Shown: positions 1-64,000 of the stretch, piece after piece | How positions within the stretch are numbered: the first letter of the stretch is position 1 | Layout of the letters: the number at the start of each line of letters is the position of its first letter | Source: a virus | Lineage: Duplodnaviria; Caudoviricetes | DNA length: 64,000 nucleotides | IMG/VR virus record: IMGVR_UViG_3300025606_000003 | Coordinates: 43,036-107,035 of that record | Direction: 5' to 3' (one strand) | The notes under the pieces: generated by a model | Told to the model about the DNA's origin: nothing | What the model saw: only the letters and a program-made list of their open reading frames with translations | The model's database searches: none | Program-made: the position numbers and the translations under genes

Positions 1-866
1 TCGTTAGCGGGGTTATACAGAATGGATTCTGTAAGAATTTCTGGTGCTTCTTTCTTAATCGCCGCTTGCTTGACGGGCACCTTGGCCTGCGCCTCGTTGT
101 AAGCCTCCAGCGCGTTGAGCACGTTGGCCGCCAGCTTGCAGGGCTCGCAGTCGCCAATAAACACTTCTTTGGTGGCAGCCTGCTTGGTCAGATGCGGGTA
201 CACGTTGGCCAGCTTGTTGAGCACAGCGGCCCCCTCGTCGCCCAGACGGAGCTCCGTCTCGCGTACGGCGTCCTTGAAGCTCATGTTGCCCGGGCGGCGG
301 AAATACTCGTGCAGCTCCTCCATCGCGGCAGCAGCCTTCGAGTAGGCCACAGTCGCTTGGCGGCGCAGCTCCTCGGCAGCCAGTTCAGCCGCGCGCTTTT
401 CGCTGGCAGCCCGCCGGACAGCCGCTTCGGGATCCCGGGGCGGCGGAGTCCAGGTTTTTTCGGGCAAAGATATCTTTGCGGCCGCGGCTTTGGTCAGCGC
501 TGACTGCCGCCGAGCAATCAGATCACGCACCGGAATGGTGTACTCGGCCGAAACCACGTGCTGCTGCGAGATCTCAGCCGAAGTTTTTACCGCCTTCGGG
601 TACAACCGGTCCATGACGGTATTGGCGTCAGCAATCGGAAAATCAGCGGCCTTGTCGAGCGTATTCTCGCCCTGCTCGCGCTGTTTGGTTGTTCGGCCCG
701 TGTTATACGCGTGAACCATGAGATTCACGTGCCCGGCCGGAACATTCGACTCAGAGGCGCTTTTTACGATTGCGTCGTCGGGCGCCATGCCGTTATTCAC
801 GTAGCCAGCCGCGCGCTCGATGGCAGCGATCAGTTTTTGCTCGGCCTCTTTAGTCAGTGGGCGCAT
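1..866 (-). CDS. Putative virion protein, N-terminal part (runs off the left edge)
   Basis: ATG at 866 with GGAG upstream; open to position 1 (MRPLTKEAEQKLIAAIERAA...); many K-x-A motifs (VKSAS, DKAAD, EKRAA, TKQAA, VKQAA). Confidence 0.7.
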   Translation of the reverse strand, partial: MRPLTKEAEQKLIAAIERAAGYVNNGMAPDDAIVKSASESNVPAGHVNLMVHAYNTGRTTKQREQGENTLDKAADFPIADANTVMDRLYPKAVKTSAEISQQHVVSAEYTIPVRDLIARRQSALTKAAAAKISLPEKTWTPPPRDPEAAVRRAASEKRAAELAAEELRRQATVAYSKAAAAMEELHEYFRRPGNMSFKDAVRETELRLGDEGAAVLNKLANVYPHLTKQAATKEVFIGDCEPCKLAANVLNALEAYNEAQAKVPVKQAAIKKEAPEILTESILYNPAN

Positions 867-868
867 TG

Positions 869-1798
869 CTATTCTCCGGGAAAACGCAGCTTTTCAATGT
901 CTTGTTGGTTATCTAGTTTACCGCCGGCGGCGAGCAGCATCAGCTCGGCGCTGCTTAATTCTGCTGCACTGTCATCGTAAGGTAACATTTTCGCGTCTAC
1001 GGAATCCAGTTTTGTCCCAACTTTGAACGGGAGCGCGGCCATCATGGCGCCGATATTCTCGACAATCGTGGAGTGCGCTTTCCCGGCATTTTCACTGTTC
1101 TTCTCGATTTCCACATACTTTACAAAGCTCTCGATCAGCGCAATTTGAGTATGCGTGTTGATCGGGATCGTGAGCGTGGCGATGGCGGCTTTGTGCTTTA
1201 CTGTGTTGACGGCAAATTCCTGGAAGAACGTACCAACACCGGACGCGTTGGTCGGCTTGTCGATTGGCGAAAACTTGGAAATCACGGCGTCGAGGACATG
1301 GCTGCCGCCGTGGTAGCCAAACAATTTCCAAAGCAGGTCGTACTGCCGTTCTGTTAACCCGCGTGTGACCGCGTCGGCCATCACCACGTTGACGATGTAG
1401 TCGCGGTTGGCCAGCATTTCCCGAACGTTAAAAAACACAGCTTCGTAGGCCTGAACAATTTCTTCGTCTACGCCCAAACGAGCAGCGATTTGCTTGTCGC
1501 TTTCTCCAGCGAGCACGCGGGCTTCGATGGCCCAGCGTGTCGGCGCCTTGTCTTCTAGCCAAAGCGAGTGCGCCCAAAACAGCGCGCGGTCTTGCTGCAA
1601 CAGTCGGTACAAAATGTCTGGTCGGTTGTTGGCCTGCTCGAACCGCCGTTTCAGCCGAGACGCGCGGCGAATCCACGCAAAACCCTCTTCGCCGTCGCGG
1701 GCGCGGGACGGCCTGGGTCCGGCGGCGTCGATCTGCACAGCCCGCAGCCAGCGCCAGTTCGGGGCACGGCGGGGGCTATCACGTAATTCGTGGAACAT
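869..1798 (-). CDS. Hypothetical protein
   Basis: Long ORF packed tightly against neighbours; start taken at MFHELRD. Confidence 0.75.
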   Translation of the reverse strand: MFHELRDSPRRAPNWRWLRAVQIDAAGPRPSRARDGEEGFAWIRRASRLKRRFEQANNRPDILYRLLQQDRALFWAHSLWLEDKAPTRWAIEARVLAGESDKQIAARLGVDEEIVQAYEAVFFNVREMLANRDYIVNVVMADAVTRGLTERQYDLLWKLFGYHGGSHVLDAVISKFSPIDKPTNASGVGTFFQEFAVNTVKHKAAIATLTIPINTHTQIALIESFVKYVEIEKNSENAGKAHSTIVENIGAMMAALPFKVGTKLDSVDAKMLPYDDSAAELSSAELMLLAAGGKLDNQQDIEKLRFPGE

Positions 1799-1825
1799 GT
1801 TTACAGTTTCATTACAGCACAATTA

Positions 1826-2614
1826 TTACGGCACGTTCTGATCAACAAACCCGAAACAGAGCGTGCAGTAATACTCGGCGGAACCGTAGTTGAACGTCAC
1901 ACTACTCATTGTGCCGTCGATGCGAATGATGTTAAACCCTTCTTCGCCGACAAATTGCGTGTACTGCGTAGGGCTTACTTGATTTAGATATGTCGTTTGT
2001 GTGCCGGAGACAATGCCGTTTGAAGACCAAATTGGTGTAAACGGTTTTGGCGCGCCAACTTCATCAAGCACTATTACAGGAACCTGCAAGCCCTGCTGGC
2101 CGACACTCGCAAATGCGACCAAAGCATCTGTAACGGGCTGGCTAAACACTGCGGTAAATACCCCGGTTTGCGTATTTGCAATTTGATTACCTGTAGTCGG
2201 CACACCGTATTCTGCGGGAAATAGCGCGGCCCCGACCATGCCGGTATGCAAGAACATACCGCCACCGCTTTGAGTAATTGCAACCGTGATGTTGTTCTGG
2301 CCGATTCCAGCCGCCGTAGTGGAAGCTACGCTAAGCATTCTCATCCACTTAAAACCAGAATCGCCAGTGCACGAAAAGTCATCGCAAGTTGCTAGCGGAT
2401 TGTAATTGTCGGCAATGGGGTTTGTGCAGCCATAAACGCATGAAATACACGAGCCGTCGTCGCACGTTGCGTTGGGGTTGTAGTTAAGGGCGGTGTTGTT
2501 CGTGCAGCCATAAACGCACGGCCACACCAATGTGCTGCCTAGATAAATTTTGCTCGCAGGCTGTGCGCCAACGGCGGCCGCAGCTAGGTTGAAAGCGCCC
2601 CGATAAATACTCAC
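1826..2614 (-). CDS. Tail-fibre-associated protein with two Cys-rich GCTNxxAxNYNPxAxxDDxSC repeats
   Basis: KIYLGSTLVW N-terminal motif, typical of genes that follow tail fibres; tandem VYGCTN..A.NYNP.ATCDD.SC repeats. Confidence 0.6.
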   Translation of the reverse strand: MSIYRGAFNLAAAAVGAQPASKIYLGSTLVWPCVYGCTNNTALNYNPNATCDDGSCISCVYGCTNPIADNYNPLATCDDFSCTGDSGFKWMRMLSVASTTAAGIGQNNITVAITQSGGGMFLHTGMVGAALFPAEYGVPTTGNQIANTQTGVFTAVFSQPVTDALVAFASVGQQGLQVPVIVLDEVGAPKPFTPIWSSNGIVSGTQTTYLNQVSPTQYTQFVGEEGFNIIRIDGTMSSVTFNYGSAEYYCTLCFGFVDQNVP

Positions 2615-4380
2615 GTAATCACGTACAGTGTGTTGGGGTCTTTCGACGCGATCGCGTCGTAATCGGTCTGAGAGATCGCCATGCAGTTCGTAATCCGGGT
2701 TGCGCCATTGACGCCATCCACGACGCTTGTGATGCCCGCCGAACGCTGGAACGTTTCATCCGTAAACGTCACACCGCCGCCAGATATTGCAGTCGTGTCC
2801 GCGCCGTCAGATACATGAAACGGTGAGTCACAGTAGATCGGATACGTAATATTGCCGCGCCACGACCGCAGCCGACCGCCCTGCCAGTTGAATTCGTATC
2901 CAACAGCGCAAATCAAACTGATACCATTTGCGCCGCCAGTGTCATTACCGAACGACCCCATAACGAGCTGCGTGAAGTTCGGCAGCATCATGCCAATGCC
3001 GCTGATTTGAGCTGTGCCGCCACCCGCGACAACAGCGAACCCGCCGCCGTAGTTGGGCAGAAAATCCGCTCCGTTGCTGCCGCTACCTTCGTTGCCGTTT
3101 GGGGCTGACGCACTTACCGGCACCCAACCCGTTGTAGGAAATACGTACGGGTTGCTGGAAGGATTCGTGAAGTATGTTCGCGGCCAATCCGCGCCGGAGC
3201 AGAGACGCCAATAATTCACTGGCGGGTCTGTCGCGCCATCGTCGTCCGGGTCAGTGCCCCATCCAGTGCGATTACCCGGAGCGAGGAAAAAAGCCACGCC
3301 GTTCAACAACGCGTCGTTTTGTACTAAATAGTAGTTGTGAGTACCGGGTTCAGGCGTGTGCATTCCGTCGTTCGCCCAACCGGTTGGCCGGACGGCAACA
3401 GCGGTTCGCACATAGGTGCCATTCATGTCTGACCACTGAGTTCCGCCGGGGCCGCCCCACGCCGGAACTGGACTGATATAACCCTCGCCAGCATTGGTGA
3501 TGCCGCTTACGACCACTGACGAAGTAAGCGTGACGTTGTTGAATGTCACGTTGTCGTGCGTATTCAGGTCTTGGTCAAACGGGTTGCCCCCACTACCACC
3601 GCCGCCGCTACTGACCTCTACCGCGCTCGTGTCTGCAAGTCCGGCGTACAGTTTGTTTTCTTCTTCGTCGTACAGCATCTCGCCCGGCTGCACGTTGATC
3701 GGCGTCGGGTTTTCGGCGCTGACGATTTCACGGCGGCGGTGCGGGAAGTGCAACGCACGGAAAACGCGCGTACCGGTCTCAACCGGGCCTTCGCTGATTT
3801 GAAGATATGTGAAATAAGATTTCTCGCCGCCTACAACGTCTGTATCAAGGTCGGCGTGGAAACCAATACGGTACGCGCCAGCAGAGAGCCGCTCGTTGGT
3901 AAGCGTAAGCGTGTCGACCGGAGAGCCGGTTGCGCTAGCGCCATCAAACAATTCGTGCGTAATGGTTTCCGCAACCGGGTTATAAGTCACGCGCGCTGTG
4001 TACGTATCGCCAGTGGTAAGTTCATATTGCGAATTAACATTGTTTTCTTCTTGCCCGTTAATTTCTGGGTCGCCGCAATTGTACTGAACTGCAATACGTG
4101 AAGTGTTATCGCCCCAACTCCAGTACGGTTCAACGTCGGCTTTGAAAAAACAAATGCCCTGATCGGGGCAGCCGTCGTCTACGTCAGCGTGCACAAAGGT
4201 GTAAATAATTACGACAGTCGTTTCGCCGTCGATGTCGTAGTTAGTGCGTACCGGGTACGGCGCCAACGACGCGTTGCCCGAGAACCACATGCCGGTGCTA
4301 TCAAACCCAAATAATACGTCCGCGTCGGGGAACGTATCGAGCCAGAACGGCTGTGTGCGCAGATTGCTAGAAACACTCAT
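2611..4380 (-). CDS. Tail fibre / receptor-binding-like protein
   Basis: Beta-rich mosaic sequence, Gly linker, C-terminal SQTDYDAIASKDPNTLYVIT motif common at phage fibre ends. Confidence 0.6.
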   Translation of the reverse strand: MSVSSNLRTQPFWLDTFPDADVLFGFDSTGMWFSGNASLAPYPVRTNYDIDGETTVVIIYTFVHADVDDGCPDQGICFFKADVEPYWSWGDNTSRIAVQYNCGDPEINGQEENNVNSQYELTTGDTYTARVTYNPVAETITHELFDGASATGSPVDTLTLTNERLSAGAYRIGFHADLDTDVVGGEKSYFTYLQISEGPVETGTRVFRALHFPHRRREIVSAENPTPINVQPGEMLYDEEENKLYAGLADTSAVEVSSGGGGSGGNPFDQDLNTHDNVTFNNVTLTSSVVVSGITNAGEGYISPVPAWGGPGGTQWSDMNGTYVRTAVAVRPTGWANDGMHTPEPGTHNYYLVQNDALLNGVAFFLAPGNRTGWGTDPDDDGATDPPVNYWRLCSGADWPRTYFTNPSSNPYVFPTTGWVPVSASAPNGNEGSGSNGADFLPNYGGGFAVVAGGGTAQISGIGMMLPNFTQLVMGSFGNDTGGANGISLICAVGYEFNWQGGRLRSWRGNITYPIYCDSPFHVSDGADTTAISGGGVTFTDETFQRSAGITSVVDGVNGATRITNCMAISQTDYDAIASKDPNTLYVIT

Positions 4381-4404
4381 GCCGGTACTCCCTGTGTAAG
4401 CGGT

Positions 4405-4824
4405 TCAGCGCAGCATCGGCGTCTCAACGGTCACGGTCAGCGCGAAGTCTTTGCTGCCCGTGCCAGACGGTTTGATCCACAGGTAAAGATATCTTTGGGG
4501 ATTCGTCGGCGAGCCGTCACGGTTGATGTACGCCACATTGATATTGCTGTTTTCAGCGATATCTACAACGTCCGGGTCTTCTACAACGTCGGCAAAATCA
4601 GACAAGCTCAACACGTGAAAAGACTCGGCCGGCAAAGACGCGTTGGGCTCTGTTTCCTGGTTGCTGGCATACAGATCGGCCTCGAAACCCGCCTTGGCGC
4701 CGGTGCGCTGCACGAGCTGATAGCCGCGCAGCACGCCACGGTGCGGCATCGAGATCGGGACGATTGTCTCCGCACCGCTCGCCGCCGAAAAAGCCTTCGT
4801 ACCGGACCAGATAGTGCTAGCCAT
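4405..4824 (-). CDS. Hypothetical beta-rich protein (possibly structural)
   Basis: 139 aa ORF in operon context. Confidence 0.65.
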   Translation of the reverse strand: MASTIWSGTKAFSAASGAETIVPISMPHRGVLRGYQLVQRTGAKAGFEADLYASNQETEPNASLPAESFHVLSLSDFADVVEDPDVVDIAENSNINVAYINRDGSPTNPQRYLYLWIKPSGTGSKDFALTVTVETPMLR

Positions 4825-4833
4825 TGCTCACCC

Positions 4834-7245
4834 TTAGTTGTTAGCGACACTGGACAGGTCAACGTCGGAACCAGCCTCTTCCGGATACGGCTCGATGGTT
4901 TTCTGCTTGAGAAAGAGGATAACGTCACCGAGCATCTCAAAGGCGTTGCGTAGCGAGTCTTCCAGTTCCGGCATGTCAGACTTGCCGTAACGCTCGGCAA
5001 ACTTGTCGCCGTGCCAGTAAAACATGAACAGAATGCGGCCAATCTTATCGAGACCTTTGGTCAACTCACCCATGTACCGGTCGACCAGCGAGTCGTCGCG
5101 CACGGCGCGCAGCATGCTGCCGATCATCGCCGTATCAAACACTTCTTTCTGCCCGGACTGCGCAGCCTGCAGCACGTTGTTAATGTCATGCTTGTCAAGC
5201 TTGGTGTTGGGGTTGTAGATCTGCCGATCGGTCTTGGCAGCAGACACGCTCGGCACCGGCACGCCAACATCGATGCCCATCTGCGTAGGAATGTCCGCGC
5301 CCATGATGGTCTCGCCACCCATGATCGGGCCTGGGTCGCTCGGCGCGTTGGGCGCGTCGTTGACCATCATCGGGGCGCCGTACGGATCGGCGTACTTCAC
5401 GCGGCACTCAAATTTGCGCTTAGCGGCCGCCGCCTTGAGAATTTCGCGGGCTGCGCCTTCGCGAAGACCGTGCCGACCTACAAGCGAAATAAGCGCCTGC
5501 TTCTCCGACAGTTCTTTTTCAATTAAGCCAATATGTCCTGGCTGGTGCGAGCACATTTCAACTGCCGTACCGTTGTGATACACAGTCAGCGCCGCGGTCT
5601 TCTGCATCAGCGCCAATTGTGCGTCCACGATGTTGCCTGGCATCAGCGGCGGATCTTTGCTCTCACCGCAGCCGCACACACCCTGATCGTCAGCGTCAGC
5701 CTCCGTTTTGTCGTCCTCGCCGGGCGCGCACTTGAGAGCTTTGAAGCTCTCCGGCACGAAGATGTCGCCCATCGAGCTGCGAAGGCTAGAGCCCTTCTTG
5801 CCGCCCAGATGAACGCGCACACCGTCGCGGTACTTGTCGTAGTTCAGTGGATCCGCGTAGCAGCACGCCGAAATATGCCCCTTCGGCGGATACTTGGAGT
5901 AATCTTCAAGATGAACCTCGTAGCTAGTCGTACCGAATTCATCTTCGCCGAGCTCGCGCAGTACGCGCACCGGGCATGTCGCGTCGCCGTTCTTGCCAAT
6001 CAGCATGGTGCGGGTGCGGCCGGTCGGAAGGCTGGTCGCGTCTTTCAGGCCGTTGAACCAGCTGTCAAACTCCTCGCCTTCGACCTGCGCAATGGCGAAA
6101 ACCTGGTCGGCGCGGGTGTTCACCCAATCGGGTGTGCCCTCGGTGCGCACCACGGTGACAAAGTCCGCGCGCTTGGCGGCGCCCATCGGAAACACGGCGA
6201 CATAGCAGCGCTCGATGTTGCCCGGCTTGACCAGAATGTCGTACAGACCAGAACAGGCCGGCGTGAAAAGTTTCTTCTCGACCTGAATCTGGTAGGGAAT
6301 CGAGACGTTGTCGCGATCCCGCTGGTCGAGAATCAGCACGCCGTCGCGCAACAGCTTTTCCTGGTCTTCCTCGCTGTAACCGGCCGGCAGCTTTGTCTGC
6401 AGCGTGACGTCGAGCGTCACAATCTTGAGGCCGGCAACAGACGCCGGCTCTTTGGGCGCCTCCGACAGCACACTGGCAATCTTCAGCTGCGCATCACGGG
6501 CCTTCGCCGCCGCAATCGCTTCCTTGATTACGCCCAGGCCGTGAAAGTTATCAAACGCCCTGGCGAGCGCCGGGGCGTCCTGGAACGTCTTCACGAGCAT
6601 TTCGACCGTGGTCAGGCGGGCTTCCTTGAGAAACTGCGCCAGGTTGAGTTTCTGGCCCAGCTCAGCCAGCGTGGCGCCTGTGTTCAGCGTGGCGCACTTG
6701 GCCAGGGTCGGCATCACGGCCGTCATCATTTCCCGAAGCGTGGGCTTGGCCGAGCCGAACTTGGCCGGGCTGCGCGAAAGCTGTGTAAAGTCGGGCTGCC
6801 GCTGACCGAGCCCGGACAGATTCCGGTCAACGCTCGAGCCGAGAATATTTGGCTTCCGGTTGATCAGGTAATTGATCCAGTTTTCCTTGAGCGGCACGAA
6901 CATGTCCTGGTTTTTGATGTACAGGAGCTCGTGACCTTTGAGGTCGCCGTTCAGGAAGAAAACAGGCGCGTACAGCCAGTTCGAGCCGACCTTGAAGGCA
7001 AAAACACCGACCGCCTTCGTGTTTTCACGGTTCCGGTCCAACAGCTGGAAGCCGACTTCATGATCCAGCAATTTCGGCGCCGAATCGCGGAGATACGCGT
7101 GCGCAAGATTGCTGAAAGCCTGCTCGAACGACGCGGAGTCGCCTTTGCCGCCAAAATCGGCCACCTTTGTCTGGGTCCGGTCGTGCGAACGGACCACAGT
7201 CAGCAGGTTCTTTAAGGACGATTCGGTATTCTTGCGGTTGTACAC
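4834..7245 (-). CDS. Large putative virion/head protein
   Basis: GTG start after GGAGG; about 800 aa; K-x-A motifs (TKVAD, LKIAS, QKTAA, VKYAD). Confidence 0.7.
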   Translation of the reverse strand: MYNRKNTESSLKNLLTVVRSHDRTQTKVADFGGKGDSASFEQAFSNLAHAYLRDSAPKLLDHEVGFQLLDRNRENTKAVGVFAFKVGSNWLYAPVFFLNGDLKGHELLYIKNQDMFVPLKENWINYLINRKPNILGSSVDRNLSGLGQRQPDFTQLSRSPAKFGSAKPTLREMMTAVMPTLAKCATLNTGATLAELGQKLNLAQFLKEARLTTVEMLVKTFQDAPALARAFDNFHGLGVIKEAIAAAKARDAQLKIASVLSEAPKEPASVAGLKIVTLDVTLQTKLPAGYSEEDQEKLLRDGVLILDQRDRDNVSIPYQIQVEKKLFTPACSGLYDILVKPGNIERCYVAVFPMGAAKRADFVTVVRTEGTPDWVNTRADQVFAIAQVEGEEFDSWFNGLKDATSLPTGRTRTMLIGKNGDATCPVRVLRELGEDEFGTTSYEVHLEDYSKYPPKGHISACCYADPLNYDKYRDGVRVHLGGKKGSSLRSSMGDIFVPESFKALKCAPGEDDKTEADADDQGVCGCGESKDPPLMPGNIVDAQLALMQKTAALTVYHNGTAVEMCSHQPGHIGLIEKELSEKQALISLVGRHGLREGAAREILKAAAAKRKFECRVKYADPYGAPMMVNDAPNAPSDPGPIMGGETIMGADIPTQMGIDVGVPVPSVSAAKTDRQIYNPNTKLDKHDINNVLQAAQSGQKEVFDTAMIGSMLRAVRDDSLVDRYMGELTKGLDKIGRILFMFYWHGDKFAERYGKSDMPELEDSLRNAFEMLGDVILFLKQKTIEPYPEEAGSDVDLSSVANN

Positions 7246-7332
7246 AGCCACCTCCGTGCGGCGTAGCGACAAATGACACTGATAACTCAACAATTTACCG
7301 TGTCTAAGCTCTTACATCCTACCGAAATGCGA

Positions 7333-9207
7333 TTATGGGCGCCATCCGCTTGTGGCGCCCGTTACGCCAAACTGTTCGCCGCGAGCCAGCGCCGGCACAA
7401 AACTGCTGCCAGATGTGTCGCTAACTCCGCCGTGGTGTACGCTGTCGAGCAGGCCCTTTTGCTGGTAAGACCCGAGCATCCGCGTCATCCAGTCCTGGTC
7501 GTTTGAAATGTTACTCATGCCGCGAACCATTTCCGGCTGAAACGGCGGCGGCGTCCGGTGCGCTTCGATGTTATTGATTCCGTACTTCTGCAACGTATCG
7601 GTCACATTTTTGCCGATTTTTGTTCCAACAGAATAGTGCAGCACTGGGCGCTCTAAGTAATGCCCCGCCAGACTTTTTGGCGCGCCGGTCACGCTACCCG
7701 GCCGCGGCTGCCAATTTCGTTCAACCATCGAATACGGCACGATATCGTCGGGGTTGTAATCACCGTACTCGTCGGTCATTCGCACGTGGTTTACAAGCCC
7801 GCGCGCCAGCAGCTCGATATTGCGCCGCTGCGGCGTAATTCCTGAGTTCTGCATAACCTGCCGCATAGCTGACACAAAATAGCGGCGCCCTTCGCCAACG
7901 CCCTTGTGCCGCACTATTTCGGCCGGACTGGGCATACCGTCTGACAGCACGTCGCCGGCTTCCAGCGAATCGCCTTTCTTCACGATGACTTGCCGGTCGG
8001 CCGGCACGTAATGGTCTTGGCTGTTGACCTGCACGTAAAACCCGCCCTGGGGCGCTGGTCGGATTTCTTGTACGTGCCCGTCAAACTGCGCATGTGTCGC
8101 GCCGTCCGGATATGTTTTCGGTACCTGCACAAGCGCATTGATCGCCTTAAAACCGGCGATTGAACCGGCGCCGCCGACGCCGCCGGAGTGCTTAGAGCTA
8201 ATCTGCGCCTGCGTCACGGGCTCACCTAACGCCTGCGCGGCCGCGATACCAACGTAATCGCCGACAGGTGGTAATTTTCCTTTTTCCCGATAACCAACGT
8301 CACGCGCAAATACGCCGCCATCATCCGGGCCGCCCACCGTCGGACTGCGCACGAGAATATCTTTCATGCCCATTTCTTTGATGTCGCGAAGAATCTTCGG
8401 CGTCAGCATCGTGTTGCGCTTGTACGGGCCGACCGGGCGCGCTAGCAGCGCGCCCTCGTTGTCAGAGTCGTCGACATCGGTCGGAAAGCCTCGGTCAACA
8501 GCGCCAGCTGCGCGCTCTTCGTCGTCATCGTCATCAGATGTAACTAGCAGCCGGTGCGTCATCTGTGAAAGCTGCTTGCTGAAAAACCCAGCGTCGGCGG
8601 TCGCTGTTTTTAGATCCATGACACCTTTACGCGTGCCGAAGGCGCCGGCGAAATATTCAACGGGCCGGAGCCCCTGACCGTAGCCGTGCAGCACCGGAAT
8701 CGGAATCGGGTCGTTCTTGTGGTCGACATACTGCATGTCGGCCCCAATCAGCGAATTCAGGCTGAACTTGTTGCCCTTGCCAACGCCGATGACCTGGTGC
8801 GCCAACGGGTTATCAAAACCTTTTGCTTCGTCGTAAACTTCGTTGACGAGCGAGCGCTGCGTGTCGCCGGCCAGCTTTAAAATTTTCAGTGTGCGCGCTT
8901 TTTCATCCAAGCTGCTGTCTGACAGAATTCCGCGCAGCTGCTGGTTAACTCTGTGTCGCGCGTTCTGGACCGCCACGGTGGCTTTGATATCTTTGAGACC
9001 GAACGACAAGCCGTTGGTGGTATAGCTGGCTTCGCGCCCCACGTCGTGCAACCGCTTCATCACGTCGCGGTATTTCTCGGGATATTTTTCAGCCAGCGTT
9101 GTCGCGAGCTGGGCCATATCTTTTTTTGTCAGCACGCGCTCGTAGTTGCGTAAGTCTTCTGGCAACGCGGCGTTAATGAGTACTTGGCCGAGCGTAGTTT
9201 TCAGCAT
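7333..9207 (-). CDS. rpoC: Phage RNA polymerase beta'-like subunit, C-terminal half
   Basis: Bridge helix TRKGVMDLKTATADAGFFSKQL; trigger loop VGIAAAQALGEPVTQAQISSKHSGG; RRNIELLARGL (cf. DKHIEVIVRQM). Confidence 0.9.
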   Translation of the reverse strand: MLKTTLGQVLINAALPEDLRNYERVLTKKDMAQLATTLAEKYPEKYRDVMKRLHDVGREASYTTNGLSFGLKDIKATVAVQNARHRVNQQLRGILSDSSLDEKARTLKILKLAGDTQRSLVNEVYDEAKGFDNPLAHQVIGVGKGNKFSLNSLIGADMQYVDHKNDPIPIPVLHGYGQGLRPVEYFAGAFGTRKGVMDLKTATADAGFFSKQLSQMTHRLLVTSDDDDDEERAAGAVDRGFPTDVDDSDNEGALLARPVGPYKRNTMLTPKILRDIKEMGMKDILVRSPTVGGPDDGGVFARDVGYREKGKLPPVGDYVGIAAAQALGEPVTQAQISSKHSGGVGGAGSIAGFKAINALVQVPKTYPDGATHAQFDGHVQEIRPAPQGGFYVQVNSQDHYVPADRQVIVKKGDSLEAGDVLSDGMPSPAEIVRHKGVGEGRRYFVSAMRQVMQNSGITPQRRNIELLARGLVNHVRMTDEYGDYNPDDIVPYSMVERNWQPRPGSVTGAPKSLAGHYLERPVLHYSVGTKIGKNVTDTLQKYGINNIEAHRTPPPFQPEMVRGMSNISNDQDWMTRMLGSYQQKGLLDSVHHGGVSDTSGSSFVPALARGEQFGVTGATSGWRP

Positions 9208-9208
9208 G

Positions 9209-9448
9209 TTACGGCGTCCAAATCAGATTTTGCATCGGCTTTGGCTGTACTTCTGTAACTGCTACGGTTTTGTTGACGCCCGCGGCCCGCAACAGCGCAT
9301 GAAAGTCTTTTTCTCGGGCGTCGGCATACACGATCGATTCGTCAAGCTGCAGCGCTACAAAAATAGGGTTGCCCAGCGCGTCCTCGATGACGACGCTGTG
9401 CGCTGACTGTTCATGCGGCTGTAGGTTGTGCTGCAGTTTAACGCGCAC
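9209..9448 (-). CDS. Small hypothetical protein
   Basis: 79 aa ORF between the RNAP genes, overlaps upstream stop, AGGAG upstream. Confidence 0.6.
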   Translation of the reverse strand: MRVKLQHNLQPHEQSAHSVVIEDALGNPIFVALQLDESIVYADAREKDFHALLRAAGVNKTVAVTEVQPKPMQNLIWTP

Positions 9449-10121
9449 GCCCCAAGCTCCTGCGCAAAACAGACAACGCCGCAGCCTTCAACTGCAGCTC
9501 AGACGGCGCATCAGGATCGGGCAGCTCGGCGGTAACTTGCTCCCACCACGCCTGCTTGCCAGCGTTCGGGTCCATTGGCATTTGACTCGGATCCTGGGGG
9601 CCACCCGGCGGCATTGGGCCGCCCGGCGGCTGCGGACCGCCAGCGGCATTCGGGTCTTGTGGGGGCGGCGGCGCCATAGGGCCACCAGGCAGCGCCGACT
9701 CGGCCGGCGGTGCGCCGTTAGAGCCTGGCGGCAGCACTAACGTAGCAGGGTCTACCTGCACGCCCATCGCGTTCATGATCGCCGTGAGTTGCTGTTGCAT
9801 GTTATACAGCCGGAAATCGATCATCTGCATCATTTGCTCGGGCTTCATCTTCTGCCCTTGCGCGGCGCCGGGCGGCGCAGCGGGCGCCGGAGCCGGCATC
9901 GGAGCGGGAGCCGGCGGCATCGCAGCAGCGCCGGCGCCGGTCGGATCTTGAGCAGCTGGCGGCGGTGCGGCACCCATAGCAGCTTGCGCCGGATCGACCG
10001 GCGGCGCAGCGCCCATTTGGGATGGATCCGGCTGCATGCCCATCATCGCAGCTTCAGACGGCACCACAGCCGACTTTTCGAACGTGGCGCGGGCCATCTT
10101 CATCAATTCACGATTGACCAT
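9438..10121 (-). CDS. Pro/Ala/Met/Gln-rich low-complexity protein
   Basis: GGAGG RBS; FEKSAV motif near the N-terminus; Pro-rich tracts flank a short helix. Confidence 0.7.
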   Translation of the reverse strand: MVNRELMKMARATFEKSAVVPSEAAMMGMQPDPSQMGAAPPVDPAQAAMGAAPPPAAQDPTGAGAAAMPPAPAPMPAPAPAAPPGAAQGQKMKPEQMMQMIDFRLYNMQQQLTAIMNAMGVQVDPATLVLPPGSNGAPPAESALPGGPMAPPPPQDPNAAGGPQPPGGPMPPGGPQDPSQMPMDPNAGKQAWWEQVTAELPDPDAPSELQLKAAALSVLRRSLGRAR

Positions 10122-10139
10122 GGACGTAAACCTCCGTGT

Positions 10140-13100
10140 TTAACTTTCGACGATGTGCACCGGGGAGTCGACGTCAAGTTCGCCCCGGCGGTAAGCGTTA
10201 ATTGCGTCCTGCGTGCTGCGATATACCCTGGGCTTAGCTTTTTTATCGATGCGGCTCGAGGCAAGATACACACCGGTCTGATAGTCCGCGTTCGGCACGT
10301 AATGCGCCTTGAAGTTGGATGTTGCAAAAAGGTTTTTGCTGGGAAGCATCTTTTCGACTGCTTCTTTTGCAGCGTCTTCTGTGCTGGGAACGTGATATTG
10401 CATCGCGTCTCCGTCAAAGTCGGCACCAAAACCTTTTGTAATGACCGGATTAACCTCCATGACCTTGTTTTTTGTAAGCTTTGGATAGAACGCCATCATA
10501 CCGTATCGGTGCAGAACCGGCGCACGGTTGATAACGATAGGCCGAGACGACATCTGGGTCTCCAGCTCTGCCATCGCCTGTTTATTGCGGTCTTCGACAG
10601 CCTGCAGCGCCTGCATGCGCGGTAACCCGCGGCGCACTAGCCCGCGCACAACAAACGGCTTGTAAACGGCCCAGGCCTTGTCTTCGGGCAGCGCGACCTC
10701 GTCCATGTTCAGGTCTGGGTTCGGCGTGATCACCGCCCGGCCCACAAGGTCAACCGTGGTGCTGAGCAACTTACGCTGCACGGTGCCGTATTTGGGCGAA
10801 GAGCCAAAAATATGGGACAAGAAGCCTTTCACGCGGCGTTCCTGGTTTTTTGGCTGCGTCGGATCGCCGAGCCCGGTCACGGCTTTCATAGTGTCGTACA
10901 GCGCCAGCCGTTCGTCGCCATAGCTTTCAAGCGCACCAGATGCCTCTTTCAAAGTGCTGTTGGCGTCCAGCAGTTCTTTGTAGAGATAGTTCGCATCGGC
11001 AACCAGGGGCAGTTTTTTATTACCCATTGTGCTGACCGGCCGGAAGAGCGGCGGCAGGACGGGCATTTTTGTCAGCATCCAATCTTTGGGATGCACGCCG
11101 GTCTGCTCTGCGTTCTTCAAGTATCCCAACTTGCGCACCGCAGCGTCGCGCAGGGTCTTCCGGCCGGACTTGATATCTTCGCGCACCTGCTCGAGCATTT
11201 TTGGCAGGTTAATCCGAGATAGCGCGTTTTGAATCGCTTTGGGCCCAGTCTCGTCGTGGATCTTGGCTTCGCCTGCGAGCACGTTCCGGTACTCTTTTTC
11301 AGTCAGCCCAAGCACGCGACGAATAGGCTCTTCCATGACCGGATTCGGCATCGGTTCGTGCAAAGATATCTTTGCCCACCGGTTGCCGCCGTGGCCGCCC
11401 GTAAGTTTTTCGTCGAAGAGGCCGCCAGCAATCGGCTTCAATCGGCCCTTCCAGTCGACGGTTTCAGAATTCTCGATTTCGCGACCGCCCGCCATGTCAT
11501 CGACGTCTTTGTCGGTCAACGCCATGATGTGCGTCTGGCTGCCAGTGCGCACGGTGTTAATACCGGCGCCCTTCAGCTGGTTAACGAACTTTTCGTAGAC
11601 GTGTGGCACCTTGGGCAACGGCGGAGTGTATCCGGCCATAAATTGCGACCAGTACTCTGGGTTTGCTTGGCCGCGCACCATCTTGGCGTCCCGGATTACT
11701 TTTCCAGCGCCGTGCGACAGTAACGCGCCAAGATCCAACATTCCGACGCGTTTAGCACCTTCGCTGCCGCCCTTGGCCGGAGTGCCTTCGGCTGTGTAAC
11801 TACCCATCGCGCGGCCTTGCCCTTTGCCTTCGGCCGTGTGGTGCAGCTTCATAAAGAACCGGGAACCGGTCAGCACGCCTTTGATCTTACGACCGGTTTC
11901 CGGATCAACTACGTCCTCGGTATCAGAGAGGCCGTGCTTCCCAAGCTCTTTTTGAGCGAAATCAACAAGATCAACACTGCCGTCAAAGTCTTTGAGTTTG
12001 AACGGCTGACCCGTTTTGGCTGCAACTTTTCCAAGCGCGGCCTCGATCACCTGCGCGGGATTCACGCGGCTGATAAGTCCAAGCGGGCTGACCAGCACTT
12101 CATACGGACTGCCGTCTTTATCGTGCGGCATCTGATGGTCAGGCACAATATCGGCAACAACGCCTTTGTCGCCGTATCGCCCGGTCAGCTTATCGCCAAC
12201 CTGCATTTCCGCCTGTGTTTTTACGACGACCTGCACACCCTTGTTGGTATGCGCAACGTCGGTCACGATACCGGGCGAATGATGATCCCAGGTTTCCGAC
12301 TCGTTTGAGAAGTTGCCGGCACGCCCGCGGTGCACTTTGCCGTACGTTGTTTCTTTGGCCTTGGCGTGCAGGATTAGCGGATCACCGAACTGCACAACGG
12401 CGCCCTTCTTGATCGCGCCTTTGTCGTCAAAGTTATCAAGCTGCTTTTTGTCGTACTCGCCGGGAAACAACGCAATAAATGCTTTCTTGCCAGCGTGGCT
12501 CGAGTCTGTCCATTCGGCGGCATGCTGATACATGTGCTCGCTGGTCAGCTTGCGCGCTGTGCTTTGACTGATCACAACCGCGTCTTCGTAGTTCTTGCCG
12601 TGATACGGCAAATACGCCACGCGCAAATTTTTACCCAGCGCTGCAGAACCGGCCGGATCTGTAAAGTTTGAGTGCGCCAGCAGCTGCCCCGGTTGAATAA
12701 CGTCGCCAGGCTGCACCGTCGGTGTTTGATGCCAAAACGTTTTCCGATTGAACGGGTGCTCGTTATACAGATCAATATCGTGTTTGTTGCCGTCGCGATC
12801 GCGCAGCACCATTTTGCCAGGTTCAGTTGAAACAACTTGCCCGTGAAATTGCGCGCGTACAGCGCCCAGCTGCTCGCCCATTTCATCTTCGTGCGACGTG
12901 CCGTCTTTGCCGATAATAGCTGACTGCACGTGTGGCGCTTCAGGTCCAACCAGCGGCAGCGCTTGCGTGAACATGCGGCTCGCCATGATCACGCGGTGGC
13001 CCTTCATGTAAGACTTCATCGGCACCATGTTAGACAGCGCCGAAAACGTGTTGTCCATGTGCGGCAGGCTGTACTGTACTTGCTCGCGCGGCATGTACTT

Positions 13101-15548
13101 CATCTTGCCGTTGACCATCGCGGCAATCATGGGCAGCGTGCTTTTTTCTTCGCCCGGAAACGCCAGCGGCAATTCAGCCAGCTCGCCGGGTGTTTTGTAC
13201 GTTGTCTCGCCTGTGCGCGTGTCAATTACGGGTGTGTAGATTTTGCCATCAGCGCCTTTGCGCGCGCCACGAGCAAAGCGCATGTCGACACCGACTTTTC
13301 CGCTGTTGCCGCACCAAAAACCGCAGCCGCCTTTTCGGCGCACGTAAAGCAGGCCGCCGGGCACGGTCGCGCAATACACCAGGCCGTCGTACTGTTGCCG
13401 GAAATAATGGCATTCGCCCTTGGGCGTATTCGGCAGCACTTGATGGCTAGTCTGTTTGTGTACGTGCACGACCCAGCAGCCGCCGACCGCTGCGTGAGGG
13501 CGCTTGTCGCGCTCGAACACGACTTTGCATGAATAACCCAGCCCAAAAGCCAGCCGCTCAAAATCAAGCGCGAGCTGGTGGCTGGCAGTGCAAAAACAAG
13601 TTCTTTCGCCGCGCTTGTTCTTGCGCCCTTCACTTTTCATCAGCGCGTCAAACAACCGAAAGCGGGCAGAAACCGGCGCATCCAAGAACTCTTCTGGGAT
13701 CCAGCGGCCCGGGCTGCCGTGGAATTGCTTGAAATACGCCGCAACTTGTTTTGTCGCGATCGAAAACGCCTTGCCGTGATAACCCCACTTAAACGGCAAG
13801 CGGCTCAACAACGCGCGGATTTGGTCGCAGTTTTCCGGATTGTGCTTTTGGCACTGCGTGATCTTAATCTGAAATTGCGACTTCTCCGGGCGATACACGC
13901 AGCTGCCCTCGCCCAAATACCAGCCGAGCAGTTCTGCCCAATCGTCCAACAAAACGTTGCCGACGACAACCCGGTTATTGCTCTCGTAAACCGGCGCCGG
14001 AATGCTAAACACGGCGGCAGAAACGCCGCTGTACGGGTCAAAACCGGCAGAAAGAACACCGCGAAACTTCAAGTGTGTCGTTTCGGCGGATTCGATTTTG
14101 TACGGCGCGCCTTCGTAAAGCGAGCGCACATACATCCGGTGATTCGGCGTCACAAGATAGTTAATCTTGCCGGTAGCAGCGCCGTACATTTCGCCGACGT
14201 AGCGCGATTCGTGCAACTTTTCTGCCTTGTGGAACTCGAGCTGCCCGGCGACCAGGCAGGCAAACTCGTCTCGCTCGGTGACGTCTGGCCACTTTTTCCA
14301 GCCACCGCGCGTCATAACCTCGGTTTGACTGTCGTAGCACTCGGGCGTGCGCAAGAAATCCACAAAACCAAGATGACTCGGCTGTACGCTGCGCGATTCT
14401 TGCGGCACGGCGTCAAGCGACCCGATGCCGCCTTCGCCCATGCGGGTCACGCGGGATTGATGATCGAAAATCTCGGCCGGATTGATTTCTTCAAGCGAGC
14501 TGCCCAACCCAGAGCCAATCAACGCAGCGCTGATGCCCTTGTTGAACACGCCAGTCGGAAGCCGATCAAGATTTTTCTTGGCGGTTGCTTTCCAGAGAAT
14601 CTGCCGCAACGTCTGCCGATCTTTTGTAAACCGCTCGGCGATCAAATCTTCCGGACCCACAACAGATTGGTACGCCATGGCGTCGCGATCGTCCGGGTCG
14701 GCTTCTTTGCGATTGAGCGCGATGAGCTTCTTAGTGATCGCCAGAATTGCGTCCGGCGTAAGATTTTTGTATTCAGCGCCGAGCGTGCGCCGCGTGACAT
14801 CTGGATCCATTTCCATGCGCGCAAATTCGTCGGCGATGGCTTTTTGTTTGCCGGCCGCGTCAATGCCCGGCACTGGTTTGTACACAAGTCGCTGGTACAG
14901 TTTGTCTAACGTGCCCGCGTCGCCTTTCTGCATATTGACGGCTGTAATGTCGTTGCCCCACGCAGCACGAATATCCTGATCGTGCGCGCCCATGGCTTTC
15001 AACAATGGCAACAGCGGAATTTTGGCCTGCCCAATATTGATGTTGAGCACGCCGGTTTTTGGATCCAAAAAGTAACGGTGCATGCGTCCTTTGCCAGGAA
15101 GCACATTGACGTGGGCTTCCAGCTCGCCGTTATCTTTTTCACGGGTGTAGACGCCGGGCTTCAGCCGCATCTGGTGTGCCAGCGTGTATTCAACACCGCG
15201 GTTCACAAACGTGCCAGAATCCGTGAGATACGGCACATGCGCCAGTGTTGTTTGCCGGCGGGCGATTGGCTGGCCCGTCACATTGTCGGTAAGCGACCAC
15301 GTGCCGGTCATACGCCGGTGCATAGAGTTACCGGTCAAAATAGCCGTCTTTTGATCAGCCTTGGTAAAACGCTCCGGCCCCGTGTACTTCACATCATGAA
15401 GCTGGAGCGTATAGAGATCGTTTTTAACCGGCTCAAGCGACGACGCACTGCGGAGCGCGCTGTCAAAGATGTTGTTACGCAGCGAACTGATGTCGCCAAA
15501 CGCGCGCATTTGCGGCGCCGGAGAACCTGGAAGCATCGAGTCTGGCAT
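10140..15548 (-). CDS. Phage RNA polymerase beta / beta'-N fusion subunit, intein-containing
   Basis: Beta motifs (SRVTRMGEGG, GKNLRVAY..NYEDAVVIS, GDKLTGRYGDKGVV, MKLHH) run into beta' motifs (GGLFDEKLTG, VLPPLFRP, GRAVITP, NRAPVLHR, catalytic GADFDGD). Confidence 0.92.
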   Translation of the reverse strand: MPDSMLPGSPAPQMRAFGDISSLRNNIFDSALRSASSLEPVKNDLYTLQLHDVKYTGPERFTKADQKTAILTGNSMHRRMTGTWSLTDNVTGQPIARRQTTLAHVPYLTDSGTFVNRGVEYTLAHQMRLKPGVYTREKDNGELEAHVNVLPGKGRMHRYFLDPKTGVLNINIGQAKIPLLPLLKAMGAHDQDIRAAWGNDITAVNMQKGDAGTLDKLYQRLVYKPVPGIDAAGKQKAIADEFARMEMDPDVTRRTLGAEYKNLTPDAILAITKKLIALNRKEADPDDRDAMAYQSVVGPEDLIAERFTKDRQTLRQILWKATAKKNLDRLPTGVFNKGISAALIGSGLGSSLEEINPAEIFDHQSRVTRMGEGGIGSLDAVPQESRSVQPSHLGFVDFLRTPECYDSQTEVMTRGGWKKWPDVTERDEFACLVAGQLEFHKAEKLHESRYVGEMYGAATGKINYLVTPNHRMYVRSLYEGAPYKIESAETTHLKFRGVLSAGFDPYSGVSAAVFSIPAPVYESNNRVVVGNVLLDDWAELLGWYLGEGSCVYRPEKSQFQIKITQCQKHNPENCDQIRALLSRLPFKWGYHGKAFSIATKQVAAYFKQFHGSPGRWIPEEFLDAPVSARFRLFDALMKSEGRKNKRGERTCFCTASHQLALDFERLAFGLGYSCKVVFERDKRPHAAVGGCWVVHVHKQTSHQVLPNTPKGECHYFRQQYDGLVYCATVPGGLLYVRRKGGCGFWCGNSGKVGVDMRFARGARKGADGKIYTPVIDTRTGETTYKTPGELAELPLAFPGEEKSTLPMIAAMVNGKMKYMPREQVQYSLPHMDNTFSALSNMVPMKSYMKGHRVIMASRMFTQALPLVGPEAPHVQSAIIGKDGTSHEDEMGEQLGAVRAQFHGQVVSTEPGKMVLRDRDGNKHDIDLYNEHPFNRKTFWHQTPTVQPGDVIQPGQLLAHSNFTDPAGSAALGKNLRVAYLPYHGKNYEDAVVISQSTARKLTSEHMYQHAAEWTDSSHAGKKAFIALFPGEYDKKQLDNFDDKGAIKKGAVVQFGDPLILHAKAKETTYGKVHRGRAGNFSNESETWDHHSPGIVTDVAHTNKGVQVVVKTQAEMQVGDKLTGRYGDKGVVADIVPDHQMPHDKDGSPYEVLVSPLGLISRVNPAQVIEAALGKVAAKTGQPFKLKDFDGSVDLVDFAQKELGKHGLSDTEDVVDPETGRKIKGVLTGSRFFMKLHHTAEGKGQGRAMGSYTAEGTPAKGGSEGAKRVGMLDLGALLSHGAGKVIRDAKMVRGQANPEYWSQFMAGYTPPLPKVPHVYEKFVNQLKGAGINTVRTGSQTHIMALTDKDVDDMAGGREIENSETVDWKGRLKPIAGGLFDEKLTGGHGGNRWAKISLHEPMPNPVMEEPIRRVLGLTEKEYRNVLAGEAKIHDETGPKAIQNALSRINLPKMLEQVREDIKSGRKTLRDAAVRKLGYLKNAEQTGVHPKDWMLTKMPVLPPLFRPVSTMGNKKLPLVADANYLYKELLDANSTLKEASGALESYGDERLALYDTMKAVTGLGDPTQPKNQERRVKGFLSHIFGSSPKYGTVQRKLLSTTVDLVGRAVITPNPDLNMDEVALPEDKAWAVYKPFVVRGLVRRGLPRMQALQAVEDRNKQAMAELETQMSSRPIVINRAPVLHRYGMMAFYPKLTKNKVMEVNPVITKGFGADFDGDAMQYHVPSTEDAAKEAVEKMLPSKNLFATSNFKAHYVPNADYQTGVYLASSRIDKKAKPRVYRSTQDAINAYRRGELDVDSPVHIVES
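13305..14339 (-). mobile_element. Intein (345 aa) with LAGLIDADG-type homing endonuclease
   Basis: RTPE|CYDSQTEVMT start; block B VTPNHRM; LLGWYLGEG and LFDALMKSEG; block F VYCATVPGG; ends WCGN|S; removal restores RTPE-SGKVG. Confidence 0.88.
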
Positions 15549-15553
15549 GTCGA

Positions 15554-16387
15554 TTACTCATGTGTCGGCTGCGTGGCCATCTGCTTAATCTGCGCCAGCT
15601 GATCGGGATCAACGTACACGTCAGGCAATCCGCGCATCCGCGCTCGGCTAGCCCGCGCCTTCGCAACGTTTTCGCCGCGCGTGCGCTCTGCTGTGCGATC
15701 GTACATGTACTTTCCGCCAACACCGGCAGCGGCAAGAGACGCCAGTACTTGCGTCGTCGCGACGCCGTGCGGCACGGTGTTGGTCAAAAAGTTCCACGGC
15801 ACGCTGAGCACGTCTGTAATGCTCGGCGCGGCCCACTTTTCATATACGGCGTCAAGCGCGGCCGCAGACTTGTCTTGTCCGCTGAGAATGGCGTAATAGC
15901 GCTGGCGTTCTTTTTCAACCTCATCCTTGGCTTCTTGCTTGTCTTTGTGCTTCACAATGGAATTGACCAGCGCCCCACCACCTAAAACGCCGCCGCCCAA
16001 AGCGCCAAAATTCATCGCCGTACCGAAAGCGTCCCGATACAGGTTGGGCATATACGAGCCAAGTTCGTCGCCCGACCGCAACCCAACCGGGCTAAAGATC
16101 GTGTCGGAAATACGCCCCGGAACAGAGCCAATCAAACTGGCGATATTGTTGTAAACGTTTTCAGTAGTTGAGCTAGCCGTCTTGACGTCTGGGGCCGCAA
16201 GCGTGGGTGCACCCGGGGCAAAATCCTGATAGCTAGTTTCTTTCTTGTTGGCCGGCTTCAACGCTCGAATAAGCTGCCACAGCGCCATACCGCCGACGCC
16301 GACACCAGCGCCGGTCGCCAGGTTTGTCAAAACCTGTTTGCCTAATGCGGCCTCGTCAAACGCAGCTGTTTTGTTTGCTGTAGTCAT
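15554..16387 (-). CDS. Putative internal virion protein with three Gly-zipper hydrophobic segments
   Basis: K-x-A motifs (NKTAA, VKTAS, DKSAA, EKWAA) precede Gly-rich hydrophobic helices. Confidence 0.65.
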   Translation of the reverse strand: MTTANKTAAFDEAALGKQVLTNLATGAGVGVGGMALWQLIRALKPANKKETSYQDFAPGAPTLAAPDVKTASSTTENVYNNIASLIGSVPGRISDTIFSPVGLRSGDELGSYMPNLYRDAFGTAMNFGALGGGVLGGGALVNSIVKHKDKQEAKDEVEKERQRYYAILSGQDKSAAALDAVYEKWAAPSITDVLSVPWNFLTNTVPHGVATTQVLASLAAAGVGGKYMYDRTAERTRGENVAKARASRARMRGLPDVYVDPDQLAQIKQMATQPTHE

Positions 16388-16392
16388 AGTTG

Positions 16393-16740
16393 TCACTTTG
16401 GCGGCAGCATTCCGTACACCTGAAACCATTCCAGCCAGGCGCGGTAATGTTTTTTTTCTTCATCCCAGTTGTCATTACGACGCACAAGCCTGTACCAGCC
16501 ATTGACTATTTTATCATTCACGTCGTCAAACTCGGCTTTTTGGGCGTCGTCCCAAAGCTCAAACATTTTTGACTTAAAGTCCAGCCGAAGATCGAGATTA
16601 TCAAGCTCGGCCTGCTTGAGATCGGGCTGGGGGCCCGGGCGTTTCAGCACAGGGAAGCCGTCTGGCGTACCGGGCCAATTCAACTGCGCGCCGCCGTGCG
16701 CCGGGCCGCCTAATTCACCGTAGTACTTGTGCATGCTCAT
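16393..16740 (-). CDS. Hypothetical protein
   Basis: 115 aa ORF in operon. Confidence 0.7.
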   Translation of the reverse strand: MSMHKYYGELGGPAHGGAQLNWPGTPDGFPVLKRPGPQPDLKQAELDNLDLRLDFKSKMFELWDDAQKAEFDDVNDKIVNGWYRLVRRNDNWDEEKKHYRAWLEWFQVYGMLPPK

Positions 16741-16750
16741 AATTTACGCC

Positions 16751-17125
16751 TTACATGGCAGATCGGTACTGCTTCGACTTCCTGTGCGCTTGCAGCCGGT
16801 CGGCGTAAACGCGGTACGTGTGCGCCAGCTCTTGAGCTTTCACCTGATCTTCGTCAATTTTTGGCTCGAGCATCTTTGCCGCACCCCAACCCCCCGCGGC
16901 GCCGGCAGTTAAACCTCCAGCGACGGGCAACCAGTACAGCGCGTTCATTGCGGACGGCGCAAATTTACTGGTAGTACTCATCGCAGCCCGTAGTGTTGCC
17001 AACGCCGTAAGCGGATTGACAGCGACTTTTTCAAGCCGGGCTGTTAACTGGTCGCCTGTAAGGCGCTCTTCCGCACACCGAGTCAAAAAACCTAACTTGA
17101 AAGCTTCTTTAGCGGCGTCAGACAT
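16751..17125 (-). CDS. Putative virion protein with Gly-zipper
   Basis: AFKLGFL...LEKVA leader, then AGGLTAGAAGGWGAA. Confidence 0.65.
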   Translation of the reverse strand: MSDAAKEAFKLGFLTRCAEERLTGDQLTARLEKVAVNPLTALATLRAAMSTTSKFAPSAMNALYWLPVAGGLTAGAAGGWGAAKMLEPKIDEDQVKAQELAHTYRVYADRLQAHRKSKQYRSAM

Positions 17126-17613
17126 CAGAAATCTCCCGGCAAAATGAGTTTTTTAGGCTGCGCGCCCAGCGTGAAATCAGGCATGACGTGTTTGCCGGTA
17201 TTTTGCCCCAGCGGCAGCGCACCAGGCGCGGCGGTCTTAAAGTTGGCTGCCGCGGCCAAAGACACGCGGCTCCGACTGTGCGGGCGGTGTCGCGCAAACC
17301 AGGCTGCGACCTCGGGGTCGTCGCGATCGCCTTGTTCTTTAGCCTCTTTGCAGCACGCCACCATGTTCTCAATTGCCTGCTGTAACTCCAAACGGTCGGA
17401 AACAATCCAAGCGCGCCCAGGATTGCTAATTGCCTGCTGCCGCAGCCTTCCCGCTTCGTCGGAAATGGCTTTTGCTCGCAAAAGAAACTCTTTTCGCGTC
17501 AAAACGAAAAAAGAGCCGTCGTCTTCGTCGTGCAAGCAGACAAAACCGTTGCGGGCGTAAAACTTCAGGCCGCGAAACGTGTAACATTTTCCCGTGACAT
17601 CAGCGACAGGCAT
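17125..17613 (-). CDS. Hypothetical protein
   Basis: 162 aa ORF, stop overlaps next start. Confidence 0.7.
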   Translation of the reverse strand: MPVADVTGKCYTFRGLKFYARNGFVCLHDEDDGSFFVLTRKEFLLRAKAISDEAGRLRQQAISNPGRAWIVSDRLELQQAIENMVACCKEAKEQGDRDDPEVAAWFARHRPHSRSRVSLAAAANFKTAAPGALPLGQNTGKHVMPDFTLGAQPKKLILPGDF

Positions 17614-17622
17614 AAAACACCT

Positions 17623-18015
17623 TTAGTTGCCAAGTTTTCCGGGCGGGCACTTACCGTCCGGGCAATTTGCGGGCAACGTAGTAGCCGGCACGCTTTGCAC
17701 GGGAGCAGCGCGGAAGAGCGCAGGGGCCGGCGGCATTTCGCGCAGGGGAAGCGTCGTAACTGGCAGCACGCGCCCAGTCCCTTTACACGGTTTACATGTG
17801 TTCATGACAATCCCGTCGCCGACTTTTCCGACTCCGTTGCAGTTGGGGCAGATGTCGCCGGGCTGCGGGATTGTTTTGTCGGGCGTACTAGGAAGCAGAG
17901 TAGCATAAGCAGCCTCTGCAGCGACCACGGCGACATAATCTTTCGCGGGCGCTTGTGCATTGGCTGTACCCGCGGCAGCTGGCGCTGAAAACAACAAAAA
18001 AAGCCATTCAAACAT
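17623..18015 (-). CDS. Secreted protein with DnaJ-type Zn-finger
   Basis: Signal peptide; CPNCNGVG and CKPCKGTG; C-terminal CPDGKC. Confidence 0.7.
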   Translation of the reverse strand: MFEWLFLLFSAPAAAGTANAQAPAKDYVAVVAAEAAYATLLPSTPDKTIPQPGDICPNCNGVGKVGDGIVMNTCKPCKGTGRVLPVTTLPLREMPPAPALFRAAPVQSVPATTLPANCPDGKCPPGKLGN

Positions 18016-18026
18016 GGGCCTGCTCC

Positions 18027-19052
18027 TTAAATGTTACCAAGTGCGCCATAACTCTTGAGCTTCTTCCGGGGCCAGCCGTTTACGCCGGAAAACGCAATCA
18101 TGTCTCGGTTTTTGATGTCCGACCATTTCACCCAAAATGCGCCAGTTGGAATGTCGATAAACGTGCCAAAAATGCGTTTACCACCCTCGTTCCAATCGCC
18201 CCAACTTTGCTGCAACATTACAAGCGGCCCGCCGTACAGCTTGTGAATCTCCGGCCGGTCGTCACAGGCCAGGTAGGCCATGGCGTGTCCCCAAGAGCCT
18301 TTGCGCGAGCTGACGCCGTTTGCGTCACGCTGGTCAGAAAAGCCCTCGCTGCCACACGAGCTTACGGCATAACCGTTCGCCAGCATGTCGCGCAGCTCTT
18401 CAAAGCTGTTCAGCACGGTGGCTGTGCGCAGCAGATGGTTCTTGCCAATCTCGAGCCAGCTGGCGGGCGGAGCACTCCCGCCGTACCTGCCCGCGTTCCG
18501 GGAGCTGTACTCTGTGAGATCCAGGCCAATCTCGGGATAGTCCTTGCGCAGCCACAGGCCGGATTTCTTAATCGCGACCTGCGCCGCGTCAGAACAAAAC
18601 CAGCCGTCGCCGGAGTGCCCGCGGAAGTTGTAAAACGCCTCGGTACTGAGCACGCCGCTGGCGATGCCCCTAGCGCTAACCTCGGGCGCGCCTTCCAGCT
18701 TGCCGGTCACTTCGTCGGGCTTGGCGCTGGTGATCTCCGCGCACATGGTGCCTAAGCACGCATTGCGGGTCGACCAGCTGACGCAGTCGCCGCGACCCTG
18801 TGCGCCGCCCGGCAGGCAGCCCGGATAGAGCGCGTAGATCTCTCGAAAGAGCAGCGTGAGCTTGTTTTTGCCGGTTTCTTCCAGGCCGAACTGCGAGCAG
18901 GCTATCGCCCCCTCGGGCACGCCGCCGTCCGCTGCGATCATGGCCTTCAGCGCGGCGATACGCTCGGGATCGCAAGAAGCACCGATGAAGCCGTCTTCAT
19001 ACGCCTTGCGAATATCGACGACAGAGTTGAAAAACACCGGTTCGTTGGCCAT
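18027..19052 (-). CDS. Papain-like (C1-type) cysteine peptidase
   Basis: Q-G-R-G-D-C-V-S-W nucleophile motif, GHAMAYL His motif, QQSWG. Confidence 0.8.
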   Translation of the reverse strand: MANEPVFFNSVVDIRKAYEDGFIGASCDPERIAALKAMIAADGGVPEGAIACSQFGLEETGKNKLTLLFREIYALYPGCLPGGAQGRGDCVSWSTRNACLGTMCAEITSAKPDEVTGKLEGAPEVSARGIASGVLSTEAFYNFRGHSGDGWFCSDAAQVAIKKSGLWLRKDYPEIGLDLTEYSSRNAGRYGGSAPPASWLEIGKNHLLRTATVLNSFEELRDMLANGYAVSSCGSEGFSDQRDANGVSSRKGSWGHAMAYLACDDRPEIHKLYGGPLVMLQQSWGDWNEGGKRIFGTFIDIPTGAFWVKWSDIKNRDMIAFSGVNGWPRKKLKSYGALGNI

Positions 19053-19072
19053 GACTCCCTCCGTGGAGCGGC

Positions 19073-19108
19073 AGAAAGGCCGGCGCAGGGGTTACCTGCG
19101 CCGGCCTC
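19073..19108 (-). terminator. Intrinsic terminator-like hairpin
   Basis: AGGCCGGCGCAGG/CCTGCGCCGGCCT stem followed by TTTCT on the minus strand. Confidence 0.6.
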
Positions 19109-19117
19109 TCATAGATA

Positions 19118-19555
19118 TCAAACCTCGTCGGACGGGCGCTCGGACACCAGCGTCACGCTAAACGAGCCCGGCGTCGAGGGCCGGAGCGTGTCGGACGCCA
19201 CGAACTCGACCACCGCCGGCTCCGAGTAGTTCCCGGCGTCGTCCACGTCGACCAGCGACAGCACGACGTTCGAGTTCTGCGCAACCTCGATCGTGCCCAG
19301 ATCCGTCGCCGCGCCCTCGTACGACTTCGAGCCCTCGGAAACCCCGTCTACGGTCACCGTCAGCTGCCGGGAAACCACGTCATGGTCGACCGGAGCGCCC
19401 ACCGTCACCTGATACGTCAAAACATCAGCCATAGGACTTTTTCCTTTCTGGGAAACCATCAACAACACAGGCCGCGAAACAGTTGGTCGTTTGTTGAGCC
19501 ACGCGAAGCAGATAAGCAACAGCAGCGCGGCAAGAACTGTAAATAACTTAAGCAT
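19118..19555 (-). CDS. Membrane-anchored Fn3/Ig-like protein
   Basis: N-terminal hydrophobic anchor; DVDDAGNYSEP Fn3-like terminal strand. Confidence 0.55.
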   Translation of the reverse strand: MLKLFTVLAALLLLICFAWLNKRPTVSRPVLLMVSQKGKSPMADVLTYQVTVGAPVDHDVVSRQLTVTVDGVSEGSKSYEGAATDLGTIEVAQNSNVVLSLVDVDDAGNYSEPAVVEFVASDTLRPSTPGSFSVTLVSERPSDEV

Positions 19556-19567
19556 GCTAACATAACC

Positions 19568-20050
19568 TCACTGCGCAGAAGCCGCCACAATGTCGCACGC
19601 CTCAATGATCAGCGCTTTCGTCTTCTCGTCAGCTGGCACGACTTCTTTGTCTTTACCGAGCTTGGACTCAAACACAGCCTCGATCGCTGTGTCCAGATCT
19701 TCGTATTTACCCTGAAGCGCCGTGTCGCCGATGGCAAGATTCAGGTGGTTCGCGTGCAACAGCTCCCACTGCTCGGTGGTCTTGATCAGCTTTTCTTTGT
19801 CTCGGCGCACAATGTCCGCGAGCGCCCGGTACAGCCCGTTGATGTGCGCCTTGTCAGCCGCGGGGGCCTTCGCCAAGATCTCGACGATCTTGGGATCCGC
19901 CGGCACAGTTGGCGCTGGCGCGGGCGCGGGGGCCGGCGTCACAGGCTTCGCCGGACGCGCAAACTGCGGCCCGTGCGGAAACACAATCGATACCGCCAGC
20001 AGCAGCCCGGCGAGCCAGACCAGCGGCGCAGCAGAGTTCTTCTTGATCAT
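19568..20050 (-). CDS. Membrane-anchored helical protein
   Basis: N-terminal TM, Pro-Ala linker, helical domain. Confidence 0.65.
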   Translation of the reverse strand: MIKKNSAAPLVWLAGLLLAVSIVFPHGPQFARPAKPVTPAPAPAPAPTVPADPKIVEILAKAPAADKAHINGLYRALADIVRRDKEKLIKTTEQWELLHANHLNLAIGDTALQGKYEDLDTAIEAVFESKLGKDKEVVPADEKTKALIIEACDIVAASAQ

Positions 20051-20340
20051 ACAACACCCTTCGACGGTTGCTGGTACTCCACGATCACGCGCAGCAGCAC
20101 GGTGCAGGCTTCTACGCCTTCCTTGCAGCCTTCCGCCGACAGGCGGTCTCGCAGGTTCGTCACCGACACGATGTCGTTCACCAGATTCACGGCGATCGAC
20201 GGCTGCACCACCGGCACATCACCGACAGACACGGCAGTCTTGCCAAACAGCGACCGCGCAACGGCGACAAGCTGCTGGCGGTACACAAGCCCGGCGACGA
20301 GCGCAAACAGCCCGGCGCACAGCGATTGAAACTCAGTCAT
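20047..20340 (-). CDS. Small membrane protein
   Basis: GGAG RBS, N-terminal TM. Confidence 0.6.
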   Translation of the reverse strand: MTEFQSLCAGLFALVAGLVYRQQLVAVARSLFGKTAVSVGDVPVVQPSIAVNLVNDIVSVTNLRDRLSAEGCKEGVEACTVLLRVIVEYQQPSKGVV

Positions 20341-20381
20341 AAAGCACTCCAGTCTTAAAATACAGGGTTTACACCAGTGTA

Positions 20382-21194
20382 TCACGTTTTAGGAACGAGA
20401 ATGTACGGCTTGCCATTGATAACGATTGTGCCGCCCAAATGCACTGACGCGTCGCTAGTCATCGGCAACGGGTTTTTACGCTTGCCATACAGCTCCACGA
20501 TTTCCCGCACATCGCCAGCCTGCGGCTCAGTGACATTCGGGTCGTAATACGGCGCCATCAGGTTGCCCTTCGCTAAATGCGGCAGGCCCAACGCGTGACC
20601 CAGCTCGTGGCAAATCACAGCCACGGCCATGTTGAAGCTCCAGTCCTCGGCTTCATCAAACATTTGATCAAGCTGGATGCGCTCGTGCACGTCGCAAGGC
20701 AGCTCGCTCCACGCCAGCGTGCCGCCACGGTCATCCAGGCCGGCTTTTCGGCCTTTACCTGACCTGGCCAGAATATTGGCCTGCTCAGCCACGTCAGCGC
20801 GTTTGGGCTCGATGTCGCACACCGCCGCCCACTGCGAGAACGCAATGTCGTAGGCTTGCCGGGCCTGTTCTACTGAAATGCCCGGCAGCTGGATGTTCGG
20901 GAAGTACGTGATGTTCTTGTGCGGCCACCGACACGTCGAGTCGGCCGCCGAAAAATTGAAATCTGGCAGACCGCAGCGGCGCCTAGCCATCACGCTGGCG
21001 GTTGTCACGCCAACGGTACCGTCCGGCTCAATGCCGTGAAAGCGCTGATATTCGCGAATTGCGCGAGTCAGTTCAGCGCCTTTGATCCCTTTAACCTGGT
21101 TCCAGGTCTTTGCGCCGAAATAGCCGAAACCGTAAAGTTTCTGCAGAATTTCGCGGGTGGGGATGACGTGTGAATTAGATGGCATCCTTGCCAT
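20382..21194 (-). CDS. Peptidoglycan-binding domain + matrixin (M10) metalloprotease
   Basis: AIREYQRFHGIEPDGTVG (PGBD); RCGLPD cysteine-switch-like; HELGHALGLPH; LMAP Met-turn. Confidence 0.85.
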   Translation of the reverse strand: MARMPSNSHVIPTREILQKLYGFGYFGAKTWNQVKGIKGAELTRAIREYQRFHGIEPDGTVGVTTASVMARRRCGLPDFNFSAADSTCRWPHKNITYFPNIQLPGISVEQARQAYDIAFSQWAAVCDIEPKRADVAEQANILARSGKGRKAGLDDRGGTLAWSELPCDVHERIQLDQMFDEAEDWSFNMAVAVICHELGHALGLPHLAKGNLMAPYYDPNVTEPQAGDVREIVELYGKRKNPLPMTSDASVHLGGTIVINGKPYILVPKT

Positions 21195-21231
21195 AATTTC
21201 GCATCCTTGCGAGTAATGCGGTTGTGAGCAA

Positions 21232-21648
21232 TCAGCCGTCGAGCGGTTTGTTGCGCTCGGCCAGCCACAGCAGCTCGTCAATTGCAGCGTCGTCCGCGCT
21301 GTCACTGAGCTCGTAAACGGCTTCCAGCAGCGGGTTGCGCGCAGCAAAAAGAGTATCGTCCGCGCACGTATTGCGCCAGAGGTCTTTCAATTTTCTGCGC
21401 AGCCGAATCAGCTTGCGCGCTGGCAGTGCCCGCAGCTCGCGCATGTCTAGCCGCAACTCGTCAGTGTTGCGGTGCTCGCGGCAGTACGTGAGTACCTGAA
21501 TCAGCACAGAAATCAACGAGATAATCAGCAGCGGACTGAACTGAATAGATTTGTCCATGCGAAAACTCACCTCGGACTGCAGCTGGTTTTGCAGCTGCGC
21601 GAGCGCTGGTGAATTCTCGAGCCGCTCTTTCAGTTCTGCTTCAGTCAT
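21232..21648 (-). CDS. Single-TM hypothetical protein
   Basis: Start MTEAELKE overlaps upstream stop; FSPLLIISLISVLIQVL TM. Confidence 0.6.
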   Translation of the reverse strand: MTEAELKERLENSPALAQLQNQLQSEVSFRMDKSIQFSPLLIISLISVLIQVLTYCREHRNTDELRLDMRELRALPARKLIRLRRKLKDLWRNTCADDTLFAARNPLLEAVYELSDSADDAAIDELLWLAERNKPLDG

Positions 21649-22019
21649 GCGCCGCCCCCTTGCTGCCGCAAACGCTGCAGCTCCATCGCAGCGGTCATGT
21701 ACTGATACTTCGCCGTAAGCGCGGCTTCTTTCACCTGAGTGCGCGCCGAAATGAACTTCCACACAAGCGCCGAGTTGAGCAGGATAACCTGCGCGGCTCC
21801 AAGCAGCGCCGACAGCGCTTTCGTGAGCGTCGCCGCGTCTGTGCTGCTGAGCCAACCTAACACGACGCCGACAGTCACAAGATTTGTCGCGGCAGACACA
21901 ACCATGGCCCAAAACTCGGGCGTGAACCAGTCATTCGTGTTCACGGCGCCAACAGATTCTTCGGCAACTTCACCCAAAACGCGCATTTCCTCACGAATCG
22001 ACGGCGGGTATACAGACAT
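21645..22019 (-). CDS. Holin-like two-TM protein
   Basis: AGGAG RBS; WFTPEFW followed by two hydrophobic helices and a charged tail. Confidence 0.55.
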   Translation of the reverse strand: MSVYPPSIREEMRVLGEVAEESVGAVNTNDWFTPEFWAMVVSAATNLVTVGVVLGWLSSTDAATLTKALSALLGAAQVILLNSALVWKFISARTQVKEAALTAKYQYMTAAMELQRLRQQGGGA

Positions 22020-22088
22020 AGCGGCAGCTCCTGTAAATACGTGTTTGACTGGTATTATTTTGGCAGGTTGCGGTAATTCGCGCAACGG

Positions 22089-23129
22089 CTAGCGCCCGCC
22101 AAAAAGCGGCGGAACAATGGCGTGCATCATGCCGGCCCACAGCCCCATGTCCTGAAGCTTGTTTTGCGCTGCAGGCGTCAATCCGGCCAGCGCAGACAAA
22201 GTACGCCCGGCCAGATTTGCCGTGGCCAGACCTACTCCAGCAGAGACAAATCCACGCACAACGTCGATCGGCCTGATAATCGGCGACTGCGTACCGGCAC
22301 TAATGCCGCTGAGCATGCCCGTTGTCACCGCGGCGTACTGCGGCGGCGTGTGCATGCCGTTAGGGTTGTAATATTGCTTGTTAACGTCGTTCCAAGCCAT
22401 TTGATTGAACTGCTGCACGGGAATACTCGGCGCATACAAACCCGTATCATTTGACATCGTGGGATCCGGTCCAAAGTCGTAACTCTTTTTTTCGCCGGCT
22501 GTTTGCAGGTACGGCGGAATCGCGTTGTTGGGTGTGATCAAACCGTGCAGCGTATCTGTGTTCATGGCGCGGCCGGCGGCATAGGCGTTATTCAGCGCCA
22601 GGCCGGCGCCTGCGAGCCCGCCGGCGGCGGCTAAAGACCGGCGCAGCTTGCCGCGCTGTAAATAACGCTCCGGAAACAGCGTCTCAGCCAGCGCGCCAGT
22701 TCCGTACCCCAAGCCGCCGAGCAGCAGCCCGGCTACAACGCCGTTCGTCAGCGGCCTCGAGCCGCCCAGCATGGCGTTGCCGTAGTGCCACACTTTATCT
22801 AAGCCGGGAATCAACGAGCTCGCGCGCTTGATCAGAATTTCGCGGGCCCAGTCCGGCTGGCTTGCCGGTGCTGGAAAAACAATCCGGTCGGCCGGGCGGA
22901 TGGCAGCTGACACGTACGCCGCCGCTGTTTTTTCAGAGACAAGCTGCGTCAGGTATACCCGCAAAGTATCTGTGTCGGGAGACCAGGTGGCGGCGCTGAG
23001 CGGCAGAATATGCGACGCCAGCGCGGCCTTTTCGTGCGCAACGCGGGCCTTGGCCGCTTCGGGCAGCAGCTGAGCTACCCGGACCGGAACTTCCTGCCAC
23101 ACATTGATATCTAAGTCGTTTGTTTTCAT
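22089..23129 (-). CDS. Putative virion protein with multiple Gly-zippers
   Basis: HEKAA, EKTAA, IKRAS motifs; GLLLGGLGYGTG and AGGLAGAGLA segments. Confidence 0.65.
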   Translation of the reverse strand: MKTNDLDINVWQEVPVRVAQLLPEAAKARVAHEKAALASHILPLSAATWSPDTDTLRVYLTQLVSEKTAAAYVSAAIRPADRIVFPAPASQPDWAREILIKRASSLIPGLDKVWHYGNAMLGGSRPLTNGVVAGLLLGGLGYGTGALAETLFPERYLQRGKLRRSLAAAGGLAGAGLALNNAYAAGRAMNTDTLHGLITPNNAIPPYLQTAGEKKSYDFGPDPTMSNDTGLYAPSIPVQQFNQMAWNDVNKQYYNPNGMHTPPQYAAVTTGMLSGISAGTQSPIIRPIDVVRGFVSAGVGLATANLAGRTLSALAGLTPAAQNKLQDMGLWAGMMHAIVPPLFGGR

Positions 23130-23181
23130 GGGTTTACGCGATTCGCGAATTACGATTTTCCATTTTCTAGAAAAAGATAAA

Positions 23182-23448
23182 TCAGCTAAACAACGCACGC
23201 GTAAAACGCACAACACCGCGCAAAAACAACCACACCCACAGCACGATACCGCTGACAGCTAAAAAAACCATCACCGGCACTGTAAACACAGCGGCCCCGA
23301 GCTTTTTCTTGTCCAGCTGCCGCAGCAGCAGCCACGCTTTCAACCACGCTGCCCGGGCCGGGTTCGGCTCGTCGGGGGGCGGGGTTGGTACAGGCACCGG
23401 AGTTGGCGCCGGCGGGGCGTCAGGTCGAATCCACGGAAACAGCGGCAT
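23182..23448 (-). CDS. Small membrane protein
   Basis: GGAGG RBS; Pro-rich N-terminus, C-terminal TM. Confidence 0.6.
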   Translation of the reverse strand: MPLFPWIRPDAPPAPTPVPVPTPPPDEPNPARAAWLKAWLLLRQLDKKKLGAAVFTVPVMVFLAVSGIVLWVWLFLRGVVRFTRALFS

Positions 23449-23449
23449 A

Positions 23450-24823
23450 TTAGCGCCTCCATCGTGGCAACGACGCGAGCGCGCCGTCACCGTAACGTTC
23501 GAACAACTGGTCTTGCAAACTCGGCTGCGGTAGCTCTCCGCGGAAAGCTTTCAGCGCCATTTGATAACGGTAATTTGGATCCAGCTGCGCGCGCCAAATG
23601 TCATGATTGCGGCGTGTTTGCAGCATGAAATCGCCGCGGCGTTTGACCTCAGCCAGCTGGTTTTGAATATTCTCAAACACAGGCTTAGCGTGATCATACG
23701 GAATGATGTTGTTCACAGCCGCCGGGTTGAACATCTGCATCGCCTGATTGAGATAAACGCTGCCAGCTTTTTTGACGCCGGGCGGAATCGCAGTCGGGTG
23801 CACATGAAACCGAAACTTTGTTGGGCTGTGCGTAACGCCCTTGTACTTTGGCGTGTCGTCGTCGATCTGCCAATCGTCCGGTTTTTCTGTCATCAACTGC
23901 CGCAAAATATTGTTCTTGTGCTCGTAGCGTTTGTTGTCGGAATGCTTTTTAGCCTCGTGCAGTCGCGACAACGTAGCAGCGGCAGCAAACTTTTCTACGG
24001 TTTCGATTTTTTGGTAGTCGCGCGGGTCTTCGGACAGGTGATCCTTGGCAATTTCTTTGGCGATTTGGTCATTGGCGGTGTGTTCGCACTCATGCTGTTG
24101 TCCTTCGGTCGTCGTCTTCGGGGGAAACTTGCTGTCCAATACGTGGTCTGCCGCAACGCCGGGCAAAATATCTTTGACGGCTGCCGCTTTTAGCTCGCCG
24201 CGAGTACTACCTTGCACGGGCATTGCATCTTCTTCTTCGGCGTGCGTCACCCGGCTCACCGAGTTATTGCGCAGCACATTGCGGCGGCGGACTGCCACTG
24301 TAATGTGAAACTGGTGGTCCTCATTAGGCAGCGGCGACAGGCCGTAACTTTTGCGCAGCGCCGCAAGCTCAGGACTGGCCGCCTGGATCGCCCAAACGCG
24401 GTTCAGACCATTACTGTCAGGCGTGAACTCGCGAACTTGGCCCAGCGCATAATGAAAATGGTGCCCGCGCTCGCTAATCTTGTCCGGCCCGATTTTTTCA
24501 ACCTCGTCGCCGGTCATGACCGTAATGTGCGCGTTGAGCACGTCTTTGTCGCCCGGCTCGCCTTGAAATGCGCTTAACGTTGGCAGCTCTGCGCCAGGCG
24601 CTGTCATGGCGTCAAATACGCCGCGCACAAGCGCATTGGGCACGGATAACAACAACCAGCCGCTTTTTGACAAGTACAGCCGGCCAGACAGATAGTGGTT
24701 TACGCCCACGGCAGCCCCGGTTTTGGACAACCAGGCCGCGGCGTTCCCGATCGTATACGCCGGGTGTAACTTCAGGCTGGCCGGATCCCAAGCCAGCGAA
24801 TCAAGAATAGAAAGCCCATCCAT
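23450..24823 (-). CDS. Modular protein: 2H phosphoesterase + EHT..IA.DHL (DUF5661-like) + two further modules
   Basis: Two HxT motifs (NAHITVM, QFHITVA); ECEHTANDQIAKEIAKDHLSEDP; modules separated by LKAAA, EKFAA, VKKAG. Confidence 0.7.
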   Translation of the reverse strand: MDGLSILDSLAWDPASLKLHPAYTIGNAAAWLSKTGAAVGVNHYLSGRLYLSKSGWLLLSVPNALVRGVFDAMTAPGAELPTLSAFQGEPGDKDVLNAHITVMTGDEVEKIGPDKISERGHHFHYALGQVREFTPDSNGLNRVWAIQAASPELAALRKSYGLSPLPNEDHQFHITVAVRRRNVLRNNSVSRVTHAEEEDAMPVQGSTRGELKAAAVKDILPGVAADHVLDSKFPPKTTTEGQQHECEHTANDQIAKEIAKDHLSEDPRDYQKIETVEKFAAAATLSRLHEAKKHSDNKRYEHKNNILRQLMTEKPDDWQIDDDTPKYKGVTHSPTKFRFHVHPTAIPPGVKKAGSVYLNQAMQMFNPAAVNNIIPYDHAKPVFENIQNQLAEVKRRGDFMLQTRRNHDIWRAQLDPNYRYQMALKAFRGELPQPSLQDQLFERYGDGALASLPRWRR

Positions 24824-24840
24824 GCCGTTGCCTTTCTGGC

Positions 24841-24993
24841 TTACGGCGCTTGATGCAGCTCGCCAGCTGCGGCAGCGTGCACCCGGGCCGAGGTCGCCAC
24901 CGATGCGGCAGACGAAAAGAGCGCCAAACCGCTCATAAACGCCGCCACCCACGCCACCGCGCTCAACGTATAACGAAGTTTACGCTCAATCAT
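24841..24993 (-). CDS. Small TM peptide downstream of holin
   Basis: 50 aa with a hydrophobic core; start overlaps the holin stop. Confidence 0.5.
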   Translation of the reverse strand: MIERKLRYTLSAVAWVAAFMSGLALFSSAASVATSARVHAAAAGELHQAP

Positions 24994-25345
24994 GCGTTTT
25001 CTCCTTGTCGGCGTCTTCAAATGTCGGGTTGCGCTCATGAGTGATTATGACCTTCACCCCCGCTCCGCTCAAAATCGACCAAAAAATGTCCGAGAGCGTA
25101 GAGCCGCCCATACCAGCCAGCGCGCAAATGCCGATCAGACCGGAAATGTTCTCTTCTTTACAGAAATGCCGGTACCAAATCAGCCCGATCGCCAGGCCCA
25201 TGAAGCCGGCGTTCAGCATCGCACTTAACACTGATAACCAGTTGATTTTACGCGCAAAACGCAAAAACGTGGCCAGTCCCGCAAAGGCTGCCACGCCGAA
25301 AGCGCTCAAAAAAACAAAAAGCGCGTCCAGGTTGTCTGTGTTCAT
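24986..25345 (-). CDS. Holin-like three-TM protein (LydA-like)
   Basis: Three hydrophobic helices, ALAGMGG motif, charged C-tail. Confidence 0.65.
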   Translation of the reverse strand: MNTDNLDALFVFLSAFGVAAFAGLATFLRFARKINWLSVLSAMLNAGFMGLAIGLIWYRHFCKEENISGLIGICALAGMGGSTLSDIFWSILSGAGVKVIITHERNPTFEDADKEKTHD

Positions 25346-25349
25346 GTGC

Positions 25350-25610
25350 CGCCCCGCTGAACTGGGATGTCGCAAGGCCCCTGTGATCCCCTCCCACAGG
25401 TCCTGCGTCAGCAAGCTGACGCTCCGCGATGACTTACAAGGGTGTTATTACCCCGTGTGGCATTCACCGCGCCTCCAACCGTGTTCACGTCGTACTCTGA
25501 CCACGGATCCTGCTCCCCCTGCGACATCCATGCCGCAAGAAAAGCGCCTAACCGATCGGCCACCACGACCAACCTGCGACACTTGCACGGATTAACCGCG
25601 CAAGTGTTAA
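25350..25610 (-). promoter_or_regulatory. Structured 5' leader of the holin-like gene
   Basis: ORF-free stretch with at least five hairpins, G-U pairs consistent with the minus strand. Confidence 0.5.
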
Positions 25611-25670
25611 TTTATCAGTTTTTGCCGGGTCGGCACAAAGCGTGTTGTCAAAGAGCGCGGCGAGCCAGCC

Positions 25671-26180
25671 TTAGAGATACCGTGAAATCTCATTACTGCA
25701 TACCCCCGCTGGCTCGCCAGACTCAAGCCAGCCGGGTTCTGCCAGTTCCGGATACACGGCAATCGCCCGCGGCGGCAGCGCAGTACCGGGCAAACACCAC
25801 AGATACTGCACGGTTGTTAATGTCACTGCAGCGCCAACCGGCACAACATGCGCCCCCATGTCACACAGCGAATTAAGTGTGACCGGGTCAGCCGCCAGAA
25901 ACCACACCTGCGGATTCGAAAGCATCGCGTACGGCAACCGGCAATATCCGGCTTTTGTCGGCAACAGCATCGCGCCGTGTTGCGCCACGACCTCGCAGCA
26001 CACGCTGTAGCCAATCGCCAGCGCGTTCTGTAAATAGCCCGGTGTGTTTTGCTGATCTTCCTGCACGCCAGAGATATTGCCGAGATGCGAAATCAGAATC
26101 AAGTTGCCGTGTTTGTGCTTGCGCTGCCCGGTGACCCAGCTGCTGATCAGTTTGCGATTTGAAACCTTGTTGCCCTTCAT
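25671..26180 (-). CDS. GDPD-like TIM-barrel protein
   Basis: LISHLGN...NTPGYLQNALAIGYSV resembles the ISHRGN...YI..A...GYDVE family. Confidence 0.55.
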   Translation of the reverse strand: MKGNKVSNRKLISSWVTGQRKHKHGNLILISHLGNISGVQEDQQNTPGYLQNALAIGYSVCCEVVAQHGAMLLPTKAGYCRLPYAMLSNPQVWFLAADPVTLNSLCDMGAHVVPVGAAVTLTTVQYLWCLPGTALPPRAIAVYPELAEPGWLESGEPAGVCSNEISRYL

Positions 26181-26194
26181 GGCTGTTTATCCTT

Positions 26195-26830
26195 TTAGCG
26201 GCAATATCGCAGGCGCTGCTCGCGCCAATATCTGGCCTGCGACGTGACCGGAATGTTGCTGTCGTCGTTGCCTTCTTGAAAACAGAGGGCGTATCGTAGC
26301 GGCATGCCCAGTGGCTGTCCATTGTGTTTGAGATAGTCGCGAGTCATCAGCACATCACAATGGTTGTAGCGCGAAATCGCGAGTAAATCCCGGCAGCCGG
26401 CTGCAGAAACCAGGTATCCGTGCGCGCCCCAGCCAGCTGAAACAATCCGCACGATGTACTTGGAAACCGGCTCCGTGCGGGCGTGCGAACTGTGGAATTG
26501 CCAGAAGCGCCACGTTGCCGGTAACTCGGCGGCAGCGCGCGGAAAGATATCTTTGAAGTCAGATGTGAATACAACGTCATCCTCGAACACGGCAACCGTC
26601 TCGTACCCGCGCTCGAGACAGAGTTTCCAGCAATGTCGGTGGCTGTCCAAGGCGCCTGCGTGCTTGCCATCAATGCCGCCGACTGTTTTAGCCGCGTATG
26701 TAATCGCAGACACACGCTCAACTGGCCAGGCCAGCTGCTGAAACCGCGGCAGCACCGATTCCCAGCGGTCGGCGCGCCGATCCATGTTGACGCAGAGCGC
26801 TGGAATGCGCCGATAGTCTACGAGGGCCAT
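26195..26830 (-). CDS. Glycosyltransferase family 25
   Basis: VNMDRRADRW, SH..W, VFEDD, WGAHGYLVS. Confidence 0.85.
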   Translation of the reverse strand: MALVDYRRIPALCVNMDRRADRWESVLPRFQQLAWPVERVSAITYAAKTVGGIDGKHAGALDSHRHCWKLCLERGYETVAVFEDDVVFTSDFKDIFPRAAAELPATWRFWQFHSSHARTEPVSKYIVRIVSAGWGAHGYLVSAAGCRDLLAISRYNHCDVLMTRDYLKHNGQPLGMPLRYALCFQEGNDDSNIPVTSQARYWREQRLRYCR

Positions 26831-26845
26831 GTTGCTGCCCCGCGA

Positions 26846-27247
26846 TCACAGATTCTTGGCAGCGATCAAACAGTCACGCGCTACAGCACGCAGCCAAAAC
26901 CATGTGCGGCGACAAAAAGAAGCTTTACCAGCAATCACGGCCGAGTAAGCATCGAACATGAGCCGCCGCCGGGCCTCGACCGAAACGGGATCTTGAAGGC
27001 GCGCCACTGCGCGCGCCGCGGACGCAAAAATGTACCGCGCAAACGTAGATTCAAAATCGCGCGCAGTAATAGTGCCGCCGGCATTGATGCCATCAAAAAC
27101 GATAGGCACATTTTGAGGGTCAAAATCTTTTTGCCAACCCGCGCCGCGCGGCCAGTGCGTCGAGTCAGGCCGCCACTCAGCGCGCGAAACCAATCGGGGC
27201 GGGATAATCGCGGAGTCATCTCGCCAAAATTTGCTTTCTGTAATCAC
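26846..27247 (-). CDS. Hypothetical protein
   Basis: AGGAG RBS, 133 aa. Confidence 0.6.
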   Translation of the reverse strand: MITESKFWRDDSAIIPPRLVSRAEWRPDSTHWPRGAGWQKDFDPQNVPIVFDGINAGGTITARDFESTFARYIFASAARAVARLQDPVSVEARRRLMFDAYSAVIAGKASFCRRTWFWLRAVARDCLIAAKNL

Positions 27248-27250
27248 AGT

Positions 27251-27616
27251 TCAGCTCCTTGTTACAGAATTTTCGTTGTCCGGTTTTTGTGCTGCTGCTT
27301 CTTCTTCGATCAAGCGCCGCAACACAACAACAGCCGCCTGCAAATCCACAGAAACACCGCTTTTGCCATCTTTGTCGCGTACTTGAATTGACGCGCCGCC
27401 GTCCGGTTGCGCAATAATTGCCCAGTTGTAAACGCCATTTTTACACTTGCGACTGCGCGCCGCAACATACACTGAATCGTGTTCAAAGCCTACGGTTACG
27501 TTCTCAACGGCGTTATCAATGGTGTTATCAACGGCCGGATTGCTAATCCACAAAAACGCCCTGGCTTTGTCCACCATAGACGCCAACATTGAAAAATGAA
27601 ACGGGGGCATATTCAT
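27251..27616 (-). CDS. Hypothetical protein
   Basis: AAGGAG RBS, 121 aa. Confidence 0.6.
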   Translation of the reverse strand: MNMPPFHFSMLASMVDKARAFLWISNPAVDNTIDNAVENVTVGFEHDSVYVAARSRKCKNGVYNWAIIAQPDGGASIQVRDKDGKSGVSVDLQAAVVVLRRLIEEEAAAQKPDNENSVTRS

Positions 27617-27641
27617 TGTTTAGCTCCTTGTAGCTTTTTAG

Positions 27642-28673
27642 TTAAAGAATCTTTGCCGCAATCAGGCACCCGCGGGCAACCGCGTGCAGCGGATCCCGAG
27701 CGTGCCGCACTTCTTTGACGGGCAGCGGAAAACCGCTGGCCGCCAATTTCTTCTCAAATACCGGCACAAAACCTTTGGCCTGGCTGGTGCCGCCCGCAAT
27801 CACCACCGGCAGCGGCTGTTTGAACTTCGGCAGCAGCTTGTGCCCGGTCATGGCTGCGGCAAGCTGTTTGGTGGTGTAGTCAATCAGGCGCACGTAATAG
27901 CTTGAAACAGCCGCCAGAATATGATTCTCGTTTGGCTGGCCGATCGTGAATTCGCCTTGTTCTTTCTCGGCTTGAACTACCGAGTCAGCCTCGGTAGTTG
28001 CCACAGCTGTCATCCGGTCGATCCAGTCGCCGGACTTAGTCGTGCTGAACATCACGGTCGGCTCGCCGTTGAGCATTACGCAGCAATTCACCATGCCCGC
28101 CCCGCAAGACAGCGCTACGCCTGTGTAATCATCTTGCTCGAGTTCGGAGTAGCACAGCGCCTCAGCTTCGTTGATTGCGCGGGCTTCGTAGCCACATTCG
28201 GCCAAAATGCCCTTTACAACGTCTTCGTGATACCCCACGTCAAAGTCGTCGTCTTCCTGGTCAACAGGCTGCGCTGGAATACAAAACACCAGCTTTTCGT
28301 TGGGCTGGCTGGCCTTGCCGCAGACCTGCTGCAGAATGAATGCCAGCACGCGCCGGGCGTCTTTTTCTTTCACAGACACAACGCCGCGGTGCATCGGCCG
28401 TTTCGCAGAGTCATTGCGCTCGATGGCTTTTTCGATGGCGTCTTTGCCCAACAGAATAAAGCTCCCGTCGGCATCTTTTACGAACACCCGCCCGGCCAGG
28501 CCCTTCTCGATCATCTTGGTAGCCACCGGCGTCGCGGGCTTGATCACGTAGAACGCGTCCCGAAAATCCGTGTAGTCCACGTTGCCGACGCGCACCTGGC
28601 TGGTGGTAGTGTTCGCAGCCGCGTCCTGCGCAAGCACAATAAAACTGGTACCGACGTCGAGTCCCTTGGCCAT
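27642..28673 (-). CDS. Actin-like ATPase (MreB/ParM/MamK superfamily)
   Basis: Phosphate-1 GLDVGTS, connect-1 INEAEAL, phosphate-2 SCGAGMVN, adenosine VIAGGTS, connect-2 PLHAVARG. Confidence 0.88.
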   Translation of the reverse strand: MAKGLDVGTSFIVLAQDAAANTTTSQVRVGNVDYTDFRDAFYVIKPATPVATKMIEKGLAGRVFVKDADGSFILLGKDAIEKAIERNDSAKRPMHRGVVSVKEKDARRVLAFILQQVCGKASQPNEKLVFCIPAQPVDQEDDDFDVGYHEDVVKGILAECGYEARAINEAEALCYSELEQDDYTGVALSCGAGMVNCCVMLNGEPTVMFSTTKSGDWIDRMTAVATTEADSVVQAEKEQGEFTIGQPNENHILAAVSSYYVRLIDYTTKQLAAAMTGHKLLPKFKQPLPVVIAGGTSQAKGFVPVFEKKLAASGFPLPVKEVRHARDPLHAVARGCLIAAKIL

Positions 28674-28676
28674 TTG

Positions 28677-29039
28677 TCAGCTCCTTTTGAGTTGGGCCAA
28701 CCTGTTGGCGGCCGAATCAATATCATCCTGCACGGTTTGTTTTTCGCCCAGCGCCACGGTCACTGGTTTTTCGAGGCCGGCTGTATTAACGTCTGTCACG
28801 AATTTCCGGTCGTCGATTGTGATCGGCTGCGGCTCGGCTGAACCTTTGACAAGCCACCGGCGCGGCTTTTCAATGGCGCCGGGCCTGGCCGGGCCGGAGC
28901 CTGCCGGTCCGTTTTCCAGGCGGCGCAGTTTCTCGTGCAGAGAATCAACCCGGCCGAGCAGATAGCCCAGCAGAAACGCGCCCGCCGCCAGTAAGCACCA
29001 CTGCGTCATGATGTGCGCCCGTTTTTGCCAGTCGGTCAT
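28677..29039 (-). CDS. N-terminally membrane-anchored protein upstream of actin
   Basis: TM LLAAGAFLLGYLLG, short coiled coil, C-terminal amphipathic helix; 3 nt before the actin ATG. Confidence 0.65.
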   Translation of the reverse strand: MTDWQKRAHIMTQWCLLAAGAFLLGYLLGRVDSLHEKLRRLENGPAGSGPARPGAIEKPRRWLVKGSAEPQPITIDDRKFVTDVNTAGLEKPVTVALGEKQTVQDDIDSAANRLAQLKRS

Positions 29040-29124
29040 TGATATCTATCCGACGCCAACGGCCGCCAGATCTACAGCGGTTTTAGCAAAAACAGGTAAC
29101 GTCTCACAAACTGCGGGAGCATCA

Positions 29125-29376
29125 TTAATTGCCCATGTACCGCACGGCGATGTAGGTGCCGAGAAATGCGCCGGCCGCCAGCGGAATCAAATACCACGGG
29201 TTGTGAAGGTAGCTCATCGTGCCGTAGGCGCCAAGACTGTACAGCACCGAGCTAATAGCGCTGGCGGCAAACGCCTGCTTGCGACTGACGCAGAGCACGT
29301 ACAGCGCATACAACACATCAAAAAACACGTAGACCACAAAAACAAGCAGCGCTGTCAACCAGTTGAAGTCATTCAT
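29125..29376 (-). CDS. Small three-TM membrane protein
   Basis: Hydrophobic throughout; YLIPLAAGAFLGTYIAV. Confidence 0.65.
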   Translation of the reverse strand: MNDFNWLTALLVFVVYVFFDVLYALYVLCVSRKQAFAASAISSVLYSLGAYGTMSYLHNPWYLIPLAAGAFLGTYIAVRYMGN

Positions 29377-29378
29377 GA

Positions 29379-30374
29379 TCAAAACTTTGGCTCGTATTCC
29401 AAGTGGTCCATGTACCGCTCAATTTGCCGGGCCACGTCATCGACAGTGATCATGCTCATGCAGTACGCGATCGCCTGACCGTCTTCCATAAATGTCGGCA
29501 GCTCGCACAGGCTGTTGTTTTTTGCGTCGTTGTCAGCAAGCGGGATCACACGGCTTTTCCAACAACCGCCCTGTTGGCAACACTTGAGCATGCCGCCAGT
29601 GTGCAGAAACTGGTGATCTGGGCCCTGCTCCCAGTGCGATGGCTCGCGGCCGCCCGCGAGCGTAATGTTCGCCCGGCTCTTACGGCCAAATCTTGGATGC
29701 GCGGGCACGGCGTAGGCCAGGTGCATTGGAAAACTCACGCCGGAGATCACGCCAAACGAGTTGTAAACCAGGCGGATCATCTGCCGGATATCAGTGCGGC
29801 CCACAAAGTTCAGCACATTGTCGCCATGGAGCAGCGGGTGCGTGTGCTCCTTGGCGCCGACTTGGACGAACCAAACATTGGGAAACCGCGAGACTAGCTC
29901 CTGATAGCGCGTGAAGCTCCAGGCTTTGGCGGTGTAGTCACTCTTGTGCCCGGCGTTGAGAATCCAGTACGGCACGTCTTTGCCGATCATTTCGTGCACG
30001 CCGGAAAACCACGCATGCTCTTCGGGCAGAATCTTGATCGCCCCGGCAAACTTGGCGGCTTTGATAGCCACGCCCAGCTTTTCACCGAGATACTCGTTGA
30101 AGCTTTCGATGAAGCGCACCGGGTGCGAGTTTGAGCGATGAATGCTGGGATACTCTGCCTGAATGACCGTGACGTCCGGGTCAGATTTGTCTAGCCGCGT
30201 GATGAGCGGGTTGCCGTGAAAGATCTCTTTGGCCGGGCAGTCCACGTCGGTAATGAACTTGCCCGGATGACTTTCGTGCAGGCTGGTCACAGCGTAGAGC
30301 AACATCACGATGTCGCCCGGGCTTTGCCAGTTCCGGAAGATAATCTTGCGCGGCACGGCGGCAGTAATCGACAT
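29379..30374 (-). CDS. Glycosyltransferase family 9 (heptosyltransferase-like)
   Basis: SPGDIVML, NPLI, KAWSFTRY, NFVGRTDIRQ, SFPMHLAYA. Confidence 0.8.
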   Translation of the reverse strand: MSITAAVPRKIIFRNWQSPGDIVMLLYAVTSLHESHPGKFITDVDCPAKEIFHGNPLITRLDKSDPDVTVIQAEYPSIHRSNSHPVRFIESFNEYLGEKLGVAIKAAKFAGAIKILPEEHAWFSGVHEMIGKDVPYWILNAGHKSDYTAKAWSFTRYQELVSRFPNVWFVQVGAKEHTHPLLHGDNVLNFVGRTDIRQMIRLVYNSFGVISGVSFPMHLAYAVPAHPRFGRKSRANITLAGGREPSHWEQGPDHQFLHTGGMLKCCQQGGCWKSRVIPLADNDAKNNSLCELPTFMEDGQAIAYCMSMITVDDVARQIERYMDHLEYEPKF

Positions 30375-30382
30375 AAAATGGT

Positions 30383-32308
30383 TCAACCGTTGGCGGCCAG
30401 ATATTCACGCATCTGCTGCAGCTTGTCGCCGCGGCCGGTGAAATGCACAAAGCGCGGCGGCGAGTCGAGGCCGACGGCAGCGTGGGAAAAATAGGTCGGC
30501 AGATAATTCCAAGTCAGCGGTAACAATTGCGTGCGTGTCGCCAGCTGCGTAACCGTTGTTTGCCTGACCGGCTCGACGGTGGTGGGCGGGTATCCAAGCT
30601 CCACCATCAGCGCCGCCTGCTCCCACCACGGGTGATCAATAAACTCGCGGGCGATCCAGATTTTTTCCAGCACTGGCAGCAATGCGCGAGTTAGGATCCA
30701 CACGCCACAATTTGGCACGGGGCCAATATCAATGTCGTGCCGCGTCATGGCTTGCCAACTAGAACCGTCAAACTCAGCGAAAATGTCTTTGTCGTCGCGC
30801 ATGATCAGCACGTCAGCATCGAGCCACAACACGCGCGCGTACTGCTGCAGCGCCTGAAACAGCGCTGGAATCTTGTACCACGCCGGCGGTCGAGAGCCTA
30901 CGAGATCGCAGGTCGCAAAATCGTAGCCGTATTTGCGCGCGTACGCGCGCATACGGGGCAATATTTCTTCGCTCATATTTGTAAAGGCGGGCCCGAAGTA
31001 TCCGGTGAGCACCAAAGTATCCGACGCTTTGTTCTCACCTGCCGGCGCAGGCAGCACGTTGTGCAATCGCGGCTTTCGTAACTCGACCATTTCGGTTTCA
31101 AGCTCTGCGGCCTTGTTCGCCGGCAGCATCACGATCGGCATTTTTTCATACATCATCCACTGGCCGTGCAGCATGCCGTTTTTGTAGGCCAGATCGGCCA
31201 AAATCGCGCCGTTGTGCCAGAACGCCACGCGCGGATCAGACTCGGTGCCAATCATCGACCACGTGTGCTCGACGGCTTTTTCACCGGCAGCAATCCGGCC
31301 GTGCTCCAACATCTCAATCCGCCGAAAATCGTGGCCGACGCGACAATACTGGTAATACCGCTGCGCCACGATTTGATTGGCGATTTCTTGGAATTTCAAG
31401 TTTGGCGCAGTCTTGGGCGCTTTTGACCAGATCGAGCGCAAATCCTCGAGATAGACCAGGCACTCGTTTTCCAGCTCGAAGCCGGGAATATGCTCATTGT
31501 GGCCCTGCAGCTGCCACTTACGAAGATTCCGGTGCTGGAACACCCGGCTGCCGTCGAAGTCGTGCTGACACATGGTTCCCGTGAGTGCATGAATACCCCG
31601 CCGCGGCATCGAGTATTCCTGCCCCAGCTTGCGCCACGCCATGTGAAACGTTTCTTTATCGCCGTGAATGTGCCGGTAGTAAAAACTGCTCCACTCGTTG
31701 AAGTGCATCGCGACGTTGAGCGCCTTCCAGCAGCGCCGCTTGTCAACTATGATCTGCCCGGATTCAAACTCGGGCTCGTCGCGATACGGCACGTTCACAA
31801 TGCGCCAAATAGCCCGGTCAGCGGCAAGCCGGCCGTAGTCAGGCCAGAAAATCGCGCCGGTGTTTTGATACTCCTGAGTATCAAACAAGTATTCCGGGTT
31901 CCGCACCGCTACGTTGTCGGCGTCCAGAAAGAGCACTTCCTCGAACGGGCAGTGCAGCAGCGCAAACGACTTGAGCTCCCAGCCGTGGAGCGTGCGCACC
32001 GGATATTGCTTCCGAACTTCATAGCCGTCGACGCATTCCACGTTGTACGGCTTTACAATAGCGCGCATTTCATCGTCGATCTCGTCGGGGCCGAGATGCC
32101 AGAATTGCGCCGGCAAATTGCAGCCGTGCCGACGCAGCATCCGAATCGCCACGTATGCGTTCGTGAAATACCGCGGACCGCCCGCGCAAATCACAATGCC
32201 GCGCCCAGCAAACCGGTCCTGGGGATACTCCTGCGGCGTCGCGACGTACGCCTCGAGCAGCTGCGTGTAGTCTGCGTCACTTCTGGGCGTGGGTTGTTCA
32301 GCTGTCAT
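30383..32308 (-). CDS. Fused GT71-like mannosyltransferase + GT34-like galactosyltransferase
   Basis: GRGIVICAGG, FEEVLFLDADN, IFWPD, ESGQ, GDKETF; second domain PAWYKI, VLWLDADV, NCGVW, WWEQAA, FVHFTG. Confidence 0.8.
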   Translation of the reverse strand: MTAEQPTPRSDADYTQLLEAYVATPQEYPQDRFAGRGIVICAGGPRYFTNAYVAIRMLRRHGCNLPAQFWHLGPDEIDDEMRAIVKPYNVECVDGYEVRKQYPVRTLHGWELKSFALLHCPFEEVLFLDADNVAVRNPEYLFDTQEYQNTGAIFWPDYGRLAADRAIWRIVNVPYRDEPEFESGQIIVDKRRCWKALNVAMHFNEWSSFYYRHIHGDKETFHMAWRKLGQEYSMPRRGIHALTGTMCQHDFDGSRVFQHRNLRKWQLQGHNEHIPGFELENECLVYLEDLRSIWSKAPKTAPNLKFQEIANQIVAQRYYQYCRVGHDFRRIEMLEHGRIAAGEKAVEHTWSMIGTESDPRVAFWHNGAILADLAYKNGMLHGQWMMYEKMPIVMLPANKAAELETEMVELRKPRLHNVLPAPAGENKASDTLVLTGYFGPAFTNMSEEILPRMRAYARKYGYDFATCDLVGSRPPAWYKIPALFQALQQYARVLWLDADVLIMRDDKDIFAEFDGSSWQAMTRHDIDIGPVPNCGVWILTRALLPVLEKIWIAREFIDHPWWEQAALMVELGYPPTTVEPVRQTTVTQLATRTQLLPLTWNYLPTYFSHAAVGLDSPPRFVHFTGRGDKLQQMREYLAANG

Positions 32309-32330
32309 GGCTTTCACTGCGGGTGCGGCG

Positions 32331-32849
32331 TTAGTTCTTCCAAAAAAAGCCCACGCCACGGCCGAGAATGTCGTACGTGACGCTGTAGATCGGCGTGCCA
32401 AGGTGCTGCAAAAAGCGCGGAATGTCGAATTCGTTGACGTCGTGCACGATGAGCAGGCCGTCGTCATCGAGCTTTTCGCGCCAGTACCGGATCAATTCTG
32501 GTACGACTGTCTCGCCGTGAAAAGAGTCGTGAAACACCACTGCGTAACGCCGCGGCAGCTGCAGCTCCGCCTCGCCTGTAATCAGCGCAAACTCTGCGTC
32601 CGGAGCCGCGGCCTGCCGGCGGGGCAGCGAGCCGGGATCTGGATCGCACGATTTCACGCACAGGCCAGCGCGGCTCAACGCCGCCGTGCCGTGCCCCCAG
32701 AACGACCCCACTTCAACTGCTGCGCGGCCGGCGTACGGTTTGACTGTCTGGTAAATCTGCAGAATGTGATTTACGTCTGTGACAAACTCGTGCGAGTAGT
32801 TCATCGCCCGCAAGGCCGCGATGTTCGCGTGATCTTTGAAATTCGCCAT
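32331..32849 (-). CDS. Class I SAM-dependent methyltransferase
   Basis: VEVGSFWGHGT, VFHDSFH, GLLIVHD. Confidence 0.75.
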   Translation of the reverse strand: MANFKDHANIAALRAMNYSHEFVTDVNHILQIYQTVKPYAGRAAVEVGSFWGHGTAALSRAGLCVKSCDPDPGSLPRRQAAAPDAEFALITGEAELQLPRRYAVVFHDSFHGETVVPELIRYWREKLDDDGLLIVHDVNEFDIPRFLQHLGTPIYSVTYDILGRGVGFFWKN

Positions 32850-32877
32850 GGTCGCGCTGGAATCTCTCGAGACTTGT

Positions 32878-33315
32878 TTACAGGCCCGCCAAAAGCTGGC
32901 GAATCCGCTCGCCGTCTTCGTAGCTGTCTTGGAGCTGGGCTTCGTAGAACACTTTCATGTACGCTGCCGCACTGCGATCACTGTTGGCGTATTCGTCAAG
33001 CCACTCCAGCCGCGCGGCGTAATTCTCAACGACCTCGCCCTCGATAGCCGCCGCATACCGCAGAATGTCTTCTACATTCTCGAGCCGCTTGAACTCGTTG
33101 GCGCCTGGCCAGACGATTCCGCCCAGGCCGTAAATACGGTCCTGGAATGCCAACACATGCTCGAGCTCGCCCTTGGCCGCCTCGTGCAGAAACTCCCTAT
33201 ACTCGGCGGCGTGCAGCCCGGTTACGGCGCTGGCGTGGTACAGATAAAAATCCAGGTGCATGCGCTCGTTGCGCAGGTCAGAGTTCAACAAAGATATCAA
33301 TTCGTCTCGAGTCAT
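32878..33315 (-). CDS. Ferritin/bacterioferritin-like protein
   Basis: LNSDLRNE, GELEHV...IYGLGG, IEGEVVENY four-helix pattern. Confidence 0.75.
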   Translation of the reverse strand: MTRDELISLLNSDLRNERMHLDFYLYHASAVTGLHAAEYREFLHEAAKGELEHVLAFQDRIYGLGGIVWPGANEFKRLENVEDILRYAAAIEGEVVENYAARLEWLDEYANSDRSAAAYMKVFYEAQLQDSYEDGERIRQLLAGL

Positions 33316-33794
33316 GCGGGCAGCTCCTGTAGAGTAACCGGAACATTCGGTGTCATCAATACGTGCCAGGCGTTTTCGTAGGGCGCGAGCTGGGAGTAGT
33401 ACAGCCAGTCTTTGGTGAAATCAATTTCGCTAGCCGGCACAATAAAGATCTTGTCGTGTTTCATCGTGACGCAAATCATAACGTCAATCATATTGGCTGT
33501 GTATTGTTTGTCGCGGTTTTCGCGCACGTTCTGGCCCGAAAATTTAGTCTTCCTGCGGCGCATGTTAAACCGGATTTGCGGCAGCGCCTGGCGGGCTGCA
33601 GTGCCGTCCAACATGGCTTTCACCTGGCAGCGCTTGAGTACGCCGCCTGCATCTGTGACAAGGTCATAGCCGGTATCTACCGTTGGGTGGGCTGTCGCGA
33701 TGCCGACTTTGAATAGCGACATCGCCGCGTAATGCGTTCCCGCCTGGCCCACCATCTGCGCTGTACGCTGCGGAAGCCTGAAATTAGCATCCAT
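33312..33794 (-). CDS. PD-(D/E)XK endonuclease (group I intron-associated type, free-standing)
   Basis: GQAG helix, GYDLVTD...RCQVK, Y....ID. Confidence 0.7.
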   Translation of the reverse strand: MDANFRLPQRTAQMVGQAGTHYAAMSLFKVGIATAHPTVDTGYDLVTDAGGVLKRCQVKAMLDGTAARQALPQIRFNMRRRKTKFSGQNVRENRDKQYTANMIDVMICVTMKHDKIFIVPASEIDFTKDWLYYSQLAPYENAWHVLMTPNVPVTLQELPA

Positions 33795-33834
33795 GCTTTT
33801 AATTCCAGAAGAACAGTAACAGGCTATAAAACGG

Positions 33835-34180
33835 GCTGGGCGCTGGCAGCAGAACCGCTCGTGTTCTGTTTGTGCTCGTGTTGCGTAGGGGCGAAGGAGG
33901 CGCTCGGATGGCATTGAAAACCCGGCAACCAGCGTTAAGCGCGGAAAGATATCTTTCCGCAGCATCCCGGCACCTCGGCTGTCCGATGAGGTGCAATCGC
34001 GACCCGGTTCGAGAAGTCGCGCACGCAGGTGATTTTCTTACGTTCGCGCAGCGGCTGGTAGCTGGACGCTAGCCGCGGCAAACAGCAAGCCGCCTCCCTG
34101 CGACTCTCCCGCATGTGCGCTCCTTGTGCGACGCGAACCGGACACAAGTTGTTACCGAAACACGAGTGTAGCCAGCCGGG
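33835..34180. ncRNA. Candidate large structured non-coding RNA
   Basis: ORF-poor ~410 nt gap with terminal long-range stems, several hairpins and an 8-bp loop-loop match; G-T pairs favour the + strand. Confidence 0.5.
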
Positions 34181-34207
34181 CTATACCGTCAAGGCGCGCT
34201 GCAGCGG

Positions 34208-34924
34208 TTACAGCCGGTCCAACATCGTGGCGACAACCGGGTGGCGCACGACGTCTTGCGTGTGAAACTCTACGCTGGCAATGTCTGGCGCTCCCTGCAG
34301 ACGCCGGATCACTTCAACCAGCGCCGGCGGCGAGATAGGCAGGTCGGACTGCTTGGGGTCACCCGTCACGATCATGCGGCTGCCCTCGCCAAACCGGGTT
34401 AAGAAAAGCTTCAGCTGGGCTGTCGTGGCGTTCTGAGCCTCGTCAAACACGCAGATCGAGTTCGTGAACGTACGGCCGCGCATGTAGCACAGCGGCGCCA
34501 GGACGATGCTCTTGTTAATCAGCTCGCGCCGGCCGGATTGCTTGCCGACCAGCACGTCCATGGCGTCGTACAGCGGCTGCATGTACGGGTTCACCTTGTC
34601 ACCAAATGTGCCAGGCAGAAATCCAAGCTTCTCGCCGGCTTCAACAATCGGCCGGGTCAGCACGATTTTTTCGGCCTGGCGGTTCAGCACAGCCTGAATC
34701 GCGTAGGCCATCGCCAGGAATGTTTTTCCTGAGCCTGCGGCGCCCAGCAGAAACGTGACAAGGTTCTCGTTCAGCGTGCGCCAGGCGAGCTTTTGAGACT
34801 CGTTCTTGAGCTCGATGACGAGCGGCTGGCGGGCCTGCTGGTCCCGATCGGCGGCGCGTGCCTGTCGGCGGGCAGCTTTTTCAGAAGACTTCTTGGGAAC
34901 AGACCGCGGTAATTTCTTGCTCAT
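34208..34924 (-). CDS. phoH: PhoH family ATPase
   Basis: GAAGSGKT, LGFLPG, MRGRTF, DEAQN, TGDPKQSD, VVRH. Confidence 0.92.
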   Translation of the reverse strand: MSKKLPRSVPKKSSEKAARRQARAADRDQQARQPLVIELKNESQKLAWRTLNENLVTFLLGAAGSGKTFLAMAYAIQAVLNRQAEKIVLTRPIVEAGEKLGFLPGTFGDKVNPYMQPLYDAMDVLVGKQSGRRELINKSIVLAPLCYMRGRTFTNSICVFDEAQNATTAQLKLFLTRFGEGSRMIVTGDPKQSDLPISPPALVEVIRRLQGAPDIASVEFHTQDVVRHPVVATMLDRL

Positions 34925-34956
34925 GCGGCGCGGAATCCTTTCCAGGCGAACAGCGT

Positions 34957-35595
34957 TTACTTCAGCTTGATGAGCAAACCGCAGTCGATGTAGTCAATCC
35001 GTTGCCACCATTCGTAGTCAGCCTGCTTTCCGGCCTCTCCGACGGCGTGAGCGACCTCAGCTGAATTGTAATCGTCGACCCAGATGTACTGCGGTTTTGC
35101 GGTCAACGCTAGCAGGCAGTCTTCATACGCGTTTGTAAAGTCATGTGCGGCGTCGACGACAACAAAATCAGCGGCCGGCAGCGTTTTCAATTGTCGAAGA
35201 TCGGTTTGAAAAAGCTCAAACGTGGCGCCGATATCCTGTAGCAGCGCGTGCGCAACTTTCAGCGGCTGCCACGGCTCGCCGTCGTATTGCGAAATATTTC
35301 CGCTTCCAAACACGTCATACCCGCTGTACCGGGCAGCCGGCGCGCCGTGCAGATACGCGTGCGCACCAGACGCTGCGTGCGTGCCGAGCTCTAGCACGTG
35401 CTCGGGTTGCAGCACGCGAGTCACAGCCGCAAAAATCCGGTACTTGTGCTGAAAATCTTCTCGGCGCGGCGCGTAGTAGCTCGGCCCGTCGTACTGCGTG
35501 AACACGCTGTACTGATGGTGCGGCTGGTATGTGCTGGTTTGCAGCGCCGCGGCAAACCGCGCGTTGAACTCAGCCTGCGACAAAATTGTGGCCAT
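34957..35595 (-). CDS. Class I SAM-dependent methyltransferase
   Basis: VLELGTHAASGA, VVVDAAH, IWVDDY. Confidence 0.7.
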   Translation of the reverse strand: MATILSQAEFNARFAAALQTSTYQPHHQYSVFTQYDGPSYYAPRREDFQHKYRIFAAVTRVLQPEHVLELGTHAASGAHAYLHGAPAARYSGYDVFGSGNISQYDGEPWQPLKVAHALLQDIGATFELFQTDLRQLKTLPAADFVVVDAAHDFTNAYEDCLLALTAKPQYIWVDDYNSAEVAHAVGEAGKQADYEWWQRIDYIDCGLLIKLK

Positions 35596-35668
35596 GATTT
35601 TTCCCAGCTAGCAGTGCAGCACAGCAATCCGAAGCCAAAGATATCAATGTGCGTGGTGCGTGCGCCGC

Positions 35669-38071
35669 TCAGCCAGCCGCCGTCGGTCCGTCGGTTGGCT
35701 GACCGAGACCGCCCGTCACCACGCTGTTGGAATGTTGCGTGCCGGTTTGCTTAGGCCGCACTTGTTTCGTGGGTTCGCCGGCCTCGTGCACAGGCAGAAT
35801 GCTGTTCGTCACGCAAGATTCTTCCGACTTCTTCTGAGTGGCGCCCGGAACCAGCTTGCCCATCGCGCTGTTGCCGGCCTGCACTCGGCTCTTGAAGTTC
35901 TGCAACCACGAGTTTGGCATAACAATCCCTGCGGCGGGCTTACCAGCCAAAGGCTGTGGCGCGCCGGCCGTTTTGAGTGGCGTCGGGCCGCCCGGTCGAA
36001 GCCGTTGCCGTGAAATAGGCGCAGCGGCCGGGCTGCGGGCCGGGCCAGCTGCCGGGCGCACAGGAGGGCGAACTGCCGGCATAGCAGCAACCGGAGCAGG
36101 TGCGGGCCCGCCAGGAGCCGGAGCGGCCGAGGGGCCGGCGGCAACCGGCGCCTGCGGCTTTCCGGCAGGCGCTGCAGCAGCCGTGCCGGCACTAAATTGC
36201 GGCGGCAGCCCGTTGTACTTGCTACGAAACGCATCAAACTGCGTTGGATTGAACTTGTTATTCCGATACATGTGCATCATGCGGTTATACACCTGCTGCG
36301 GCGGAGCGGCCGCGCTCATACCCAGCGTTTGCGCCGCGTGGACCGCGTCAAACGGCGTAGAGCTGCGCGGGCCTGTGTAGGGCTGCGCAGCTGTTTTCTC
36401 TTTCGTGCTCTTCTTGTTTTTCTTGGTGCTCTTCGCGCCGGCCGGGCGGCACGAGTCTTCGCTGTACGGCGCTTTGCCCGGCACCGGCTCATAGCCAGCC
36501 CAGCAGCGCGCGGCCTTCATCATTTCGTTCTGGAGATAGATCTGCTGCGCAATGTTCATAGATGCACCCTTGGTGTTTGATGTTTCCGGCGGGCCGTGCC
36601 ACCAGTTTTTAAACCGCTGCACGTACGGCGAAGCTTTTTCGATTGCTGCGCCGGTAATACCTGACTTGTTTGGATCCGCGTACCAGCCGGCATTCTGGAG
36701 TTGCTGACTGAGCGGACTGTTCGGATCTCCGTGTTGCTGAACCAGCGAGTTCATGTTCTGCACGGCTTGTGCGGCCTCAGCCGGCGAGAAACCCATGCTC
36801 TGAAATACGCGTGCTTGCGTCTGCGCGTCGCCGATACGGTGGAACAGCTTGAGCTGCGAAAGTTGCCGCTGAACATCTTCGAGCTGCGCGGCGGTTTGTT
36901 CGCGGGTAAGCCCCTGGCCGCCGGCGCTCATCGCTGCCTGTACTGGGTCTTTTGCCGTCAGAATTGCTTTCTGTGTTGGAGTTAGTTGTTTCGGAATAAA
37001 CCCTGCTGTTTGGCCCAAACCCGCCAGCGTGTCGGTCATGGTGTTCTTGGCGCCTTGCCCAAAAACACCAGCCCCGGTTAAACCCGCGCCAACTGCGCCC
37101 AGGCCCAGCAGCCCCAGCAACATACCGCCCATCCCGCCGCCGCCTTCTTCGCCGCCGGACATCGACATCATCATGCCGACGAGCGCAGCGCCACCGCCCA
37201 GGCCGACAAGCATCTGCCCGTGCGTGCCTAAATTGTGCCAGAAGTCCTGCGCCTGCGCCAAAAATCCGCCGTACTGCTCGGGCGTAGGGTTGGGATTTTC
37301 GGCGAGATACTTCTGCAGCTGCTCGTTGGTGACTTCGATCTTGGCTTCTTTCAGCCGGGCCGCAAACTGCTGCGCTGCCGGCGAGTTTTTCCCGGCCAGC
37401 GTGTCGCGCGCGCCGTTGGCAAACTCCTGGTTCATGTTTTGTTTCATGAACGCGGTAAAGTCCTGCGTGGCTTTTTGTTTTTGCTCCGGTGTTGCGCCGG
37501 GCGCAGCTGCGGCCGCGACGCTTGCGTGCACGGCGTCTTGCGCAGTTTGCTGCTCAGCTGGCTGGGTAACTGGCTGGGCAGCTGGTTGGGCCGCAGCTTC
37601 GGGAGGCGCAGTAGTAGCTGGCGCTGGCGCTGGCGCGGGCGCCGGAACAGCCGGAACAGCCGGAACAGCCGGAGCAGCCGGAGCAACAGCGGGCGCCGGC
37701 GAGGAGCCGGCCGCGGGAGCCGCGGGCGATGCCGCTGGCGCCGGCGGCACTGGAACTGGAGCCGGCATTGCCGCAGCCGGCGGGACCGTGGCGGCGGGCG
37801 AAACGGCCGGGGCGGCTAAAGGAGTCGGCGCGGGTGCCGGTACAGGATCCGCAGCCGGCGTAGGCGGCGGTTCCGGCGTCGGCGGCTTTAAAGGCTCGAT
37901 TTCCGGCGGCTTTGGGCCAGCTAGTGCGTCGTTGGCGCCGGGCCCACCTATCTCACCGAGCGCTGTCTTGACCAGCATGCACGCCAGCGCGTTTCTGTAA
38001 ACCGCAGCGGCAATGTCACGTGTCGGCGTCCTCATCGTCATCGGTCTCCGTACCATTGCCGAGAGCGCCAT
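35669..38071 (-). CDS. Large modular Pro/Ala-rich virion protein with Gly-zipper TMs
   Basis: VKTAL, MKAAR, EKTAA, LKTAG motifs; RCWAGYEPVPGK..SCRP module; start uncertain. Confidence 0.7.
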   Translation of the reverse strand: MALSAMVRRPMTMRTPTRDIAAAVYRNALACMLVKTALGEIGGPGANDALAGPKPPEIEPLKPPTPEPPPTPAADPVPAPAPTPLAAPAVSPAATVPPAAAMPAPVPVPPAPAASPAAPAAGSSPAPAVAPAAPAVPAVPAVPAPAPAPAPATTAPPEAAAQPAAQPVTQPAEQQTAQDAVHASVAAAAAPGATPEQKQKATQDFTAFMKQNMNQEFANGARDTLAGKNSPAAQQFAARLKEAKIEVTNEQLQKYLAENPNPTPEQYGGFLAQAQDFWHNLGTHGQMLVGLGGGAALVGMMMSMSGGEEGGGGMGGMLLGLLGLGAVGAGLTGAGVFGQGAKNTMTDTLAGLGQTAGFIPKQLTPTQKAILTAKDPVQAAMSAGGQGLTREQTAAQLEDVQRQLSQLKLFHRIGDAQTQARVFQSMGFSPAEAAQAVQNMNSLVQQHGDPNSPLSQQLQNAGWYADPNKSGITGAAIEKASPYVQRFKNWWHGPPETSNTKGASMNIAQQIYLQNEMMKAARCWAGYEPVPGKAPYSEDSCRPAGAKSTKKNKKSTKEKTAAQPYTGPRSSTPFDAVHAAQTLGMSAAAPPQQVYNRMMHMYRNNKFNPTQFDAFRSKYNGLPPQFSAGTAAAAPAGKPQAPVAAGPSAAPAPGGPAPAPVAAMPAVRPPVRPAAGPARSPAAAPISRQRLRPGGPTPLKTAGAPQPLAGKPAAGIVMPNSWLQNFKSRVQAGNSAMGKLVPGATQKKSEESCVTNSILPVHEAGEPTKQVRPKQTGTQHSNSVVTGGLGQPTDGPTAAG

Positions 38072-38444
38072 GCTCGCCCGCCCGCACGACGTCCTTGTCG
38101 CTGTGGTGCGTGCTGAACTCCGTCATCACCGAATTTTCGAGGCCGTAAAACTTGTGCCACATGCCAGGCGGAATATGAAACGCCATGTCGGGTGTTAACG
38201 CAATCTGCGCTGCCGCGGTGACATCTTCGTCCCAGCCGTACGTGAGAATAATTTTACCAGATTCGACGTACATAACCTCGTCCTTCACCCGATGGTGGTG
38301 GAACGAGCACTCTTTTCCCTTGGTTACGCCGAGTTTTTTGCCGCAATACCGGCCGTTGTAGATCCAGTCCTCGTAGCCCCAGGACTTTTCAACCCAAACG
38401 CGCTGCTCGGCGTTCATCAAAAACCGCTTGGCGGGTTCAGCCAT
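38016..38444 (-). CDS. Cupin-domain protein (sugar isomerase-like)
   Basis: KSWGYE, SFHHHRVKDE, IPPGMWH. Confidence 0.8.
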   Translation of the reverse strand: MAEPAKRFLMNAEQRVWVEKSWGYEDWIYNGRYCGKKLGVTKGKECSFHHHRVKDEVMYVESGKIILTYGWDEDVTAAAQIALTPDMAFHIPPGMWHKFYGLENSVMTEFSTHHSDKDVVRAGEHGALGNGTETDDDEDADT

Positions 38445-38730
38445 GCTGTTCCTCCTGTGTGTGAGTCTTTGTCCGTTCCAGCAGGTCGTCGATAACGGCT
38501 GCGAGGGCGGCGAAGCCGCCGGCCTTCAAATCGTTACGCGCCTCACGCAGCACCTCTCGCTCTAAGAGGGTGAGCGCAGGCACCAATTTCACAACGTGGC
38601 ACGGCCCGTCGCGCTCGGCGCTCTGTTGTCGGGCTTCGGCGTCATTTTGGCTCAAATAAACGGCAAACGCGCCCGTGTTGAACTGGTCGTCAACGACCGC
38701 CCACGCCACCGGTTCTTGCTGCGCACTCAT
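38437..38730 (-). CDS. EPVAW-motif hypothetical protein
   Basis: GGAGG RBS; shares EPVAW and LT..ER modules with neighbours. Confidence 0.65.
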   Translation of the reverse strand: MSAQQEPVAWAVVDDQFNTGAFAVYLSQNDAEARQQSAERDGPCHVVKLVPALTLLEREVLREARNDLKAGGFAALAAVIDDLLERTKTHTQEEQHG

Positions 38731-39035
38731 TGCGCCACCTCCGCTTCGGGTTTCTTCGTACACGGGCAGCTGGGATGGTGCATGAATGGCCGCGAGCCGT
38801 CCTGCGTGCGCGAAATGACAAACCAGTGCCCGTCATGCGCGACGGTGAACAAATACCAGCTACCATCTTGCGGCGCCGGTACAACAATCTGCGCCGGTAC
38901 GGCTGCCTGCCCGCCAGCTTGGTTGCCGTTTTTGGCGAAGGCTATTTGAACAGCGGGCGCGAGCAGGCCAATCAGCGTGCCGATGATCGCAATGATCACG
39001 AGCACTTCGACCAATGTAATTCCACGTTTTTTCAT
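38727..39035 (-). CDS. Prepilin-type N-terminal methylation domain protein (DUF1559-like N-terminus)
   Basis: MKKRG|ITLVEVLVIIAIIGTLIGLLAPAVQ. Confidence 0.8.
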   Translation of the reverse strand: MKKRGITLVEVLVIIAIIGTLIGLLAPAVQIAFAKNGNQAGGQAAVPAQIVVPAPQDGSWYLFTVAHDGHWFVISRTQDGSRPFMHHPSCPCTKKPEAEVAQ

Positions 39036-39589
39036 GTGTCCTCCTGTTTGTTATCTAACCGGGCAAGCAAATCGCGTAAAATAGCTAGCGCGGTTATCGT
39101 ATTTTGATACAGAATAGCGTCGGACAGGCACATTGGTGCGCGTTTATACGATTGCTCGCGCAAAACTGCGATTGAAAATTGTTCTGCTGCAAAATTGATC
39201 GCCAACCGCTCCTCGTCGGTGAGCGTGACCGTTTGTTTGGCCGGTTCCTGTGCGTCGCAAGCGGGCGTATTTTCAGGCGCAGACTGGCTTTGCCCGCGAG
39301 AATCTTGGCCGCTTGTTTGGCCGCTTGCCCGCGCGAGCAGGCCGGTCAGCAAGTCGGCATAGTCATGCGAGCCCAGCTGGCGGTTCAGCGCGTCGCGGCC
39401 CTCCTGAATAGCCCCCCGCTCCGCGTCGGTGAGCGTGGGCGGTGGCGGGTCGCGGTACAGAGGGAAGATCAGCCCATTGCAGTCGTTGGCGTCTTCCACC
39501 GCAGCGGTTTTGTACCGATGGACACTGAATGGCTCCAGCTTCCCGTCCAAAACAAGCCACGCCACAGGCTCCCGCGTTGTGTCGCTCAT
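39032..39589 (-). CDS. Hypothetical protein with EPVAW and two TLTDxER modules
   Basis: Repeated modules visible in protein and DNA. Confidence 0.65.
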   Translation of the reverse strand: MSDTTREPVAWLVLDGKLEPFSVHRYKTAAVEDANDCNGLIFPLYRDPPPPTLTDAERGAIQEGRDALNRQLGSHDYADLLTGLLARASGQTSGQDSRGQSQSAPENTPACDAQEPAKQTVTLTDEERLAINFAAEQFSIAVLREQSYKRAPMCLSDAILYQNTITALAILRDLLARLDNKQEDT

Positions 39590-39900
39590 CGCCCGCCTCC
39601 CAGCCGGGCGAGGAGGTCGCGCAGGATGGCGGCGGCGATTCTGGAGCCTCGGGCTTCCGCGTCAAACAACGCCCCTTCAATCGCCTCCCGCTCCTCGTCG
39701 GTGAGCGTCGCGTCCATCGTCACCGTCACGGCGTCATTACGCACCGATAACGTAGCGTCTTGTTCTGCGAGGCGCCGAATGGCTTCACGTAGATAAGAGT
39801 TCGTGCCGCATTTCACGATCTCTTCCCGGGCTGCGTCCACGTCAAACATCGTCACAGCCGTGTGGTCGGCCAATTTGTCAACAATATCAACAGCGGACAT
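39586..39900 (-). CDS. Hypothetical protein with TLTDEEREAI module
   Basis: AAAGGA RBS before MSAVDIV; frame stays open further upstream. Confidence 0.55.
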   Translation of the reverse strand: MSAVDIVDKLADHTAVTMFDVDAAREEIVKCGTNSYLREAIRRLAEQDATLSVRNDAVTVTMDATLTDEEREAIEGALFDAEARGSRIAAAILRDLLARLGGGR

Positions 39901-40079
39901 GGTGTTTCCTTTTTGATGCGTTGGCAATTCTTCAACTGATGTTTCAGGCCCCCGCCCACTCGTCGCCAAGCCGTTGTCGGGCTGCGTTACGTCTGGGGGC
40001 GCGTCAGGGCGGCACGAACTCTTATCTGCGTGTGGCACGCAGGCCGCGCCTGACGGTGTTTGTGTGCTGGCGTTTTTGT

Positions 40080-40265
40080 TCAGCGCATCCATACCAAAAC
40101 TCCCAGATAAATGACCCATGTGGCGAGAATCGGGATCAGCCACAGCAGGCGAAAAAGGGGGCCGAAGTCATATGGGCTGGACGGGCTATACGGTCGCAGC
40201 ATCATCAGCAGCATGACGACAGTCATGGCCGCCGGAATGACCCACGCCGGAAACGAAATTGTCAT
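40080..40265 (-). CDS. Small two-TM protein
   Basis: Hydrophobic, AAGGA RBS. Confidence 0.6.
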   Translation of the reverse strand: MTISFPAWVIPAAMTVVMLLMMLRPYSPSSPYDFGPLFRLLWLIPILATWVIYLGVLVWMR

Positions 40266-40450
40266 GGTGCATCCTTACGTGATGGCTCGTTCAAAACCTT
40301 CGGGCGCGTCTGCCGCATTCGGAAAAAGCCGTCGAAGCTGCTGGCAGCCAAAACAATGCCGCCAACAACAACGCCGCCGATCGCTGCGCCCGCAAGCAAC
40401 CACGGCCAAAACATGAGCCCGATAAACAACATCATTCCGAGATAATCCAT
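40262..40450 (-). CDS. Small membrane protein
   Basis: Hydrophobic N-half, coupled start and stop. Confidence 0.6.
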   Translation of the reverse strand: MDYLGMMLFIGLMFWPWLLAGAAIGGVVVGGIVLAASSFDGFFRMRQTRPKVLNEPSRKDAP

Positions 40451-40953
40451 TATTCTTCGCCTTTCCCAGTTGGCCCCGGCGACCGCTTTGCCCAGAACAA
40501 GTTACTCAGCTGCACCCGTGTATATGACTCTGTGAGATTTCCGGCGCTGTCTACCGGCAGGCGCGGATCTTCGCGGTGCCCAACAGGCGCCAGCCATTCG
40601 CCGCATCCGCAGGGCTCGCCTGACGGCGACAGACAGTCACGCGACGCTTCTTCAAACAGGGCGCCGCAAGCATCGCACTCAAACACCCGCCAGCCGGGAA
40701 TCGGTTTACGCATAATTAGGCGTCCTTGCGAAGCTTGCTCGCCGGGCTCTTTGTCGTCCGGCTCAAAGATATCAGGCGCCTTTTTTCCCGCAAGACTGAT
40801 CTCGTAGTCTGCTGGGTAGTGGCGCAAGAGCCGCGCAGCGCGTTGCCGGAGCGCGCGAAAACTGCGAAAGTCGGCAGCTTTACCGGTCAGAATGCTCACC
40901 AGAAACTCGCGGGTGTTCTTCACCGCGCGCGTCCGTTCGTGAGGCAGCGTCAT
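40450..40953 (-). CDS. BPSL0761-like N-terminus fused to a Zn-ribbon
   Basis: MTLPHERTRAV...TREFL...AARLLRHYP; CDACG..C..CGCG. Confidence 0.6.
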   Translation of the reverse strand: MTLPHERTRAVKNTREFLVSILTGKAADFRSFRALRQRAARLLRHYPADYEISLAGKKAPDIFEPDDKEPGEQASQGRLIMRKPIPGWRVFECDACGALFEEASRDCLSPSGEPCGCGEWLAPVGHREDPRLPVDSAGNLTESYTRVQLSNLFWAKRSPGPTGKGEE

Positions 40954-41089
40954 GGTTGAGGCGCGGCTCCGGAGCGTACTGGCACAACCCGCCTTCGCAG
41001 CAAGTTTCCAGAATAAGATGGCAAAACGGGCAGACTTGCTTGCCGCGAATTTCGACCGGCTGAGCTTCGCAGACTGGGCAGACAAGCAT
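40880..41089 (-). CDS. Small Zn-finger protein
   Basis: CPVC...CPFC...ETCCEG. Confidence 0.5.
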   Translation of the reverse strand: MLVCPVCEAQPVEIRGKQVCPFCHLILETCCEGGLCQYAPEPRLNHDAASRTDARGEEHPRVSGEHSDR

Positions 41090-41138
41090 ATGCCACCTTT
41101 GCTGGTTCTGCAAGTCAGATCAATCCGCCGCCAGTTGG

Positions 41139-41492
41139 CTAGATTCTGTCCGAGTCAGGAATGAATTTTTGCTCAAACGCCGCGTATACCTCAGCGTAGG
41201 CTACACCCCAGGCAGCATCGTGCGACAGCCGGTTAAACGTGATGGCGTCAGCTGTGTCTAACAGATGATTCCAGGCCCGCGCGTGTGCCCATTCGTGCAG
41301 CAAGACTTCAATAGCGCGGGCTTCATCTAGATTTTTATCGATCTCGATTACAAACTTTTTGCCTTCCTTCCAGCAACGGCCGTCAAGTTGCCGGGGCATA
41401 ACAATTCGTCTGACAGAGATCGGATACGCCGGCGCGCAGTGCTGTCTTAGTATTGTCACAAGCTGTCTGTACCGGCTGTAGCGCGCAGCCAT
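41139..41492 (-). CDS. Small HExxH metallopeptidase-like protein (SprT-like)
   Basis: LLHEWAHA and later HDAAWG; GGAGG RBS. Confidence 0.7.
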   Translation of the reverse strand: MAARYSRYRQLVTILRQHCAPAYPISVRRIVMPRQLDGRCWKEGKKFVIEIDKNLDEARAIEVLLHEWAHARAWNHLLDTADAITFNRLSHDAAWGVAYAEVYAAFEQKFIPDSDRI

Positions 41493-41616
41493 GCGTAATC
41501 CTCCGTGACATGTGACAAATACGCCCAGGTTGCCCAGCAAACCCGGCTGCGCGACACCAACGTCCAGTGTTAGTGCGGCCCTGATTATACAGCAGCTGGA
41601 AAACCAAACTGCAGGC

Positions 41617-44600
41617 CTAAATTCGCGATTTGTTAGCGGCTAGATATGCAGCCGCCGCGCCTAAACCGCCGCCGCCTAGAACGCTGCTCCAGTACAGCAG
41701 CGGATTTGTGTCTTTTTTGTTGCGGGTCAGATAGTGCCCCAAAGCTGCGCCGGCCGCGGTGCCGCCGGTGGTATATCCGATATGCTTGAGTTTGTCCCGG
41801 AAATTGATCAGCGCCTCAGCCTTGGGCAGGTAATTCCCGGTTTGATCTGCGTAACCGGGGCCCGGATTCTCCGCCTCGAGCCGGAATTGCTGCTGGTCAG
41901 TCGGCAAAGACTTGTAAAAGTCTTCCATGAGCTTGACCTGCTCTTCATGCGGCATGAACCGGGTAGTAACCTCAAACGGATTGATCCGCTGGCCGGCGCG
42001 CTGAGCCACGAAATCCTCTAGCTTGCGGCCCATCCAGTCGCTGTAACGCGTGCCCGGCGGCGCCAGCGTTTCCGGTACAGCCCTGTCAGAGAGCCGCGCC
42101 TTGAGCTGGTGCATGTAAGCTGCTACCGGGCCGCGCGAGAACATTTCGTAATGCGCCATACCGCCTACGCCCCGCTGCTCGGCAGGCGTTTTCAGCAAAT
42201 ACGGCTCTGTGCCAAGCCGTTTCATCAAAGTCGGCGAGCTGCGCAGCTTGACCAGTAACTCGCCGACAGGGATACCAAACGGCTTGAGCTGCGCGCCGGG
42301 GCTGAGCGTTTTCTGGTAATAGGTCAAGCCAGTGTAGTTCGGCGGCGGCGTGTTGTTTCGAAACACGTTCGGGTCGTAGTTTTTGACAGCGGCGCGCACC
42401 CGGGCAACCTGCTCGTCGCTCGCAATACCGTAAGCACCGCCAACGCCAAGTTTGCCGGCCAATCCCAACGCCGGAATCATCCACGGAAGCTTCGCAGGTA
42501 ACTTCGCAGGTAACTTCGCCGGGGTTTTCTTGTCGTCTGGCGAAGTCGCGTCGGACTTAGTTTTGGGCTTATGCTCAGGCTTGTCTGTGATTTTTGCCGT
42601 TTTTTGCTGCGTGCCAATCTCGCGCAGCAGCTGCCGAAACTGCTCGTTGAGATGTTCTTTTGTGCTGGCCAGATGCTGGATTACCTCATCGCCGGTGCGC
42701 TGCCGCCGCTGGCCAGTGAGCTTGCCGAGTAGCCCGGGCTCTTCGCTGCGAGATAGATATCTTTGCACGGCGACGTTCTTGAGCTCTTCCGGTAAACCAT
42801 CGTGCGAATCAAATCTGAGGCCGCGACCCTGGGCTTGTTGCAGTCTGGCTTCGTTCCAGTACGGGTCGAGCAGCTGGATCAGGCTTGTACCCTTGGTACT
42901 CAAACCCTCGGCGCCAGCCGGGCCGATCAGCAGCGCCCGGAGTTTGCCCGCGTTATAGTCAGCCAAGGCCTGCTGACGTTGCTTGGTCGAGATACCGCCG
43001 TGGAAAATACCGTACGGAATTTTGTTCTCGGCCAGCCCAGCAGCATACGGACTCAAACCGGCGTCTACGAAGTTCGAGTAAATAATGGCCTTCTTGCGCT
43101 CGTCTGAGTTTAACGTCTCGCGCAGCCGCTTGAAGGCCTCCTGCAGCTTCGCAGATTGCTGGAAGGCCTTTAGCGGGCTCTTGTCGGCCCGGAACGGCTG
43201 CGTAGACAGAGATACCTGCCGCATGCCGGTCATGAAGCTGTTCAGCTTGGCCAGTTCTTCGCGGCTGAGGGGGAACTCTTGATCTAGCTTCCAGAGAAAC
43301 CCAGGCGGTATCTTGGTCCGGATAGCTTTCTGAATACGCTGTTGCTCGGCGCTCAGCGGCACAGACACAGTCTCTTCGTTGATATTCACGCCGGTGGGCG
43401 CTTTGCTGGGCTGGTAATCAATATGGCCCTCGAGCAGCTTGCGCAGTTTGGGGCCGTTCTTCATGATCGGCGTCACACCGGTGCCGGCGCCGTGCAGAAA
43501 GCCCCAGAAGCTCGGCCAAACCTTCTTTTCGCCGATGAAGTCTTTGTCGAACTGCGCAGGGTCATACTTCTCGTTCCGAACAATAGATATCAAACTGGCC
43601 AGGTCTTTTGGCTCGTTCGTAATCGGCGTGCCAGTGAGCAGCATCACTCGTTTGGCGAGGCCGGCGTTTTGCAGGGCGGCTCTGCTCATGGCCGCGTCTG
43701 GATTGCGCAGCCGCGCGGCCTCGTCCATGATGAGCGTGTCAGGCTGCTTCTGGAATTTCTTGCCCATTCCGAGCCCGGTGTAGCTCATGACTTCCGGATG
43801 ACTATCAGTGAACTTCTTGATTTCTTTCTGAAAGTTCCCGCGCAGGCTGGCCGGCGCAACAATGCCGTAGCTGCTGCCGTCGAGCTTTTTGGCGGCTTCT
43901 GCTGCAGCAATCGCCGAGAGAGATTTTCCTGAACCTAGACCGTGATACACGATCATCCGGGGATCTTCGCCAGAAACCCGGTCAGCAATACGTTGCTGGT
44001 GTTCTTGTAGCTGGATTTCGGGCAGCAAAGCAGCTTGTTTACCCAGGCCCTGCACGTACTTCTGCATGGCTTTGCGCTGGTGCTCGTCCAGCATCTCTAC
44101 TACACCGTTTTGCGCCTCGTTAGGGACCATTTTTGCAGGGTCGATCGCCCAGTTGCGCAGCGCCCAGCCCCGCCGTGGCGTTGGGTTCTTGGCAAACGAA
44201 CTGCCGTGCCGGGCTTTGAAGCTCAGCCAGCGCTTGATCTGCCGCGCGTCTTCATCTGGAATTCTGCGCCCAGAAGCATAGCGCTTGTACCACTGCGCCC
44301 AGCCTTTGGGATCATGCTCAGAGATCCACTCGGGCTTCCACTCGCCTAGACTGGCCAGTCTGGGACCCTGCCCTCGGTACAGCGCGTCATACACGCCTAG
44401 GTTTTCAAGCTGCTCTGGCGTGTAGTCTGGCGTAAAGTCGGCAGCAAGCTTCGCCCACGCCCGGCCAGCTGCAACAGCTGCGCTATTTTTTTGCCGCGGC
44501 GGGAGGTTGTTGTAATACCCCTCCGATCCCGGCAGCGCTTCACCCGTAAAACCGTGATCATACACGTACCGCTTACTGTGGTTGTACGTGCCTTTGAGCA

Positions 44601-45975
44601 TAGACTGCAAAAAATTATCTTTCGAGCCCGTCTCGGGTTGCGTAGGTCCGATATCATACGCGGGCGCCGACCAACCGGACCGCCCGGGTCCAAGGCCGCG
44701 CCACGATTCGTTCCGTCTAAAAGCATTTTGCGGCCCCCAATGCTGGCCGTCCTCATTGTGGCCGTAGATGTGCGGGTCAACGGGGCCATCAGTTATAGGC
44801 ATACCGTCAACAGTGCCTATTACTTCTGCATTGTCTTTTGGAAAAGTTATGCCAGTTGTTTTTGTGATACGCTTTTGTAACTCCGCCATGGACAGCCCAG
44901 CAGTCTGGTCTTGTGTGTCCTGCGGCGGCGCAGCAGCGTAGCTTTTGGGATTCCCGGCGGCGTTGTATTGCTGCATTTGCATACGCAGCCACGCCTGACC
45001 AGCGGGCGCGTTAAGCAGCTGCGTCATGTTCTTATCGCCACCGAGCGGCGCGTACCCATGTTGCTGTGCTTGTTGCCGCATCCAGTCAATCTTAGGCGCA
45101 TAACCCGGGGCTAACGACACGCGAGCTTGCACCGGAGCGCCAGTGGCTGTGCGCGCAGCGTCGGCAGCATTTACAAACTCACCCATGACAGCGCCGGGCT
45201 CGTGAAAATGAGCGGAAGGATGTGCCTCGAAAGCGCCCGACATGGGCGTGACTTCCATGCCTGTATCTTGAATCTGCTTCAATGCCGGCGGCGCTTGCGG
45301 CACATGTTCAAGTTCATGCAACCCAATAAGTGACCGGGGCAACGCTTTGCCCCACGTGTTGGCATCTTGAAAGTAGTTTTTATCGCCCTCGTATTTCGTA
45401 CCCATCCAATTGTTTTGCCCGGCGTACTGCTGTTTTGGATTGTTGGGCAAATTCAACGTAGGCGGTGCGGCGCCATGTGGCGTAACGTTTGAGCCCATGA
45501 GCTTGCCGGCGGGGTCTTCAACAAGCTCAAAAGGTGTCCGTTTCTGGACGTTCGCGATTTGGTCTTGAAATTTTTTATCTAGAACGCCGGTGTACCGTTG
45601 CATGCTATCAGGCTGCGCAACGCCCGATTGCGAAGCTGCCGGCGCATTATGTTGCTGCAAATGATCTTGCACGGAGCGATAAAAATTTTGCCTGTTTTGG
45701 CCAAAATCGTGGTCATCCCCCGAGTAGTTATTTCTCATCCACGCGGTCGACGCGGCGGCCGTGGCCTGCGGCGTATTCAAAAACGGCAGTTTTGGCACGA
45801 CCGTATTTGGCGGTGCAACGGGCGCCGCCGCTGAAGGCGCCGGTTTAGGAGTTGCTGGCGCGGGCGGCAGCGGCGTGGCAGCCTGCTTTGCCCACGCTTT
45901 GCCGGCAGCCTGCGCACCGGTCTCGTCGCCTGGCTCAGCGCCGGTTCTATCCAGACTGGGAGCGTTCTCGGGCAT
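41617..45975 (-). CDS. Multi-module virion protein containing a SNF2-family helicase
   Basis: GLGSGKS, DEAA, TGTP, EGLS, QAQGRGLR (about 42600-44030); HELEH module; DPKGWAQWY..RY..GRR module; C-terminal Gly-zipper. Confidence 0.85.
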   Translation of the reverse strand: MPENAPSLDRTGAEPGDETGAQAAGKAWAKQAATPLPPAPATPKPAPSAAAPVAPPNTVVPKLPFLNTPQATAAASTAWMRNNYSGDDHDFGQNRQNFYRSVQDHLQQHNAPAASQSGVAQPDSMQRYTGVLDKKFQDQIANVQKRTPFELVEDPAGKLMGSNVTPHGAAPPTLNLPNNPKQQYAGQNNWMGTKYEGDKNYFQDANTWGKALPRSLIGLHELEHVPQAPPALKQIQDTGMEVTPMSGAFEAHPSAHFHEPGAVMGEFVNAADAARTATGAPVQARVSLAPGYAPKIDWMRQQAQQHGYAPLGGDKNMTQLLNAPAGQAWLRMQMQQYNAAGNPKSYAAAPPQDTQDQTAGLSMAELQKRITKTTGITFPKDNAEVIGTVDGMPITDGPVDPHIYGHNEDGQHWGPQNAFRRNESWRGLGPGRSGWSAPAYDIGPTQPETGSKDNFLQSMLKGTYNHSKRYVYDHGFTGEALPGSEGYYNNLPPRQKNSAAVAAGRAWAKLAADFTPDYTPEQLENLGVYDALYRGQGPRLASLGEWKPEWISEHDPKGWAQWYKRYASGRRIPDEDARQIKRWLSFKARHGSSFAKNPTPRRGWALRNWAIDPAKMVPNEAQNGVVEMLDEHQRKAMQKYVQGLGKQAALLPEIQLQEHQQRIADRVSGEDPRMIVYHGLGSGKSLSAIAAAEAAKKLDGSSYGIVAPASLRGNFQKEIKKFTDSHPEVMSYTGLGMGKKFQKQPDTLIMDEAARLRNPDAAMSRAALQNAGLAKRVMLLTGTPITNEPKDLASLISIVRNEKYDPAQFDKDFIGEKKVWPSFWGFLHGAGTGVTPIMKNGPKLRKLLEGHIDYQPSKAPTGVNINEETVSVPLSAEQQRIQKAIRTKIPPGFLWKLDQEFPLSREELAKLNSFMTGMRQVSLSTQPFRADKSPLKAFQQSAKLQEAFKRLRETLNSDERKKAIIYSNFVDAGLSPYAAGLAENKIPYGIFHGGISTKQRQQALADYNAGKLRALLIGPAGAEGLSTKGTSLIQLLDPYWNEARLQQAQGRGLRFDSHDGLPEELKNVAVQRYLSRSEEPGLLGKLTGQRRQRTGDEVIQHLASTKEHLNEQFRQLLREIGTQQKTAKITDKPEHKPKTKSDATSPDDKKTPAKLPAKLPAKLPWMIPALGLAGKLGVGGAYGIASDEQVARVRAAVKNYDPNVFRNNTPPPNYTGLTYYQKTLSPGAQLKPFGIPVGELLVKLRSSPTLMKRLGTEPYLLKTPAEQRGVGGMAHYEMFSRGPVAAYMHQLKARLSDRAVPETLAPPGTRYSDWMGRKLEDFVAQRAGQRINPFEVTTRFMPHEEQVKLMEDFYKSLPTDQQQFRLEAENPGPGYADQTGNYLPKAEALINFRDKLKHIGYTTGGTAAGAALGHYLTRNKKDTNPLLYWSSVLGGGGLGAAAAYLAANKSRI

Positions 45976-46041
45976 ACGGGCATCCTTGCCGAGAGCCAAT
46001 AGATATCTTTGCGCGCAGCTCAGCGCGCAAGAGCTCTGTTA

Positions 46042-46488
46042 TTACCGCTTCAGCGCACCCATGCCTGTGCCGCGAGGCGGTGTGGGTGTGGCGGGGCCAG
46101 GCCGGCGATCGCCGTACTGCATCGGCTGCCGCGGCGCGCCGGTACTAAACGTGGATCCATATCCGTCATTGACCCGGTACGCGTGCCCAGGTGTGACAGA
46201 GCGCCTGATATCGGTGTTACCCACGCCGCCAATCCCGCTTAGCCGTGGCTCCGTGTAATCAGCCTGCATCATGTCTTCGCCGGCGTTCGTCGTCTGTATT
46301 GAATTCGACACGTCTCCGGGGCCGGATTGTAAGTATTTGTGCCAACTTGGAGCCGTGTCGAGATAGTTTGGCGGCACTTTTTCGGCGTAACCGGCGTGTT
46401 GCTTGGGGTATTGATTGGCGACCGCCGTGGCGATTCCGTTCATGTCGATCGACAACTTGACCATTCTTCCAAACTGAAACGCGTTCAT
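46042..46488 (-). CDS. Hypothetical protein with FGRMVKLS leader
   Basis: Leader motif shared with neighbouring virion proteins. Confidence 0.6.
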   Translation of the reverse strand: MNAFQFGRMVKLSIDMNGIATAVANQYPKQHAGYAEKVPPNYLDTAPSWHKYLQSGPGDVSNSIQTTNAGEDMMQADYTEPRLSGIGGVGNTDIRRSVTPGHAYRVNDGYGSTFSTGAPRQPMQYGDRRPGPATPTPPRGTGMGALKR

Positions 46489-46558
46489 GTGTGCACTCAC
46501 TTTTGGGTTTACTGCAAGTTTACCGGCACTGTTTTAACTTACGGCGTGATCAGATCTG

Positions 46559-47992
46559 TCACTGTTGGGGCGCAGGCGGGCGACGGCTCATCACCTCAGC
46601 CATGCCAACGTCGCCACCGGCAGACGGATACTTGCGCAACAGCTCGCGCTCACCGCCTAACCGATGCTGTTTGATATCAGCTTCGCTAGGCGGCCCAGCC
46701 TGCGTGTTCGGCTCGAGACCGATATTGTCCGTCAGCTCCCGAAGACGGCCGGCTTCTTGAAACAGCGCCCGTTGCTGCGCGCTAGGCGGCCCAGCCTGCG
46801 TGTTCGGCTCGAGACCGATGTTGTCCTTCAGCTCTTGCAGCCGACCGGCTTCCTGAAACAGCGCCCGTTGCTGCGCGAGTTGTTCCGGCAGCACGAGGTT
46901 ATTCGGGTCATCTCCGGCCGGTTCTTGGTCGCCGGCAGCCAACAGCGCAGCGTGATCTTCAGGGGCTGCGCCACCGCCCGCCGAAAGCTGCGCCATTTGC
47001 CGCTCGTGCGCCTTTAGCGCCTCAGACTTGGGCGCCTCTGGAGTTACAGGCGGCTTGCTCCCGCCGAGCTGCGGCAACTTGTCCTTGAGCGAACCAAACA
47101 TTTTCTGCAGCTTGGCGATCTGGTTCGGCGCAAAGCCGCCGACACCAGCGCCAACGCCACCGCCGACAAGACCACCACCGAGCGCACCACGCAACGCAGC
47201 GCCAAGGCGGCCTTTGCGCTGTTTAACAATATTTCCGGCGTCGTCAACAGTCTCTTCTTCGCCCGGATTGAACGCGCCGTACAGGCCGCCAGCCAACGCA
47301 CCCAGACCCGCGCCGCCGAGACCGCCCGCCATCATGGCCGGCGCCCGACTGGGGTTGTGGGGATCAGGCAGCGTGAGCTCGCCCTCGCCCTCGGCCCGCT
47401 TTTCGGCGACGGCCCGTTTGACATAAGCGCCAAACGCGCGCATGTTGGCAGCCTTCTGTTGCTGCTGTTGGCGCTTGTTTTTCCGTGCCGAGTACTTGAA
47501 TTCCATGGAAGAATCTCCTTGAAGGAAAGTAATATCCTGAGCCGTGTTTTTTTTCTCGAGATCGCCGTAAACCAGTTGGCCGCCCGGCAAGTCAGACTGC
47601 CGACGCATGCTGTATTCCATAAGCTCGGGTATACGATTGATCTTGCGGGCCATATCTTCGCCCCAAGTATCTTGCTTACCGGTGATCGCGTTATGAAGGG
47701 CATGCCCAATATCTTCGGTTTTGTACTTGAGCCCTAGGCCAACCCCAGGCAGCCCATACTCAGCAGCGCCACCCAGCGCGCCACCAGCGGCGCCTCCGAT
47801 GAGCGCTCCGCGCAGCCGTTTACCCTTACCGGCTGCCAGAGCGCCAACGCCGGTGCCAAGTCCGGCGGCCATCAACGGCGCAATAAACGCCGGGTCAATG
47901 GCAGAGCTAGCTCCAGCTTTCACAGCGGAGAGCGCGCCGGCTCGGTATTGAAGCTTCTGTGCCATATACTGCGGCCCACACAACAGCATCAA
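46559..47992 (-). CDS. Gly-zipper virion protein with internal 32-aa duplication
   Basis: Two RLRGAL.G..GG hairpin modules; EKRA, QKAA motifs. Confidence 0.7.
   Translation of the reverse strand: MMLLCGPQYMAQKLQYRAGALSAVKAGASSAIDPAFIAPLMAAGLGTGVGALAAGKGKRLRGALIGGAAGGALGGAAEYGLPGVGLGLKYKTEDIGHALHNAITGKQDTWGEDMARKINRIPELMEYSMRRQSDLPGGQLVYGDLEKKNTAQDITFLQGDSSMEFKYSARKNKRQQQQQKAANMRAFGAYVKRAVAEKRAEGEGELTLPDPHNPSRAPAMMAGGLGGAGLGALAGGLYGAFNPGEEETVDDAGNIVKQRKGRLGAALRGALGGGLVGGGVGAGVGGFAPNQIAKLQKMFGSLKDKLPQLGGSKPPVTPEAPKSEALKAHERQMAQLSAGGGAAPEDHAALLAAGDQEPAGDDPNNLVLPEQLAQQRALFQEAGRLQELKDNIGLEPNTQAGPPSAQQRALFQEAGRLRELTDNIGLEPNTQAGPPSEADIKQHRLGGERELLRKYPSAGGDVGMAEVMSRRPPAPQQ
46685..46876. repeat. Near-identical 96-bp tandem duplication
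   Basis: AQQRALFQEAGRL.EL.DNIGLEPNTQAGPPS x2. Confidence 0.9.
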
Positions 47993-48046
47993 AACAACAC
48001 GGAATTACGCAAAACTACGCAAGAATATGGCAGTATACCAACTAAC

Positions 48047-49576
48047 CTACCCGATAGTTAGCAACTCGTAGCGGATATGCCTGCCAAACTCACGCGGGGT
48101 GATTGCGGCAGCTTTGCGCAGCGGTTTTTTATCTTTTTGCTCAGGTTTTTTTGTGCTTGTGTTTTTTTTATCGTCACGGTCGGGCATTTTGATCGTAGCG
48201 GGCGAAGTATCTTTGTCTTTTTCGCTGTGCGACTTGGCGGGTTTTTGAGGCTCGTTGACGTACTTTCCGCCACGGCGGCGCGACTCCATCAGGCCAAACC
48301 GTTTACCCTGCAGCATGCCGTAAAGCGGCAGCATGGCCGCAAACGGCCCTGCAAACGGCGCTGCGGCAGCCCCCATGTAGCTGCCATACCCAGCCGGCAG
48401 CATTTTTTGCCGGTCGTCTAGAATCTTGTTCAGTTTGGCCGGGTTGTCTTTGTACGTACGCCGCAGATTCTTTTCGCTCAGTCTGTTGGCTTGCGCTTCT
48501 TGATACAGCGCGTGAAACATGCCGACCGTAGGCACCATGCGGCCAGCACCGTAAACATCGTGCAGTAAACCTTTACCCTGCCGCTTGAGCCATGTTTTTA
48601 CTTTGTTTTCGTTGTCGGAATATTCCGGAACTTTGTTGCTGTTGAAATCAAGCGCGTGCCCAATTTCGTGCGTCAGTACCGCCGGCTTGTCGCCCATCAA
48701 ATACGTGCTATTTGTAGCCGGGTTAAACAATGAGCCACGCAGTAACGCGGCATACAACTGCGTCGCGGGATGCTGCGCCAAGCCGAGTAGCTTTCCAGCA
48801 ACCGATGTTCGCGGGTTCTTGAAGATACGCGGAATCTCGCGAAAGAAATCACCGCCGCCCAGGTACACACGGTGATCTTTGAGCGCTTCCGGATCCGCGC
48901 GCTCCATGTCTTTGGCTAACTGCGTAAGTTTCTGTGCGCGCGCGTCGTCAGGGCTGATCTCTGGCGTGAGATAACCGCCGTTCGCGCCTTGCCACTGTGT
49001 CGGATTCACGTGACTGCGCAGCGACATGATTGTGCCGCCTGGAAATGCGCCAAGATGCCCAACCGTTGAGGCCAATGCGCGCGCACCCAGACCGCCCCGC
49101 ATGACCTCGAGCGCCGCAGATTTGTCCTGCAAACTGGTTACGGCGCTGGTTGTTGGGCTGGGTACAGCTGCCTGTTTTGGCTGCTGCCCGTAAATTTCAT
49201 CGTAGGCTGCGTATACGGGCAGTTTACTGTGATCGCTGTACAACTCGCTGATTTTGTGCTTTGGCGTAATACCCGGAGGCGCCGCCAGCGAAAAAAAGTG
49301 CGGAAACACTTCGTCATTGAGTCCGGTTAACGGCCGTTTTTGCAGCAAATCCGCGTATGCCTCGGCCGGCACAGGATCGCCATACCGCACGTTTGTAAAT
49401 CCAAGTTTGTAGCCGGCTTTGTTCGCATGCGCAGCGGCTGCGCGCAAGTACTCTGGAAATTTCTTGTAATCCGTTTTGTCGTCAAACAACCACGGCGTAC
49501 GGTCAGAGAGCCCGTAATCGTCCGCGGCGCCGTATGCCCGCTTTATGTTGTTAGCAACAGATGTTTCAGGCGGCAT
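48047..49576 (-). CDS. Modular virion protein with zincin-like HExxH domain
   Basis: VLTHEIGHALD and QEAQAN; IKRA, PKQAA, DKSAA, RKAAA motifs. Confidence 0.7.
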   Translation of the reverse strand: MPPETSVANNIKRAYGAADDYGLSDRTPWLFDDKTDYKKFPEYLRAAAAHANKAGYKLGFTNVRYGDPVPAEAYADLLQKRPLTGLNDEVFPHFFSLAAPPGITPKHKISELYSDHSKLPVYAAYDEIYGQQPKQAAVPSPTTSAVTSLQDKSAALEVMRGGLGARALASTVGHLGAFPGGTIMSLRSHVNPTQWQGANGGYLTPEISPDDARAQKLTQLAKDMERADPEALKDHRVYLGGGDFFREIPRIFKNPRTSVAGKLLGLAQHPATQLYAALLRGSLFNPATNSTYLMGDKPAVLTHEIGHALDFNSNKVPEYSDNENKVKTWLKRQGKGLLHDVYGAGRMVPTVGMFHALYQEAQANRLSEKNLRRTYKDNPAKLNKILDDRQKMLPAGYGSYMGAAAAPFAGPFAAMLPLYGMLQGKRFGLMESRRRGGKYVNEPQKPAKSHSEKDKDTSPATIKMPDRDDKKNTSTKKPEQKDKKPLRKAAAITPREFGRHIRYELLTIG

Positions 49577-49603
49577 GCGACAGCTTTTCTAAAAATGGCC
49601 TGG

Positions 49604-49637
49604 TTAGATATCCCGGTTAGATATCAATTAGATATCA
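49604..49637. repeat. Triple TTAGATATC cluster
   Basis: GATATC at 49607, 49620 and 49631, each preceded by TTA, essentially intergenic. Confidence 0.9.
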
Positions 49638-51479
49638 GTGTTCGATCTCAGCGCCGTGGGCCGTTGAACCTAACCCGGCGCCAAAGCCGTTACTGTGCGC
49701 CATCGCGTGCTCAAGGCCGTGCAACACCGGGTGCGCAACGGTGTGCGCGGCTTCATATGGCAGCGCGAGACTGTGCGGCAGTAAATTAGTTGGGTTGCCG
49801 GTGTTCGCAAAATTAGTCGGGCCGTTCAACGGGTGGCCGATAGCATCTGCGCCAAGATTGCGCGCCGCCTGCTCAATCGGCGCGCCAATGTTATGCTCAT
49901 AGGCGCGCCATAGATTCTGCGCAGTTTCTGGGACTGCTCGCTGGATCTGTTTGCCAAGCTGGGTTTTCATGTCGCCAAACCGAGCAGCCGTGTTAAGCTG
50001 CGCGTCGCTAAGCCGCAGCGCTGTTTGATGGCCGAACTGTGACAGGTTTCCTGCATACCGGGAAAACGTCGGGAGCATTTGTTGCACGCGCGGGTTTGCA
50101 GCTGCCGCGCCCAGTGCGCCGGCAGCCGTTGTGCCGGCTTGCGCAGCTGTGGTGCCGCCAGCAGCAGCAACAGCCGGAGCAGCCGCAGCTGCGCCGGCCA
50201 CAGCCGGAATTGCTGCAGCAGCTCCGGCGCCCACACCCAGGGCGCCCTGCCCAATCCGCATGTTTTGGGCTTCTCGCGGATCTGTTACTTGCTGGCTTGT
50301 ATTTGGGTTGTACCAGCGACTCAGCGTGTCTTGATAGCCGGCCCGGCCGAACAACCCGCCGATTTGCTTTGGCATCAGCGCGTCTGTGCCAGCAGCCGAG
50401 CGGTTTGGAGTTAGGCCTGTCGGTGCAGCCTGCTGTGGGGCCGCGCCAGTAGTTACCAGCGGCGATTGGGCTGGCTGCAAAGCTGGCGGTGAGCTTGGCG
50501 GCGAGCTCAGCGGTTGCGGTTTAGGCGGCGCCAGCGACGTGGCCGACGTGACAGGCGTAAACTGCCCAGGAGCTTTGCCGGCTGCCGGGCCGGGCCTATT
50601 CAGCGACAGCGTGCCAGACGTTGAAGTTTGGTTTCCTGGTTGTGAATACGGCGCGAACTCTTGGGCCAACTTTAACCGCACAAGTTTGCCGAACTGATAT
50701 GGCTGCATATCGTCAGCTGTCTTTACAGCCCCGGCAATCTTCGAGCTATCCGGCGAGTTCTTTGCGCCGAATGCAGCGTTGCCGTTGAGCTGGCCCTTGT
50801 TGCCCAGGGCGCCGAAAGCCTGAATCGGATTGTGCTGCGGATTGGAGCCCCCACCGACAGGCCCGGCAGGCTGTGTGTTTGCGGGATGCTGCGCAGCCGG
50901 TTGAGCAGCAGCATTTCCAGCGGGGGGCGCCATCCCCATCGGCAGCGGAATCATCGGCGCCGGCATGGACATGCGCTTTAAAAGCATGTTTTGCGGCACG
51001 AAACGCGGGTCGCGGCCTTCCTGTCCAGCATGATGCGCCTCCATCATTTCGCGCAACGGCTTCGCAAGAACTACGGCTAATTTACCGAAAATGGCTTCGA
51101 CAGAGTTGGAGCTGTGATTTTTGCCGTCTGGGCTCGAGTTATGTGTTTCGTCCTGTTTTGGCTGGATTTCTGTACTGTCCTGGCCTGCGTAAGTCGGTTT
51201 GTCGTTCTGTGGCATCTTGACTTGCACCATCCCAGAGTTGGCTTGCTTTATCTCGTTGCCCAGTATAGAGTTACGCTCAGTTTTTTTGGCGTTAGCAAAA
51301 ACTGATAAAACGTTATCAAGTACGGCCAGCGCGGCGGCCTTCTCTTTGGATTCTGGTTCTTGCTTATTTGCGTACATAGGCAGCTTCTTTTGGTTCGGGT
51401 ATTCGTGCGCCCAGCGTTTGGCAATATCCGGATGTGCCGCCCAAAGAAAACGGCGCTGTTTTTCGGATTTAAACGGCAT
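49635..51479 (-). CDS. Modular low-complexity virion protein
   Basis: MPFKSEKQRRFLWA..P..AKRW N-terminal module; EKAAA, IKQAN, SKIAG, VKTAD, LKLAQ; Gly/Ala zipper. Confidence 0.7.
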   Translation of the reverse strand: MPFKSEKQRRFLWAAHPDIAKRWAHEYPNQKKLPMYANKQEPESKEKAAALAVLDNVLSVFANAKKTERNSILGNEIKQANSGMVQVKMPQNDKPTYAGQDSTEIQPKQDETHNSSPDGKNHSSNSVEAIFGKLAVVLAKPLREMMEAHHAGQEGRDPRFVPQNMLLKRMSMPAPMIPLPMGMAPPAGNAAAQPAAQHPANTQPAGPVGGGSNPQHNPIQAFGALGNKGQLNGNAAFGAKNSPDSSKIAGAVKTADDMQPYQFGKLVRLKLAQEFAPYSQPGNQTSTSGTLSLNRPGPAAGKAPGQFTPVTSATSLAPPKPQPLSSPPSSPPALQPAQSPLVTTGAAPQQAAPTGLTPNRSAAGTDALMPKQIGGLFGRAGYQDTLSRWYNPNTSQQVTDPREAQNMRIGQGALGVGAGAAAAIPAVAGAAAAAPAVAAAGGTTAAQAGTTAAGALGAAAANPRVQQMLPTFSRYAGNLSQFGHQTALRLSDAQLNTAARFGDMKTQLGKQIQRAVPETAQNLWRAYEHNIGAPIEQAARNLGADAIGHPLNGPTNFANTGNPTNLLPHSLALPYEAAHTVAHPVLHGLEHAMAHSNGFGAGLGSTAHGAEIEH

Positions 51480-51599
51480 GGCGCGATTCCCTATCAGAAT
51501 AGCGTTATCTTAGCAAACTGATATGGAAAGCACTGATAGCTAAAAAAAGGCCGCAAAGGCCTTCGTGGTGAGTTGACGGCGTCGCCAACTCACCACTAA

Positions 51600-51758
51600 T
51601 CAGGTCACGTCCCAGCTGTTCAGCCGGACGTGCCGGCCGTCGAGGCTCTTGGCCACCAGGCGGTTCAGCCGGTGGTTGTGCCGCTTGAGGGCGCGGCGGA
51701 TCTTGGCGGCGCCCCGCGTCTTGGGGCAGTGCCGCCAAGCCCGTTGCCAGTCGGTCAT
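51600..51758 (-). CDS. 52-aa Arg/Lys-rich peptide
   Basis: GGAGG-5nt-ATG; MTDWQRAWRHCPKTRGAAKIRRALKRHNHRLNRL... Confidence 0.6.
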   Translation of the reverse strand: MTDWQRAWRHCPKTRGAAKIRRALKRHNHRLNRLVAKSLDGRHVRLNSWDVT

Positions 51759-51962
51759 GGTGACCTCCGGTGTTAGGCTGCAGGATTTACAAACGCATCC
51801 TGCTCGCGTTTCGCGGTGGCGGCTCGCTACGCCCAGCTGCACTTCCCAGCTGTATTACACCGGAGTTATCCGGCTTCACCAGAATTATCTGGGTCAGACT
51901 TCGTTGTACACCCGCCAGTCACGGCATGGGGGAGCGCCACTTCCCCTTCGCCAAGAGAGTTG

Positions 51963-52097
51963 CTAGCTCTTCTTGGCGCCATCACGAGCCGGGCGCTGGC
52001 GACGAGCGCCAACGGGGTTCGTGATGGGGCGGGCGACGACGGCAGCAACCTGCCACGACTTCGTCACCAGCCGGCACCGACCACGACGGTAAGCCAT
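51963..52097 (-). CDS. 44-aa Arg-rich peptide (below the ORF-track cut-off)
   Basis: GGAGG-9nt-ATG; MAYRRGRCRLVTKSWQVAAVVARPITNPVGARRQRPARDGAKKS. Confidence 0.5.
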   Translation of the reverse strand: MAYRRGRCRLVTKSWQVAAVVARPITNPVGARRQRPARDGAKKS

Positions 52098-52217
52098 AAA
52101 GCTATACCTCCGCGGGACGCATCTCGCTGCGTCCTAGCGTTCAGCTCGCGCCTACATAGGGCTTTACGGGGGAGCTGAAGTCTCCCCGTACACAGATACG
52201 AATATCCGTGTACATTT

Positions 52218-52247
52218 TATATGCCGTGTTTTTGGCCTGTATTTAGC
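52218..52247 (-). promoter_or_regulatory. Repeated promoter GCTAAA-N16-GGCATAT, copy 1
   Basis: Identical boxes and spacing in 4 intergenic or gene-end positions. Confidence 0.7.
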
Positions 52248-52332
52248 TTGCAGCAAAACAGCTGATAGCTAAGAGAAACCGAGCACGCGGAGCCCGTAGG
52301 CCCCGCTGCTGGTTTCCCCTGGCGCCGGTGGC

Positions 52333-52800
52333 TCAGACTGCCGAGCCGCAGCCGGTTGCGCAGGGCGCGCCCGGCGCGGCGACCTGCTGGTGGCCGCACC
52401 AGGTGCAGTTCACCAGCCGCTCGGTCTGGCTCTTCCGCGCGGCATCCAGCTGCTTGCGCAGCTTGAGGATCTCCGCGTCCCTTGCTCGAACTGTTCGCCA
52501 CAGCGCAGCGGTCTCCGTCACCGGCGCGCTGTGATCGAATTGCCGCCACTCGCGGAGCTGGCGGGCCGCGTAGTCAACCGCTGTGACTACGCTGACAAAC
52601 ATTACGCCGCTGGCGAGCGCGGCCGTCGTCGCCAGGGCGGCGACAACCGGCCAGTGGGGCAGGTCGAGCACCGTCACTTTGGCGGCGGCCAGCACCGCGT
52701 CGAACGCGGTGAACGTGGCGGCGCCGGCGACCACGGTTGTGGCCGCCATGAGGACCAACCCGGCGGCCAGCCAAAACACGAACTTGACGAAATCGACCAT
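52333..52800 (-). CDS. Membrane protein with coiled coil and C-terminal Zn-ribbon
   Basis: AGGAGG RBS; two TMs; CTWC...CATGC. Confidence 0.7.
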   Translation of the reverse strand: MVDFVKFVFWLAAGLVLMAATTVVAGAATFTAFDAVLAAAKVTVLDLPHWPVVAALATTAALASGVMFVSVVTAVDYAARQLREWRQFDHSAPVTETAALWRTVRARDAEILKLRKQLDAARKSQTERLVNCTWCGHQQVAAPGAPCATGCGSAV

Positions 52801-52893
52801 GATTGCCTCCTTTGGGCAACCCAGGAGTCTGCCTGAGACAGGAGTTCACCGGCGGCCAACGTACATACGCCGACACTTACGGATTCCTCAATA

Positions 52894-52923
52894 TATATGC
52901 CCGCGAAACACCCGGTATTTAGC
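52894..52923 (-). promoter_or_regulatory. Repeated promoter, copy 2
   Basis: GCTAAATA-N14-GGCATATA. Confidence 0.7.
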
Positions 52924-53269
52924 CTTCGGGTTTGATATCTAACCCGGGCGCTGATAGCTAAGAGAAGACGCAGACCACGGGCTTACGCCCTGTGACCTGG
53001 CTTCCCTGCGCTTGGGGCGCGGCGGCTCGCGGAGGCTTACGCCTTCCGCAACCGCCATTGCTTGCCCTCGATCAGCCCGGCCGCTATCGTCTTTCGCGCC
53101 TTGCGGCGCGACGGGCCCGGGATCTTTTCCCATGTTGCCCACGCCTTAGCGTCCTTCGACCAGAACTCAAGGTTGTACATGTCTACCTCCAAACTTTTGC
53201 GACATTACTGTTGTCGCGAAACAGCGCGCCCCGTTGAATTACGCGCTGGGGGCGCAGACAGCACACCAC

Positions 53270-53710
53270 TTACAACCCGATGAGAAATCCTTGCGCGAAC
53301 GCAAGAGCTGGGTCTCTTGCAATCACGCCGCCGTCGTCCAGAACGGCAACCTGGATTTGTGCGCCCACCTGCTTCATGAATTGCTTCATGAATGCCTCGC
53401 CGGGTGTGCTGGCCGGCGTGGCGTTGGAGAGGGCCTCCAACAGCAACCCGCCCGTAAACGCCAGGACGCGGTCCTGGCGCACGCGCCGGCCAAGAGCGGC
53501 CCGGGCAGCCGGCGCAGGCTGCTCGGGCTCGGCGGCCACCGGCGGCACGCCTTCGACCACCGGCGGCGCGGCGGCGAGGCGCGCGGGTGCGGCGGCCGAG
53601 GCGAGCTTGATGCTCGTCTCGACGGTCGCCGCGATCAGCGCCAGACTGCCGGCAATCACGACGCCGCCAACGAAGGCGACGCAAAAATCAACCGTGTAGT
53701 TCTTGTTCAT
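53270..53710 (-). CDS. Membrane-anchored hypothetical protein
   Basis: GGAG RBS, N-terminal TM, directly behind promoter copy 3. Confidence 0.65.
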   Translation of the reverse strand: MNKNYTVDFCVAFVGGVVIAGSLALIAATVETSIKLASAAAPARLAAAPPVVEGVPPVAAEPEQPAPAARAALGRRVRQDRVLAFTGGLLLEALSNATPASTPGEAFMKQFMKQVGAQIQVAVLDDGGVIARDPALAFAQGFLIGL

Positions 53711-53771
53711 GACACGCTCCATGGACCAGAAACCGCTGGTCGCGGGACCGGACAACGGAGCCCGATCGTTG

Positions 53772-53801
53772 AATATGCCAGCTATTTAGGTCAGATTTAG
53801 C
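53772..53801 (-). promoter_or_regulatory. Repeated promoter, copy 3
   Basis: GCTAAATC-N14-GGCATATT. Confidence 0.7.
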
Positions 53802-54036
53802 CGGGCGCGGCCGGCGATTCCGGGGCCTCTTTGCTCAGCGATACGACCAGAATGTCTGCGCCCGGATGCAGCCGCTCGAAGAACTTTTTCAACTGCGCCG
53901 GGCTGTCCAGCTGTAGCAGTTCCAGCAGCGTGTCGATGAAATACTGGGTGTACATATCCGGCATCGGATACCTGTTCTCGACCAGCACCGCCAGGTCGGC
54001 GGCCATGTCCTGATCATCATCATTGAACGCGACCAT
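53797..54036 (-). CDS. Small acidic protein
   Basis: AGGAGG RBS, 79 aa. Confidence 0.65.
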   Translation of the reverse strand: MVAFNDDDQDMAADLAVLVENRYPMPDMYTQYFIDTLLELLQLDSPAQLKKFFERLHPGADILVVSLSKEAPESPAAPG

Positions 54037-54149
54037 GCGTACTTCCTCCTGGGAGCGTCTTGCCTAGCTAAACAAAACCGAGCGGCCGGGGCCGAAGCCC
54101 CGGACCGCCCGGTCTTGAACACATCATGCGCTGAAAGCAGGCCCAGCTA

Positions 54150-54596
54150 CTAGCGCTTCGGCGGGCAAGCCGCGATCAGCGCCTGCAGCGGCGCCAGCTG
54201 CTCGTCCAGCTCCGCCAGCGCGTCCTTGGCGGCGCCGCGCGCGCAGCCCGCCGCGAAGAACGCCTTACGCGCGTTCGACGCGGCAGTTGCAAGCGCTTCC
54301 AACTCTTCCGGCGTCGCGCTCGGCGAGGCGGCCGTCGCCGAATGCCACGCGGCGGCATCCTCGGCCTCCGCCTCGGCCGCCCACGCGGCCTCCAGCTGCG
54401 TGAACGCTTCCTGCCGCTTGACCAGCAGCGGCCTGATCTGCGCCTCCGCCCGGAGCGCCGCCAGCGCGCTCGTCCGGTGCTCGGGCGCGTACTCGAACAG
54501 CTTGTTGTACTCCTCCTGCGTGATCGAGCAGTCGTGTACCAGCAACTGCCCGATCGAAAGCCCGCCGGTGCGGGCATTGAGCGCGTAAACGCTCAT
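54150..54596 (-). CDS. Ala-rich coiled-coil protein
   Basis: AGGAGG RBS before MSVYALN. Confidence 0.65.
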   Translation of the reverse strand: MSVYALNARTGGLSIGQLLVHDCSITQEEYNKLFEYAPEHRTSALAALRAEAQIRPLLVKRQEAFTQLEAAWAAEAEAEDAAAWHSATAASPSATPEELEALATAASNARKAFFAAGCARGAAKDALAELDEQLAPLQALIAACPPKR

Positions 54597-55189
54597 GTAG
54601 CCTCCTTCTCGGTGTTGGGTTGCAACCACCACGGTGTGTCGACCGTCGCGGGCAACGTAGAGCGCATGTTTCGGACGTAAAAACACGATCGATCCAACCA
54701 GCGCAGAACAGCGCCGTTGCCGTCCTGCCGAATCATCTCCTCGGCCGCCCGCCGCTTGTCGATTAATTCTAACTGCAGCTTTCGCAACATCAGCTGATCA
54801 TCACTGGGCGCAACGGCCATGTACGCCCCGATAGCCGCCTCGGCGTACATACATCCCAACAAGAAATCGATCAGCGAGCACGCGCAGTCGGCCGCGTACT
54901 CGCGCTCATCCTCATCTTTCCAGTCTTCCTTGATGCGCATTAGCAGGGACGGGAGCTCTTTAAGCTCAGCGTCGCACTGTTTGAGCATCTCGCTGACAAC
55001 CACCCGCAGCTCGCTGGCGCTGCGGGTCGGGAGCGTGAACTGCACTTTGTGCAGGGCCAGCCTCCCGACCTGACAGAGCACTGCCGGGTGCTCCGGCGGC
55101 AGTTCGCCGCTCGCCGCGTCGGCCAGGTCGGCGGCGAGGGTCTGCAGCCAGTGCTCGACCATGGGGCTGTGGGCAGATTCAATGGTCAT
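54593..55189 (-). CDS. Hypothetical protein
   Basis: GAGGT RBS, 198 aa. Confidence 0.65.
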   Translation of the reverse strand: MTIESAHSPMVEHWLQTLAADLADAASGELPPEHPAVLCQVGRLALHKVQFTLPTRSASELRVVVSEMLKQCDAELKELPSLLMRIKEDWKDEDEREYAADCACSLIDFLLGCMYAEAAIGAYMAVAPSDDQLMLRKLQLELIDKRRAAEEMIRQDGNGAVLRWLDRSCFYVRNMRSTLPATVDTPWWLQPNTEKEAT

Positions 55190-55236
55190 GAGTTCACCTC
55201 TACTTAGAGTTAGATATCAATTCAACAAAGAACAAA

Positions 55237-55309
55237 AGCCGGTGGCCGGGAACGATCCGGCGACACGCTGATTACAAATCAGCTGCTCTACCAGCTGAGC
55301 TACACCGGC
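55237..55309 (-). tRNA. tRNA-Thr(UGU)
   Basis: Cloverleaf GCCGGTG/CACCGGC, loop TT-TGT-AA; atypical T-loop ATCGTTC; no encoded CCA. Confidence 0.85.
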
Positions 55310-55332
55310 CTGACCGACCTGCGCGGCGCAGC

Positions 55333-55632
55333 TTAGTTCTGCGCCACGCCCACCTCGAGCTTCCTGGGATCCGGGTACTCGCTGGGGTGGGCGATGTGGC
55401 GGAACCTTGCCCGCCCCGTGTTCGAGTGATTCCCGAACACGTCTCGCGCGTGCATTGCCGCGCGGAGCTTCTCCATTGCCGACTCGATCAGCAGCCACCA
55501 AGCGTAGCTGAGCTCGCCGCGGGCCTGCACGTCGGCGTTGACCTGCTCGACAACCCCGTCGAGGTTGGCGAGTTCTTGCTTTACTCGGTCGTTGTAGTAG
55601 TCCGCCAGCCGTTCCATTTCGTCAGCGGCCAT
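55333..55632 (-). CDS. Hypothetical protein
   Basis: AGGAGG RBS, 99 aa. Confidence 0.65.
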   Translation of the reverse strand: MAADEMERLADYYNDRVKQELANLDGVVEQVNADVQARGELSYAWWLLIESAMEKLRAAMHARDVFGNHSNTGRARFRHIAHPSEYPDPRKLEVGVAQN

Positions 55633-55776
55633 GAAACCCTCCTAGTAAAAGAACCAATCGAACACAACGTCTCGAACAGGGCCGTGGTCCGGCGGGCATT
55701 TTGATGCCCTCCCACAGTTTAAGGAGGATAACTTCCCCCTGTTTTTCGCGGCGCTCTTGCTGCGCCGCCGAGACGA

Positions 55777-56119
55777 TGGAGGTGGCGGGAATCGAACCCG
55801 CGTCCCGTGATGATTCAGAACAGACGTCTACGTGCGTGTGCTGTTGTTACTCACACAACAGCCAAGGCCAGCCGATTATCGGCGTCAGGTGGGCTACCAC
55901 CATCTTTGGCTGTCTTTCCAGCCTGCCGGCCGTCTTCCCGGCTTCCAGCGTGAGGGGCGAAGGTGTCACGCGCACCTCCCGGTCACTGCACTCAGGCAGC
56001 GAGAGCGGGAGCGCTGTTGAAGGCGCCAGATAACTGTGGGCGATTTTTAACGTGGCCATTCGTCCAACCACGGCACGCAATCTGAACCTCTTGCATCCGG
56101 TCGAAACCTTTACACCCCC
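55777..56119 (-). ncRNA. ssrA: tmRNA, tag (A)GAFNSAPALAA
   Basis: 5' GGGGGTG..TTCGAC pairs with 3' GGTTCGATTCCCGCCACCTCCA (G3-U70); tag ORF 56027-55992 ends ALAA-stop. Confidence 0.92.
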
Positions 56120-56535
56120 GCATAGCCTGCAAACACTTTGTTTATCGCATAATCGGCAGCTGCATGTACGTTTTTTGCTTGCCCGTTTTTTGACGGTTGT
56201 TTGCGCAGCGTCAACGTGTTGACAGTTTTACGCAACACGTCGGACTTAACCGCGTATACACACCCGTCTGACAAATCGCAAATTGCGAAATAGTCAAACA
56301 TGTCGGGTTGGTACGTGAATTTGTAACCGGGGCCGCTTTTTCTCAGCGGCAAGCGCAGACAGCCCGATACAGGCGTAATCGCTTTGCACTGAAAACGCAG
56401 CAACTTTCCGTTTTTTTCAGCGACGAGGTCAATTTTAGAGATATCGCCTTCTTCGCTAAACACGGAAAAACCAAGCTGGGCTAAAGCCAGACTGGCGGCA
56501 AATTGCCCGATGTTGCCTTTAATCTTACTGTGCAT
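56110..56535 (-). CDS. Free-standing PD-(D/E)XK endonuclease
   Basis: KGNIGQ, IDLVAEK...RFQCK, Y....FDYF; stop overlaps the tmRNA 5' end. Confidence 0.75.
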   Translation of the reverse strand: MHSKIKGNIGQFAASLALAQLGFSVFSEEGDISKIDLVAEKNGKLLRFQCKAITPVSGCLRLPLRKSGPGYKFTYQPDMFDYFAICDLSDGCVYAVKSDVLRKTVNTLTLRKQPSKNGQAKNVHAAADYAINKVFAGYAGV

Positions 56536-56578
56536 ATTTGTCTTCCTTGACACCGTGTGATTAGTAATCTCACGGTTG

Positions 56579-56607
56579 AATATACACAGCGTTGCGCAAA
56601 GCTACAA
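56579..56607 (-). promoter_or_regulatory. Sigma70-like promoter
   Basis: TTGTAG-N17-TATATT upstream of the endonuclease and tmRNA. Confidence 0.45.
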
Positions 56608-56612
56608 CCTAA

Positions 56613-56684
56613 TAGGGGCGTCCGGAGTTGCGCCGGATTCACAGGATTAAAAGTCGAGTGCATCACTAACAATGCTTCGCCCCC
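56613..56684 (-). tRNA. Atypical tRNA-Lys(UUU)
   Basis: Acceptor GGGGGCG/CGCCCCT, loop CT-TTT-AA; two mismatches in the anticodon stem; T-loop CGCAACT. Confidence 0.6.
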
Positions 56685-56691
56685 GATAAAA

Positions 56692-57036
56692 TCATCGACT
56701 TGCGCGGCCCAGCTTACTCGCAAAATTACGCCGCGCAAGCCAAATTCTTGTCTGCCACGCCTCCATGCGGTGGCGCAGCCAGCGGCGAACGCGGCGATAT
56801 GGCGTGTTCATGCCATTCTTGGTCATGTAGGCGTGGGTGCACCACATGACTACTTCATCGCTGGCGCCGTCCAGCGTGGTGTTGCCGCACGACATGCACC
56901 GATGGCACGGCACATTTTGCACCGGAACGTCGTGCAGTGCGCCGTCGAGCCGAAGCTTCCAGGTATCGGTGAGCGTGCACTGCTCAATCCGACCCCCGCA
57001 GCGGTAACACTGCAGAGACTTGTAAGTTGCTGGCAT
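56692..57036 (-). CDS. YgiT/MqsA-type Zn-finger protein without HTH
   Basis: CYRCGG...VPVQNVPCHRCMSCG; GGAGG RBS. Confidence 0.7.
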   Translation of the reverse strand: MPATYKSLQCYRCGGRIEQCTLTDTWKLRLDGALHDVPVQNVPCHRCMSCGNTTLDGASDEVVMWCTHAYMTKNGMNTPYRRVRRWLRHRMEAWQTRIWLARRNFASKLGRASR

Positions 57037-57056
57037 GCAACCTCCCTTTTTTTAAA

Positions 57057-57140
57057 TGGCCGAGGCGGGAATCGAACCCGCACGGGATTACTCCCACGGG
57101 ATTTTAAATCCCGTGCGTCTGCCGGTTTCGCCACTCGGCC
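57057..57140 (-). tRNA. tRNA-Leu(UAA)
   Basis: Cloverleaf with long variable arm, loop TT-TAA-AA, GGTTCGATT. Confidence 0.92.
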
Positions 57141-57149
57141 CAAGGCCAG

Positions 57150-57223
57150 TGGGCGACAAGGGACTCGAACCCCTAACCCCCTCGGTGTAAACGAGGTGCT
57201 CTGACCAATTGAGCTAGTCGCCC
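57150..57223 (-). tRNA. tRNA-Val(UAC)
   Basis: Canonical cloverleaf, loop TT-TAC-AC. Confidence 0.92.
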
Positions 57224-57314
57224 GGAAGCGCGGCTGGTTGAAAAATGGCAACCATTTAACAAGTGTAACACCACGGGTTTTTACACCCTGCGAATCACTT
57301 GTGCACCGCGCGAT

Positions 57315-57389
57315 TGACCCCGTGGGGATTTGAACCCCAGTCCCCACCGTGAAAGGGTGGTGTCCTAGACCAGGCTAGACGACGGGGCC
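57315..57389 (-). tRNA. tRNA-Glu(UUC)
   Basis: Canonical cloverleaf, loop CT-TTC-AC. Confidence 0.92.
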
Positions 57390-57441
57390 GTGCGTACCAG
57401 AACTTAGCCGAAAAACAGCTAATATTCCAGTACATGGGACA

Positions 57442-57771
57442 TCACTTCCCAGCCTCGATAAGCTGGGAGAATCGCTTGAGCGCGTTCTCGACCAGCTCGC
57501 GGCACTCGGGGGTGCCGCGGAACCAGTCGGAGAACACGCCGCTGGACTTGGCCGCCATCCGACGACAGATGGCGAGCAGCTGCACCCGCTCTTCCAGTTG
57601 GAGCCGCCGGATGCTGACCGTGAGGAAGACTTCGTCTTCCATGGCCTCCGCCCGGCAGCCCTCCGGGATCTCTTCACCCAGCGGCCAGAACTGCACGATG
57701 ATCCAGGCCAGCCGCCGCAGGTACTCCCGCGTGTACTGCTGGCCGCGGGTCAGCTTCTTCGTCTTGGGCAT
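57442..57771 (-). CDS. Hypothetical protein
   Basis: GGAG RBS before MPKTKK. Confidence 0.6.
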   Translation of the reverse strand: MPKTKKLTRGQQYTREYLRRLAWIIVQFWPLGEEIPEGCRAEAMEDEVFLTVSIRRLQLEERVQLLAICRRMAAKSSGVFSDWFRGTPECRELVENALKRFSQLIEAGK

Positions 57772-57772
57772 T

Positions 57773-58417
57773 TTATTCTCCCAGTATCGCGATCTGCACC
57801 TCAGCCGGGAGCTGCTCGATTTTGCGGCGATTGATCGCCTCGTAATCATAGCCCGGCTCCTTGGTCTCTCCGTAATTCAACAGCCACAAAAAGGGCTGTT
57901 CTTTCCATTGCGCGAGAAACGCACCGTTCTCGCGCAGCCGCTTCAGGTGGGTCATCATCCCTTCGCGGCCGTCCGAGTGGCCGACCCAGACCCACTCGGG
58001 CTTGTCTCGGAAGCCGCCAGAGTGAACGAGCTTCCAGGCGTCCATAACTGGCACGCGGGGCGCCCAGTTGTAGTACACCGTCGACGAGTTCAGTGACGCG
58101 CCGAGATAGGATTCTGTTGTGATCAGAATTCCCTCGGGGTGCCACCAGATGCTGAACTCGTCCGGCTTCTCATAGACTTGGAATGTCTCGACAAACACTT
58201 TCTGAAAACCGTGGCGGCCAAGAATTTCCATCGTCGCGGCGTACGTGCTCTGACACGTATCGCCCAGGACGTCGAACACGTCCCGCTTGGCGCTGTTCAG
58301 AGCCTGCATCAAACCGAACGCGACATCCACCGCCGCGTCCGAGCCAACCGCCTTTTCAGCCACAGCGAGCGGGTCGATCGCCATGAGCTTTTCAGCATGC
58401 TTCTCGAGCTCGTTCAT
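57773..58417 (-). CDS. Hypothetical protein
   Basis: GGAG RBS, 214 aa. Confidence 0.7.
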   Translation of the reverse strand: MNELEKHAEKLMAIDPLAVAEKAVGSDAAVDVAFGLMQALNSAKRDVFDVLGDTCQSTYAATMEILGRHGFQKVFVETFQVYEKPDEFSIWWHPEGILITTESYLGASLNSSTVYYNWAPRVPVMDAWKLVHSGGFRDKPEWVWVGHSDGREGMMTHLKRLRENGAFLAQWKEQPFLWLLNYGETKEPGYDYEAINRRKIEQLPAEVQIAILGE

Positions 58418-58437
58418 TTGCTATTTGCTCTCCAGGT

Positions 58438-58481
58438 AAGAAAGGGCGGGCGCCCAGGATGTTCACCCCAGGCGCCCGCCC
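58438..58481 (-). terminator. Intrinsic terminator-like hairpin
   Basis: GGGCGGGCGCC/GGCGCCCGCCC stem followed by TTTCTT. Confidence 0.55.
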
Positions 58482-58533
58482 CGAAAGATCTGCGTCATTG
58501 GCGCCACCGGGTTCCCCAGCAGCGCCTAGCAGA

Positions 58534-58842
58534 TCACCTCCAACTTCTGACGCGATACCATCGACCATCCGGCCCTTGCGCCGCCGCGTCGCCGGTAAGG
58601 CGCATCGGCCTCGACGGCGTGCATGTGTTGCAGTTCGGCGAACTGCCCCTGCCGACGCCTTCGAAACTGCCGATACAGCTTCCGACGTGCCCGCAAAACC
58701 GGCGTGAGGCCATGATGTTGGCCTCTTGCTGGCACCGGGCCTGGTCGTCACCCCGGTAGGTCGTGTACTGCCTTGGTGCCGCCTCAGCCACTCCGTTGCC
58801 GAGCACCGCCAGTGCCATCAACACGCAAAATCCGCGAATCAT
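58534..58842 (-). CDS. Small secreted Cys-rich protein (minimal CAP-like)
   Basis: Signal peptide; A..MA.....GH, EGVG, G.DGRWY..R.W. Confidence 0.6.
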   Translation of the reverse strand: MIRGFCVLMALAVLGNGVAEAAPRQYTTYRGDDQARCQQEANIMASRRFCGHVGSCIGSFEGVGRGSSPNCNTCTPSRPMRLTGDAAAQGPDGRWYRVRSWR

Positions 58843-58950
58843 AAACTACCCTCCTTGAGGAACCATCGAAACGTCTGCCGCCGCGCGGCAAACGGAACGG
58901 GCAGGCGGGGGACGAGCCCGACGCGCCATGTTGCGCCCTGCCCGGAAACA

Positions 58951-59481
58951 TCACGTGGCGGGTGACCAGGTGGCCGCGACCACCTTGGGGTCGTAACACC
59001 CCAGCATTTGCGCCACCCTCGTCGCGGCCGTGCGCGCCCAGTCGTCCGGGTCATACCCGAACCCCGGGGTTTGCTCACGGTCGGCCTCGACGACCACCGT
59101 GATCAGCACCTTCTCTCGCCGCGGCCGTTCGAGCTCGGCAACCTTGGTCCGCAGCCGCTCGATTTCCTCGACCACCGCGTCCTGCAAGAAGACGCCGTCG
59201 ACCACTGCGTCGCACTGCGCGCAGTAGTCAAACTTCTTGATCTGCTCGAGCACGTCGAGCGCCGGCGGCGTTTCCGCCATCGGCGCTGCGGGTAAAAATC
59301 CGTGCGGCGCGGTGACACTCACGGCCGCGCCGTCGGCGACGCGGGCGGCCGGGTCGGCGACATTCTCGCCGTTGACGTACACCCGCCCCGTCACGATCAA
59401 CTTTCTGGCGGTCGACGTGTCGCAGCCCCGCCGAATTGCGACGACGTCAACCAACGGTGTCGTTTCAGTTTCCATTGTCAT
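58951..59481 (-). CDS. S4 RNA-binding domain protein
   Basis: STARKLIVTGRVYVNGENVADPAARV S4 signature, then CAQC and a coiled coil. Confidence 0.7.
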   Translation of the reverse strand: MTMETETTPLVDVVAIRRGCDTSTARKLIVTGRVYVNGENVADPAARVADGAAVSVTAPHGFLPAAPMAETPPALDVLEQIKKFDYCAQCDAVVDGVFLQDAVVEEIERLRTKVAELERPRREKVLITVVVEADREQTPGFGYDPDDWARTAATRVAQMLGCYDPKVVAATWSPAT

Positions 59482-59650
59482 CTTCGTTTTCCTCCAACTG
59501 CGTAGTTAGAACATCGGCCATGAACGCACAGGCGAACATGCAGCCGAACGCGGACAACAGCGCCGCGAAATCGTTGTCGGCTGTAACGTAGCCGAAAACG
59601 CCGCCGAGCAAGCCGGCAGTGCTGGTTATGCAATGCTTAACGCAGTGCAC
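59465..59650 (-). CDS. Small two-TM protein
   Basis: AGGAGGAG before GTG; hydrophobic. Confidence 0.5.
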   Translation of the reverse strand: MHCVKHCITSTAGLLGGVFGYVTADNDFAALLSAFGCMFACAFMADVLTTQLEENEDDNGN

Positions 59651-59894
59651 GAGCTCCTCCTTGAGCCAGTTGTAGTTGCGGCTGCGGCTGGTTTGTCCAC
59701 ACCAGCCACACGCCGTTCTCGAACTTCCACCACGCGCCGGCGTGGTAGACGCAGTTAGCTTGCCCCACTTCGGGAGGCGCGGGCGCAATAGCGATTGGCG
59801 ACGGCCGGCGGACCTGCTGCGCAAACTGCAGACTCCGTTCAGCCAACGGCAAAACCGCGGACAAAATCGTCAAAACTGTAAGAATCAGATTCAT
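59637..59894 (-). CDS. Small secreted or anchored protein
   Basis: AAGGAGG RBS; YHAGAWWKFENGVWLVW. Confidence 0.6.
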   Translation of the reverse strand: MNLILTVLTILSAVLPLAERSLQFAQQVRRPSPIAIAPAPPEVGQANCVYHAGAWWKFENGVWLVWTNQPQPQLQLAQGGARALR

Positions 59895-59917
59895 GTGCCC
59901 CTCCTTGGGATAGATAT

Positions 59918-60169
59918 CTATCTCGGCATTGTTTGGGCGCCGAGTTTCCCAGATGCCCAATTATCTTGGACGTATGCCAAGAAAATGTGGATCGCCTCTA
60001 TGCTGTTCGTGTAGAACGGATCAACATCTGTGCCGGCGATTTTCTTCGCCAACTCCGGGTTTACGTCGTATAGGGCGTTGAAATAAGCCTGCCCAAGCCG
60101 ACAGTGCTTACGATGCCGGTCGTAGTGCGCGATGGCCTCGCGCACATAATCCTGATAGGAGGCGGGCAT
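59918..60169 (-). CDS. Hypothetical phage protein (RLGQAYFNAL..DPFY)
   Basis: Motif recurrent in small phage proteins; GGAG RBS. Confidence 0.65.
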   Translation of the reverse strand: MPASYQDYVREAIAHYDRHRKHCRLGQAYFNALYDVNPELAKKIAGTDVDPFYTNSIEAIHIFLAYVQDNWASGKLGAQTMPR

Positions 60170-60178
60170 TTTTGCTCC

Positions 60179-60688
60179 CTAGTTTGGATTGAAGCTGGCA
60201 GTGCGTCCGTCGTAGACGAACTGTTTGATCTCAACGCGGGCCGATGGCTTTTCGGCGTCGTGACGAGCTCGAACTTCTGCCAGCCGCTCCGCGATCTCGG
60301 CCAGTTCCTCCGGGCCGGGATCTTCAAGCGAATCAAGTTTGCAGCGCGGCTTGCGGCATTTGCGCTGTTTGTCGGCCCACGCCATTGGGCCCTCGATTTT
60401 TTCAAACAGGCGCTTGCGCGACCAGTTCACGGCAGCCGCAGCCGCCGTCGAGCTGATTCCGTGTTCGAACAGGAATCGGCCCCACACAAGAGCCAGCGGC
60501 GCGGCGAGCAGATACGCACCGGCCATTTGGTGCGGCGAGTTGTCCTTGTCGTGGCGCTCGAGCCACGTCAGGATCTCCCGTGCGTCTTCGACCGGCACGC
60601 CAGCGGCGACTGCTGCATGGTGCACAGCGCGCGTCTGGTTAAACGCGCGCACCAACTCCTTTGCCTTTTTCAGGCTGTACGCTTTCAT
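60179..60688 (-). CDS. Hypothetical protein
   Basis: AAGGAG RBS behind promoter copy 4. Confidence 0.65.
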   Translation of the reverse strand: MKAYSLKKAKELVRAFNQTRAVHHAAVAAGVPVEDAREILTWLERHDKDNSPHQMAGAYLLAAPLALVWGRFLFEHGISSTAAAAAVNWSRKRLFEKIEGPMAWADKQRKCRKPRCKLDSLEDPGPEELAEIAERLAEVRARHDAEKPSARVEIKQFVYDGRTASFNPN

Positions 60689-60745
60689 GCGTACACGCTC
60701 CTTTCGTTCCTTGAAAAGCCCCAGAAAAAGCCACGCGGGGCAAGT

Positions 60746-60775
60746 AATATGCCCTGAAAACGGCGGCAGTTTAGC
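60746..60775 (-). promoter_or_regulatory. Repeated promoter, copy 4
   Basis: GCTAAACT-N14-GGCATATT. Confidence 0.7.
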
Positions 60776-61961
60776 TGACCGTTGGCGGCGATGGAAGAGT
60801 GCCGGTCACGTCCGCCACAAAAGCTTGCGCCTCTGGGCCGGTTGGGCCGCGGAACGGCATTCTGGGGGCATCAGGCGGAGCAGGTAACGTGTACCAACCT
60901 TCTTCGTGCAGCTCGTCCAGCTGCCGAAACACAGCGTCGTACTCAACGCCGCACTGGCGCAGGCTGTATCTCGCTCGCGCCGCTTCAGCAATCTTCTTGC
61001 GGTCAAGCTTTTGGACAGCGTTGATCGCGCCCAGCCATTGTTTAAGCACGTGACACCGGTAACCGTTGAAGCCGGGCTGCACGGTTTCAGTGAATGCGCC
61101 AAAGTCTGACGCGATTAATGGCGTGCCGCACAGTAGCCCCTCGACACCAGCGCCTCCGAACGGTTCTACGAATTGCGTCGGCATCAGCTGGCAGTACGCG
61201 TTGCGCAAGAACTCGCTACGCTCTTTGCCCTTGAGCGGCCCCACGTATTCGATGTTTGGGTGGGCCCACGGCGTCGGGTCGCCTTGGCCGGCAATCTTGA
61301 CCGGCATGTTGACGCGCCGGGCAATCTGCAGCACCGTGTCGAGGCCCTTGGCGGCTGTAATACGGCCCATGAACGCGATGTAGCCGCCCGGCTTGTCACT
61401 GGGCTCCCAATCGTCAATGTCGAAGTAGTTGGGAATCACCCATTCGTAGTTCTGGCCTTTTCGCTTTTCTTTGCCCTGGTGATAGTGCATCCAGGCGTAA
61501 CTTTCAAAGATCTTAAAAGCGCCGGGCAGCAGCTCAGGGTAGCCGATCCCGGTTTCCACGTGAATGTGGTTTGGAAACTCGTTCACCAGCTGCGCGTGCG
61601 CCATGCCAAACGGGTGGCAGATGATATCGCGGCGGTCCAACCGTTCACGCAACGCCGGAAAAAGCTTGGCTTCAAATGCCGCGTGCCACTCGCTGCCAAC
61701 CTGCGCAGTGTCGCCGTGAAACTTGTTGCCGCCCTGCTTGTCGCCGATGTAGCTTTGGAGCTCAGCCTGCGACAGCATTGGCACTTTGACCTGCGCCTCG
61801 CTTTCGCTGCCTTCGTTGGCGTACTCGATGACAGGGTAGTCATACTCCTGCATCATCTTGGAAAAGCGCAGGGCTTTCCCAGTGAATGCGCAGTGAGAGT
61901 ATTCCTGACTGTGTACCGTGTGAAAGATACCCAGCAGGTGCAGCGTGGGTTTCAGCGGCAT
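60771..61961 (-). CDS. Glycosyltransferase family 4 (GT-B)
   Basis: FMGRITAAKG, EPFGGAGVEGLLCGTPLI. Confidence 0.88.
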   Translation of the reverse strand: MPLKPTLHLLGIFHTVHSQEYSHCAFTGKALRFSKMMQEYDYPVIEYANEGSESEAQVKVPMLSQAELQSYIGDKQGGNKFHGDTAQVGSEWHAAFEAKLFPALRERLDRRDIICHPFGMAHAQLVNEFPNHIHVETGIGYPELLPGAFKIFESYAWMHYHQGKEKRKGQNYEWVIPNYFDIDDWEPSDKPGGYIAFMGRITAAKGLDTVLQIARRVNMPVKIAGQGDPTPWAHPNIEYVGPLKGKERSEFLRNAYCQLMPTQFVEPFGGAGVEGLLCGTPLIASDFGAFTETVQPGFNGYRCHVLKQWLGAINAVQKLDRKKIAEAARARYSLRQCGVEYDAVFRQLDELHEEGWYTLPAPPDAPRMPFRGPTGPEAQAFVADVTGTLPSPPTVS

Positions 61962-61971
61962 GATGGGCTCG

Positions 61972-62340
61972 TTACTCCGAGAACGGCAGATCTAACTGTG
62001 TCGATAAATCTGGTTGCGTAACAAACCGGGCTTTTGGCTTACTGTTGGGTACATACAGCACGTAAGCCTGATCCGGCCCAAACCGAAAAACAACGTCGTT
62101 CTCGGCGACAGGTTCCGGCTTTATGTCGCGATTCAGCAGTTTTCGCAACATGTTGTTTTCAATTACTAGTGCAGCAATCTGCTCAGCCAGCGCTCGGACA
62201 GAGTCGTTGGGCCACGGAATCAGATTTTTCAGGCCTGTCTGCGCTACAGAAAGCAGCTGCGTAACCACCCAGTCAGGCAAGCTAACCATTTCAGCGCGCG
62301 GCAAGTTATTTTGACAGCAACCTTCTTTTTTGCAGGCCAT
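61972..62340 (-). CDS. Hypothetical protein
   Basis: Start MACKKEG follows the tdk stop. Confidence 0.55.
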   Translation of the reverse strand: MACKKEGCCQNNLPRAEMVSLPDWVVTQLLSVAQTGLKNLIPWPNDSVRALAEQIAALVIENNMLRKLLNRDIKPEPVAENDVVFRFGPDQAYVLYVPNSKPKARFVTQPDLSTQLDLPFSE

Positions 62341-62383
62341 GATTCTTTCTTTCGTAGCGAATAGCTGCGCCAAAAAGCCAAGC

Positions 62384-63016
62384 TTACACGATAACTGTTT
62401 TAGCTGCTTGAAGCCTGGCGCGGTTTGCTTTCCAGTGCTGCTCTTGATAACACGCCGCACAAGTTGCCACGTATTTGTCTTCAAAACCGAGTTCAACTGA
62501 AGGGCCGTCTAAGCTGGCCAGCCCATCGACTAGCTTGAGATTAAAAATGGCTTTGGATTCGCAGTAGTGACAGATCGTTTTGATCTCTTCAATTGAATCG
62601 GCCAGTTCCATGAGCCGTTGCGCTGCCGGGAACGCCTGCCGACGGAAATCCGTGCGCAGGCCGTAGCAGATCACCGGAATGCCGCGCCGGTTGTAGGGCC
62701 GGTAGGTACACGCGTGCGCCAGGCTCGAGAACTGGTCAATGCAGTCAGGATGCAAAAACTGCGCCTCGTCGACCAGCACGCATGCCGTGTCTTCTGGAAA
62801 CTCAAAAGATATCTTTGCGCCGTCAGGGACCAAGATATCTGCGTGCTCGCGCAAACCGGCCCGGGTCGCAATCCATTCAACACCAGAGCGGGTGTCTGTT
62901 GCTGGCTTGACCAAAATCACCCGTTTGCCCTGCTGTCGGTAGTTATGCGCCACAGCTAGCAGGTTTAGCGTCTTGGCTGAGTTCACAGTGCCGTACCGAA
63001 AATACAGCTTTGCCAT
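62384..63016 (-). CDS. tdk: Thymidine kinase
   Basis: YGTVNSAKT, LVDEAQF, YGLRTDF, C..C Zn sites. Confidence 0.93.
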   Translation of the reverse strand: MAKLYFRYGTVNSAKTLNLLAVAHNYRQQGKRVILVKPATDTRSGVEWIATRAGLREHADILVPDGAKISFEFPEDTACVLVDEAQFLHPDCIDQFSSLAHACTYRPYNRRGIPVICYGLRTDFRRQAFPAAQRLMELADSIEEIKTICHYCESKAIFNLKLVDGLASLDGPSVELGFEDKYVATCAACYQEQHWKANRARLQAAKTVIV

Positions 63017-63119
63017 TACCGGCTTTCTATGCAGTAAACGAGCAGCGCGGCCAAAGAAAAACCGAGCATAAAAGCACACAAATGCGGCCACACCAGCCGG
63101 AAAACGATTTCGTCCATGG

Positions 63120-63551
63120 TTAATCCGCAGGAAACCAGAACTGCTCAGGCAGCAAATTACCCAGTGTAAATTCTGCTGTTTCGCCGAAGTGATACAGGTT
63201 GTCCAGCAGAATTTCGGTGGTCAGGCTACCGAATTCAGCCATGACCTGCAAGCACGCGCCGCACGGCATACAGCCAGTCCGCGGATCGCCGCGTTCGTCG
63301 ACGCGTGAAATAGCCACGTGCGTGAGTTTGAGCGTTTTGATTTCTGCCCGGCGTAGCGACACCGCGTGACAAATTGCTACGCGCTCAGAACAAATCGTTG
63401 AACCGTAAGCCGCGTTCTCGACGTTGGCGCCGGTGTAGATCTCCGGGTCGTTTTCAAACTTGAGCGCGCAGCCAAACCGAACATTTGAATAGGGCGCGTA
63501 AGCCCCGGTAGCGGCTTTGCGGGCAGCAGCGATCAACGGCGACAGCGTCAT
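63120..63551 (-). CDS. cdd: Cytidine deaminase
   Basis: AYAPYS, GANVENAAY, ICSER, PCGAC. Confidence 0.92.
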   Translation of the reverse strand: MTLSPLIAAARKAATGAYAPYSNVRFGCALKFENDPEIYTGANVENAAYGSTICSERVAICHAVSLRRAEIKTLKLTHVAISRVDERGDPRTGCMPCGACLQVMAEFGSLTTEILLDNLYHFGETAEFTLGNLLPEQFWFPAD

Positions 63552-63826
63552 TGCGTTTGGTCTTCCTGAATTACTTGTTGTTCTACCGGCACAAACTGAT
63601 CAAGTTCTTCGTCGTAGCGCATGCCGATACTCGCGTAATTTCCGCGAAACGGAATGCCGCCTTTCGTGTGTTCGCCATTAAGTGTGTTGTAAGAAGTTCG
63701 CAGGCACCGCAGGCCACGAAACTCGGAGTAGTGCTGCTCCCAGTCGATGCCAAGCTCGCCTTCGTCTCGGCCGACGATCACCTCCACCACGTTGCCGTCT
63801 GCGTCAACGAATGCGTAGTGAGCCAT
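63548..63826 (-). CDS. Small phage protein (MAHYA...RTSYN..FRGNYA family)
   Basis: Motif family usually found after Gly-rich tail proteins. Confidence 0.7.
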   Translation of the reverse strand: MAHYAFVDADGNVVEVIVGRDEGELGIDWEQHYSEFRGLRCLRTSYNTLNGEHTKGGIPFRGNYASIGMRYDEELDQFVPVEQQVIQEDQTQ

Positions 63827-63833
63827 GCTTGCC

Positions 63834-64000
63834 TCAAGAAAACGTGACCGTGCCGGTGCCTGCCGTGAACGTGACGATTGCGTCCGAGCCAGAGAATTGC
63901 GTCGTGTAGGTCAAGCCGGAGGTAGCTGTCATCAGCAGCGCGTTGTTGAACCTCACAATTACAACACCGCTGCCGCCGTTGCCGCCCGAGCTACCGTTGC
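63834..64000 (-). CDS. Gly-rich tail-type protein, C-terminal end (partial)
   Basis: GGNGGSGVVIVRF...FTAGTGTVTFS-stop. Confidence 0.65.
   Translation of the reverse strand, partial: NGSSGGNGGSGVVIVRFNNALLMTATSGLTYTTQFSGSDAIVTFTAGTGTVTFS

Follow-up and report, generated by a model that had tools for sequence, protein, structure and literature searches.

A GATATC-centered palindrome dispersed along a phage chromosome: a putative docking lattice for a dimeric DNA-binding factor

Introduction

What could maintain the same palindrome, centered on GATATC, at nineteen places in a stretch of phage DNA, inside genes as well as between them? There are 19 copies of the word WWWGATATCWWW in the window (the whole stretch analyzed here, 64,000 nt), where dinucleotide-preserving shuffles give 0.02 expected copies and a maximum of 1, in agreement with the expectation of fewer than 0.1 put forward in the initial annotation of this DNA. 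The 107-kb record contains 27 copies, and the backwards control none. GATATC itself is present 33 times in the window vs. 4.9 expected, and AGATATCTTT was observed 13 times vs. 0.19 under a third-order Markov model. The GC content, previously judged to be near 60%, is 57–63% (58% for the whole record). The host molecule is that of a jumbo phage, uncultured, of freshwater origin, and with a genome of about 200 kb. A literature search found no paper describing the motif.

The word is mirror-symmetric, 12–14 bp long, with the consensus V-A-W-A-GATATC-T-W-T-B, and is found about once per 3.5–4 kb of the ~200-kb chromosome. All 19 start coordinates reported earlier are exact matches to WWWGATATCWWW. 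The partial copies reported at 11170, 40765, 46670, 49604, 49628, and 62832 are true GATATC copies flanked by W3 on one side or on neither, and include the half-site copies CCTGATATCTTT (40765–40776) and GCTGATATCAAA (46670–46681), which have the W3 flank on one side only. Longer palindromes also lie where they had been described, of 16 bp at 464–479 and 11360–11375 and of 20 bp at 33941–33960. Within genes of the window, GATATC without complete W3 flanks occurs 14 times, in every case in frame 0 and encoding Asp-Ile; W-flanked copies occupy all three frames or lie between genes. Gene coordinates are those of our own heuristic gene caller.

Selection on the DNA and its Cost to Coding

The word is selected at the level of the DNA and not for the protein. 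In a synonymous-codon shuffle that kept proteins and codon usage, a control that the initial annotation had called for, about 8 of the 19 window copies survived, and these were essentially the intergenic sites, which were not shuffled. Where synonymous codons alone can spell the word, it is present at 18 of 32 positions in this genome (56%) and at 32 of 56 in the complete sister genome G011, vs. 2 of 40 (5%) in the lattice-poor sister phage G010. In codon alignments, the rare codons AGA, ATA, TTG, and CAA and amino-acid replacements fall exactly at the sites, several of which needed amino-acid changes. The earlier suspicion of selection on the DNA is thus borne out, as are the two codon patterns on which it rested: AAG-ATA-TCT (KIS) in three unrelated genes and CAA-AGA-TAT (QRY) in two.

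The first KIS site (466–477, AAAGATATCTTT, the core of the 464–479 palindrome) lies in a 478-aa gene in frame 2 (AAKISLP); it is also spelled in G001, G015, G002, and G011, and the codons or residues differ in G003, G006, G007, G017, G013, and G010. The second (11362–11373, the core of the 11360–11375 palindrome) is in frame 2 of the fused beta/beta'-N RNA polymerase gene (10140–15548), where WSKITLH of the family has become WAKISLH, which required amino-acid changes plus rare codons; only G011 shares it. The third (62805–62816, AAAGATATCTTT), in frame 2 of a thymidine-kinase-like gene (62384–63016; GAKISFE), exists in this genome alone and has a half-site copy nearby (62831–62842). As for the QRY sites, the one at 4485–4496 (AAAGATATCTTT; frame 1 of a 139-aa gene, 4405–4824; PQRYLYL, CAA AGA TAT CTT) is kept in G001, G015, G002, G011, G006, G007, and G017, and the position reads QR[YF]L or KRFL with CGT/CGG codons in G003, G013, and G010. 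The other (42753–42764; frame 1, VQRYLSR), in the gene for a 1452-aa SNF2-type helicase (41617–45975), is kept in G015, G011, G006, G007, G017, and G013 and is absent in G003 (QRFL with CGC). A second site in the helicase gene (43583–43594; frame 2, ASLISIV) is shared by G015 only.

Two sites use frame 0: 8983–8994, in the RNA polymerase beta'-C gene (7333–9207; LKDIKA), common to G001, G015, G002, G003, and G017, and 26543–26554 (AAAGATATCTTT; gene 26195–26830; FKDIFP), common to G015, G002, and G003, where G001 and G011 have FAAVF or FSAVF. Near gene starts, the site at 23103–23114 (codons 6–9 of gene 22089–23129; DLDINV) has its place occupied in G001, G015, and G002 with other residues (KDIF or IDIF), and the one at 33290–33301 (codons 5–9 of gene 32878–33315; DELISLL) is found in this genome alone.

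The remaining sites are at gene boundaries or between genes. The words at 19111–19122 and 59910–59921 (ATAGATATCTAT) contain the stop codons of genes 19118–19555 and 59918–60169, respectively, the latter being a TAG with the next start codon 16 nt downstream; the last bases of the word at 29038–29049 include the ATG of gene 28677–29039. The site at 33945–33956, the core of the 20-bp perfect palindrome, opens a conserved non-coding stretch of ~140 nt that is kept in G011, G003, G001, and G015 and partly in G017, G007, and G013. Other intergenic sites lie at 35637–35648 (between genes 35669–38041 and 34957–35595), 45999–46010 (24 nt before the start codon of the helicase gene), and 55210–55221 (between the tRNA-Thr at 55236–55310 and the start of gene 54593–55189). 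At 49604–49639, three GATATCTAA units form an intergenic cluster with spacings of 11 and 13 bp; the central unit (49617–49628) is a full site and the first holds the stop codon of gene 49635–51479.

More generally, 23–40% of sites are in non-coding DNA, which is itself 6–8% of the sequence (a 4–5-fold intergenic enrichment), and 22 of 60 intergenic sites are on or against the upstream stop codon. Two-thirds of sites are genic, at arbitrary depth and with no excess toward gene ends. The word is placed where it is cheapest: between genes, on stop codons, and in codon runs able to spell it.

Spacing and Turnover among Relatives

The sites had been described as quasi-regularly spaced. They are indeed more even than random placement would make them (mean spacing in the window 3,463 bp; CV 0.535 vs. 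0.95, P = 0.002), which is the under-dispersion that the initial annotation proposed to look for, but they are not periodic. CV values are 0.54–0.62 (P 0.0001–0.004), under-dispersed spacing is also found in G001, G002, G003, and G006, and the largest gap is 9.4 kb here and 10.9 kb in G011.

Density is conserved while positions turn over, the pattern that the initial annotation had proposed to look for in relatives. In syntenic spans, site numbers are 19 vs. 19, 19 vs. 18, and 19 vs. 18, with only about a third of sites at the same place, and unshared sites are a median of 400–600 bp from a partner vs. about 1,250 bp at random. Across the phage family there are about 25–35 copies per 100 kb, or about 50 sites per 200 kb, mostly genic. 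More distant relatives have a looser core at the same density: degenerate versions reach 26–36 per 100 kb in G017, G007, and G006 (control, 0–5). The cultured distant relative Arash contains one copy, and no other exact-palindrome lattice was found in it, so that no laboratory model is at hand.

Symmetry of the Site and Nature of its Reader

Among 186 sites from five genomes, two-fold symmetry extends over 14–18 bp. A occupies position 1 in 82% of sites and position 3 in 84%, mirrored by T at position 12 (87%) and at position 10 (86%). In the flanks, T hardly ever occurs at -1, nor does A at +1; farther out, A is under-represented at -3/-2 and T at +2/+3. The sole left/right difference, AAA vs. 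ATA, concerns genic sites only and is not significant between genes. In the sister phage G003, both halves have changed together, from AGAT and ATCT to TGAT and ATCA: its half-sites are WWTGAT and ATCAWW in 86%, vs. AWAGAT and ATCTWT in the other genomes, and it has no AGATATCT sites at QRYL positions. A symmetric site whose halves co-vary between sister phages is what would be expected for a dimeric reader, in line with the dimeric protein that had been suggested.

We therefore favor, with a probability of roughly 55%, the hypothesis that the sites form a genome-wide docking lattice for a putative two-fold symmetric (dimeric) sequence-specific DNA-binding factor. This factor is most likely phage-encoded and co-evolves with its sites, each of which would be read by a dimer. 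Selection would act on coverage of the entire chromosome, keeping gaps to about 10 kb at most, and not on the control of particular genes; from its sites, the factor may mark, spread along, block, or organize the DNA. Taken as a whole, this partly supports the initial interpretation. A stronger form of the hypothesis is more tentative and, in our opinion, rather doubtful: that of a chromosome-wide cis-code new for viruses, in which a phage-encoded symmetric reader, with sites no more than ~10 kb apart, covers or marks the genome. Such a reader might tell phage from host DNA for a nuclease, or might serve to load a factor that slides or spreads and cooperates with the injected polymerase, and reader and sites might co-evolve so quickly that sister phages come to differ in them.

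Searches for the reader were made at the domain level. The ParB N-terminal domain (PF02195) had no match in this genome, G011, G003, G010, or G017, in a search whose control gave matches in 11 of 14 known genomes. The sites do resemble those of ParB/KorB/Noc-type proteins, in being dispersed 13–16-bp palindromes both near promoters and distant from them, and a phage-encoded clamp of this type is rejected by the domain search; the parS/matS comparison of the initial annotation thus holds for the logic only. Pfam scans of the 231 proteins of G011 gave no classical DNA-binding domain among the matches listed, and none of 36 candidates from a presence/absence profile fitted every genome.

A symmetric site could also be the target of a symmetric enzyme, such as a type-II-like methyltransferase, another base modifier, or a restriction-fold nuclease whose rare nick or cut could initiate recombination, or replication that depends on it. 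GATATC is well known as the type II target of EcoRV, the site is strictly palindromic, and the phage encodes RecA-like, SbcC/Rad50-like, and PD-(D/E)XK proteins and a large sugar-nucleotide and glycosyltransferase module. However, D12, N6_N4, Dam, and C5 DNA methyltransferases (PF02086, PF01555, PF05869, PF00145) are absent from five genomes, which removes a restriction-modification target with a phage-encoded methyltransferase of these four families and leaves the previously suggested sequence-specific modification with no phage enzyme. Moreover, the PD-(D/E)XK genes (PF11645) are patchy, absent from lattice-rich G003, and similar to mobile homing endonucleases, and modification alone would not explain the enrichment and even spacing. 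An enzyme target is therefore considered unlikely.

Relation to Genes and Transcription

Another candidate, slightly more improbable, is that the palindrome is a promoter or other initiation signal for the virion-type multisubunit RNA polymerase of the phage, acting as evenly spaced boosters that would sustain transcription along a 200-kb chromosome with nearly all reading in the same direction. The phage has an RNA polymerase of its own, and a sigma-like protein (Sigma70_r3 match) was detected in G011. Nearly all genes (about 97%) share one strand, sites are enriched between genes, many of them 15–90 nt upstream of a start codon, and, at one orthologous position, a GTATACT promoter-like box of G010 and G017 corresponds to GATATCTAC here. 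However, the 186 sites have no directional asymmetry despite their common transcriptional orientation, and in G003 both halves changed symmetrically. Distances to the start codon vary from -1 to over 300 nt with none fixed, and some sites overlap start or stop codons. To judge from its sequence, a symmetric word that is two-thirds genic does not appear to be a promoter of this polymerase, which would be directional, intergenic, and at a set distance. In addition, the family has separate promoter-like motifs, GCTAAAT-N15-GGCATAT and a T-rich stretch followed by GTATACT, which are directional, strictly intergenic, and present even in lattice-poor G010, making it unlikely that the palindrome is itself the promoter.

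A site lies 4–25 bp upstream of the -35-like box in 6 of 27 two-box promoter-like motifs (P about 7e-5), as at 52931–52942, an intergenic site that precedes by 9 bp the -35-like box of a GCTAAAT-N15-GGCATAT motif; some sites may thus have a transcriptional role. Most sites are distant from such motifs. Within the docking lattice, the minority that abut -35-like boxes may have an additional, modulating effect on transcription by the phage polymerase. A per-gene operator had been thought a poor fit, and in fact no gene family has an upstream site in more than 5 of 11 genomes.

It is also conceivable, and quite improbable, that the reader is a host protein, the word being a self or protective mark (a Chi-like exonuclease stop) or a decoy for a nucleoid protein or defense sensor. 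One site per 3.5–4 kb and a bounded largest gap fit a coverage requirement, domain and profile searches found no phage binder, and the different spelling among sister phages could reflect different hosts. Chi and KOPS are asymmetric, orientation-dependent words, unlike the lattice word, whose symmetry excludes it from the class of Chi-like protective sites.

Finally, an RNA-level element is hardly credible: every site is transcribed, on the same strand of long one-directional gene blocks, so that these words, being self-complementary and AU-rich, could base-pair and act as signals for processing or stability, and the few that reach 16–20 bp could form hairpins, but most copies are 12–14 bp without a loop and would give only weak AU-rich hairpins, the flank symmetry at the DNA level brings no longer pairing, and cutting inside essential RNA polymerase or helicase genes would be harmful.

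Significance

The signal is an unusually clean one. In this virus, a non-coding requirement overrides protein coding, and RNA polymerase is among the core genes that accept rare codons and altered residues to carry the word. For a decade, dispersed phage palindromes such as those of Cluster O have gone unexplained. Here, the site is sharply defined, G003 provides a natural specificity variant, and the family of roughly 200-kb genomes grades from loose versions to strict ones, which should bring the reader protein within reach of pull-down or in-silico protein–DNA screening. If the lattice marks or organizes the whole chromosome, it would constitute a new layer of phage genome biology and a useful orthogonal protein–DNA pair.

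Comparison with Known Systems

The 12–16-bp palindromes matS, SBS, and NBS, read over large DNA domains by dimers of MatP, SlmA, and Noc, respectively, organize or mark the chromosome and do not regulate single genes. The lattice likewise consists of short palindromes scattered over a large DNA. These systems are cellular and linked to cell division, and they are either restricted to the Ter region or kept out of it; unlike NBS/Noc, the phage has no Noc/ParB homologue.

The IncP plasmid RK2 has 12 OB sites on 60 kb, mostly intergenic, some of which abut promoters while others are distant. As in the lattice, these palindromic sites are dispersed over the replicon, and a KorB dimer loads at OB and acts at long range (McLean et al., 2025, PMC11790492). 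KorB is a ParB-family CTPase clamp (PMC11790492), a family whose N-terminal domain is lacking in the five phage genomes.

The lattice also resembles the Cluster A stoperators, in that tens of copies of one short word are distributed across a phage genome. There, a single phage protein, the L5 gp71 repressor, acts through them on transcription globally. Stoperators are asymmetric, oriented with transcription, mostly intergenic, and found in temperate phages (PMC4351075); the mirror-symmetric position weights of the 186 co-oriented sites place the lattice outside this class.

A close phage parallel in form is the 17-bp dyad-symmetric repeat TGTTCGGNNNCCGAACA of the Cluster O mycobacteriophages, Corndog and relatives (Cresawn et al., 2015, PMC4351075). 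It has more than 30 invariant copies, about a third in coding regions and with no link to start codons, and neither a role nor a binding protein is known for it (PMC4351075). Both systems thus have one dyad-symmetric word in tens of copies, partly genic and without orientation. The Cluster O phages are ~70-kb siphoviruses that depend on the host polymerase (PMC4351075), and since neither sequences nor phages are related, the likeness is one of kind and not of common descent. In contrast to the Cluster O repeats, which are denser toward one genome end (PMC4351075), the lattice is evenly spread, mostly genic, forced into genes by rare codons, and co-varies between sister phages.

A palindromic array selected at the DNA level

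All 19 copies of the 12-mer palindrome that the initial annotation placed in the window match WWWGATATCWWW, where dinucleotide shuffles expect 0.02. The word (also written AWAGATATCTWT), a GATATC core flanked by three A/T bases (W) on each side, occurs 27 times in the whole record and its backwards control not once. The partial copies and the extended palindromes of 16 and 20 bp are likewise as described, the 20-bp site (33941-33960; window coordinates here and below unless stated) being GCGGAAAGATATCTTTCCGC. Genic GATATC without full W flanks always lies in frame 0 and reads as an unremarkable Asp-Ile codon pair, whereas W-flanked GATATC uses every frame or is intergenic, and this difference makes the motif cleanly separable from background. 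The supposed under-dispersion of spacing was found in the window (CV 0.535 vs 0.95 for random placement, P = 0.002); the CV is 0.62 record-wide (P = 0.004) and 0.60 in the complete sister genome G011 (P = 0.0001), where the smallest gap is 561 bp and the largest 10.9 kb. The array is spread evenly, without periodicity.

The further proposal that selection acts on the DNA was upheld by a codon shuffle, a codon-opportunity test and orthologue codon alignments. When synonymous codons were shuffled, each protein and its codon usage being preserved, about 8 of the 19 window copies survived, essentially the unshuffled intergenic ones. Among all positions whose peptide permits the word through synonymous codons alone, it is spelled at 18 of 32 in the studied genome (G000) and at 32 of 56 in G011, against 2 of 40 in G010, a sister phage without the lattice. 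In the alignments, a polymerase site that reads TGG AGC AAG ATC ACG CTG CAC (WSKITLH) in relatives is TGG GCA AAG ATA TCT TTG CAC (WAKISLH) in both G000 and G011. The QRYL codons at lattice sites are CAA AGA TAT CTT, replacing CAG CGT TAC CTG, and at another site PTTVYV has become PKDIYV.

The phage and its relatives

The parent IMG/VR record is 107 kb long, with a CheckV completeness of 52%. GC is 58%, and our own codon-usage gene caller called 118 genes, 117 of them on the minus strand. The phage DNA comes from freshwater metagenomes (DNA only), and blastn found no DNA similarity to known phages. The RNA polymerase is of bacterial type and unusually cut: beta is fused to the front of beta' (beta'-N) in a protein of 1802 aa (10140-15548, minus strand), and the back of beta' (beta'-C) is a separate 624-aa protein (7333-9207, minus). 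A SNF2-type helicase of 1452 aa is encoded at 41617-45975 (minus). Among cultured phages, the closest relatives are Salmonella phage Arash, which is 33% identical over the polymerase, and Vibrio phages D69, D181, and D148. The layout of split polymerase and SNF2 helicase is the same in Arash, the virions of which are rich in polymerase subunits, sigma factor, and helicase (PMC10585845). A tmRNA gene (55774-56119, minus; Rfam RF00023, 110.7 bits) stands beside five tRNA genes (Thr, Lys, Leu, Val, Glu; 55236-57389).

The polymerase is present at 71-85% identity in 35 IMG/VR contigs, the complete ones measuring 198-205 kb. Ten of these relatives, each nearly or fully whole, were compared, the orientation of the later five being set by majority strand. 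In the record and these ten, one strand holds ~95-99% of ~250 genes over ~200 kb, a one-directional layout that is extreme for a jumbo phage; the share exceeds 95% in every one of the ten.

Conservation and symmetry of the lattice

The exact word reaches 20-31 copies per 100 kb in G000 and its relatives G001, G002, G003, G011, and G015, 19 in G006, 8 in G007, and 1-4 in G017, G013, and G010. With one core mismatch permitted, densities per 100 kb reach 36 in G006, 33 in G017, 26 in G007, and 16.5 in G013, and a control with the core written backwards gives 0-5 sites per genome; the lattice-poor G010 is marginal (18 sites vs 5 for the control). The variant cores pair complementarily (GTTATC with GATAAC, AATATC with GATATT), so that the degenerate sites are symmetric in aggregate as well. 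Judged from these spellings, the lattice predates the exact word and extends beyond it, and the degenerate-core densities show density to be the conserved quantity, with the clade of G000 having sharpened the spelling. Relatives had been expected to keep site density while positions turn over, and the syntenic spans behave in this way: 19 sites in G000 face 19 in G011, 18 in G001, and 18 in G002, with only about one-third in the same place. Unshared sites lie a median of 400-600 bp from a partner, compared with ~1,250 bp for random points.

A separate palindrome lattice in G010 was considered and rejected, the only enriched inverted repeats there being collagen-like coding repeats of one gene (sense 186,690-187,210; spuriously enriched CAGCAA-N4-TTGCTG). 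Arash contains the word once and has no exact-palindrome lattice besides terminator hairpins.

Position weights are mirror-symmetric over 186 sites pooled from five lattice-rich genomes, all taken in sense orientation. With the word numbered 1 to 12, A occupies position 1 in 82% of sites and position 3 in 84%, T occupies the mirror positions 12 in 87% and 10 in 86%, and positions 2 and 11 take A or T freely. T is almost excluded directly before the word and A directly after it; A is depleted 2-3 bases before, and T 2-3 bases after. The two sides differ in one respect, AAA being favoured over ATA on the left; the bias holds for genic sites alone and disappears intergenically, which fits the TAG stop that ATAGAT contains on the sense strand. 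The stop-containing variants ATAGAT, TTAGAT, ATTGAT, and TTTGAT occur at gene ends, and the upstream stop codon lies within or touches the word at 22 of 60 intergenic sites.

Half-sites, the six bases on either side of the centre, also co-vary. In the lattice-rich G003, 69 of 80 half-sites follow the form WWTGAT|ATCAWW, where other genomes have AWAGAT|ATCTWT; it is the only genome of this T type among those compared. The G003-type spelling of the 20-bp site is TGATATCA, and G003 lacks the QRYL-position sites kept by the others. Both halves have changed in concert, as would be expected of a dimeric reader.

In sum, the lattice is a real feature under strong selection, symmetric and co-evolving. 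Our best reading, to which we give a probability of roughly 0.55, is that its sites are docking points for a putative dimeric factor; the factor would bind there and act along the whole chromosome, an action that we infer.

Promoter-like motifs

The palindrome itself is probably not a promoter, to judge from its sequence setting, since the family has separate directional and intergenic motifs that are present even in G010. A two-box motif, GCTAAAT and GGCATAT(t) separated by ~15 nt, is only intergenic and occurs family-wide, G010 included, at roughly 5-10 copies per genome (52190-52260, 52870-52930, 53750-53810, and 60720-60790, all minus; likewise in G010, G011, and G017). It is probably one class of promoter for the sigma-containing polymerase that the phage encodes. 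In 6 of 27 two-box motifs a lattice site precedes the -35-like box by 4-25 bp (P ~7e-5), and one promoter position that carries GTATACT in relatives has GATATCTAC in the orthologous place in G000. These observations keep alive the alternative that the lattice word is linked to transcription. Against its being a promoter, the palindrome lacks any asymmetry, its sites fall at arbitrary gene depth, and its distance to start codons is not fixed.

A T-rich stretch followed by GTATACT, also intergenic and directional, lies 20-60 nt upstream of some large genes, which are probably structural (G010 65556, 72523, 120086, 124502, and 188827; G017 148839 and 152112; G000 record ~31,720, beyond the window). 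It resembles a promoter class of the extended -10-like kind and coexists with the lattice. A third such motif, a (t)TAGCTATCAGCGC box directly 3' of terminator-like GC-rich hairpins with a T run (~51540, 52270, 52960, and 54070, minus; G010 14931, 15572, 17332, 67451, and 70414), represents a signal linked to terminators or else a second promoter element. Descent of GATATC from GTATAC was rejected, as T-rich GTATACT boxes and the lattice coexist in G000 and G011. A search of the literature on GATATC, palindromic promoters, and jumbo phages found nothing relevant.

Candidates for a putative reader protein

Pfam scanning of 231 proteins from G011 showed sigma-like, PhoH, CsrA, DNA polymerase A, DnaG-type primase, RecA-like, SbcC/Rad50-like, and UDG-family proteins and a large sugar-nucleotide/glycosyltransferase module, with no classical DNA-binding family among the families listed. 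Six-frame searches aimed at the ParB N-terminal domain, four DNA methyltransferase families, and PurZ had no hits. G011 has a MazZ-like dATP/dGTP diphosphohydrolase N-terminal domain (PF18909) and a MazG domain; given the absence of PurZ, a 2-aminoadenine genome is not indicated. Presence/absence profiling yielded 36 G011 proteins found in G003 and missing from G013 and G010, most of them belonging to a sugar-modification module, and none tracks the lattice everywhere. About 70 proteins of at most 260 aa are conserved through the family. The glycosyltransferase module (GT8-like, mannosyltransferase-like, GT25) with a cupin (26195-32317 and 38016-38444; G011 sense 8.5-23.5 kb) is restricted to the lattice-rich clade and may act on the capsid, the DNA, or the host surface; sugar-nucleotide enzymes lie at other places in G011.

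An auto-regulated binder gene was discounted, as no gene family retains an upstream site. PD-(D/E)XK genes (PF11645) adjoin the 20-bp palindrome (33312-33794, minus) and the tmRNA gene (56110-56535, minus). The protein beside the palindrome was rejected as the binder, being patchy and absent from G003; such patchiness among sister phages is expected of mobile homing endonucleases, which these genes look like. A ~140-nt stretch (~33820-33965, minus) opens with the 20-bp palindrome and is ~80% conserved in sister phages, with or without the endonuclease gene downstream. It makes up the first 140 nt of the long PF11645 ORF and is retained in genomes that lack the domain, and is therefore non-coding; it has no match in Rfam and may serve as a structured RNA or as a composite regulatory region.

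Comparison with known systems

Stoperators are asymmetric and oriented, unlike the lattice word. Among described phenomena, the closest is a 17-bp dyad repeat in Cluster O mycobacteriophages, which has more than 30 copies, one-third of them genic, lacks orientation, and has no known function (PMC4351075). For docking by a dimeric factor, the nearest mechanistic model is KorB, which loads at palindromic OB sites and acts at a distance (PMC11790492). Since the ParB domain that defines KorB is absent from the phage, the resemblance is one of logic and not of membership.

What the first reader, a model, noticed from the sequence alone, without database searches (positions are those of the whole stretch)
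7333..15548. Unusual two-chain RNA polymerase: beta fused to beta'-N, beta'-C separate, Zn-binding domain deleted
Seen: the beta C-terminus (EKFVNQLKGAGIN) runs directly into the beta' N-terminus (ETVDWKGRLKPIAGGLFDEKLTG). The Cys4 Zn-binding domain that normally follows is replaced by GHGGNRW. The catalytic loop is GADFDGD rather than NADFDGD. Bridge helix and trigger loop lie on a separate 624-aa chain. Known: phiKZ-like RNAPs are split into 4-5 chains, Helicobacter and Wolbachia have full beta-beta' fusions, and cyanobacteria split beta'. Inference: a compact polymerase of about 2080 aa after splicing with both catalytic barrels on one chain, possibly virion-packaged given its neighbours. 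No alpha or sigma gene is recognisable in this window.
Basis: partly seen in the sequence, partly recalled or inferred. Interest (0 to 1): 0.7.

Follow-up and report, generated by a model that had tools for sequence, protein, structure and literature searches.

The report
Two-chain zinc-free phage RNA polymerase
An uncultured phage of about 200 kb encodes its only RNA polymerase as two oddly cut chains (all of beta joined to the front of beta-prime, the back of beta-prime separate) that have no zinc site and, once an intein splices out, no cysteine; a very large phage family shares this layout, including cultured Salmonella and Vibrio phages, and I found no paper that describes it.

Summary
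One 1802-aa ORF (10140-15548, minus strand) carries a complete minimal beta, a linker of about 6 residues, and beta' up to about E. coli residue 550. A 624-aa ORF (7333-9207) carries the rest, with bridge helix and trigger loop. A 345-aa LAGLIDADG-type intein interrupts beta at TPE|S. The spliced chains total 2081 aa.

The beta' zinc ribbon is replaced by GGHGGNRW. The second zinc site is gone as well. All 13 cysteines lie in the intein.

The fusion is not an artefact. It recurs in 35 viral contigs, in more than 120 protein clusters at 90% identity, and in all 150 best representatives at 50% identity. It is also present in Salmonella phage Arash and Vibrio phage D69.

Five complete relatives each have one polymerase, one sigma-like gene and no alpha. 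This genome's sigma homologue lies about 26 kb outside the window. Virion packaging is inferred from Arash mass spectrometry, not shown for this phage.

GADFDGD is polymorphic in the family (G, N or A), so it matters little.

No searched paper describes the layout. The scan had already found the same architecture on other genomes. I class it as a new variant of a known kind.

The parts
10140..15548 (-). Gene for the beta::beta'-N fusion with an intein (1802 aa precursor, 1457 aa after splicing)
   Evidence: ORF and translation; Pfam Rpb2_6 and Rpb1_2 in one chain; profile map to E. coli beta and beta'
14340..15548 (-). N-extein: beta residues 1-403, ending in the conserved ..LRTPE motif
   Evidence: Alignment with 14 intein-free orthologues
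13305..14339 (-). Intein, residues 404-748 (345 aa): Cys1, TPNH block B, two LAGLIDADG-like motifs, terminal Asn, Ser+1. It holds all 13 cysteines of the precursor.
   Evidence: Exact in-frame insertion relative to orthologues; residues invariant in 9 intein-bearing homologues; weak LAGLIDADG_3 hit; Foldseek top hits are PI-SceI, VMA inteins and PI-PfuI, on a low-confidence model
11550..13304 (-). C-extein, beta part (residues 749-1333). It includes the beta double-psi barrel with GDKLTGRYGDKGV (1118-1130, nt 12159-12197) and the natural beta C-terminus ..GINTV.
11532..11549 (-). Linker RTGSQT joining the beta C-terminus to the beta' N-terminus
   Evidence: Profile alignment to E. coli beta 1337 and beta' 28; family alignment
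10143..11531 (-). beta'-N part (residues 1340-1802): clamp helices and the catalytic barrel. It ends at about E. coli beta' 550.
11376..11399 (-). GGHGGNRW (residues 1384-1391), standing where bacterial beta' has its four-Cys zinc ribbon
   Evidence: Vibrio phage Va2's unsplit beta' keeps the ribbon.
10407..10427 (-). Catalytic loop GADFDGD (residues 1708-1714)
9438..10121 (-). 227-aa Pro/Ala/Gln-rich, Cys-free protein with a conserved core (..KPEQMMQM..YNMQQQLTAIMNAMG..). Role unknown. GGAGG lies 9 nt before its ATG.
   Evidence: Conserved at this position in relatives.
9209..9448 (-). 79-aa Cys-free protein. Its stop codon lies 1 nt before the ATG of beta'-C. Modelled as five strands plus a helix. 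Role unknown.
7333..9207 (-). beta'-C chain (624 aa, no Cys): bridge helix about residues 187-222 (nt 8542-8649), trigger loop about 323-346 (nt 8170-8241). The ZnII cysteines are replaced by DDDD and GGPDDGGVFARDVGY. There is no SI3 insert.
4834..7293 (-). Context: an 819-aa protein whose N-terminal part matches Arash gp218, a protein found in the Arash virion proteome
   Evidence: tblastn; Arash table

Best explanation
This is the phage's own and only bacterial-type RNA polymerase, built from two chains instead of the bacterial alpha2-beta-beta'-omega.

Chain 1, after its intein splices out, is a minimal beta tied by about 6 residues to the first 40% of beta'. It therefore carries both catalytic double-psi barrels, the clamp helices and the Mg-binding DFDGD loop. 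Chain 2 supplies the secondary-channel rim, bridge helix, trigger loop and the C-terminal clamp part.

The covalent beta-beta' tie probably does the job that the alpha dimer and omega do in bacteria, which is to bring the two large subunits together (inferred). Promoters are probably read with the phage's own sigma-70-family protein (inferred).

The enzyme has lost both beta' zinc sites and every cysteine. By analogy with phage Arash it is probably packed into the virion and delivered with the DNA to transcribe early genes (inferred).
For: Shown here:
- One ORF holds Rpb2_6 and Rpb1_2. The profile maps to E. coli beta 89-1337 and beta' 160-549. The second chain maps to beta' 572-945 and 1148-1286, with the bridge helix and the trigger-loop His kept.
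- Catalytic residues are conserved across the family: GDK..GR.GDKG and ADFDGD are invariant.
- The layout recurs in 35 IMG/VR loci with the same gene order, in more than 120 clusters at 90% identity, and in the 150 best representatives at 50% identity, all of which span the junction.
- Five relatives that are 97-100% complete each have one Rpb1_2 ORF, one Sigma70_r3 ORF and no alpha.
- This contig has a sigma homologue.
- The four genes are tightly packed.
- The mature 2081 aa have 0 Cys where about 30 are expected from the contig's 1.44% background.

From a paper: in Arash, Gp206 (the fused chain) is the most-detected protein in purified particles (3516 spectra). Gp216 (1210 spectra), sigma Gp10 and helicase Gp217 are also present (PMC10585845).

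Established knowledge: the beta C-terminus and the beta' N-terminus are neighbours, and natural fusions work in Helicobacteraceae and Wolbachia (PMC7483510, citing Zakharova 1999 and Lane & Darst 2010).
Against: - There is no biochemistry for any member of the family.
- Virion packaging rests on a homologue at 25-33% identity. The Arash authors themselves allow that abundant enzymes may co-purify with particles.
- The sigma could serve the host polymerase instead.
- A very divergent alpha- or omega-like partner could escape Pfam. The conserved 79-aa and 227-aa neighbours have no assigned role.
- The trigger loop lacks the usual Arg (..QISSKH..), and Asn before ADFDGD is Gly, so kinetics may differ from the bacterial enzyme.
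- Intein splicing was not shown. The intein model has a mean pLDDT of only 50.
Confidence: 0.78

Rival explanations
1. The two phage chains are only a catalytic core that borrows host subunits (alpha dimer, omega or host sigma) to assemble or to start transcription. It would then not be a self-sufficient two-chain enzyme.
For: No alpha or omega is encoded. The beta and beta' parts are close enough to bacterial enzymes to match them at E 1e-62 and 1e-49, so bacterial docking surfaces could survive.
Against: Jumbo-phage multisubunit polymerases work without alpha and omega and do not stably bind the host subunits (PMC7598289; PMC13282480). The phage carries its own sigma-like gene. Host subunits could not join an enzyme stored in the virion.
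Confidence: 0.15
2. The polymerase works only inside the infected cell (middle or late genes) and is not a virion enzyme in this clade. The Arash signal would then be carry-over of an abundant protein.
For: The Arash authors raise this possibility. That study called 116 proteins 'structural', many of them enzymes, which suggests a permissive list. No virion data exist for this clade.
Against: Gp206 is the single most-detected protein, above the capsid protein. The genes sit inside the structural module, next to a gp218-like protein and within 13 kb of the capsid gene. The polymerase, the sigma and the SNF2 helicase share a complete lack of cysteine against a 1.44% background, which fits a common fate. 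As the only polymerase, it would leave early genes to the host enzyme.
Confidence: 0.2
3. The fused ORF is a polyprotein. A phage protease cuts it at the linker, so the working enzyme has separate beta and beta'-N chains, as in phiKZ-like phages.
For: Head proteins of large phages are often processed (general knowledge). The linker is the least conserved stretch near the junction.
Against: The linker is only about 6 residues between ends that already touch in bacterial enzymes, so cutting is not needed. The fusion is kept in every one of the 150 best representatives, with no unfused form seen. Arash Gp206 was reported as one protein with 100% coverage, though this does not exclude a cut.
Confidence: 0.07
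4. The fusion is an assembly or frameshift artefact, or the gene is decaying.
For: None found.
Against: The identical protein occurs on 6 contigs. The same continuous ORF is in 35 loci, in more than 120 clusters, and in two isolate lineages sequenced independently. Catalytic motifs are invariant.
Confidence: 0.01

Closest known systems
Salmonella phage Arash gp206 (1525 aa) + gp216 (606 aa), with sigma gp10 (OQ632216; PMC10585845); also Vibrio phages D69, D148 and D181
   Same: The beta::beta'-N fusion and separate beta'-C are the same (33% and 25% identity). The loss of the beta' zinc ribbon is the same. Both have a sigma homologue. Both chains and the sigma were detected in Arash particles.
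   Different: Arash and D69 keep all four ZnII cysteines and a few other Cys, whereas the window's clade has none. Their catalytic loop reads AADYDGD. In Arash the two genes lie 5 kb apart. The records call the proteins 'beta' or 'hypothetical', and the paper does not mention the fusion.
phiKZ / AR9-type multisubunit polymerases of jumbo phages (PMC7598289)
   Same: They are phage-encoded, have no alpha or omega, have beta' split after the catalytic barrel, and include a virion-packaged form.
   Different: They have 4-5 chains with beta also split, two paralogous enzymes per phage, and no sigma-70 homologue (a gp68 or gp226 factor instead). They are far more divergent from bacterial enzymes. 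Here beta is whole and fused, and there is one enzyme with a sigma-like gene.
Natural rpoB-rpoC fusions of Helicobacteraceae and Wolbachia (Zakharova 1999; Lane & Darst 2010, as cited in PMC7483510)
   Same: The beta C-terminus is joined covalently to the beta' N-terminus.
   Different: There the whole beta' is in the fused chain. Alpha, omega and (from general knowledge) both zinc sites are kept, and they are cellular enzymes. Here beta' is cut again after about 460 residues.
Cyanobacterial and plastid gamma/beta' split (rpoC1/rpoC2)
   Same: beta' is split downstream of the catalytic barrel.
   Different: The cut here lies about 65 residues earlier. The last aligned residue of the fused chain corresponds to gamma residue 558 of 626. 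Beta is not fused in cyanobacteria.
Phage polymerases with separate, unsplit beta and beta' (PHROG 24349 and 25354; Vibrio phage Va2; probably the mReC clade of PMC7481178)
   Same: These are bacterial-type beta and beta' in tailed phages. They give the best PHROG matches to the window's chains.
   Different: Va2's beta' is one 1192-aa chain with an intact four-Cys zinc ribbon, NADFDGD and 17 Cys. The mReC screen required two proteins of at least 800 aa and an NADxDGD motif, which most members of this family would fail.
crAss-like, YonO and P23-45 single-chain two-barrel polymerases (PMC10770324; bioRxiv 10.1101/2020.03.07.982082)
   Same: Both barrels are on one chain, and some are virion-packaged.
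   Different: Those are extremely divergent and lack recognisable beta and beta' modules. The present enzyme matches bacterial beta and beta' along nearly its whole length.

Membership tests
Bacterial-type multisubunit RNA polymerase (beta/beta' core) | beta double-psi barrel with the two conserved lysines (GDK..GR.GNKG) | tested here: met
   GDKLTGRYGDKGV at 1118-1130, invariant in 15 sequences; Rpb2_6 at E 3.6e-50
Bacterial-type multisubunit RNA polymerase (beta/beta' core) | beta' barrel with the DFDGD Mg-binding loop | tested here: met
   GADFDGD at 1708-1714, with the three Asp invariant; Rpb1_2 at E 6.1e-24
Bacterial-type multisubunit RNA polymerase (beta/beta' core) | Bridge helix and trigger loop | tested here: met
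   The 624-aa chain aligns to E. coli beta' 572-945 and 1148-1286. The trigger-loop His is kept and the Arg is replaced by Ser.
Bacterial-type multisubunit RNA polymerase (beta/beta' core) | beta' N-terminal four-Cys zinc ribbon (E. coli C70, C72, C85, C88) | tested here: not met
   Replaced by GGHGGNRW with no Cys
Bacterial-type multisubunit RNA polymerase (beta/beta' core) | Second beta' zinc site (E. coli C814, C888, C895, C898) | tested here: not met
   Replaced by DDDD and GGPDDGGVFARDVGY. Arash and D69 keep the four Cys.
Bacterial-type multisubunit RNA polymerase (beta/beta' core) | Alpha dimer as the assembly platform (omega was not searched for) | tested here: not met
   No match to PF01000 or PF01193 at E<=1 in the own contig, and none to PF01000 in five complete relatives; the controls ring in 14 of 14. 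A very divergent analogue is not excluded.
Sigma-70-dependent holoenzyme | A sigma-70-family factor encoded with the polymerase | tested here: met
   The ORF at G000:C1:16480-17328 (outside the window) scores 27.7 bits on Sigma70_r3 (cut-off 25.3) and gives a weak r4 hit. It matches Arash gp10 at E 8e-15. There is one such ORF in each of 5 complete relatives. Binding to this polymerase was not tested.
Helicobacter/Wolbachia-type beta-beta' fusion | Whole beta and whole beta' in one chain | tested here: not met
   The fused chain stops at about E. coli beta' 550. No protein with beta'-C joined to beta::beta'-N appeared among the longer homologues.
Cyanobacterial-type beta' split | Cut at the gamma/beta' boundary | tested here: not met
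   The cut lies about 65 residues upstream of the gamma C-terminus.
phiKZ/AR9-type phage polymerase | beta split into two or three chains, with two paralogous enzymes per genome | tested here: not met
   beta is continuous. There is a single Rpb1_2 ORF per complete genome.
Class 1 intein with homing endonuclease | Cys/Ser at position 1, TxxH block B, terminal Asn, Cys/Ser/Thr at +1 | tested here: met
   C404, TPNH at intein residues 64-67, N748 and S749. The penultimate residue is Gly, not His.
Class 1 intein with homing endonuclease | Hint fold plus LAGLIDADG endonuclease domain | tested here: inconclusive
   There are two LAGLIDADG-like motifs (..LGWYLGEGS....FDALMKSEGR..). The Pfam LAGLIDADG_3 hit is at E 0.038, below the cut-off. 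The model has a mean pLDDT of 50, yet its best Foldseek rows are PI-SceI, VMA inteins, PI-PfuI and I-DmoI (prob 0.8-1.0, TM 0.2-0.3).
Virion-packaged (injected) phage RNA polymerase | Protein present in purified particles | not testable with these tools
   Only the Arash homologues were measured (PMC10585845).

The most novel reading that the evidence does not exclude
The layout may be an adaptation to being shot through the tail. The polymerase would be stripped to two chains that need no alpha, no omega, no zinc and no thiols. It could then be stored in the oxidising, metal-poor virion, pass unfolded through the tail with its sigma and an SNF2 helicase, and refold by itself in the host. In that reading the covalent beta-beta' tie replaces assisted assembly. 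If so, this would be the smallest natural sigma-dependent cellular-type polymerase, and the first known without structural zinc.
Probability: 0.3. Interest if true: 0.8.

Novelty: new variant of a known kind. Interest (0 to 1): 0.62.

Why it matters
Textbook bacterial polymerase assembly goes alpha2, then alpha2-beta, then alpha2-beta-beta', helped by omega and two zinc sites. Here nature appears to have dispensed with all of these, yet kept a nearly full-length match to beta and beta' and a sigma-70-type factor.

This makes it a ready model for three questions: what the alpha platform, omega and the zinc sites are really needed for; how a sigma works without the beta' zinc ribbon; and how a 230-kDa enzyme is packaged and delivered.

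Cultured members exist (Arash on Salmonella Typhimurium, Vibrio phages D69, D148 and D181), so the questions can be tested at the bench.

The family is very large in freshwater and other metagenomes. Its genes are routinely annotated as 'beta subunit' or assigned to bacteria, which can mislead rpoB-based surveys.

Tried and rejected
1. Complex prediction of beta'-C with the 79-aa neighbour gave no verdict (score 0.00, controls not run). It says nothing either way.

2. The 79-aa protein gave a fair model (pLDDT 80.6; five strands and a helix). No solved fold matched it. Foldseek rows were all above E 1, with a few weak Sso7d-like rows at prob 0.23 or less. VIA-align reached Z 2.4 at best. It is not helical like omega. 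Its role stays open.

3. The 227-aa and 79-aa proteins have no Pfam or PHROG family. I found no clear counterpart in D69 or Arash.

4. The intein gave no PDB sequence match, and its structure model was poor.

5. PHROG and Pfam scans of about 20 neighbouring ORFs were almost blank. They found only an SNF2 helicase, PhoH, a glycosyltransferase and a tail-tip domain.

6. A Sigma70_r2 search of the contig found nothing. The sigma surfaced only through tblastn with Arash gp10 and the r3 model.

7. The promoter and terminator scan of 4500-17000 gave no more than chance.

8. Literature: seven searches and nine papers gave no description of a beta::beta'-N fusion with a separate beta'-C. The mReC paper's filters would exclude most members.

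9. I did not build a phylogeny, because I had no handy set of bacterial and phiKZ-type sequences. Origin and dating therefore stay open.

10. I rejected the idea that something is missing between the two chains. The fused chain ends at about beta' 549-555 and the next chain starts at about 572.

11. I rejected the idea that inserts at the zinc-ribbon site in relatives are retained ribbons. They are canonical inteins (C...SN|S).
Full report
**What is in the window**

Four tightly packed minus-strand genes occupy 7333-15548.
- The first ORF, 10140-15548, is 1802 aa with no stop.
- Its TAA is followed by GGAGG, and 9 nt later by the ATG of a 227-aa gene.
- That gene overlaps the start of a 79-aa gene.
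- The TAA of the 79-aa gene lies one base before the ATG of a 624-aa gene at 7333-9207.
- The contig is an IMG/VR virus record of 107 kb, judged 52% complete. The window is its bases 43036-107035.

**The fusion**

Pfam places Rpb2_6 (912-1252, E 3.6e-50) and Rpb1_2 (1661-1732, E 6.1e-24) in the same chain, and Rpb1_5 in the 624-aa chain. Against solved structures the long chain matches beta chains (for example 7l7b_C, residues 807-1358 to 640-1210, E 4.6e-62) and also beta' chains (8i23_D, residues 1407-1798 to 165-561, E 2.3e-49).

I built a profile from 15 family members and aligned E. coli RpoB and RpoC to it.
- beta 89-1337 of 1342 covers nodes 72-990.
- beta' 28-63 aligns weakly to nodes 1006-1042.
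- beta' 160-549 aligns to nodes 1073-1456 of 1461, at 224 bits.

So beta runs to its natural end (..GINTV). Six residues follow (RTGSQT), and beta' begins near its residue 18.

E. coli beta 935-1048 and much of 223-419 have no counterpart, so this is a minimal beta. After splicing the two chains total 2081 aa, against 2749 for E. coli beta plus beta'.

**The split**

A profile of the 624-aa family aligns to E. coli beta' 572-945 and 1148-1286. It therefore carries the bridge helix and both halves of the trigger loop, without the SI3 insert. Nothing substantial is missing between the chains: one ends at about 549-555 and the other starts at about 572.

The cut is near the cyanobacterial one but not at it. 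The last aligned residue of the fused chain corresponds to gamma residue 558 of 626 (8gzg_D), which is about 65 residues earlier.

**The zinc sites and cysteines**

E. coli beta' has ZnI at C70, C72, C85 and C88, and ZnII at C814, C888, C895 and C898.

In the window the ZnI ribbon is replaced by GGHGGNRW. This replacement is conserved through the family and also in Arash and D69. ZnII is replaced by an Asp run (..TSDDDDDEE..) and by ..SPTVGGPDDGGVFARDVGY...

Arash gp216 and D69_0264 still have exactly four Cys, at the ZnII positions. Vibrio phage Va2 has an unsplit 1192-aa beta' and keeps the ZnI ribbon, NADFDGD and 17 Cys. The likely order is therefore:
1. Fusion, split and ribbon loss, shared by the whole fused lineage.
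2. Loss of ZnII and of all cysteines, in the window's clade.

All 13 Cys of the 1802-aa precursor lie between residues 404 and 746. The exteins, the 624-aa chain and the two small proteins have none. The contig's other ORFs hold 1.44% Cys, so about 30 would be expected in 2081 aa. The Poisson probability of zero is about 1e-13.

**The intein**

Relative to 14 orthologues the window has an exact in-frame insertion of 345 aa between ..LRTPE and SGKVG... It has these features:
- It starts with Cys.
- It has TPNH as block B.
- It has two LAGLIDADG-like motifs.
- It ends in Asn and is followed by Ser.

These residues are invariant in nine intein-bearing homologues of 1801-1860 aa.

Sequence libraries barely see it: LAGLIDADG_3 at E 0.038 and no PDB sequence match. 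The structure model is poor, with a mean pLDDT of 50. Even so, its best Foldseek rows are all intein endonucleases (PI-SceI, Tli and Pho VMA inteins, PI-PfuI) or I-DmoI. I accept it as an intein on the junction evidence. Splicing itself is untested.

**The catalytic loop**

GADFDGD is confirmed. The first position varies: among 114 insert-free relatives it is G in 92, N in 19 and A in 3. In Arash and D69 the motif reads AADYDGD. It is a polymorphism, not a hallmark.

**Is it real and how common**

- The identical protein was recorded on 6 contigs.
- A scan of viral contigs returned 35 loci at 71-85% identity. Where the contig extends far enough, each shows an ORF of 1456-1486 aa, then a Pro/Ala-rich gene of about 235 aa, a gene of about 80 aa, a beta'-C gene of about 626 aa and a gene of about 800 aa. 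Several of the contigs are about 200 kb.
- All 120 listed clusters at 90% identity carry both Pfam domains.
- In a full HMMER pass with the 653 residues around the junction, all 150 listed representatives at 50% identity span the junction. They are 46-62% identical to the query. Apart from a few contig-end fragments, they are 1442-3350 aa long.
- Among proteins longer than beta'-C, none joins it to the fused chain.

**Cultured relatives and the virion question**

Salmonella phage Arash gp206 (1525 aa) and Vibrio phage D69 0261 (1527 aa) cover residues 25-1799 and 6-1800 of the query at 31-33% identity. Both have separate beta'-C genes.

The Arash paper reports Gp206 as the most-detected protein of purified particles (3516 spectra), with Gp216 (1210), sigma Gp10 (467) and helicase Gp217 (1148). 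It calls Gp206 simply 'subunit beta' and notes that abundant enzymes might co-purify (PMC10585845).

In this contig the polymerase genes sit in the structural module. The next gene downstream matches Arash gp218, and the capsid gene lies about 13 kb away. The sigma homologue, the SNF2 helicase (window 41617-45999, the Arash gp217 homologue) and several large neighbours are also Cys-free. Virion packaging is thus a reasonable inference, not a result.

**Partners**

No alpha was found in the contig (PF01000, PF01193) or in five relatives that are 97-100% complete (PF01000). Each of those five has one Rpb1_2 ORF and one Sigma70_r3 ORF.

This contig's sigma homologue lies at C1:16480-17328, outside the window. 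It scores 27.7 bits on Sigma70_r3, gives a weak r4 hit, and matches Arash gp10 at E 8e-15. The beta' clamp-helix region, where sigma region 2 docks in bacteria, is retained in the alignment to beta' 260-309.

The 79-aa and 227-aa proteins are conserved at this position within the clade, but they have no family and no solved fold match.

**Literature**

The library held no description of this partition. I checked the jumbo-phage polymerase review (PMC7598289), the Iyer et al. comparative study (PMC7824862), the mReC paper (PMC7481178; its filters demand two proteins of at least 800 aa and NADxDGD), a 2026 jumbo-phage review (PMC13282480) and the Arash paper.

The scan's own notebook shows that the same architecture had already been reported on other genomes. 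I re-tested those points here rather than relying on them.

**Verdict**

It is a new variant of a known kind: a phage-encoded bacterial-type polymerase with a unique subunit partition, no zinc sites and, in this clade, no cysteine. It is common in nature, present in cultured phages, and undescribed as such.

Noticed in passing
relatives P0099, P0124-P0272: The fused gene is an intein hot spot. 198 inserts of at least 100 aa fall at about a dozen recurrent sites in conserved motifs: TPE|S as in the window, after DFDGD, and near residues 935, 1120, 1165, 1240, 1270, 1388 and 1585. Precursors reach 3350 aa. Inserts at the lost zinc-ribbon site are canonical inteins (C...SN|S).
   Followed up: partly
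relatives P0166, P0189, P0186 and others; L045:23-5263: Inserts inside the catalytic loop have odd junctions (..DFDGN|C....(W/Y/F)D|TM..). Canonical splicing would leave Asn in place of the third catalytic Asp, whereas insert-free orthologues read DFDGD(A/T)M. P0166 lies in the normal synteny, so it is the orthologue. This is unexplained.
   Followed up: partly
relatives P0273-P0392: In a sister clade (about 50% identity) the beta'-C chain carries a C-terminal extension of 500-1500 aa. In the 10 I inspected it is Ala/Pro/Gly-rich, low in complexity and almost free of Cys. It resembles none of the five neighbouring window proteins I compared. Its position recalls the C-terminal tail of eukaryotic Rpb1, but that is only a resemblance.
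   Followed up: partly
window 41617-45999, 48047-49576, 49635-51479, 15554-16429; G000:C1:17295-23862: Several other large ORFs have no cysteine at all, against a 1.44% background. They are a 1460-aa SNF2 helicase (the Arash gp217 homologue) and proteins of 509, 614, 291, 1199, 552 and 264 aa. They may be a set of co-packaged or ejected proteins.
   Followed up: partly
L044:3399-8913 (Vibrio phage D181; the same in D148): The fused gene is interrupted after 514 codons by about 950 nt that hold a homing-endonuclease ORF. It resumes as a 1006-aa ORF. D69 is uninterrupted. Whether this is an intron or a true gene split was not decided.
   Followed up: no
L011:13329-16388: One relative has a 1019-aa beta'-C ORF with 8 Cys, probably an intein in the second chain. 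Other long beta'-C homologues carry Hom_end_hint and LAGLIDADG_3 domains at about residue 210 and at about residues 330-360.
   Followed up: partly
window 55236-57389 (minus strand): A cluster of five tRNA genes: Thr-TGT, Lys-TTT, Leu-TAA, Val-TAC and Glu-TTC.
   Followed up: no
window 34208-34924, 60771-61961, 2611-4380: A PhoH-like protein (PHROG 170, E 4e-64), a glycosyltransferase (PHROG 3408, E 3e-55) and a 589-aa protein ending in a phage tail-tip domain (PF24243). Most other large ORFs match no PHROG or Pfam family.
   Followed up: no

What the first reader, a model, noticed from the sequence alone, without database searches (positions are those of the whole stretch)
27642..29049. Phage actin-like ATPase operon with a membrane-anchored partner and the palindrome on its start codon
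Seen: all five actin-fold motifs; a 120-aa N-terminal-TM protein ends 3 nt before it; ATTGATATCTAT overlaps that gene's ATG. Known: nucleus-forming jumbo phages position DNA with the tubulin PhuZ, and type II plasmid partitioning uses actin + adaptor + centromere. Inference: an actin-based, membrane-tethered genome or capsid positioning system, possibly using the dispersed palindromes as cis sites. This would be notable if the host is a planctomycete, since these lack FtsZ. The partner shows no recognisable DNA-binding motif, so any adaptor is unidentified.
Basis: partly seen in the sequence, partly recalled or inferred. Interest (0 to 1): 0.8.

Follow-up and report, generated by a model that had tools for sequence, protein, structure and literature searches.

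The report
Jumbo-phage actin with membrane anchor
An uncultured freshwater jumbo phage carries a very strongly conserved actin of the "volactin" family. It sits next to a small membrane protein whose tail is predicted to plug into the actin, so these phages probably build membrane-anchored actin filaments of their own, which I found in no paper; the palindrome at the start codon is a separate, genome-wide signal.

Summary
ORF 27642-28673(-) is a full-length actin-fold protein (Pfam Volactin PF25216, E 1e-61). A 120-aa protein with an N-terminal membrane helix ends 3 nt before it. ATTGATATCTAT overlaps that ORF's first ATG.

The window is part of a 107-kb IMG/VR phage contig, about half of a ~200-kb genome, from freshwater. 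Hundreds of related phage contigs carry the actin at 77-90% identity. In a whole-genome comparison shared ORFs had a median of 50%. In 37 of 40 loci the partner gene lies directly upstream, at only ~35% identity but with an invariant ..SKLAQLK tail.

A complex model docks that tail on the actin (score 0.74, best control 0.00). By sequence profile the nearest solved proteins are the filament formers MamK, BeeR and MreB, not ParM.

The centromere idea fails. W3-GATATC-W3 occurs 2 to 40 times in actin-bearing relatives, is never at the partner's start in them, and in this genome is enriched upstream of many genes. That pattern fits a transcription signal.

The host is unknown and nothing points to a planctomycete. 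One syntenic relative lacks the module at this slot.

This scan has flagged the same module in over 75 other genomes. I found no paper describing it.

The parts
27642..28673 (-). Actin-fold ATPase of the volactin family (343 aa)
   Evidence: Pfam PF25216, E 1.1e-61, full length. AlphaFold2 model pLDDT 95.4. Nearest solved folds are MreB, BeeR and MamK. 77-90% identical in hundreds of phage contigs.
28677..29039 (-). Partner gene: small single-pass membrane protein (120 aa from the first ATG; 110 aa if it starts at Met11, ATG 29007-29009)
   Evidence: No Pfam or PHROG family. A homologue lies directly upstream of the actin in 37 of 40 full-flank loci at about 35% identity. A profile search finds 409 uncharacterised proteins of 100-130 aa.
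28950..29012 (-). Membrane helix of the partner (residues 10-30), ending in the family motif LGY..GR.D
   Evidence: Hydropathy maximum 1.72 here, 1.94 on average over 38 homologues. K+R count is 0.24 on the N side and 2.29 on the C side, so the C-terminal part should face the cytoplasm. The model shows a helix at residues 3-42.
28680..28751 (-). Conserved C-terminal tail of the partner (residues 97-120, ending ..NRLAQLKRS), the predicted actin-docking helix
   Evidence: G98, L114 and K118 are invariant; D105, I107, A115 and L117 nearly so. Helix at residues 107-119. Residues 97-118 form the interface in the complex model.
28681..28686 (-). AAGGAG ribosome-binding site of the actin gene, inside the partner's last codons; the partner's stop and the actin's ATG are 3 nt apart
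   Evidence: Read directly from the sequence. The same AAGGAGCT site recurs before the two genes downstream (family D2).
29038..29049 (.). One copy of the genome-wide W3-GATATC-W3 near-palindrome, at the 5' end of the partner gene; probably a transcription signal, not part of the actin machinery
   Evidence: 27 copies in the 107-kb contig with 0 for the control pattern. By my count 8 of the 27 lie in the 6% of the genome that is non-coding, 0-60 nt (two further) upstream of gene starts (its own tally is 9, P 1.9e-5). Not conserved at this place in relatives.
26846..27247 (-). Downstream ORF 'dn2' (133 aa), found only in this phage, whose last 15 residues copy the actin's C-terminal helix (LRAVARDCLIAAKNL against LHAVARGCLIAAKIL)
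   Evidence: BLASTP E 3e-4 to actin residues 286-343. hhalign gives 73% identity over 15 columns. 80% identity to the actin ends of relatives. Absent from 40 of 40 related loci. Its role is unknown.

Best explanation
The two genes form a phage-encoded cytoskeletal module.

The 343-aa protein is an actin of the volactin family (MamK/MreB-like branch) that most likely polymerises with ATP in the infected cell.

The upstream gene encodes a single-pass membrane protein with a very short outside N-terminus. A flexible linker and a conserved C-terminal helix face the cytoplasm. That helix is predicted to dock into the groove formed by the actin's C-terminal helix, the helix after connect 1, and a hairpin of subdomain IIA. 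This is the groove that ParR uses on ParM.

The partner would therefore tether actin monomers or filament ends to the inner membrane. The result would be membrane-anchored filaments that organise the infected cell, for instance by positioning replicating DNA or assembling particles.

The two genes are translated together: the actin's ribosome-binding site is inside the partner's last codons.

Shown: family membership, fold, conservation, synteny, topology signal. Inferred: polymerisation, tail docking, and the cellular role.

The palindrome at the 5' end is one copy of a genome-wide signal of this phage lineage, probably a promoter or operator marking the start of the transcription unit. It is not a centromere.
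For: Family and fold:
- Pfam Volactin, E 1e-61, full length.
- Model pLDDT 95.4.
- Best solved folds are MreB/Mbl, BeeR and MamK, TM-score 0.63-0.71.
- A profile of 37 homologues finds MamK at 1.4e-15, BeeR at 1e-9, MreB at 1e-7 and FtsA at 3e-6, and no ParM at E<=1.
- The founding member, VolA of Haloferax volcanii, forms dynamic filaments that touch the membrane by their tips (PMC10869688). It sits next to a 4-TM CdpA-like membrane protein, HVO_2016 (PMC12126565).

Constraint:
- 77-90% identity across more than 100 clusters and 80 viral loci.
- Against a complete 204.6-kb relative it is, by my reading, the second most conserved real gene among 126 shared ORFs: third in the table after a 308-aa ORF and that ORF's antisense overlap, 79.6% against a median of 50%.
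- About 17 of the 150 best 50%-identity clusters are ~700-aa forms that match in two stretches. The one I scanned (P0121) is interrupted by an intein. From general knowledge, inteins favour highly conserved genes.

Partner:
- Present directly upstream in 37 of 40 loci.
- The tail motif persists in phages whose actin is only 52% and 44% identical.
- The positive-inside signal puts the tail in the cytoplasm.

Complex model:
- Score 0.74 (runs 0.70-0.78); best of 3 controls 0.00.
- This mark was reached by 58 of 80 solved complexes and 2 of 110 mismatched pairs. The counts hold only roughly because my own alignments were used.
- The runs agree in at least 35% of contacts; the partner's pLDDT is at least 48.
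- Contacts: partner 97-118 with actin 29-37, 113-117, 175-183, 202-204 and 327-342.

Context: no tubulin gene in this contig or in four near-complete or complete relatives.
Against: - No experiment exists.
- Phosphate 2 lacks the usual Asp (S189, invariant), so ATP turnover may be unusual.
- Complexes of actin-fold proteins with partner peptides are in the PDB (PilM:PilN 5eou; ParM-ParR from my own knowledge). The docking pass may therefore lean on memory.
- The partner's own fold is uncertain: pLDDT is 49-59 in the complex runs and 55-65 across the linker of the single-chain model.
- Taken as a whole, the predicted interface is not more conserved than the rest of the actin (permutation p 0.84).
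- One syntenic relative (G006, 119 kb, 58% complete) and a second contig from the same sample have other genes in this slot and no actin anywhere on the contig. The module may be dispensable or movable.
- Nothing shows what cargo, if any, is positioned.
Confidence: 0.6

Rival explanations
1. A non-filamentous membrane complex. The actin-fold protein acts as a scaffold or chaperone-like ATPase held at the membrane by the peptide of a single-pass protein, as PilM is held by PilN or as FtsA sits in the divisome. It would serve some envelope process such as export, lysis timing or glycan synthesis.
For: PilM, EutJ and FtsA are among the fold and profile matches. The architecture, a single-pass membrane protein whose conserved cytoplasmic peptide binds an actin-fold protein, is the same as PilM:PilN (5eou). 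Phosphate 2 lacks the usual Asp. The pair lies in a variable island of glycosyltransferases.
Against: The best profile matches are filament formers: MamK at 1.4e-15 against PilM at 0.016 or worse. The family's founder polymerises in vivo (PMC10869688). The glycosyltransferases are not linked to the pair across relatives: GT25 in 5 of 40 loci, GT9 in 10, mannosyltransferase in 3. About 80% identity over the whole length is what is typical of polymer-forming proteins with many contact surfaces.
Confidence: 0.15
2. Host take-over. The phage actin co-assembles with or displaces the host's MreB, FtsA or other actin, or rebuilds cell shape or size, so that the infected cell stops dividing or grows larger to give a bigger burst. 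The partner brings it to the membrane where the host machinery works.
For: MreB-like sequence motifs (GGD..D, AEK, connect 2 DPL.AVA.G). Membrane tethering. Volactin itself acts on cell shape in Haloferax (PMC10869688).
Against: Identity to MreB is only 13-19%, which makes co-polymerisation unlikely. The actin is nearly invariant in relatives whose G+C ranges from 41% to 61% and which therefore probably have different hosts, whereas a host-targeting protein should track its target. The partner exposes only about 5 residues outside the membrane, so it cannot reach periplasmic wall enzymes.
Confidence: 0.15
3. One reading: a type II (ParMRC-like) partition or positioning system in which the dispersed GATATC palindromes are the cis sites that the filament moves.
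For: The palindromes are real and highly enriched. Dispersed 12-16-bp palindromes inside genes resemble parS sites. One copy touches the operon's 5' end, and the four closest relatives carry one inside the partner gene at -156.
Against: Site counts in actin-bearing genomes are 40, 40, 27, 21, 8 and 2. The last is near chance, and a complete relative shows no alternative enriched palindrome. The partner has no DNA-binding domain. There are no iterated repeats next to the operon. ParM is not detectably related. By my count 8 of 27 sites lie in the 6% non-coding DNA just upstream of unrelated genes (its own tally is 9, P 1.9e-5), which fits a transcription signal.
Confidence: 0.05

Closest known systems
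Volactin (VolA, HVO_2015) of Haloferax volcanii with its neighbour HVO_2016 (CdpA-like, 4 TM); Pfam PF25216
   Same: Same Pfam family, matched over the full length. An actin gene lies next to a membrane-protein gene. VolA forms dynamic filaments that touch the membrane by their tips (PMC10869688; PMC12126565).
   Different: This one is viral, not archaeal and chromosomal. The partner is an unrelated ~110-aa single-pass protein with no family. The role of VolA (rod-to-disk shape change) cannot be carried over to a phage. Direct identity to VolA was not measured because I had no sequence reference for it.
ParM / ParR / parC type II plasmid partition
   Same: An actin-fold protein plus an adaptor encoded just upstream. 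The adaptor's C-terminal helix is predicted to enter the groove between subdomains IA and IIA. That this is ParR's mode of binding is from my own knowledge of the ParM-ParR structures.
   Different: ParM is not detectably related. The adaptor here is a membrane protein without a DNA-binding domain. There is no centromere of iterated repeats.
MamK (with MamJ/MamY) of magnetotactic bacteria
   Same: The nearest solved protein by sequence profile (E 1.4e-15) and among the best fold matches (TM-score 0.71). It is a filament that positions membrane-bound cargo.
   Different: About 17% identity. No magnetosome genes are present. The partner is unrelated.
PhuZ tubulin spindle of nucleus-forming jumbo phages
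   Same: A cytoskeletal polymer encoded by a jumbo phage. It is the functional analogy proposed here.
   Different: A different fold (tubulin). No tubulin gene is found in this contig or in four related genomes at least 96% complete. Whether these phages form a nucleus-like compartment was not tested.
AlpC / AlpA of the Corynebacterium prophage CGP3
   Same: A phage-encoded actin-like protein needed for efficient viral DNA replication (PMC4446434; abstract seen).
   Different: AlpC works with a DNA-binding adaptor, which is my own knowledge. The protein here is of the volactin family with a membrane adaptor. Relatedness to AlpC was not tested because I had no sequence reference.
PilM / PilN of type IV pili
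   Same: An actin-fold ATPase bound by a short conserved cytoplasmic peptide of a single-pass membrane protein (PDB 5eou).
   Different: PilN binds by its N-terminal peptide; here the tail is C-terminal. PilM matches only weakly (E 0.016-0.1). No pilus genes are present.
BeeR (PDB 8r2n), a bacterial actin that forms filaments
   Same: The only PDB chain found with the single sequence (E 2e-4). Second by profile (1e-9). TM-score 0.70.
   Different: 19% identity. It is cellular. No partner of this kind is known to me.

Membership tests
Volactin family (Pfam PF25216) | Scores above the curated cut-off of the family model over its full length | tested here: met
   209.6 bits against a cut-off of 35; residues 1-340 on model positions 1-321 of 321. 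Confirmed on the genome copy at 206.6 bits.
Volactin family (Pfam PF25216) | Better match to this family than to sister actin families (MreB_Mbl, Salactin) | tested here: met
   MreB_Mbl scores 20.2 bits, below its cut-off of 27. Salactin scores 25 bits or less in close relatives, below its cut-off.
Volactin family (Pfam PF25216) | Forms dynamic filaments in cells, as shown for VolA | not testable with these tools
   Needs purified protein or live imaging. VolA data are in PMC10869688.
Actin/ASKHA fold, polymerising branch | Five nucleotide-binding motifs (phosphate 1, connect 1, phosphate 2, adenosine, connect 2) | tested here: met
   All five are located, and their key residues are invariant in 37 homologues. 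Phosphate 2 has Ser189 in place of the usual Asp.
Actin/ASKHA fold, polymerising branch | Four-subdomain fold closest to known filament formers | tested here: met
   pLDDT 95.4. The top PDB matches are MreB/Mbl, BeeR and MamK. The profile order is MamK, BeeR, MreB, FtsA.
Type II partition system (ParMRC) | ParM-type actin | tested here: not met
   No ParM chain appears at E<=1 with a 37-sequence profile against all PDB sequences. There is no ParM-family Pfam match.
Type II partition system (ParMRC) | DNA-binding adaptor (ParR, ribbon-helix-helix) | tested here: not met
   The partner has no Pfam or PHROG family. The model shows one membrane helix, a coil and one short helix. The Atlas gave no usable hit.
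Type II partition system (ParMRC) | Centromere of iterated repeats next to the operon, conserved with it | tested here: not met
   No repeat array in 26800-29500. The single palindrome at the 5' end is absent there in 51 distinct relatives. Genome-wide counts are uncoupled from the presence of the actin.
PilM/PilN-type membrane complex | PilM-family ATPase with pilus assembly genes nearby | tested here: not met
   PilM scores only E 0.016-0.1. The neighbours are glycosyltransferases, PhoH, a nuclease and a 2H phosphoesterase.
Nucleus-forming jumbo phages (PhuZ spindle) | Tubulin homologue PhuZ | tested here: not met
   PF00091 found in 0 of 5 records, four of them at least 96% complete; the control search found it in 13 of 14 cellular genomes.
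Nucleus-forming jumbo phages (PhuZ spindle) | Shell protein chimallin | not tested
   I had no model or reference sequence by reference. The nearest cultured phages share only about 25% identity in RNA polymerase.

The most novel reading that the evidence does not exclude
A large, globally distributed clade of ~200-kb freshwater jumbo phages, which has no tubulin, builds its own dynamic actin cytoskeleton. The filaments would be held by their ends at the inner membrane through a dedicated single-pass anchor, and would use polymerisation to place the replicating genome or the assembly site. That would be an actin-based counterpart of the PhuZ spindle and the first viral use of the MamK/volactin branch of actins.
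Probability: 0.3. Interest if true: 0.85.

Novelty: new variant of a known kind. Interest (0 to 1): 0.68.

Why it matters
Phage-built cytoskeletons are known mainly from the tubulin PhuZ of nucleus-forming phages, plus a few ParM/Alp-type actins of prophages and plasmids. Here an actin from a different branch, until now studied only in a haloarchaeon, turns out to be one of the most conserved genes of a widespread clade of uncultured jumbo phages, and it comes with its own membrane anchor.

If it polymerises, it gives a second, independent route by which viruses organise a bacterial cell. It also gives a compact two-protein system for studying how actin filaments are coupled to membranes: a 343-aa actin and a tail of about 25 residues.

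The very strong conservation makes the actin a good marker gene for this phage clade.

Tried and rejected
- PHROGs gave no family for the actin or the partner.
- The 'phages' collection holds only two distant relatives, uncultured 485-kb and 595-kb phages at 33-35% identity. No cultured phage carries the gene.
- BFVD has no close viral structure; the best matches are giant-virus Hsp70s and Bacillus phage G Gp506, TM-score 0.55-0.62.
- A search of cellular genomes with the diverse alignment failed because no stretch was conserved enough.
- The single-protein scan of cellular genomes found only six short contigs, in MAGs labelled with unrelated taxa. This gives no host.
- Cluster look-up of ten distant homologues gave almost no names.
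- No RNA holder is listed among public runs; the DNA holders are freshwater metagenomes of 2017.
- The Atlas search with the partner gave no usable hit.
- Interface conservation test: neutral (p 0.84). The predicted interface mixes the near-invariant groove (entropy about 0.26 bits by my estimate) with the actin's most variable hairpin, residues 16-33.
- Maximal-order Markov expectation for GATATC: uninformative, because the sub-words are themselves part of the motif.
- dn1 (27251-27616) shows no relation to actin.
- The region 26100-27641 is not a decayed second actin beyond the 15-residue tail of dn2.
- Sigma-70-type promoter and terminator scans around the operon are at chance level.
- Literature: six full-text searches found no paper on volactin-type actins in phages.
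Full report
WHAT THE WINDOW IS. The window is bases 43036-107035 of a 107,035-base IMG/VR virus record that CheckV rates 52% complete. Almost all long ORFs lie on the minus strand. There are five tRNA genes, a phage tail-tip domain, an RNA polymerase beta'-like gene, PhoH, a PD-(D/E)XK nuclease, a ferritin-like protein and several glycosyltransferases. Relatives with direct terminal repeats are 198-205 kb, so this is about half of a ~200-kb jumbo phage. Public runs that hold the stretch are freshwater metagenomes. The nearest cultured phages share only about 25% identity in the polymerase subunit, and the actin has no cultured-phage relative. The host is unknown.

THE OBSERVATION. ORF 27642-28673(-) encodes 343 residues that match Pfam Volactin (PF25216) end to end (E 1.1e-61, 209.6 bits, cut-off 35). 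MreB_Mbl stays below its cut-off. All five actin-fold motifs are there, and their key residues are invariant in an alignment of 37 homologues down to 31% identity. Phosphate 2 reads SCGAG, with an invariant Ser189 where MreB and actin have Asp.

ORF 28677-29039(-) encodes 120 residues with one hydrophobic helix. Its stop codon is separated from the actin ATG by CAA, and the actin's AAGGAG site lies in the partner's last codons. ATTGATATCTAT sits at 29038-29049 over the first ATG. One caveat: most homologues of the partner start right before the membrane helix, so Met11 (29007-29009) may be the real start, 30 nt past the palindrome.

THE ACTIN. With a 37-row alignment AlphaFold2 gives a confident model (pLDDT 95.4, pTM 0.93). 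Foldseek against the PDB ranks MreB/Mbl, BeeR (8r2n) and MamK (5ljv) first (TM-score 0.63-0.71, 13-19% identity). A profile of the alignment against all PDB sequences finds MamK (1.4e-15), BeeR (1.2e-9), MreB (1.6e-7) and FtsA (3e-6). PilM and EutJ come only at 0.02-0.1, and ParM not at all up to E=1.

The protein belongs to the volactin family within the MamK/MreB-like branch, not to ParM/Alp. The founder of the family, VolA of Haloferax volcanii, forms dynamic filaments that bridge the cytoplasm and touch the membrane by their tips (PMC10869688). Its gene lies next to HVO_2016, a four-TM CdpA-like protein (PMC12126565).

HOW CONSTRAINED IT IS. A word-indexed search found 2077 homologues; the best 120 clusters are 76-90% identical (excluding the query's own cluster), and many sit on contigs of 180-220 kb. 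IMG/VR holds 389 encoding stretches, and the best 80 loci are 77-86% identical. An exhaustive search of cluster representatives found 963 clusters at E<=1e-3.

I compared every ORF of the 107-kb contig with a complete 204.6-kb relative. The actin is 79.6% identical against a median of 50% for 126 shared ORFs. It stands third in the table, after a 308-aa ORF of unknown family (96%) and an antisense ORF that overlaps that one; I therefore count it as the second most conserved real gene, ahead of the RNA polymerase subunits.

About 17 of the 150 best representatives are ~700-aa forms that match in two stretches. The one I scanned (P0121) is the actin interrupted by an intein with a LAGLIDADG domain.

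THE PARTNER. By tblastn, a homologue lies directly upstream of the actin in 76 of 80 loci and in 37 of the 40 loci with full flanks, at only about 35% identity. The alignment of 38 members shows four parts:
- a short N-terminus
- a hydrophobic helix ending in LGY..GR.D
- a variable linker
- a conserved C-terminal block, I-D...K.V..I.T....LG.....D.I..S.SKLAQLKGK

Lys and Arg are rare before the helix (0.24 on average) and common after it (2.29). By the positive-inside rule the C-terminal part should therefore face the cytoplasm. On its own the protein models as a long N-terminal helix, a coil and a helix at 107-119.

A profile search finds 409 proteins of 100-130 aa, none with a Pfam domain. 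Two phages whose actins are only 52% and 44% identical also carry a small upstream ORF ending in ..INKLKELKKR and ..IDKLRQLKKAKG. The tail thus travels with the actin well beyond this clade.

DO THEY BIND? I folded the actin together with residues 70-120 of the partner, both as alignments. The verdict was that the model supports binding but does not show it.
- Score 0.74 (three runs, 0.70-0.78); best of three controls 0.00.
- That mark was reached by 58 of 80 solved complexes and 2 of 110 mismatched pairs. The counts hold only roughly because my own alignments were used.
- The runs agree in at least 35% of contacts, and the partner's pLDDT is at least 48.
- Partner residues 97-118 touch actin residues 29-37, 113-117, 175-183, 202-204 and 327-342.

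By the usual topology of the fold, those actin segments are the C-terminal helix, the helix after connect 1 and a hairpin of subdomain IIA. That is the groove between subdomains IA and IIA. Mapping them onto the groove is my inference from secondary-structure order, not a measured superposition.

Complexes of actin-fold proteins with partner peptides have been solved (PilM:PilN; ParM-ParR from my own knowledge), so part of the pass may be memory of such complexes. The groove residues are nearly invariant among 120 phage actins, while the hairpin at 16-33, which touches the variable part of the tail, is the most variable stretch of the actin. Taken together, the interface is not more conserved than the rest (p 0.84).

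THE SURROUNDINGS. Across relatives the backbone runs: PhoH, nuclease, ferritin-like, [variable genes], partner, actin, [variable genes], two small proteins, 2H phosphoesterase. The glycosyltransferases around the pair in this window are present in only 3-10 of 40 loci. The two genes just downstream (27251-27616 and 26846-27247) are in none. The pair therefore sits in a variable island, and the glycan genes are neighbours by accident rather than partners.

I also sampled the clade with a different marker, RNA polymerase beta'. By my count from the contig coordinates, the slot is covered in 19 contigs, and 17 of them have the actin. One 119-kb contig (58% complete) and a 38-kb contig from the same sample have a deaminase, a methyltransferase-like gene and two other ORFs between the same flanking glycosyltransferases, and no actin anywhere on the contig. 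The module may be elsewhere in the missing part of that genome, or it may be dispensable.

THE PALINDROME. The motif is real: W3-GATATC-W3 occurs 27 times in the 107-kb contig, against 0 for the reversed control. It is not tied to the actin.
- Five relatives that all carry the actin have 40, 40, 21, 8 and 2 copies. The last is near my rough chance estimate of about 0.4.
- A complete relative with 8 copies shows no other enriched palindrome that could have taken over the role.
- No relative has a copy at the partner's start. The four closest have one at -156 inside the partner gene, over the K-I-S-I-D codons, inherited together.
- In this genome, by my count 8 of the 27 copies lie in the 6% of the DNA that is non-coding, 0-60 nt (two further) upstream of unrelated genes. 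The script flagged 9 (P 1.9e-5), but one of those lies inside the GT25 gene. The perfect AAAGATATCTTT copies lie inside genes, in the window read as K-D-I-F.

I read the copy at 29038-29049 as a transcription signal (promoter or operator) of this phage lineage that marks the 5' end of the partner-actin unit. This is inference only.

EXPLANATION AND RIVALS. The best-supported reading is a phage-built, membrane-anchored actin filament system (confidence 0.6 for the physical module, less for any particular role). Three rivals remain:
- a non-filamentous PilM/PilN-like membrane complex (0.15)
- interference with or rebuilding of the host's own actin-dependent shape or division machinery (0.15)

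No tubulin gene is present in this contig or in four relatives at least 96% complete. If these phages need a positioning polymer, the actin is the candidate.

NOVELTY. Six full-text searches found volactin papers only for haloarchaea and found phage actins only of the AlpC type. This scan, however, has noted the same module in more than 75 other genomes, and several follow-up agents reached the same reading. I used those notes as leads and re-tested their main claims here.

- the explicit uncoupling of the palindrome from the actin
- the conservation rank of the actin
- the relative that lacks the module at the slot
- the downstream ORF that copies the actin's C-terminal helix

I class the finding as a new variant of a known kind: a phage-encoded cytoskeleton, in a known actin family, with a new partner family.

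Noticed in passing
whole contig; window sites e.g. 466, 4485, 11362, 19111, 26543, 33945, 35637, 49617, 55210, 59910, 62805: W3-GATATC-W3 near-palindromes fall into two classes. Perfect (C)AAAGATATCTTT(G) copies lie inside genes, in the window read as K-D-I-F. A/T-mixed copies (ATTGATATCTAA and similar) lie 0-60 nt (two further) upstream of gene starts. By my count 8 of 27 are in the 6% non-coding DNA (the script tallied 9). Counts vary from 2 to 40 among relatives. This looks like a lineage-specific promoter or operator, or the site of an unknown DNA-binding protein.
   Followed up: partly
window 49607-49636: Three GATATC copies sit within 30 nt (GATATCTAATTGATATCTAACCGGGATATCTAA on the minus strand), 31-55 nt upstream of the gene that starts at 49576. 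This is the densest cluster of the motif in the window.
   Followed up: no
window 26846-27247 (-): This ORF is found only in this phage (0 of 40 relatives). It ends with a 15-residue copy of the actin's C-terminal helix, in which most third codon positions differ, and has weak similarity back to the adenosine motif. It is either a remnant of a recombined actin gene or a small mimic of the surface that the partner's tail is predicted to touch.
   Followed up: partly
P0121 scanned; by length and two-stretch match also P0133, P0151, P0168, P0186, P0214 and others: About 17 of the 150 best cluster representatives of the actin are ~700-aa forms that match in two stretches. The one scanned (P0121) holds an intein (Intein_splicing plus LAGLIDADG) inserted near residue 204.
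   Followed up: partly
G000:C1:36480-37406 (-), i.e. L099:6480-7406, just outside the window: A 308-aa ORF with no Pfam family is 96% identical to its counterpart in a relative whose shared ORFs have a median identity of 50%. It is the most conserved gene of the genome.
   Followed up: partly
L124:10904-13724 (G006): A syntenic relative has a deaminase-like gene, a methyltransferase-like gene, a 136-aa ORF and a 430-aa ORF in place of tm85, partner, actin and the two downstream ORFs, between the same GT9-like and GT25 genes. No actin is found on its 119 kb.
   Followed up: partly
P0234, P0154, P0163, P0177, P0192, P0197, P0262, P0264, P0265: By eye, distant members of the volactin family carry N-terminal extensions that look like an HU/IHF-type DNA-binding domain, a ParB-like helix-turn-helix region, or an MJ0042-type zinc ribbon. 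This hints that other members are coupled directly to DNA.
   Followed up: no
window 29125-29382 (-): An 85-aa multi-pass membrane protein overlaps the end of the GT9-like gene and is 77% conserved in 13 of 40 relatives. It travels with the glycosyltransferase, not with the actin pair.
   Followed up: partly
window 55236-57389 (-): A cluster of five tRNA genes (Thr-TGT, Lys-TTT, Leu-TAA, Val-TAC, Glu-TTC). All read A/T-ending codons, which would be rare in a 58% G+C genome.
   Followed up: no
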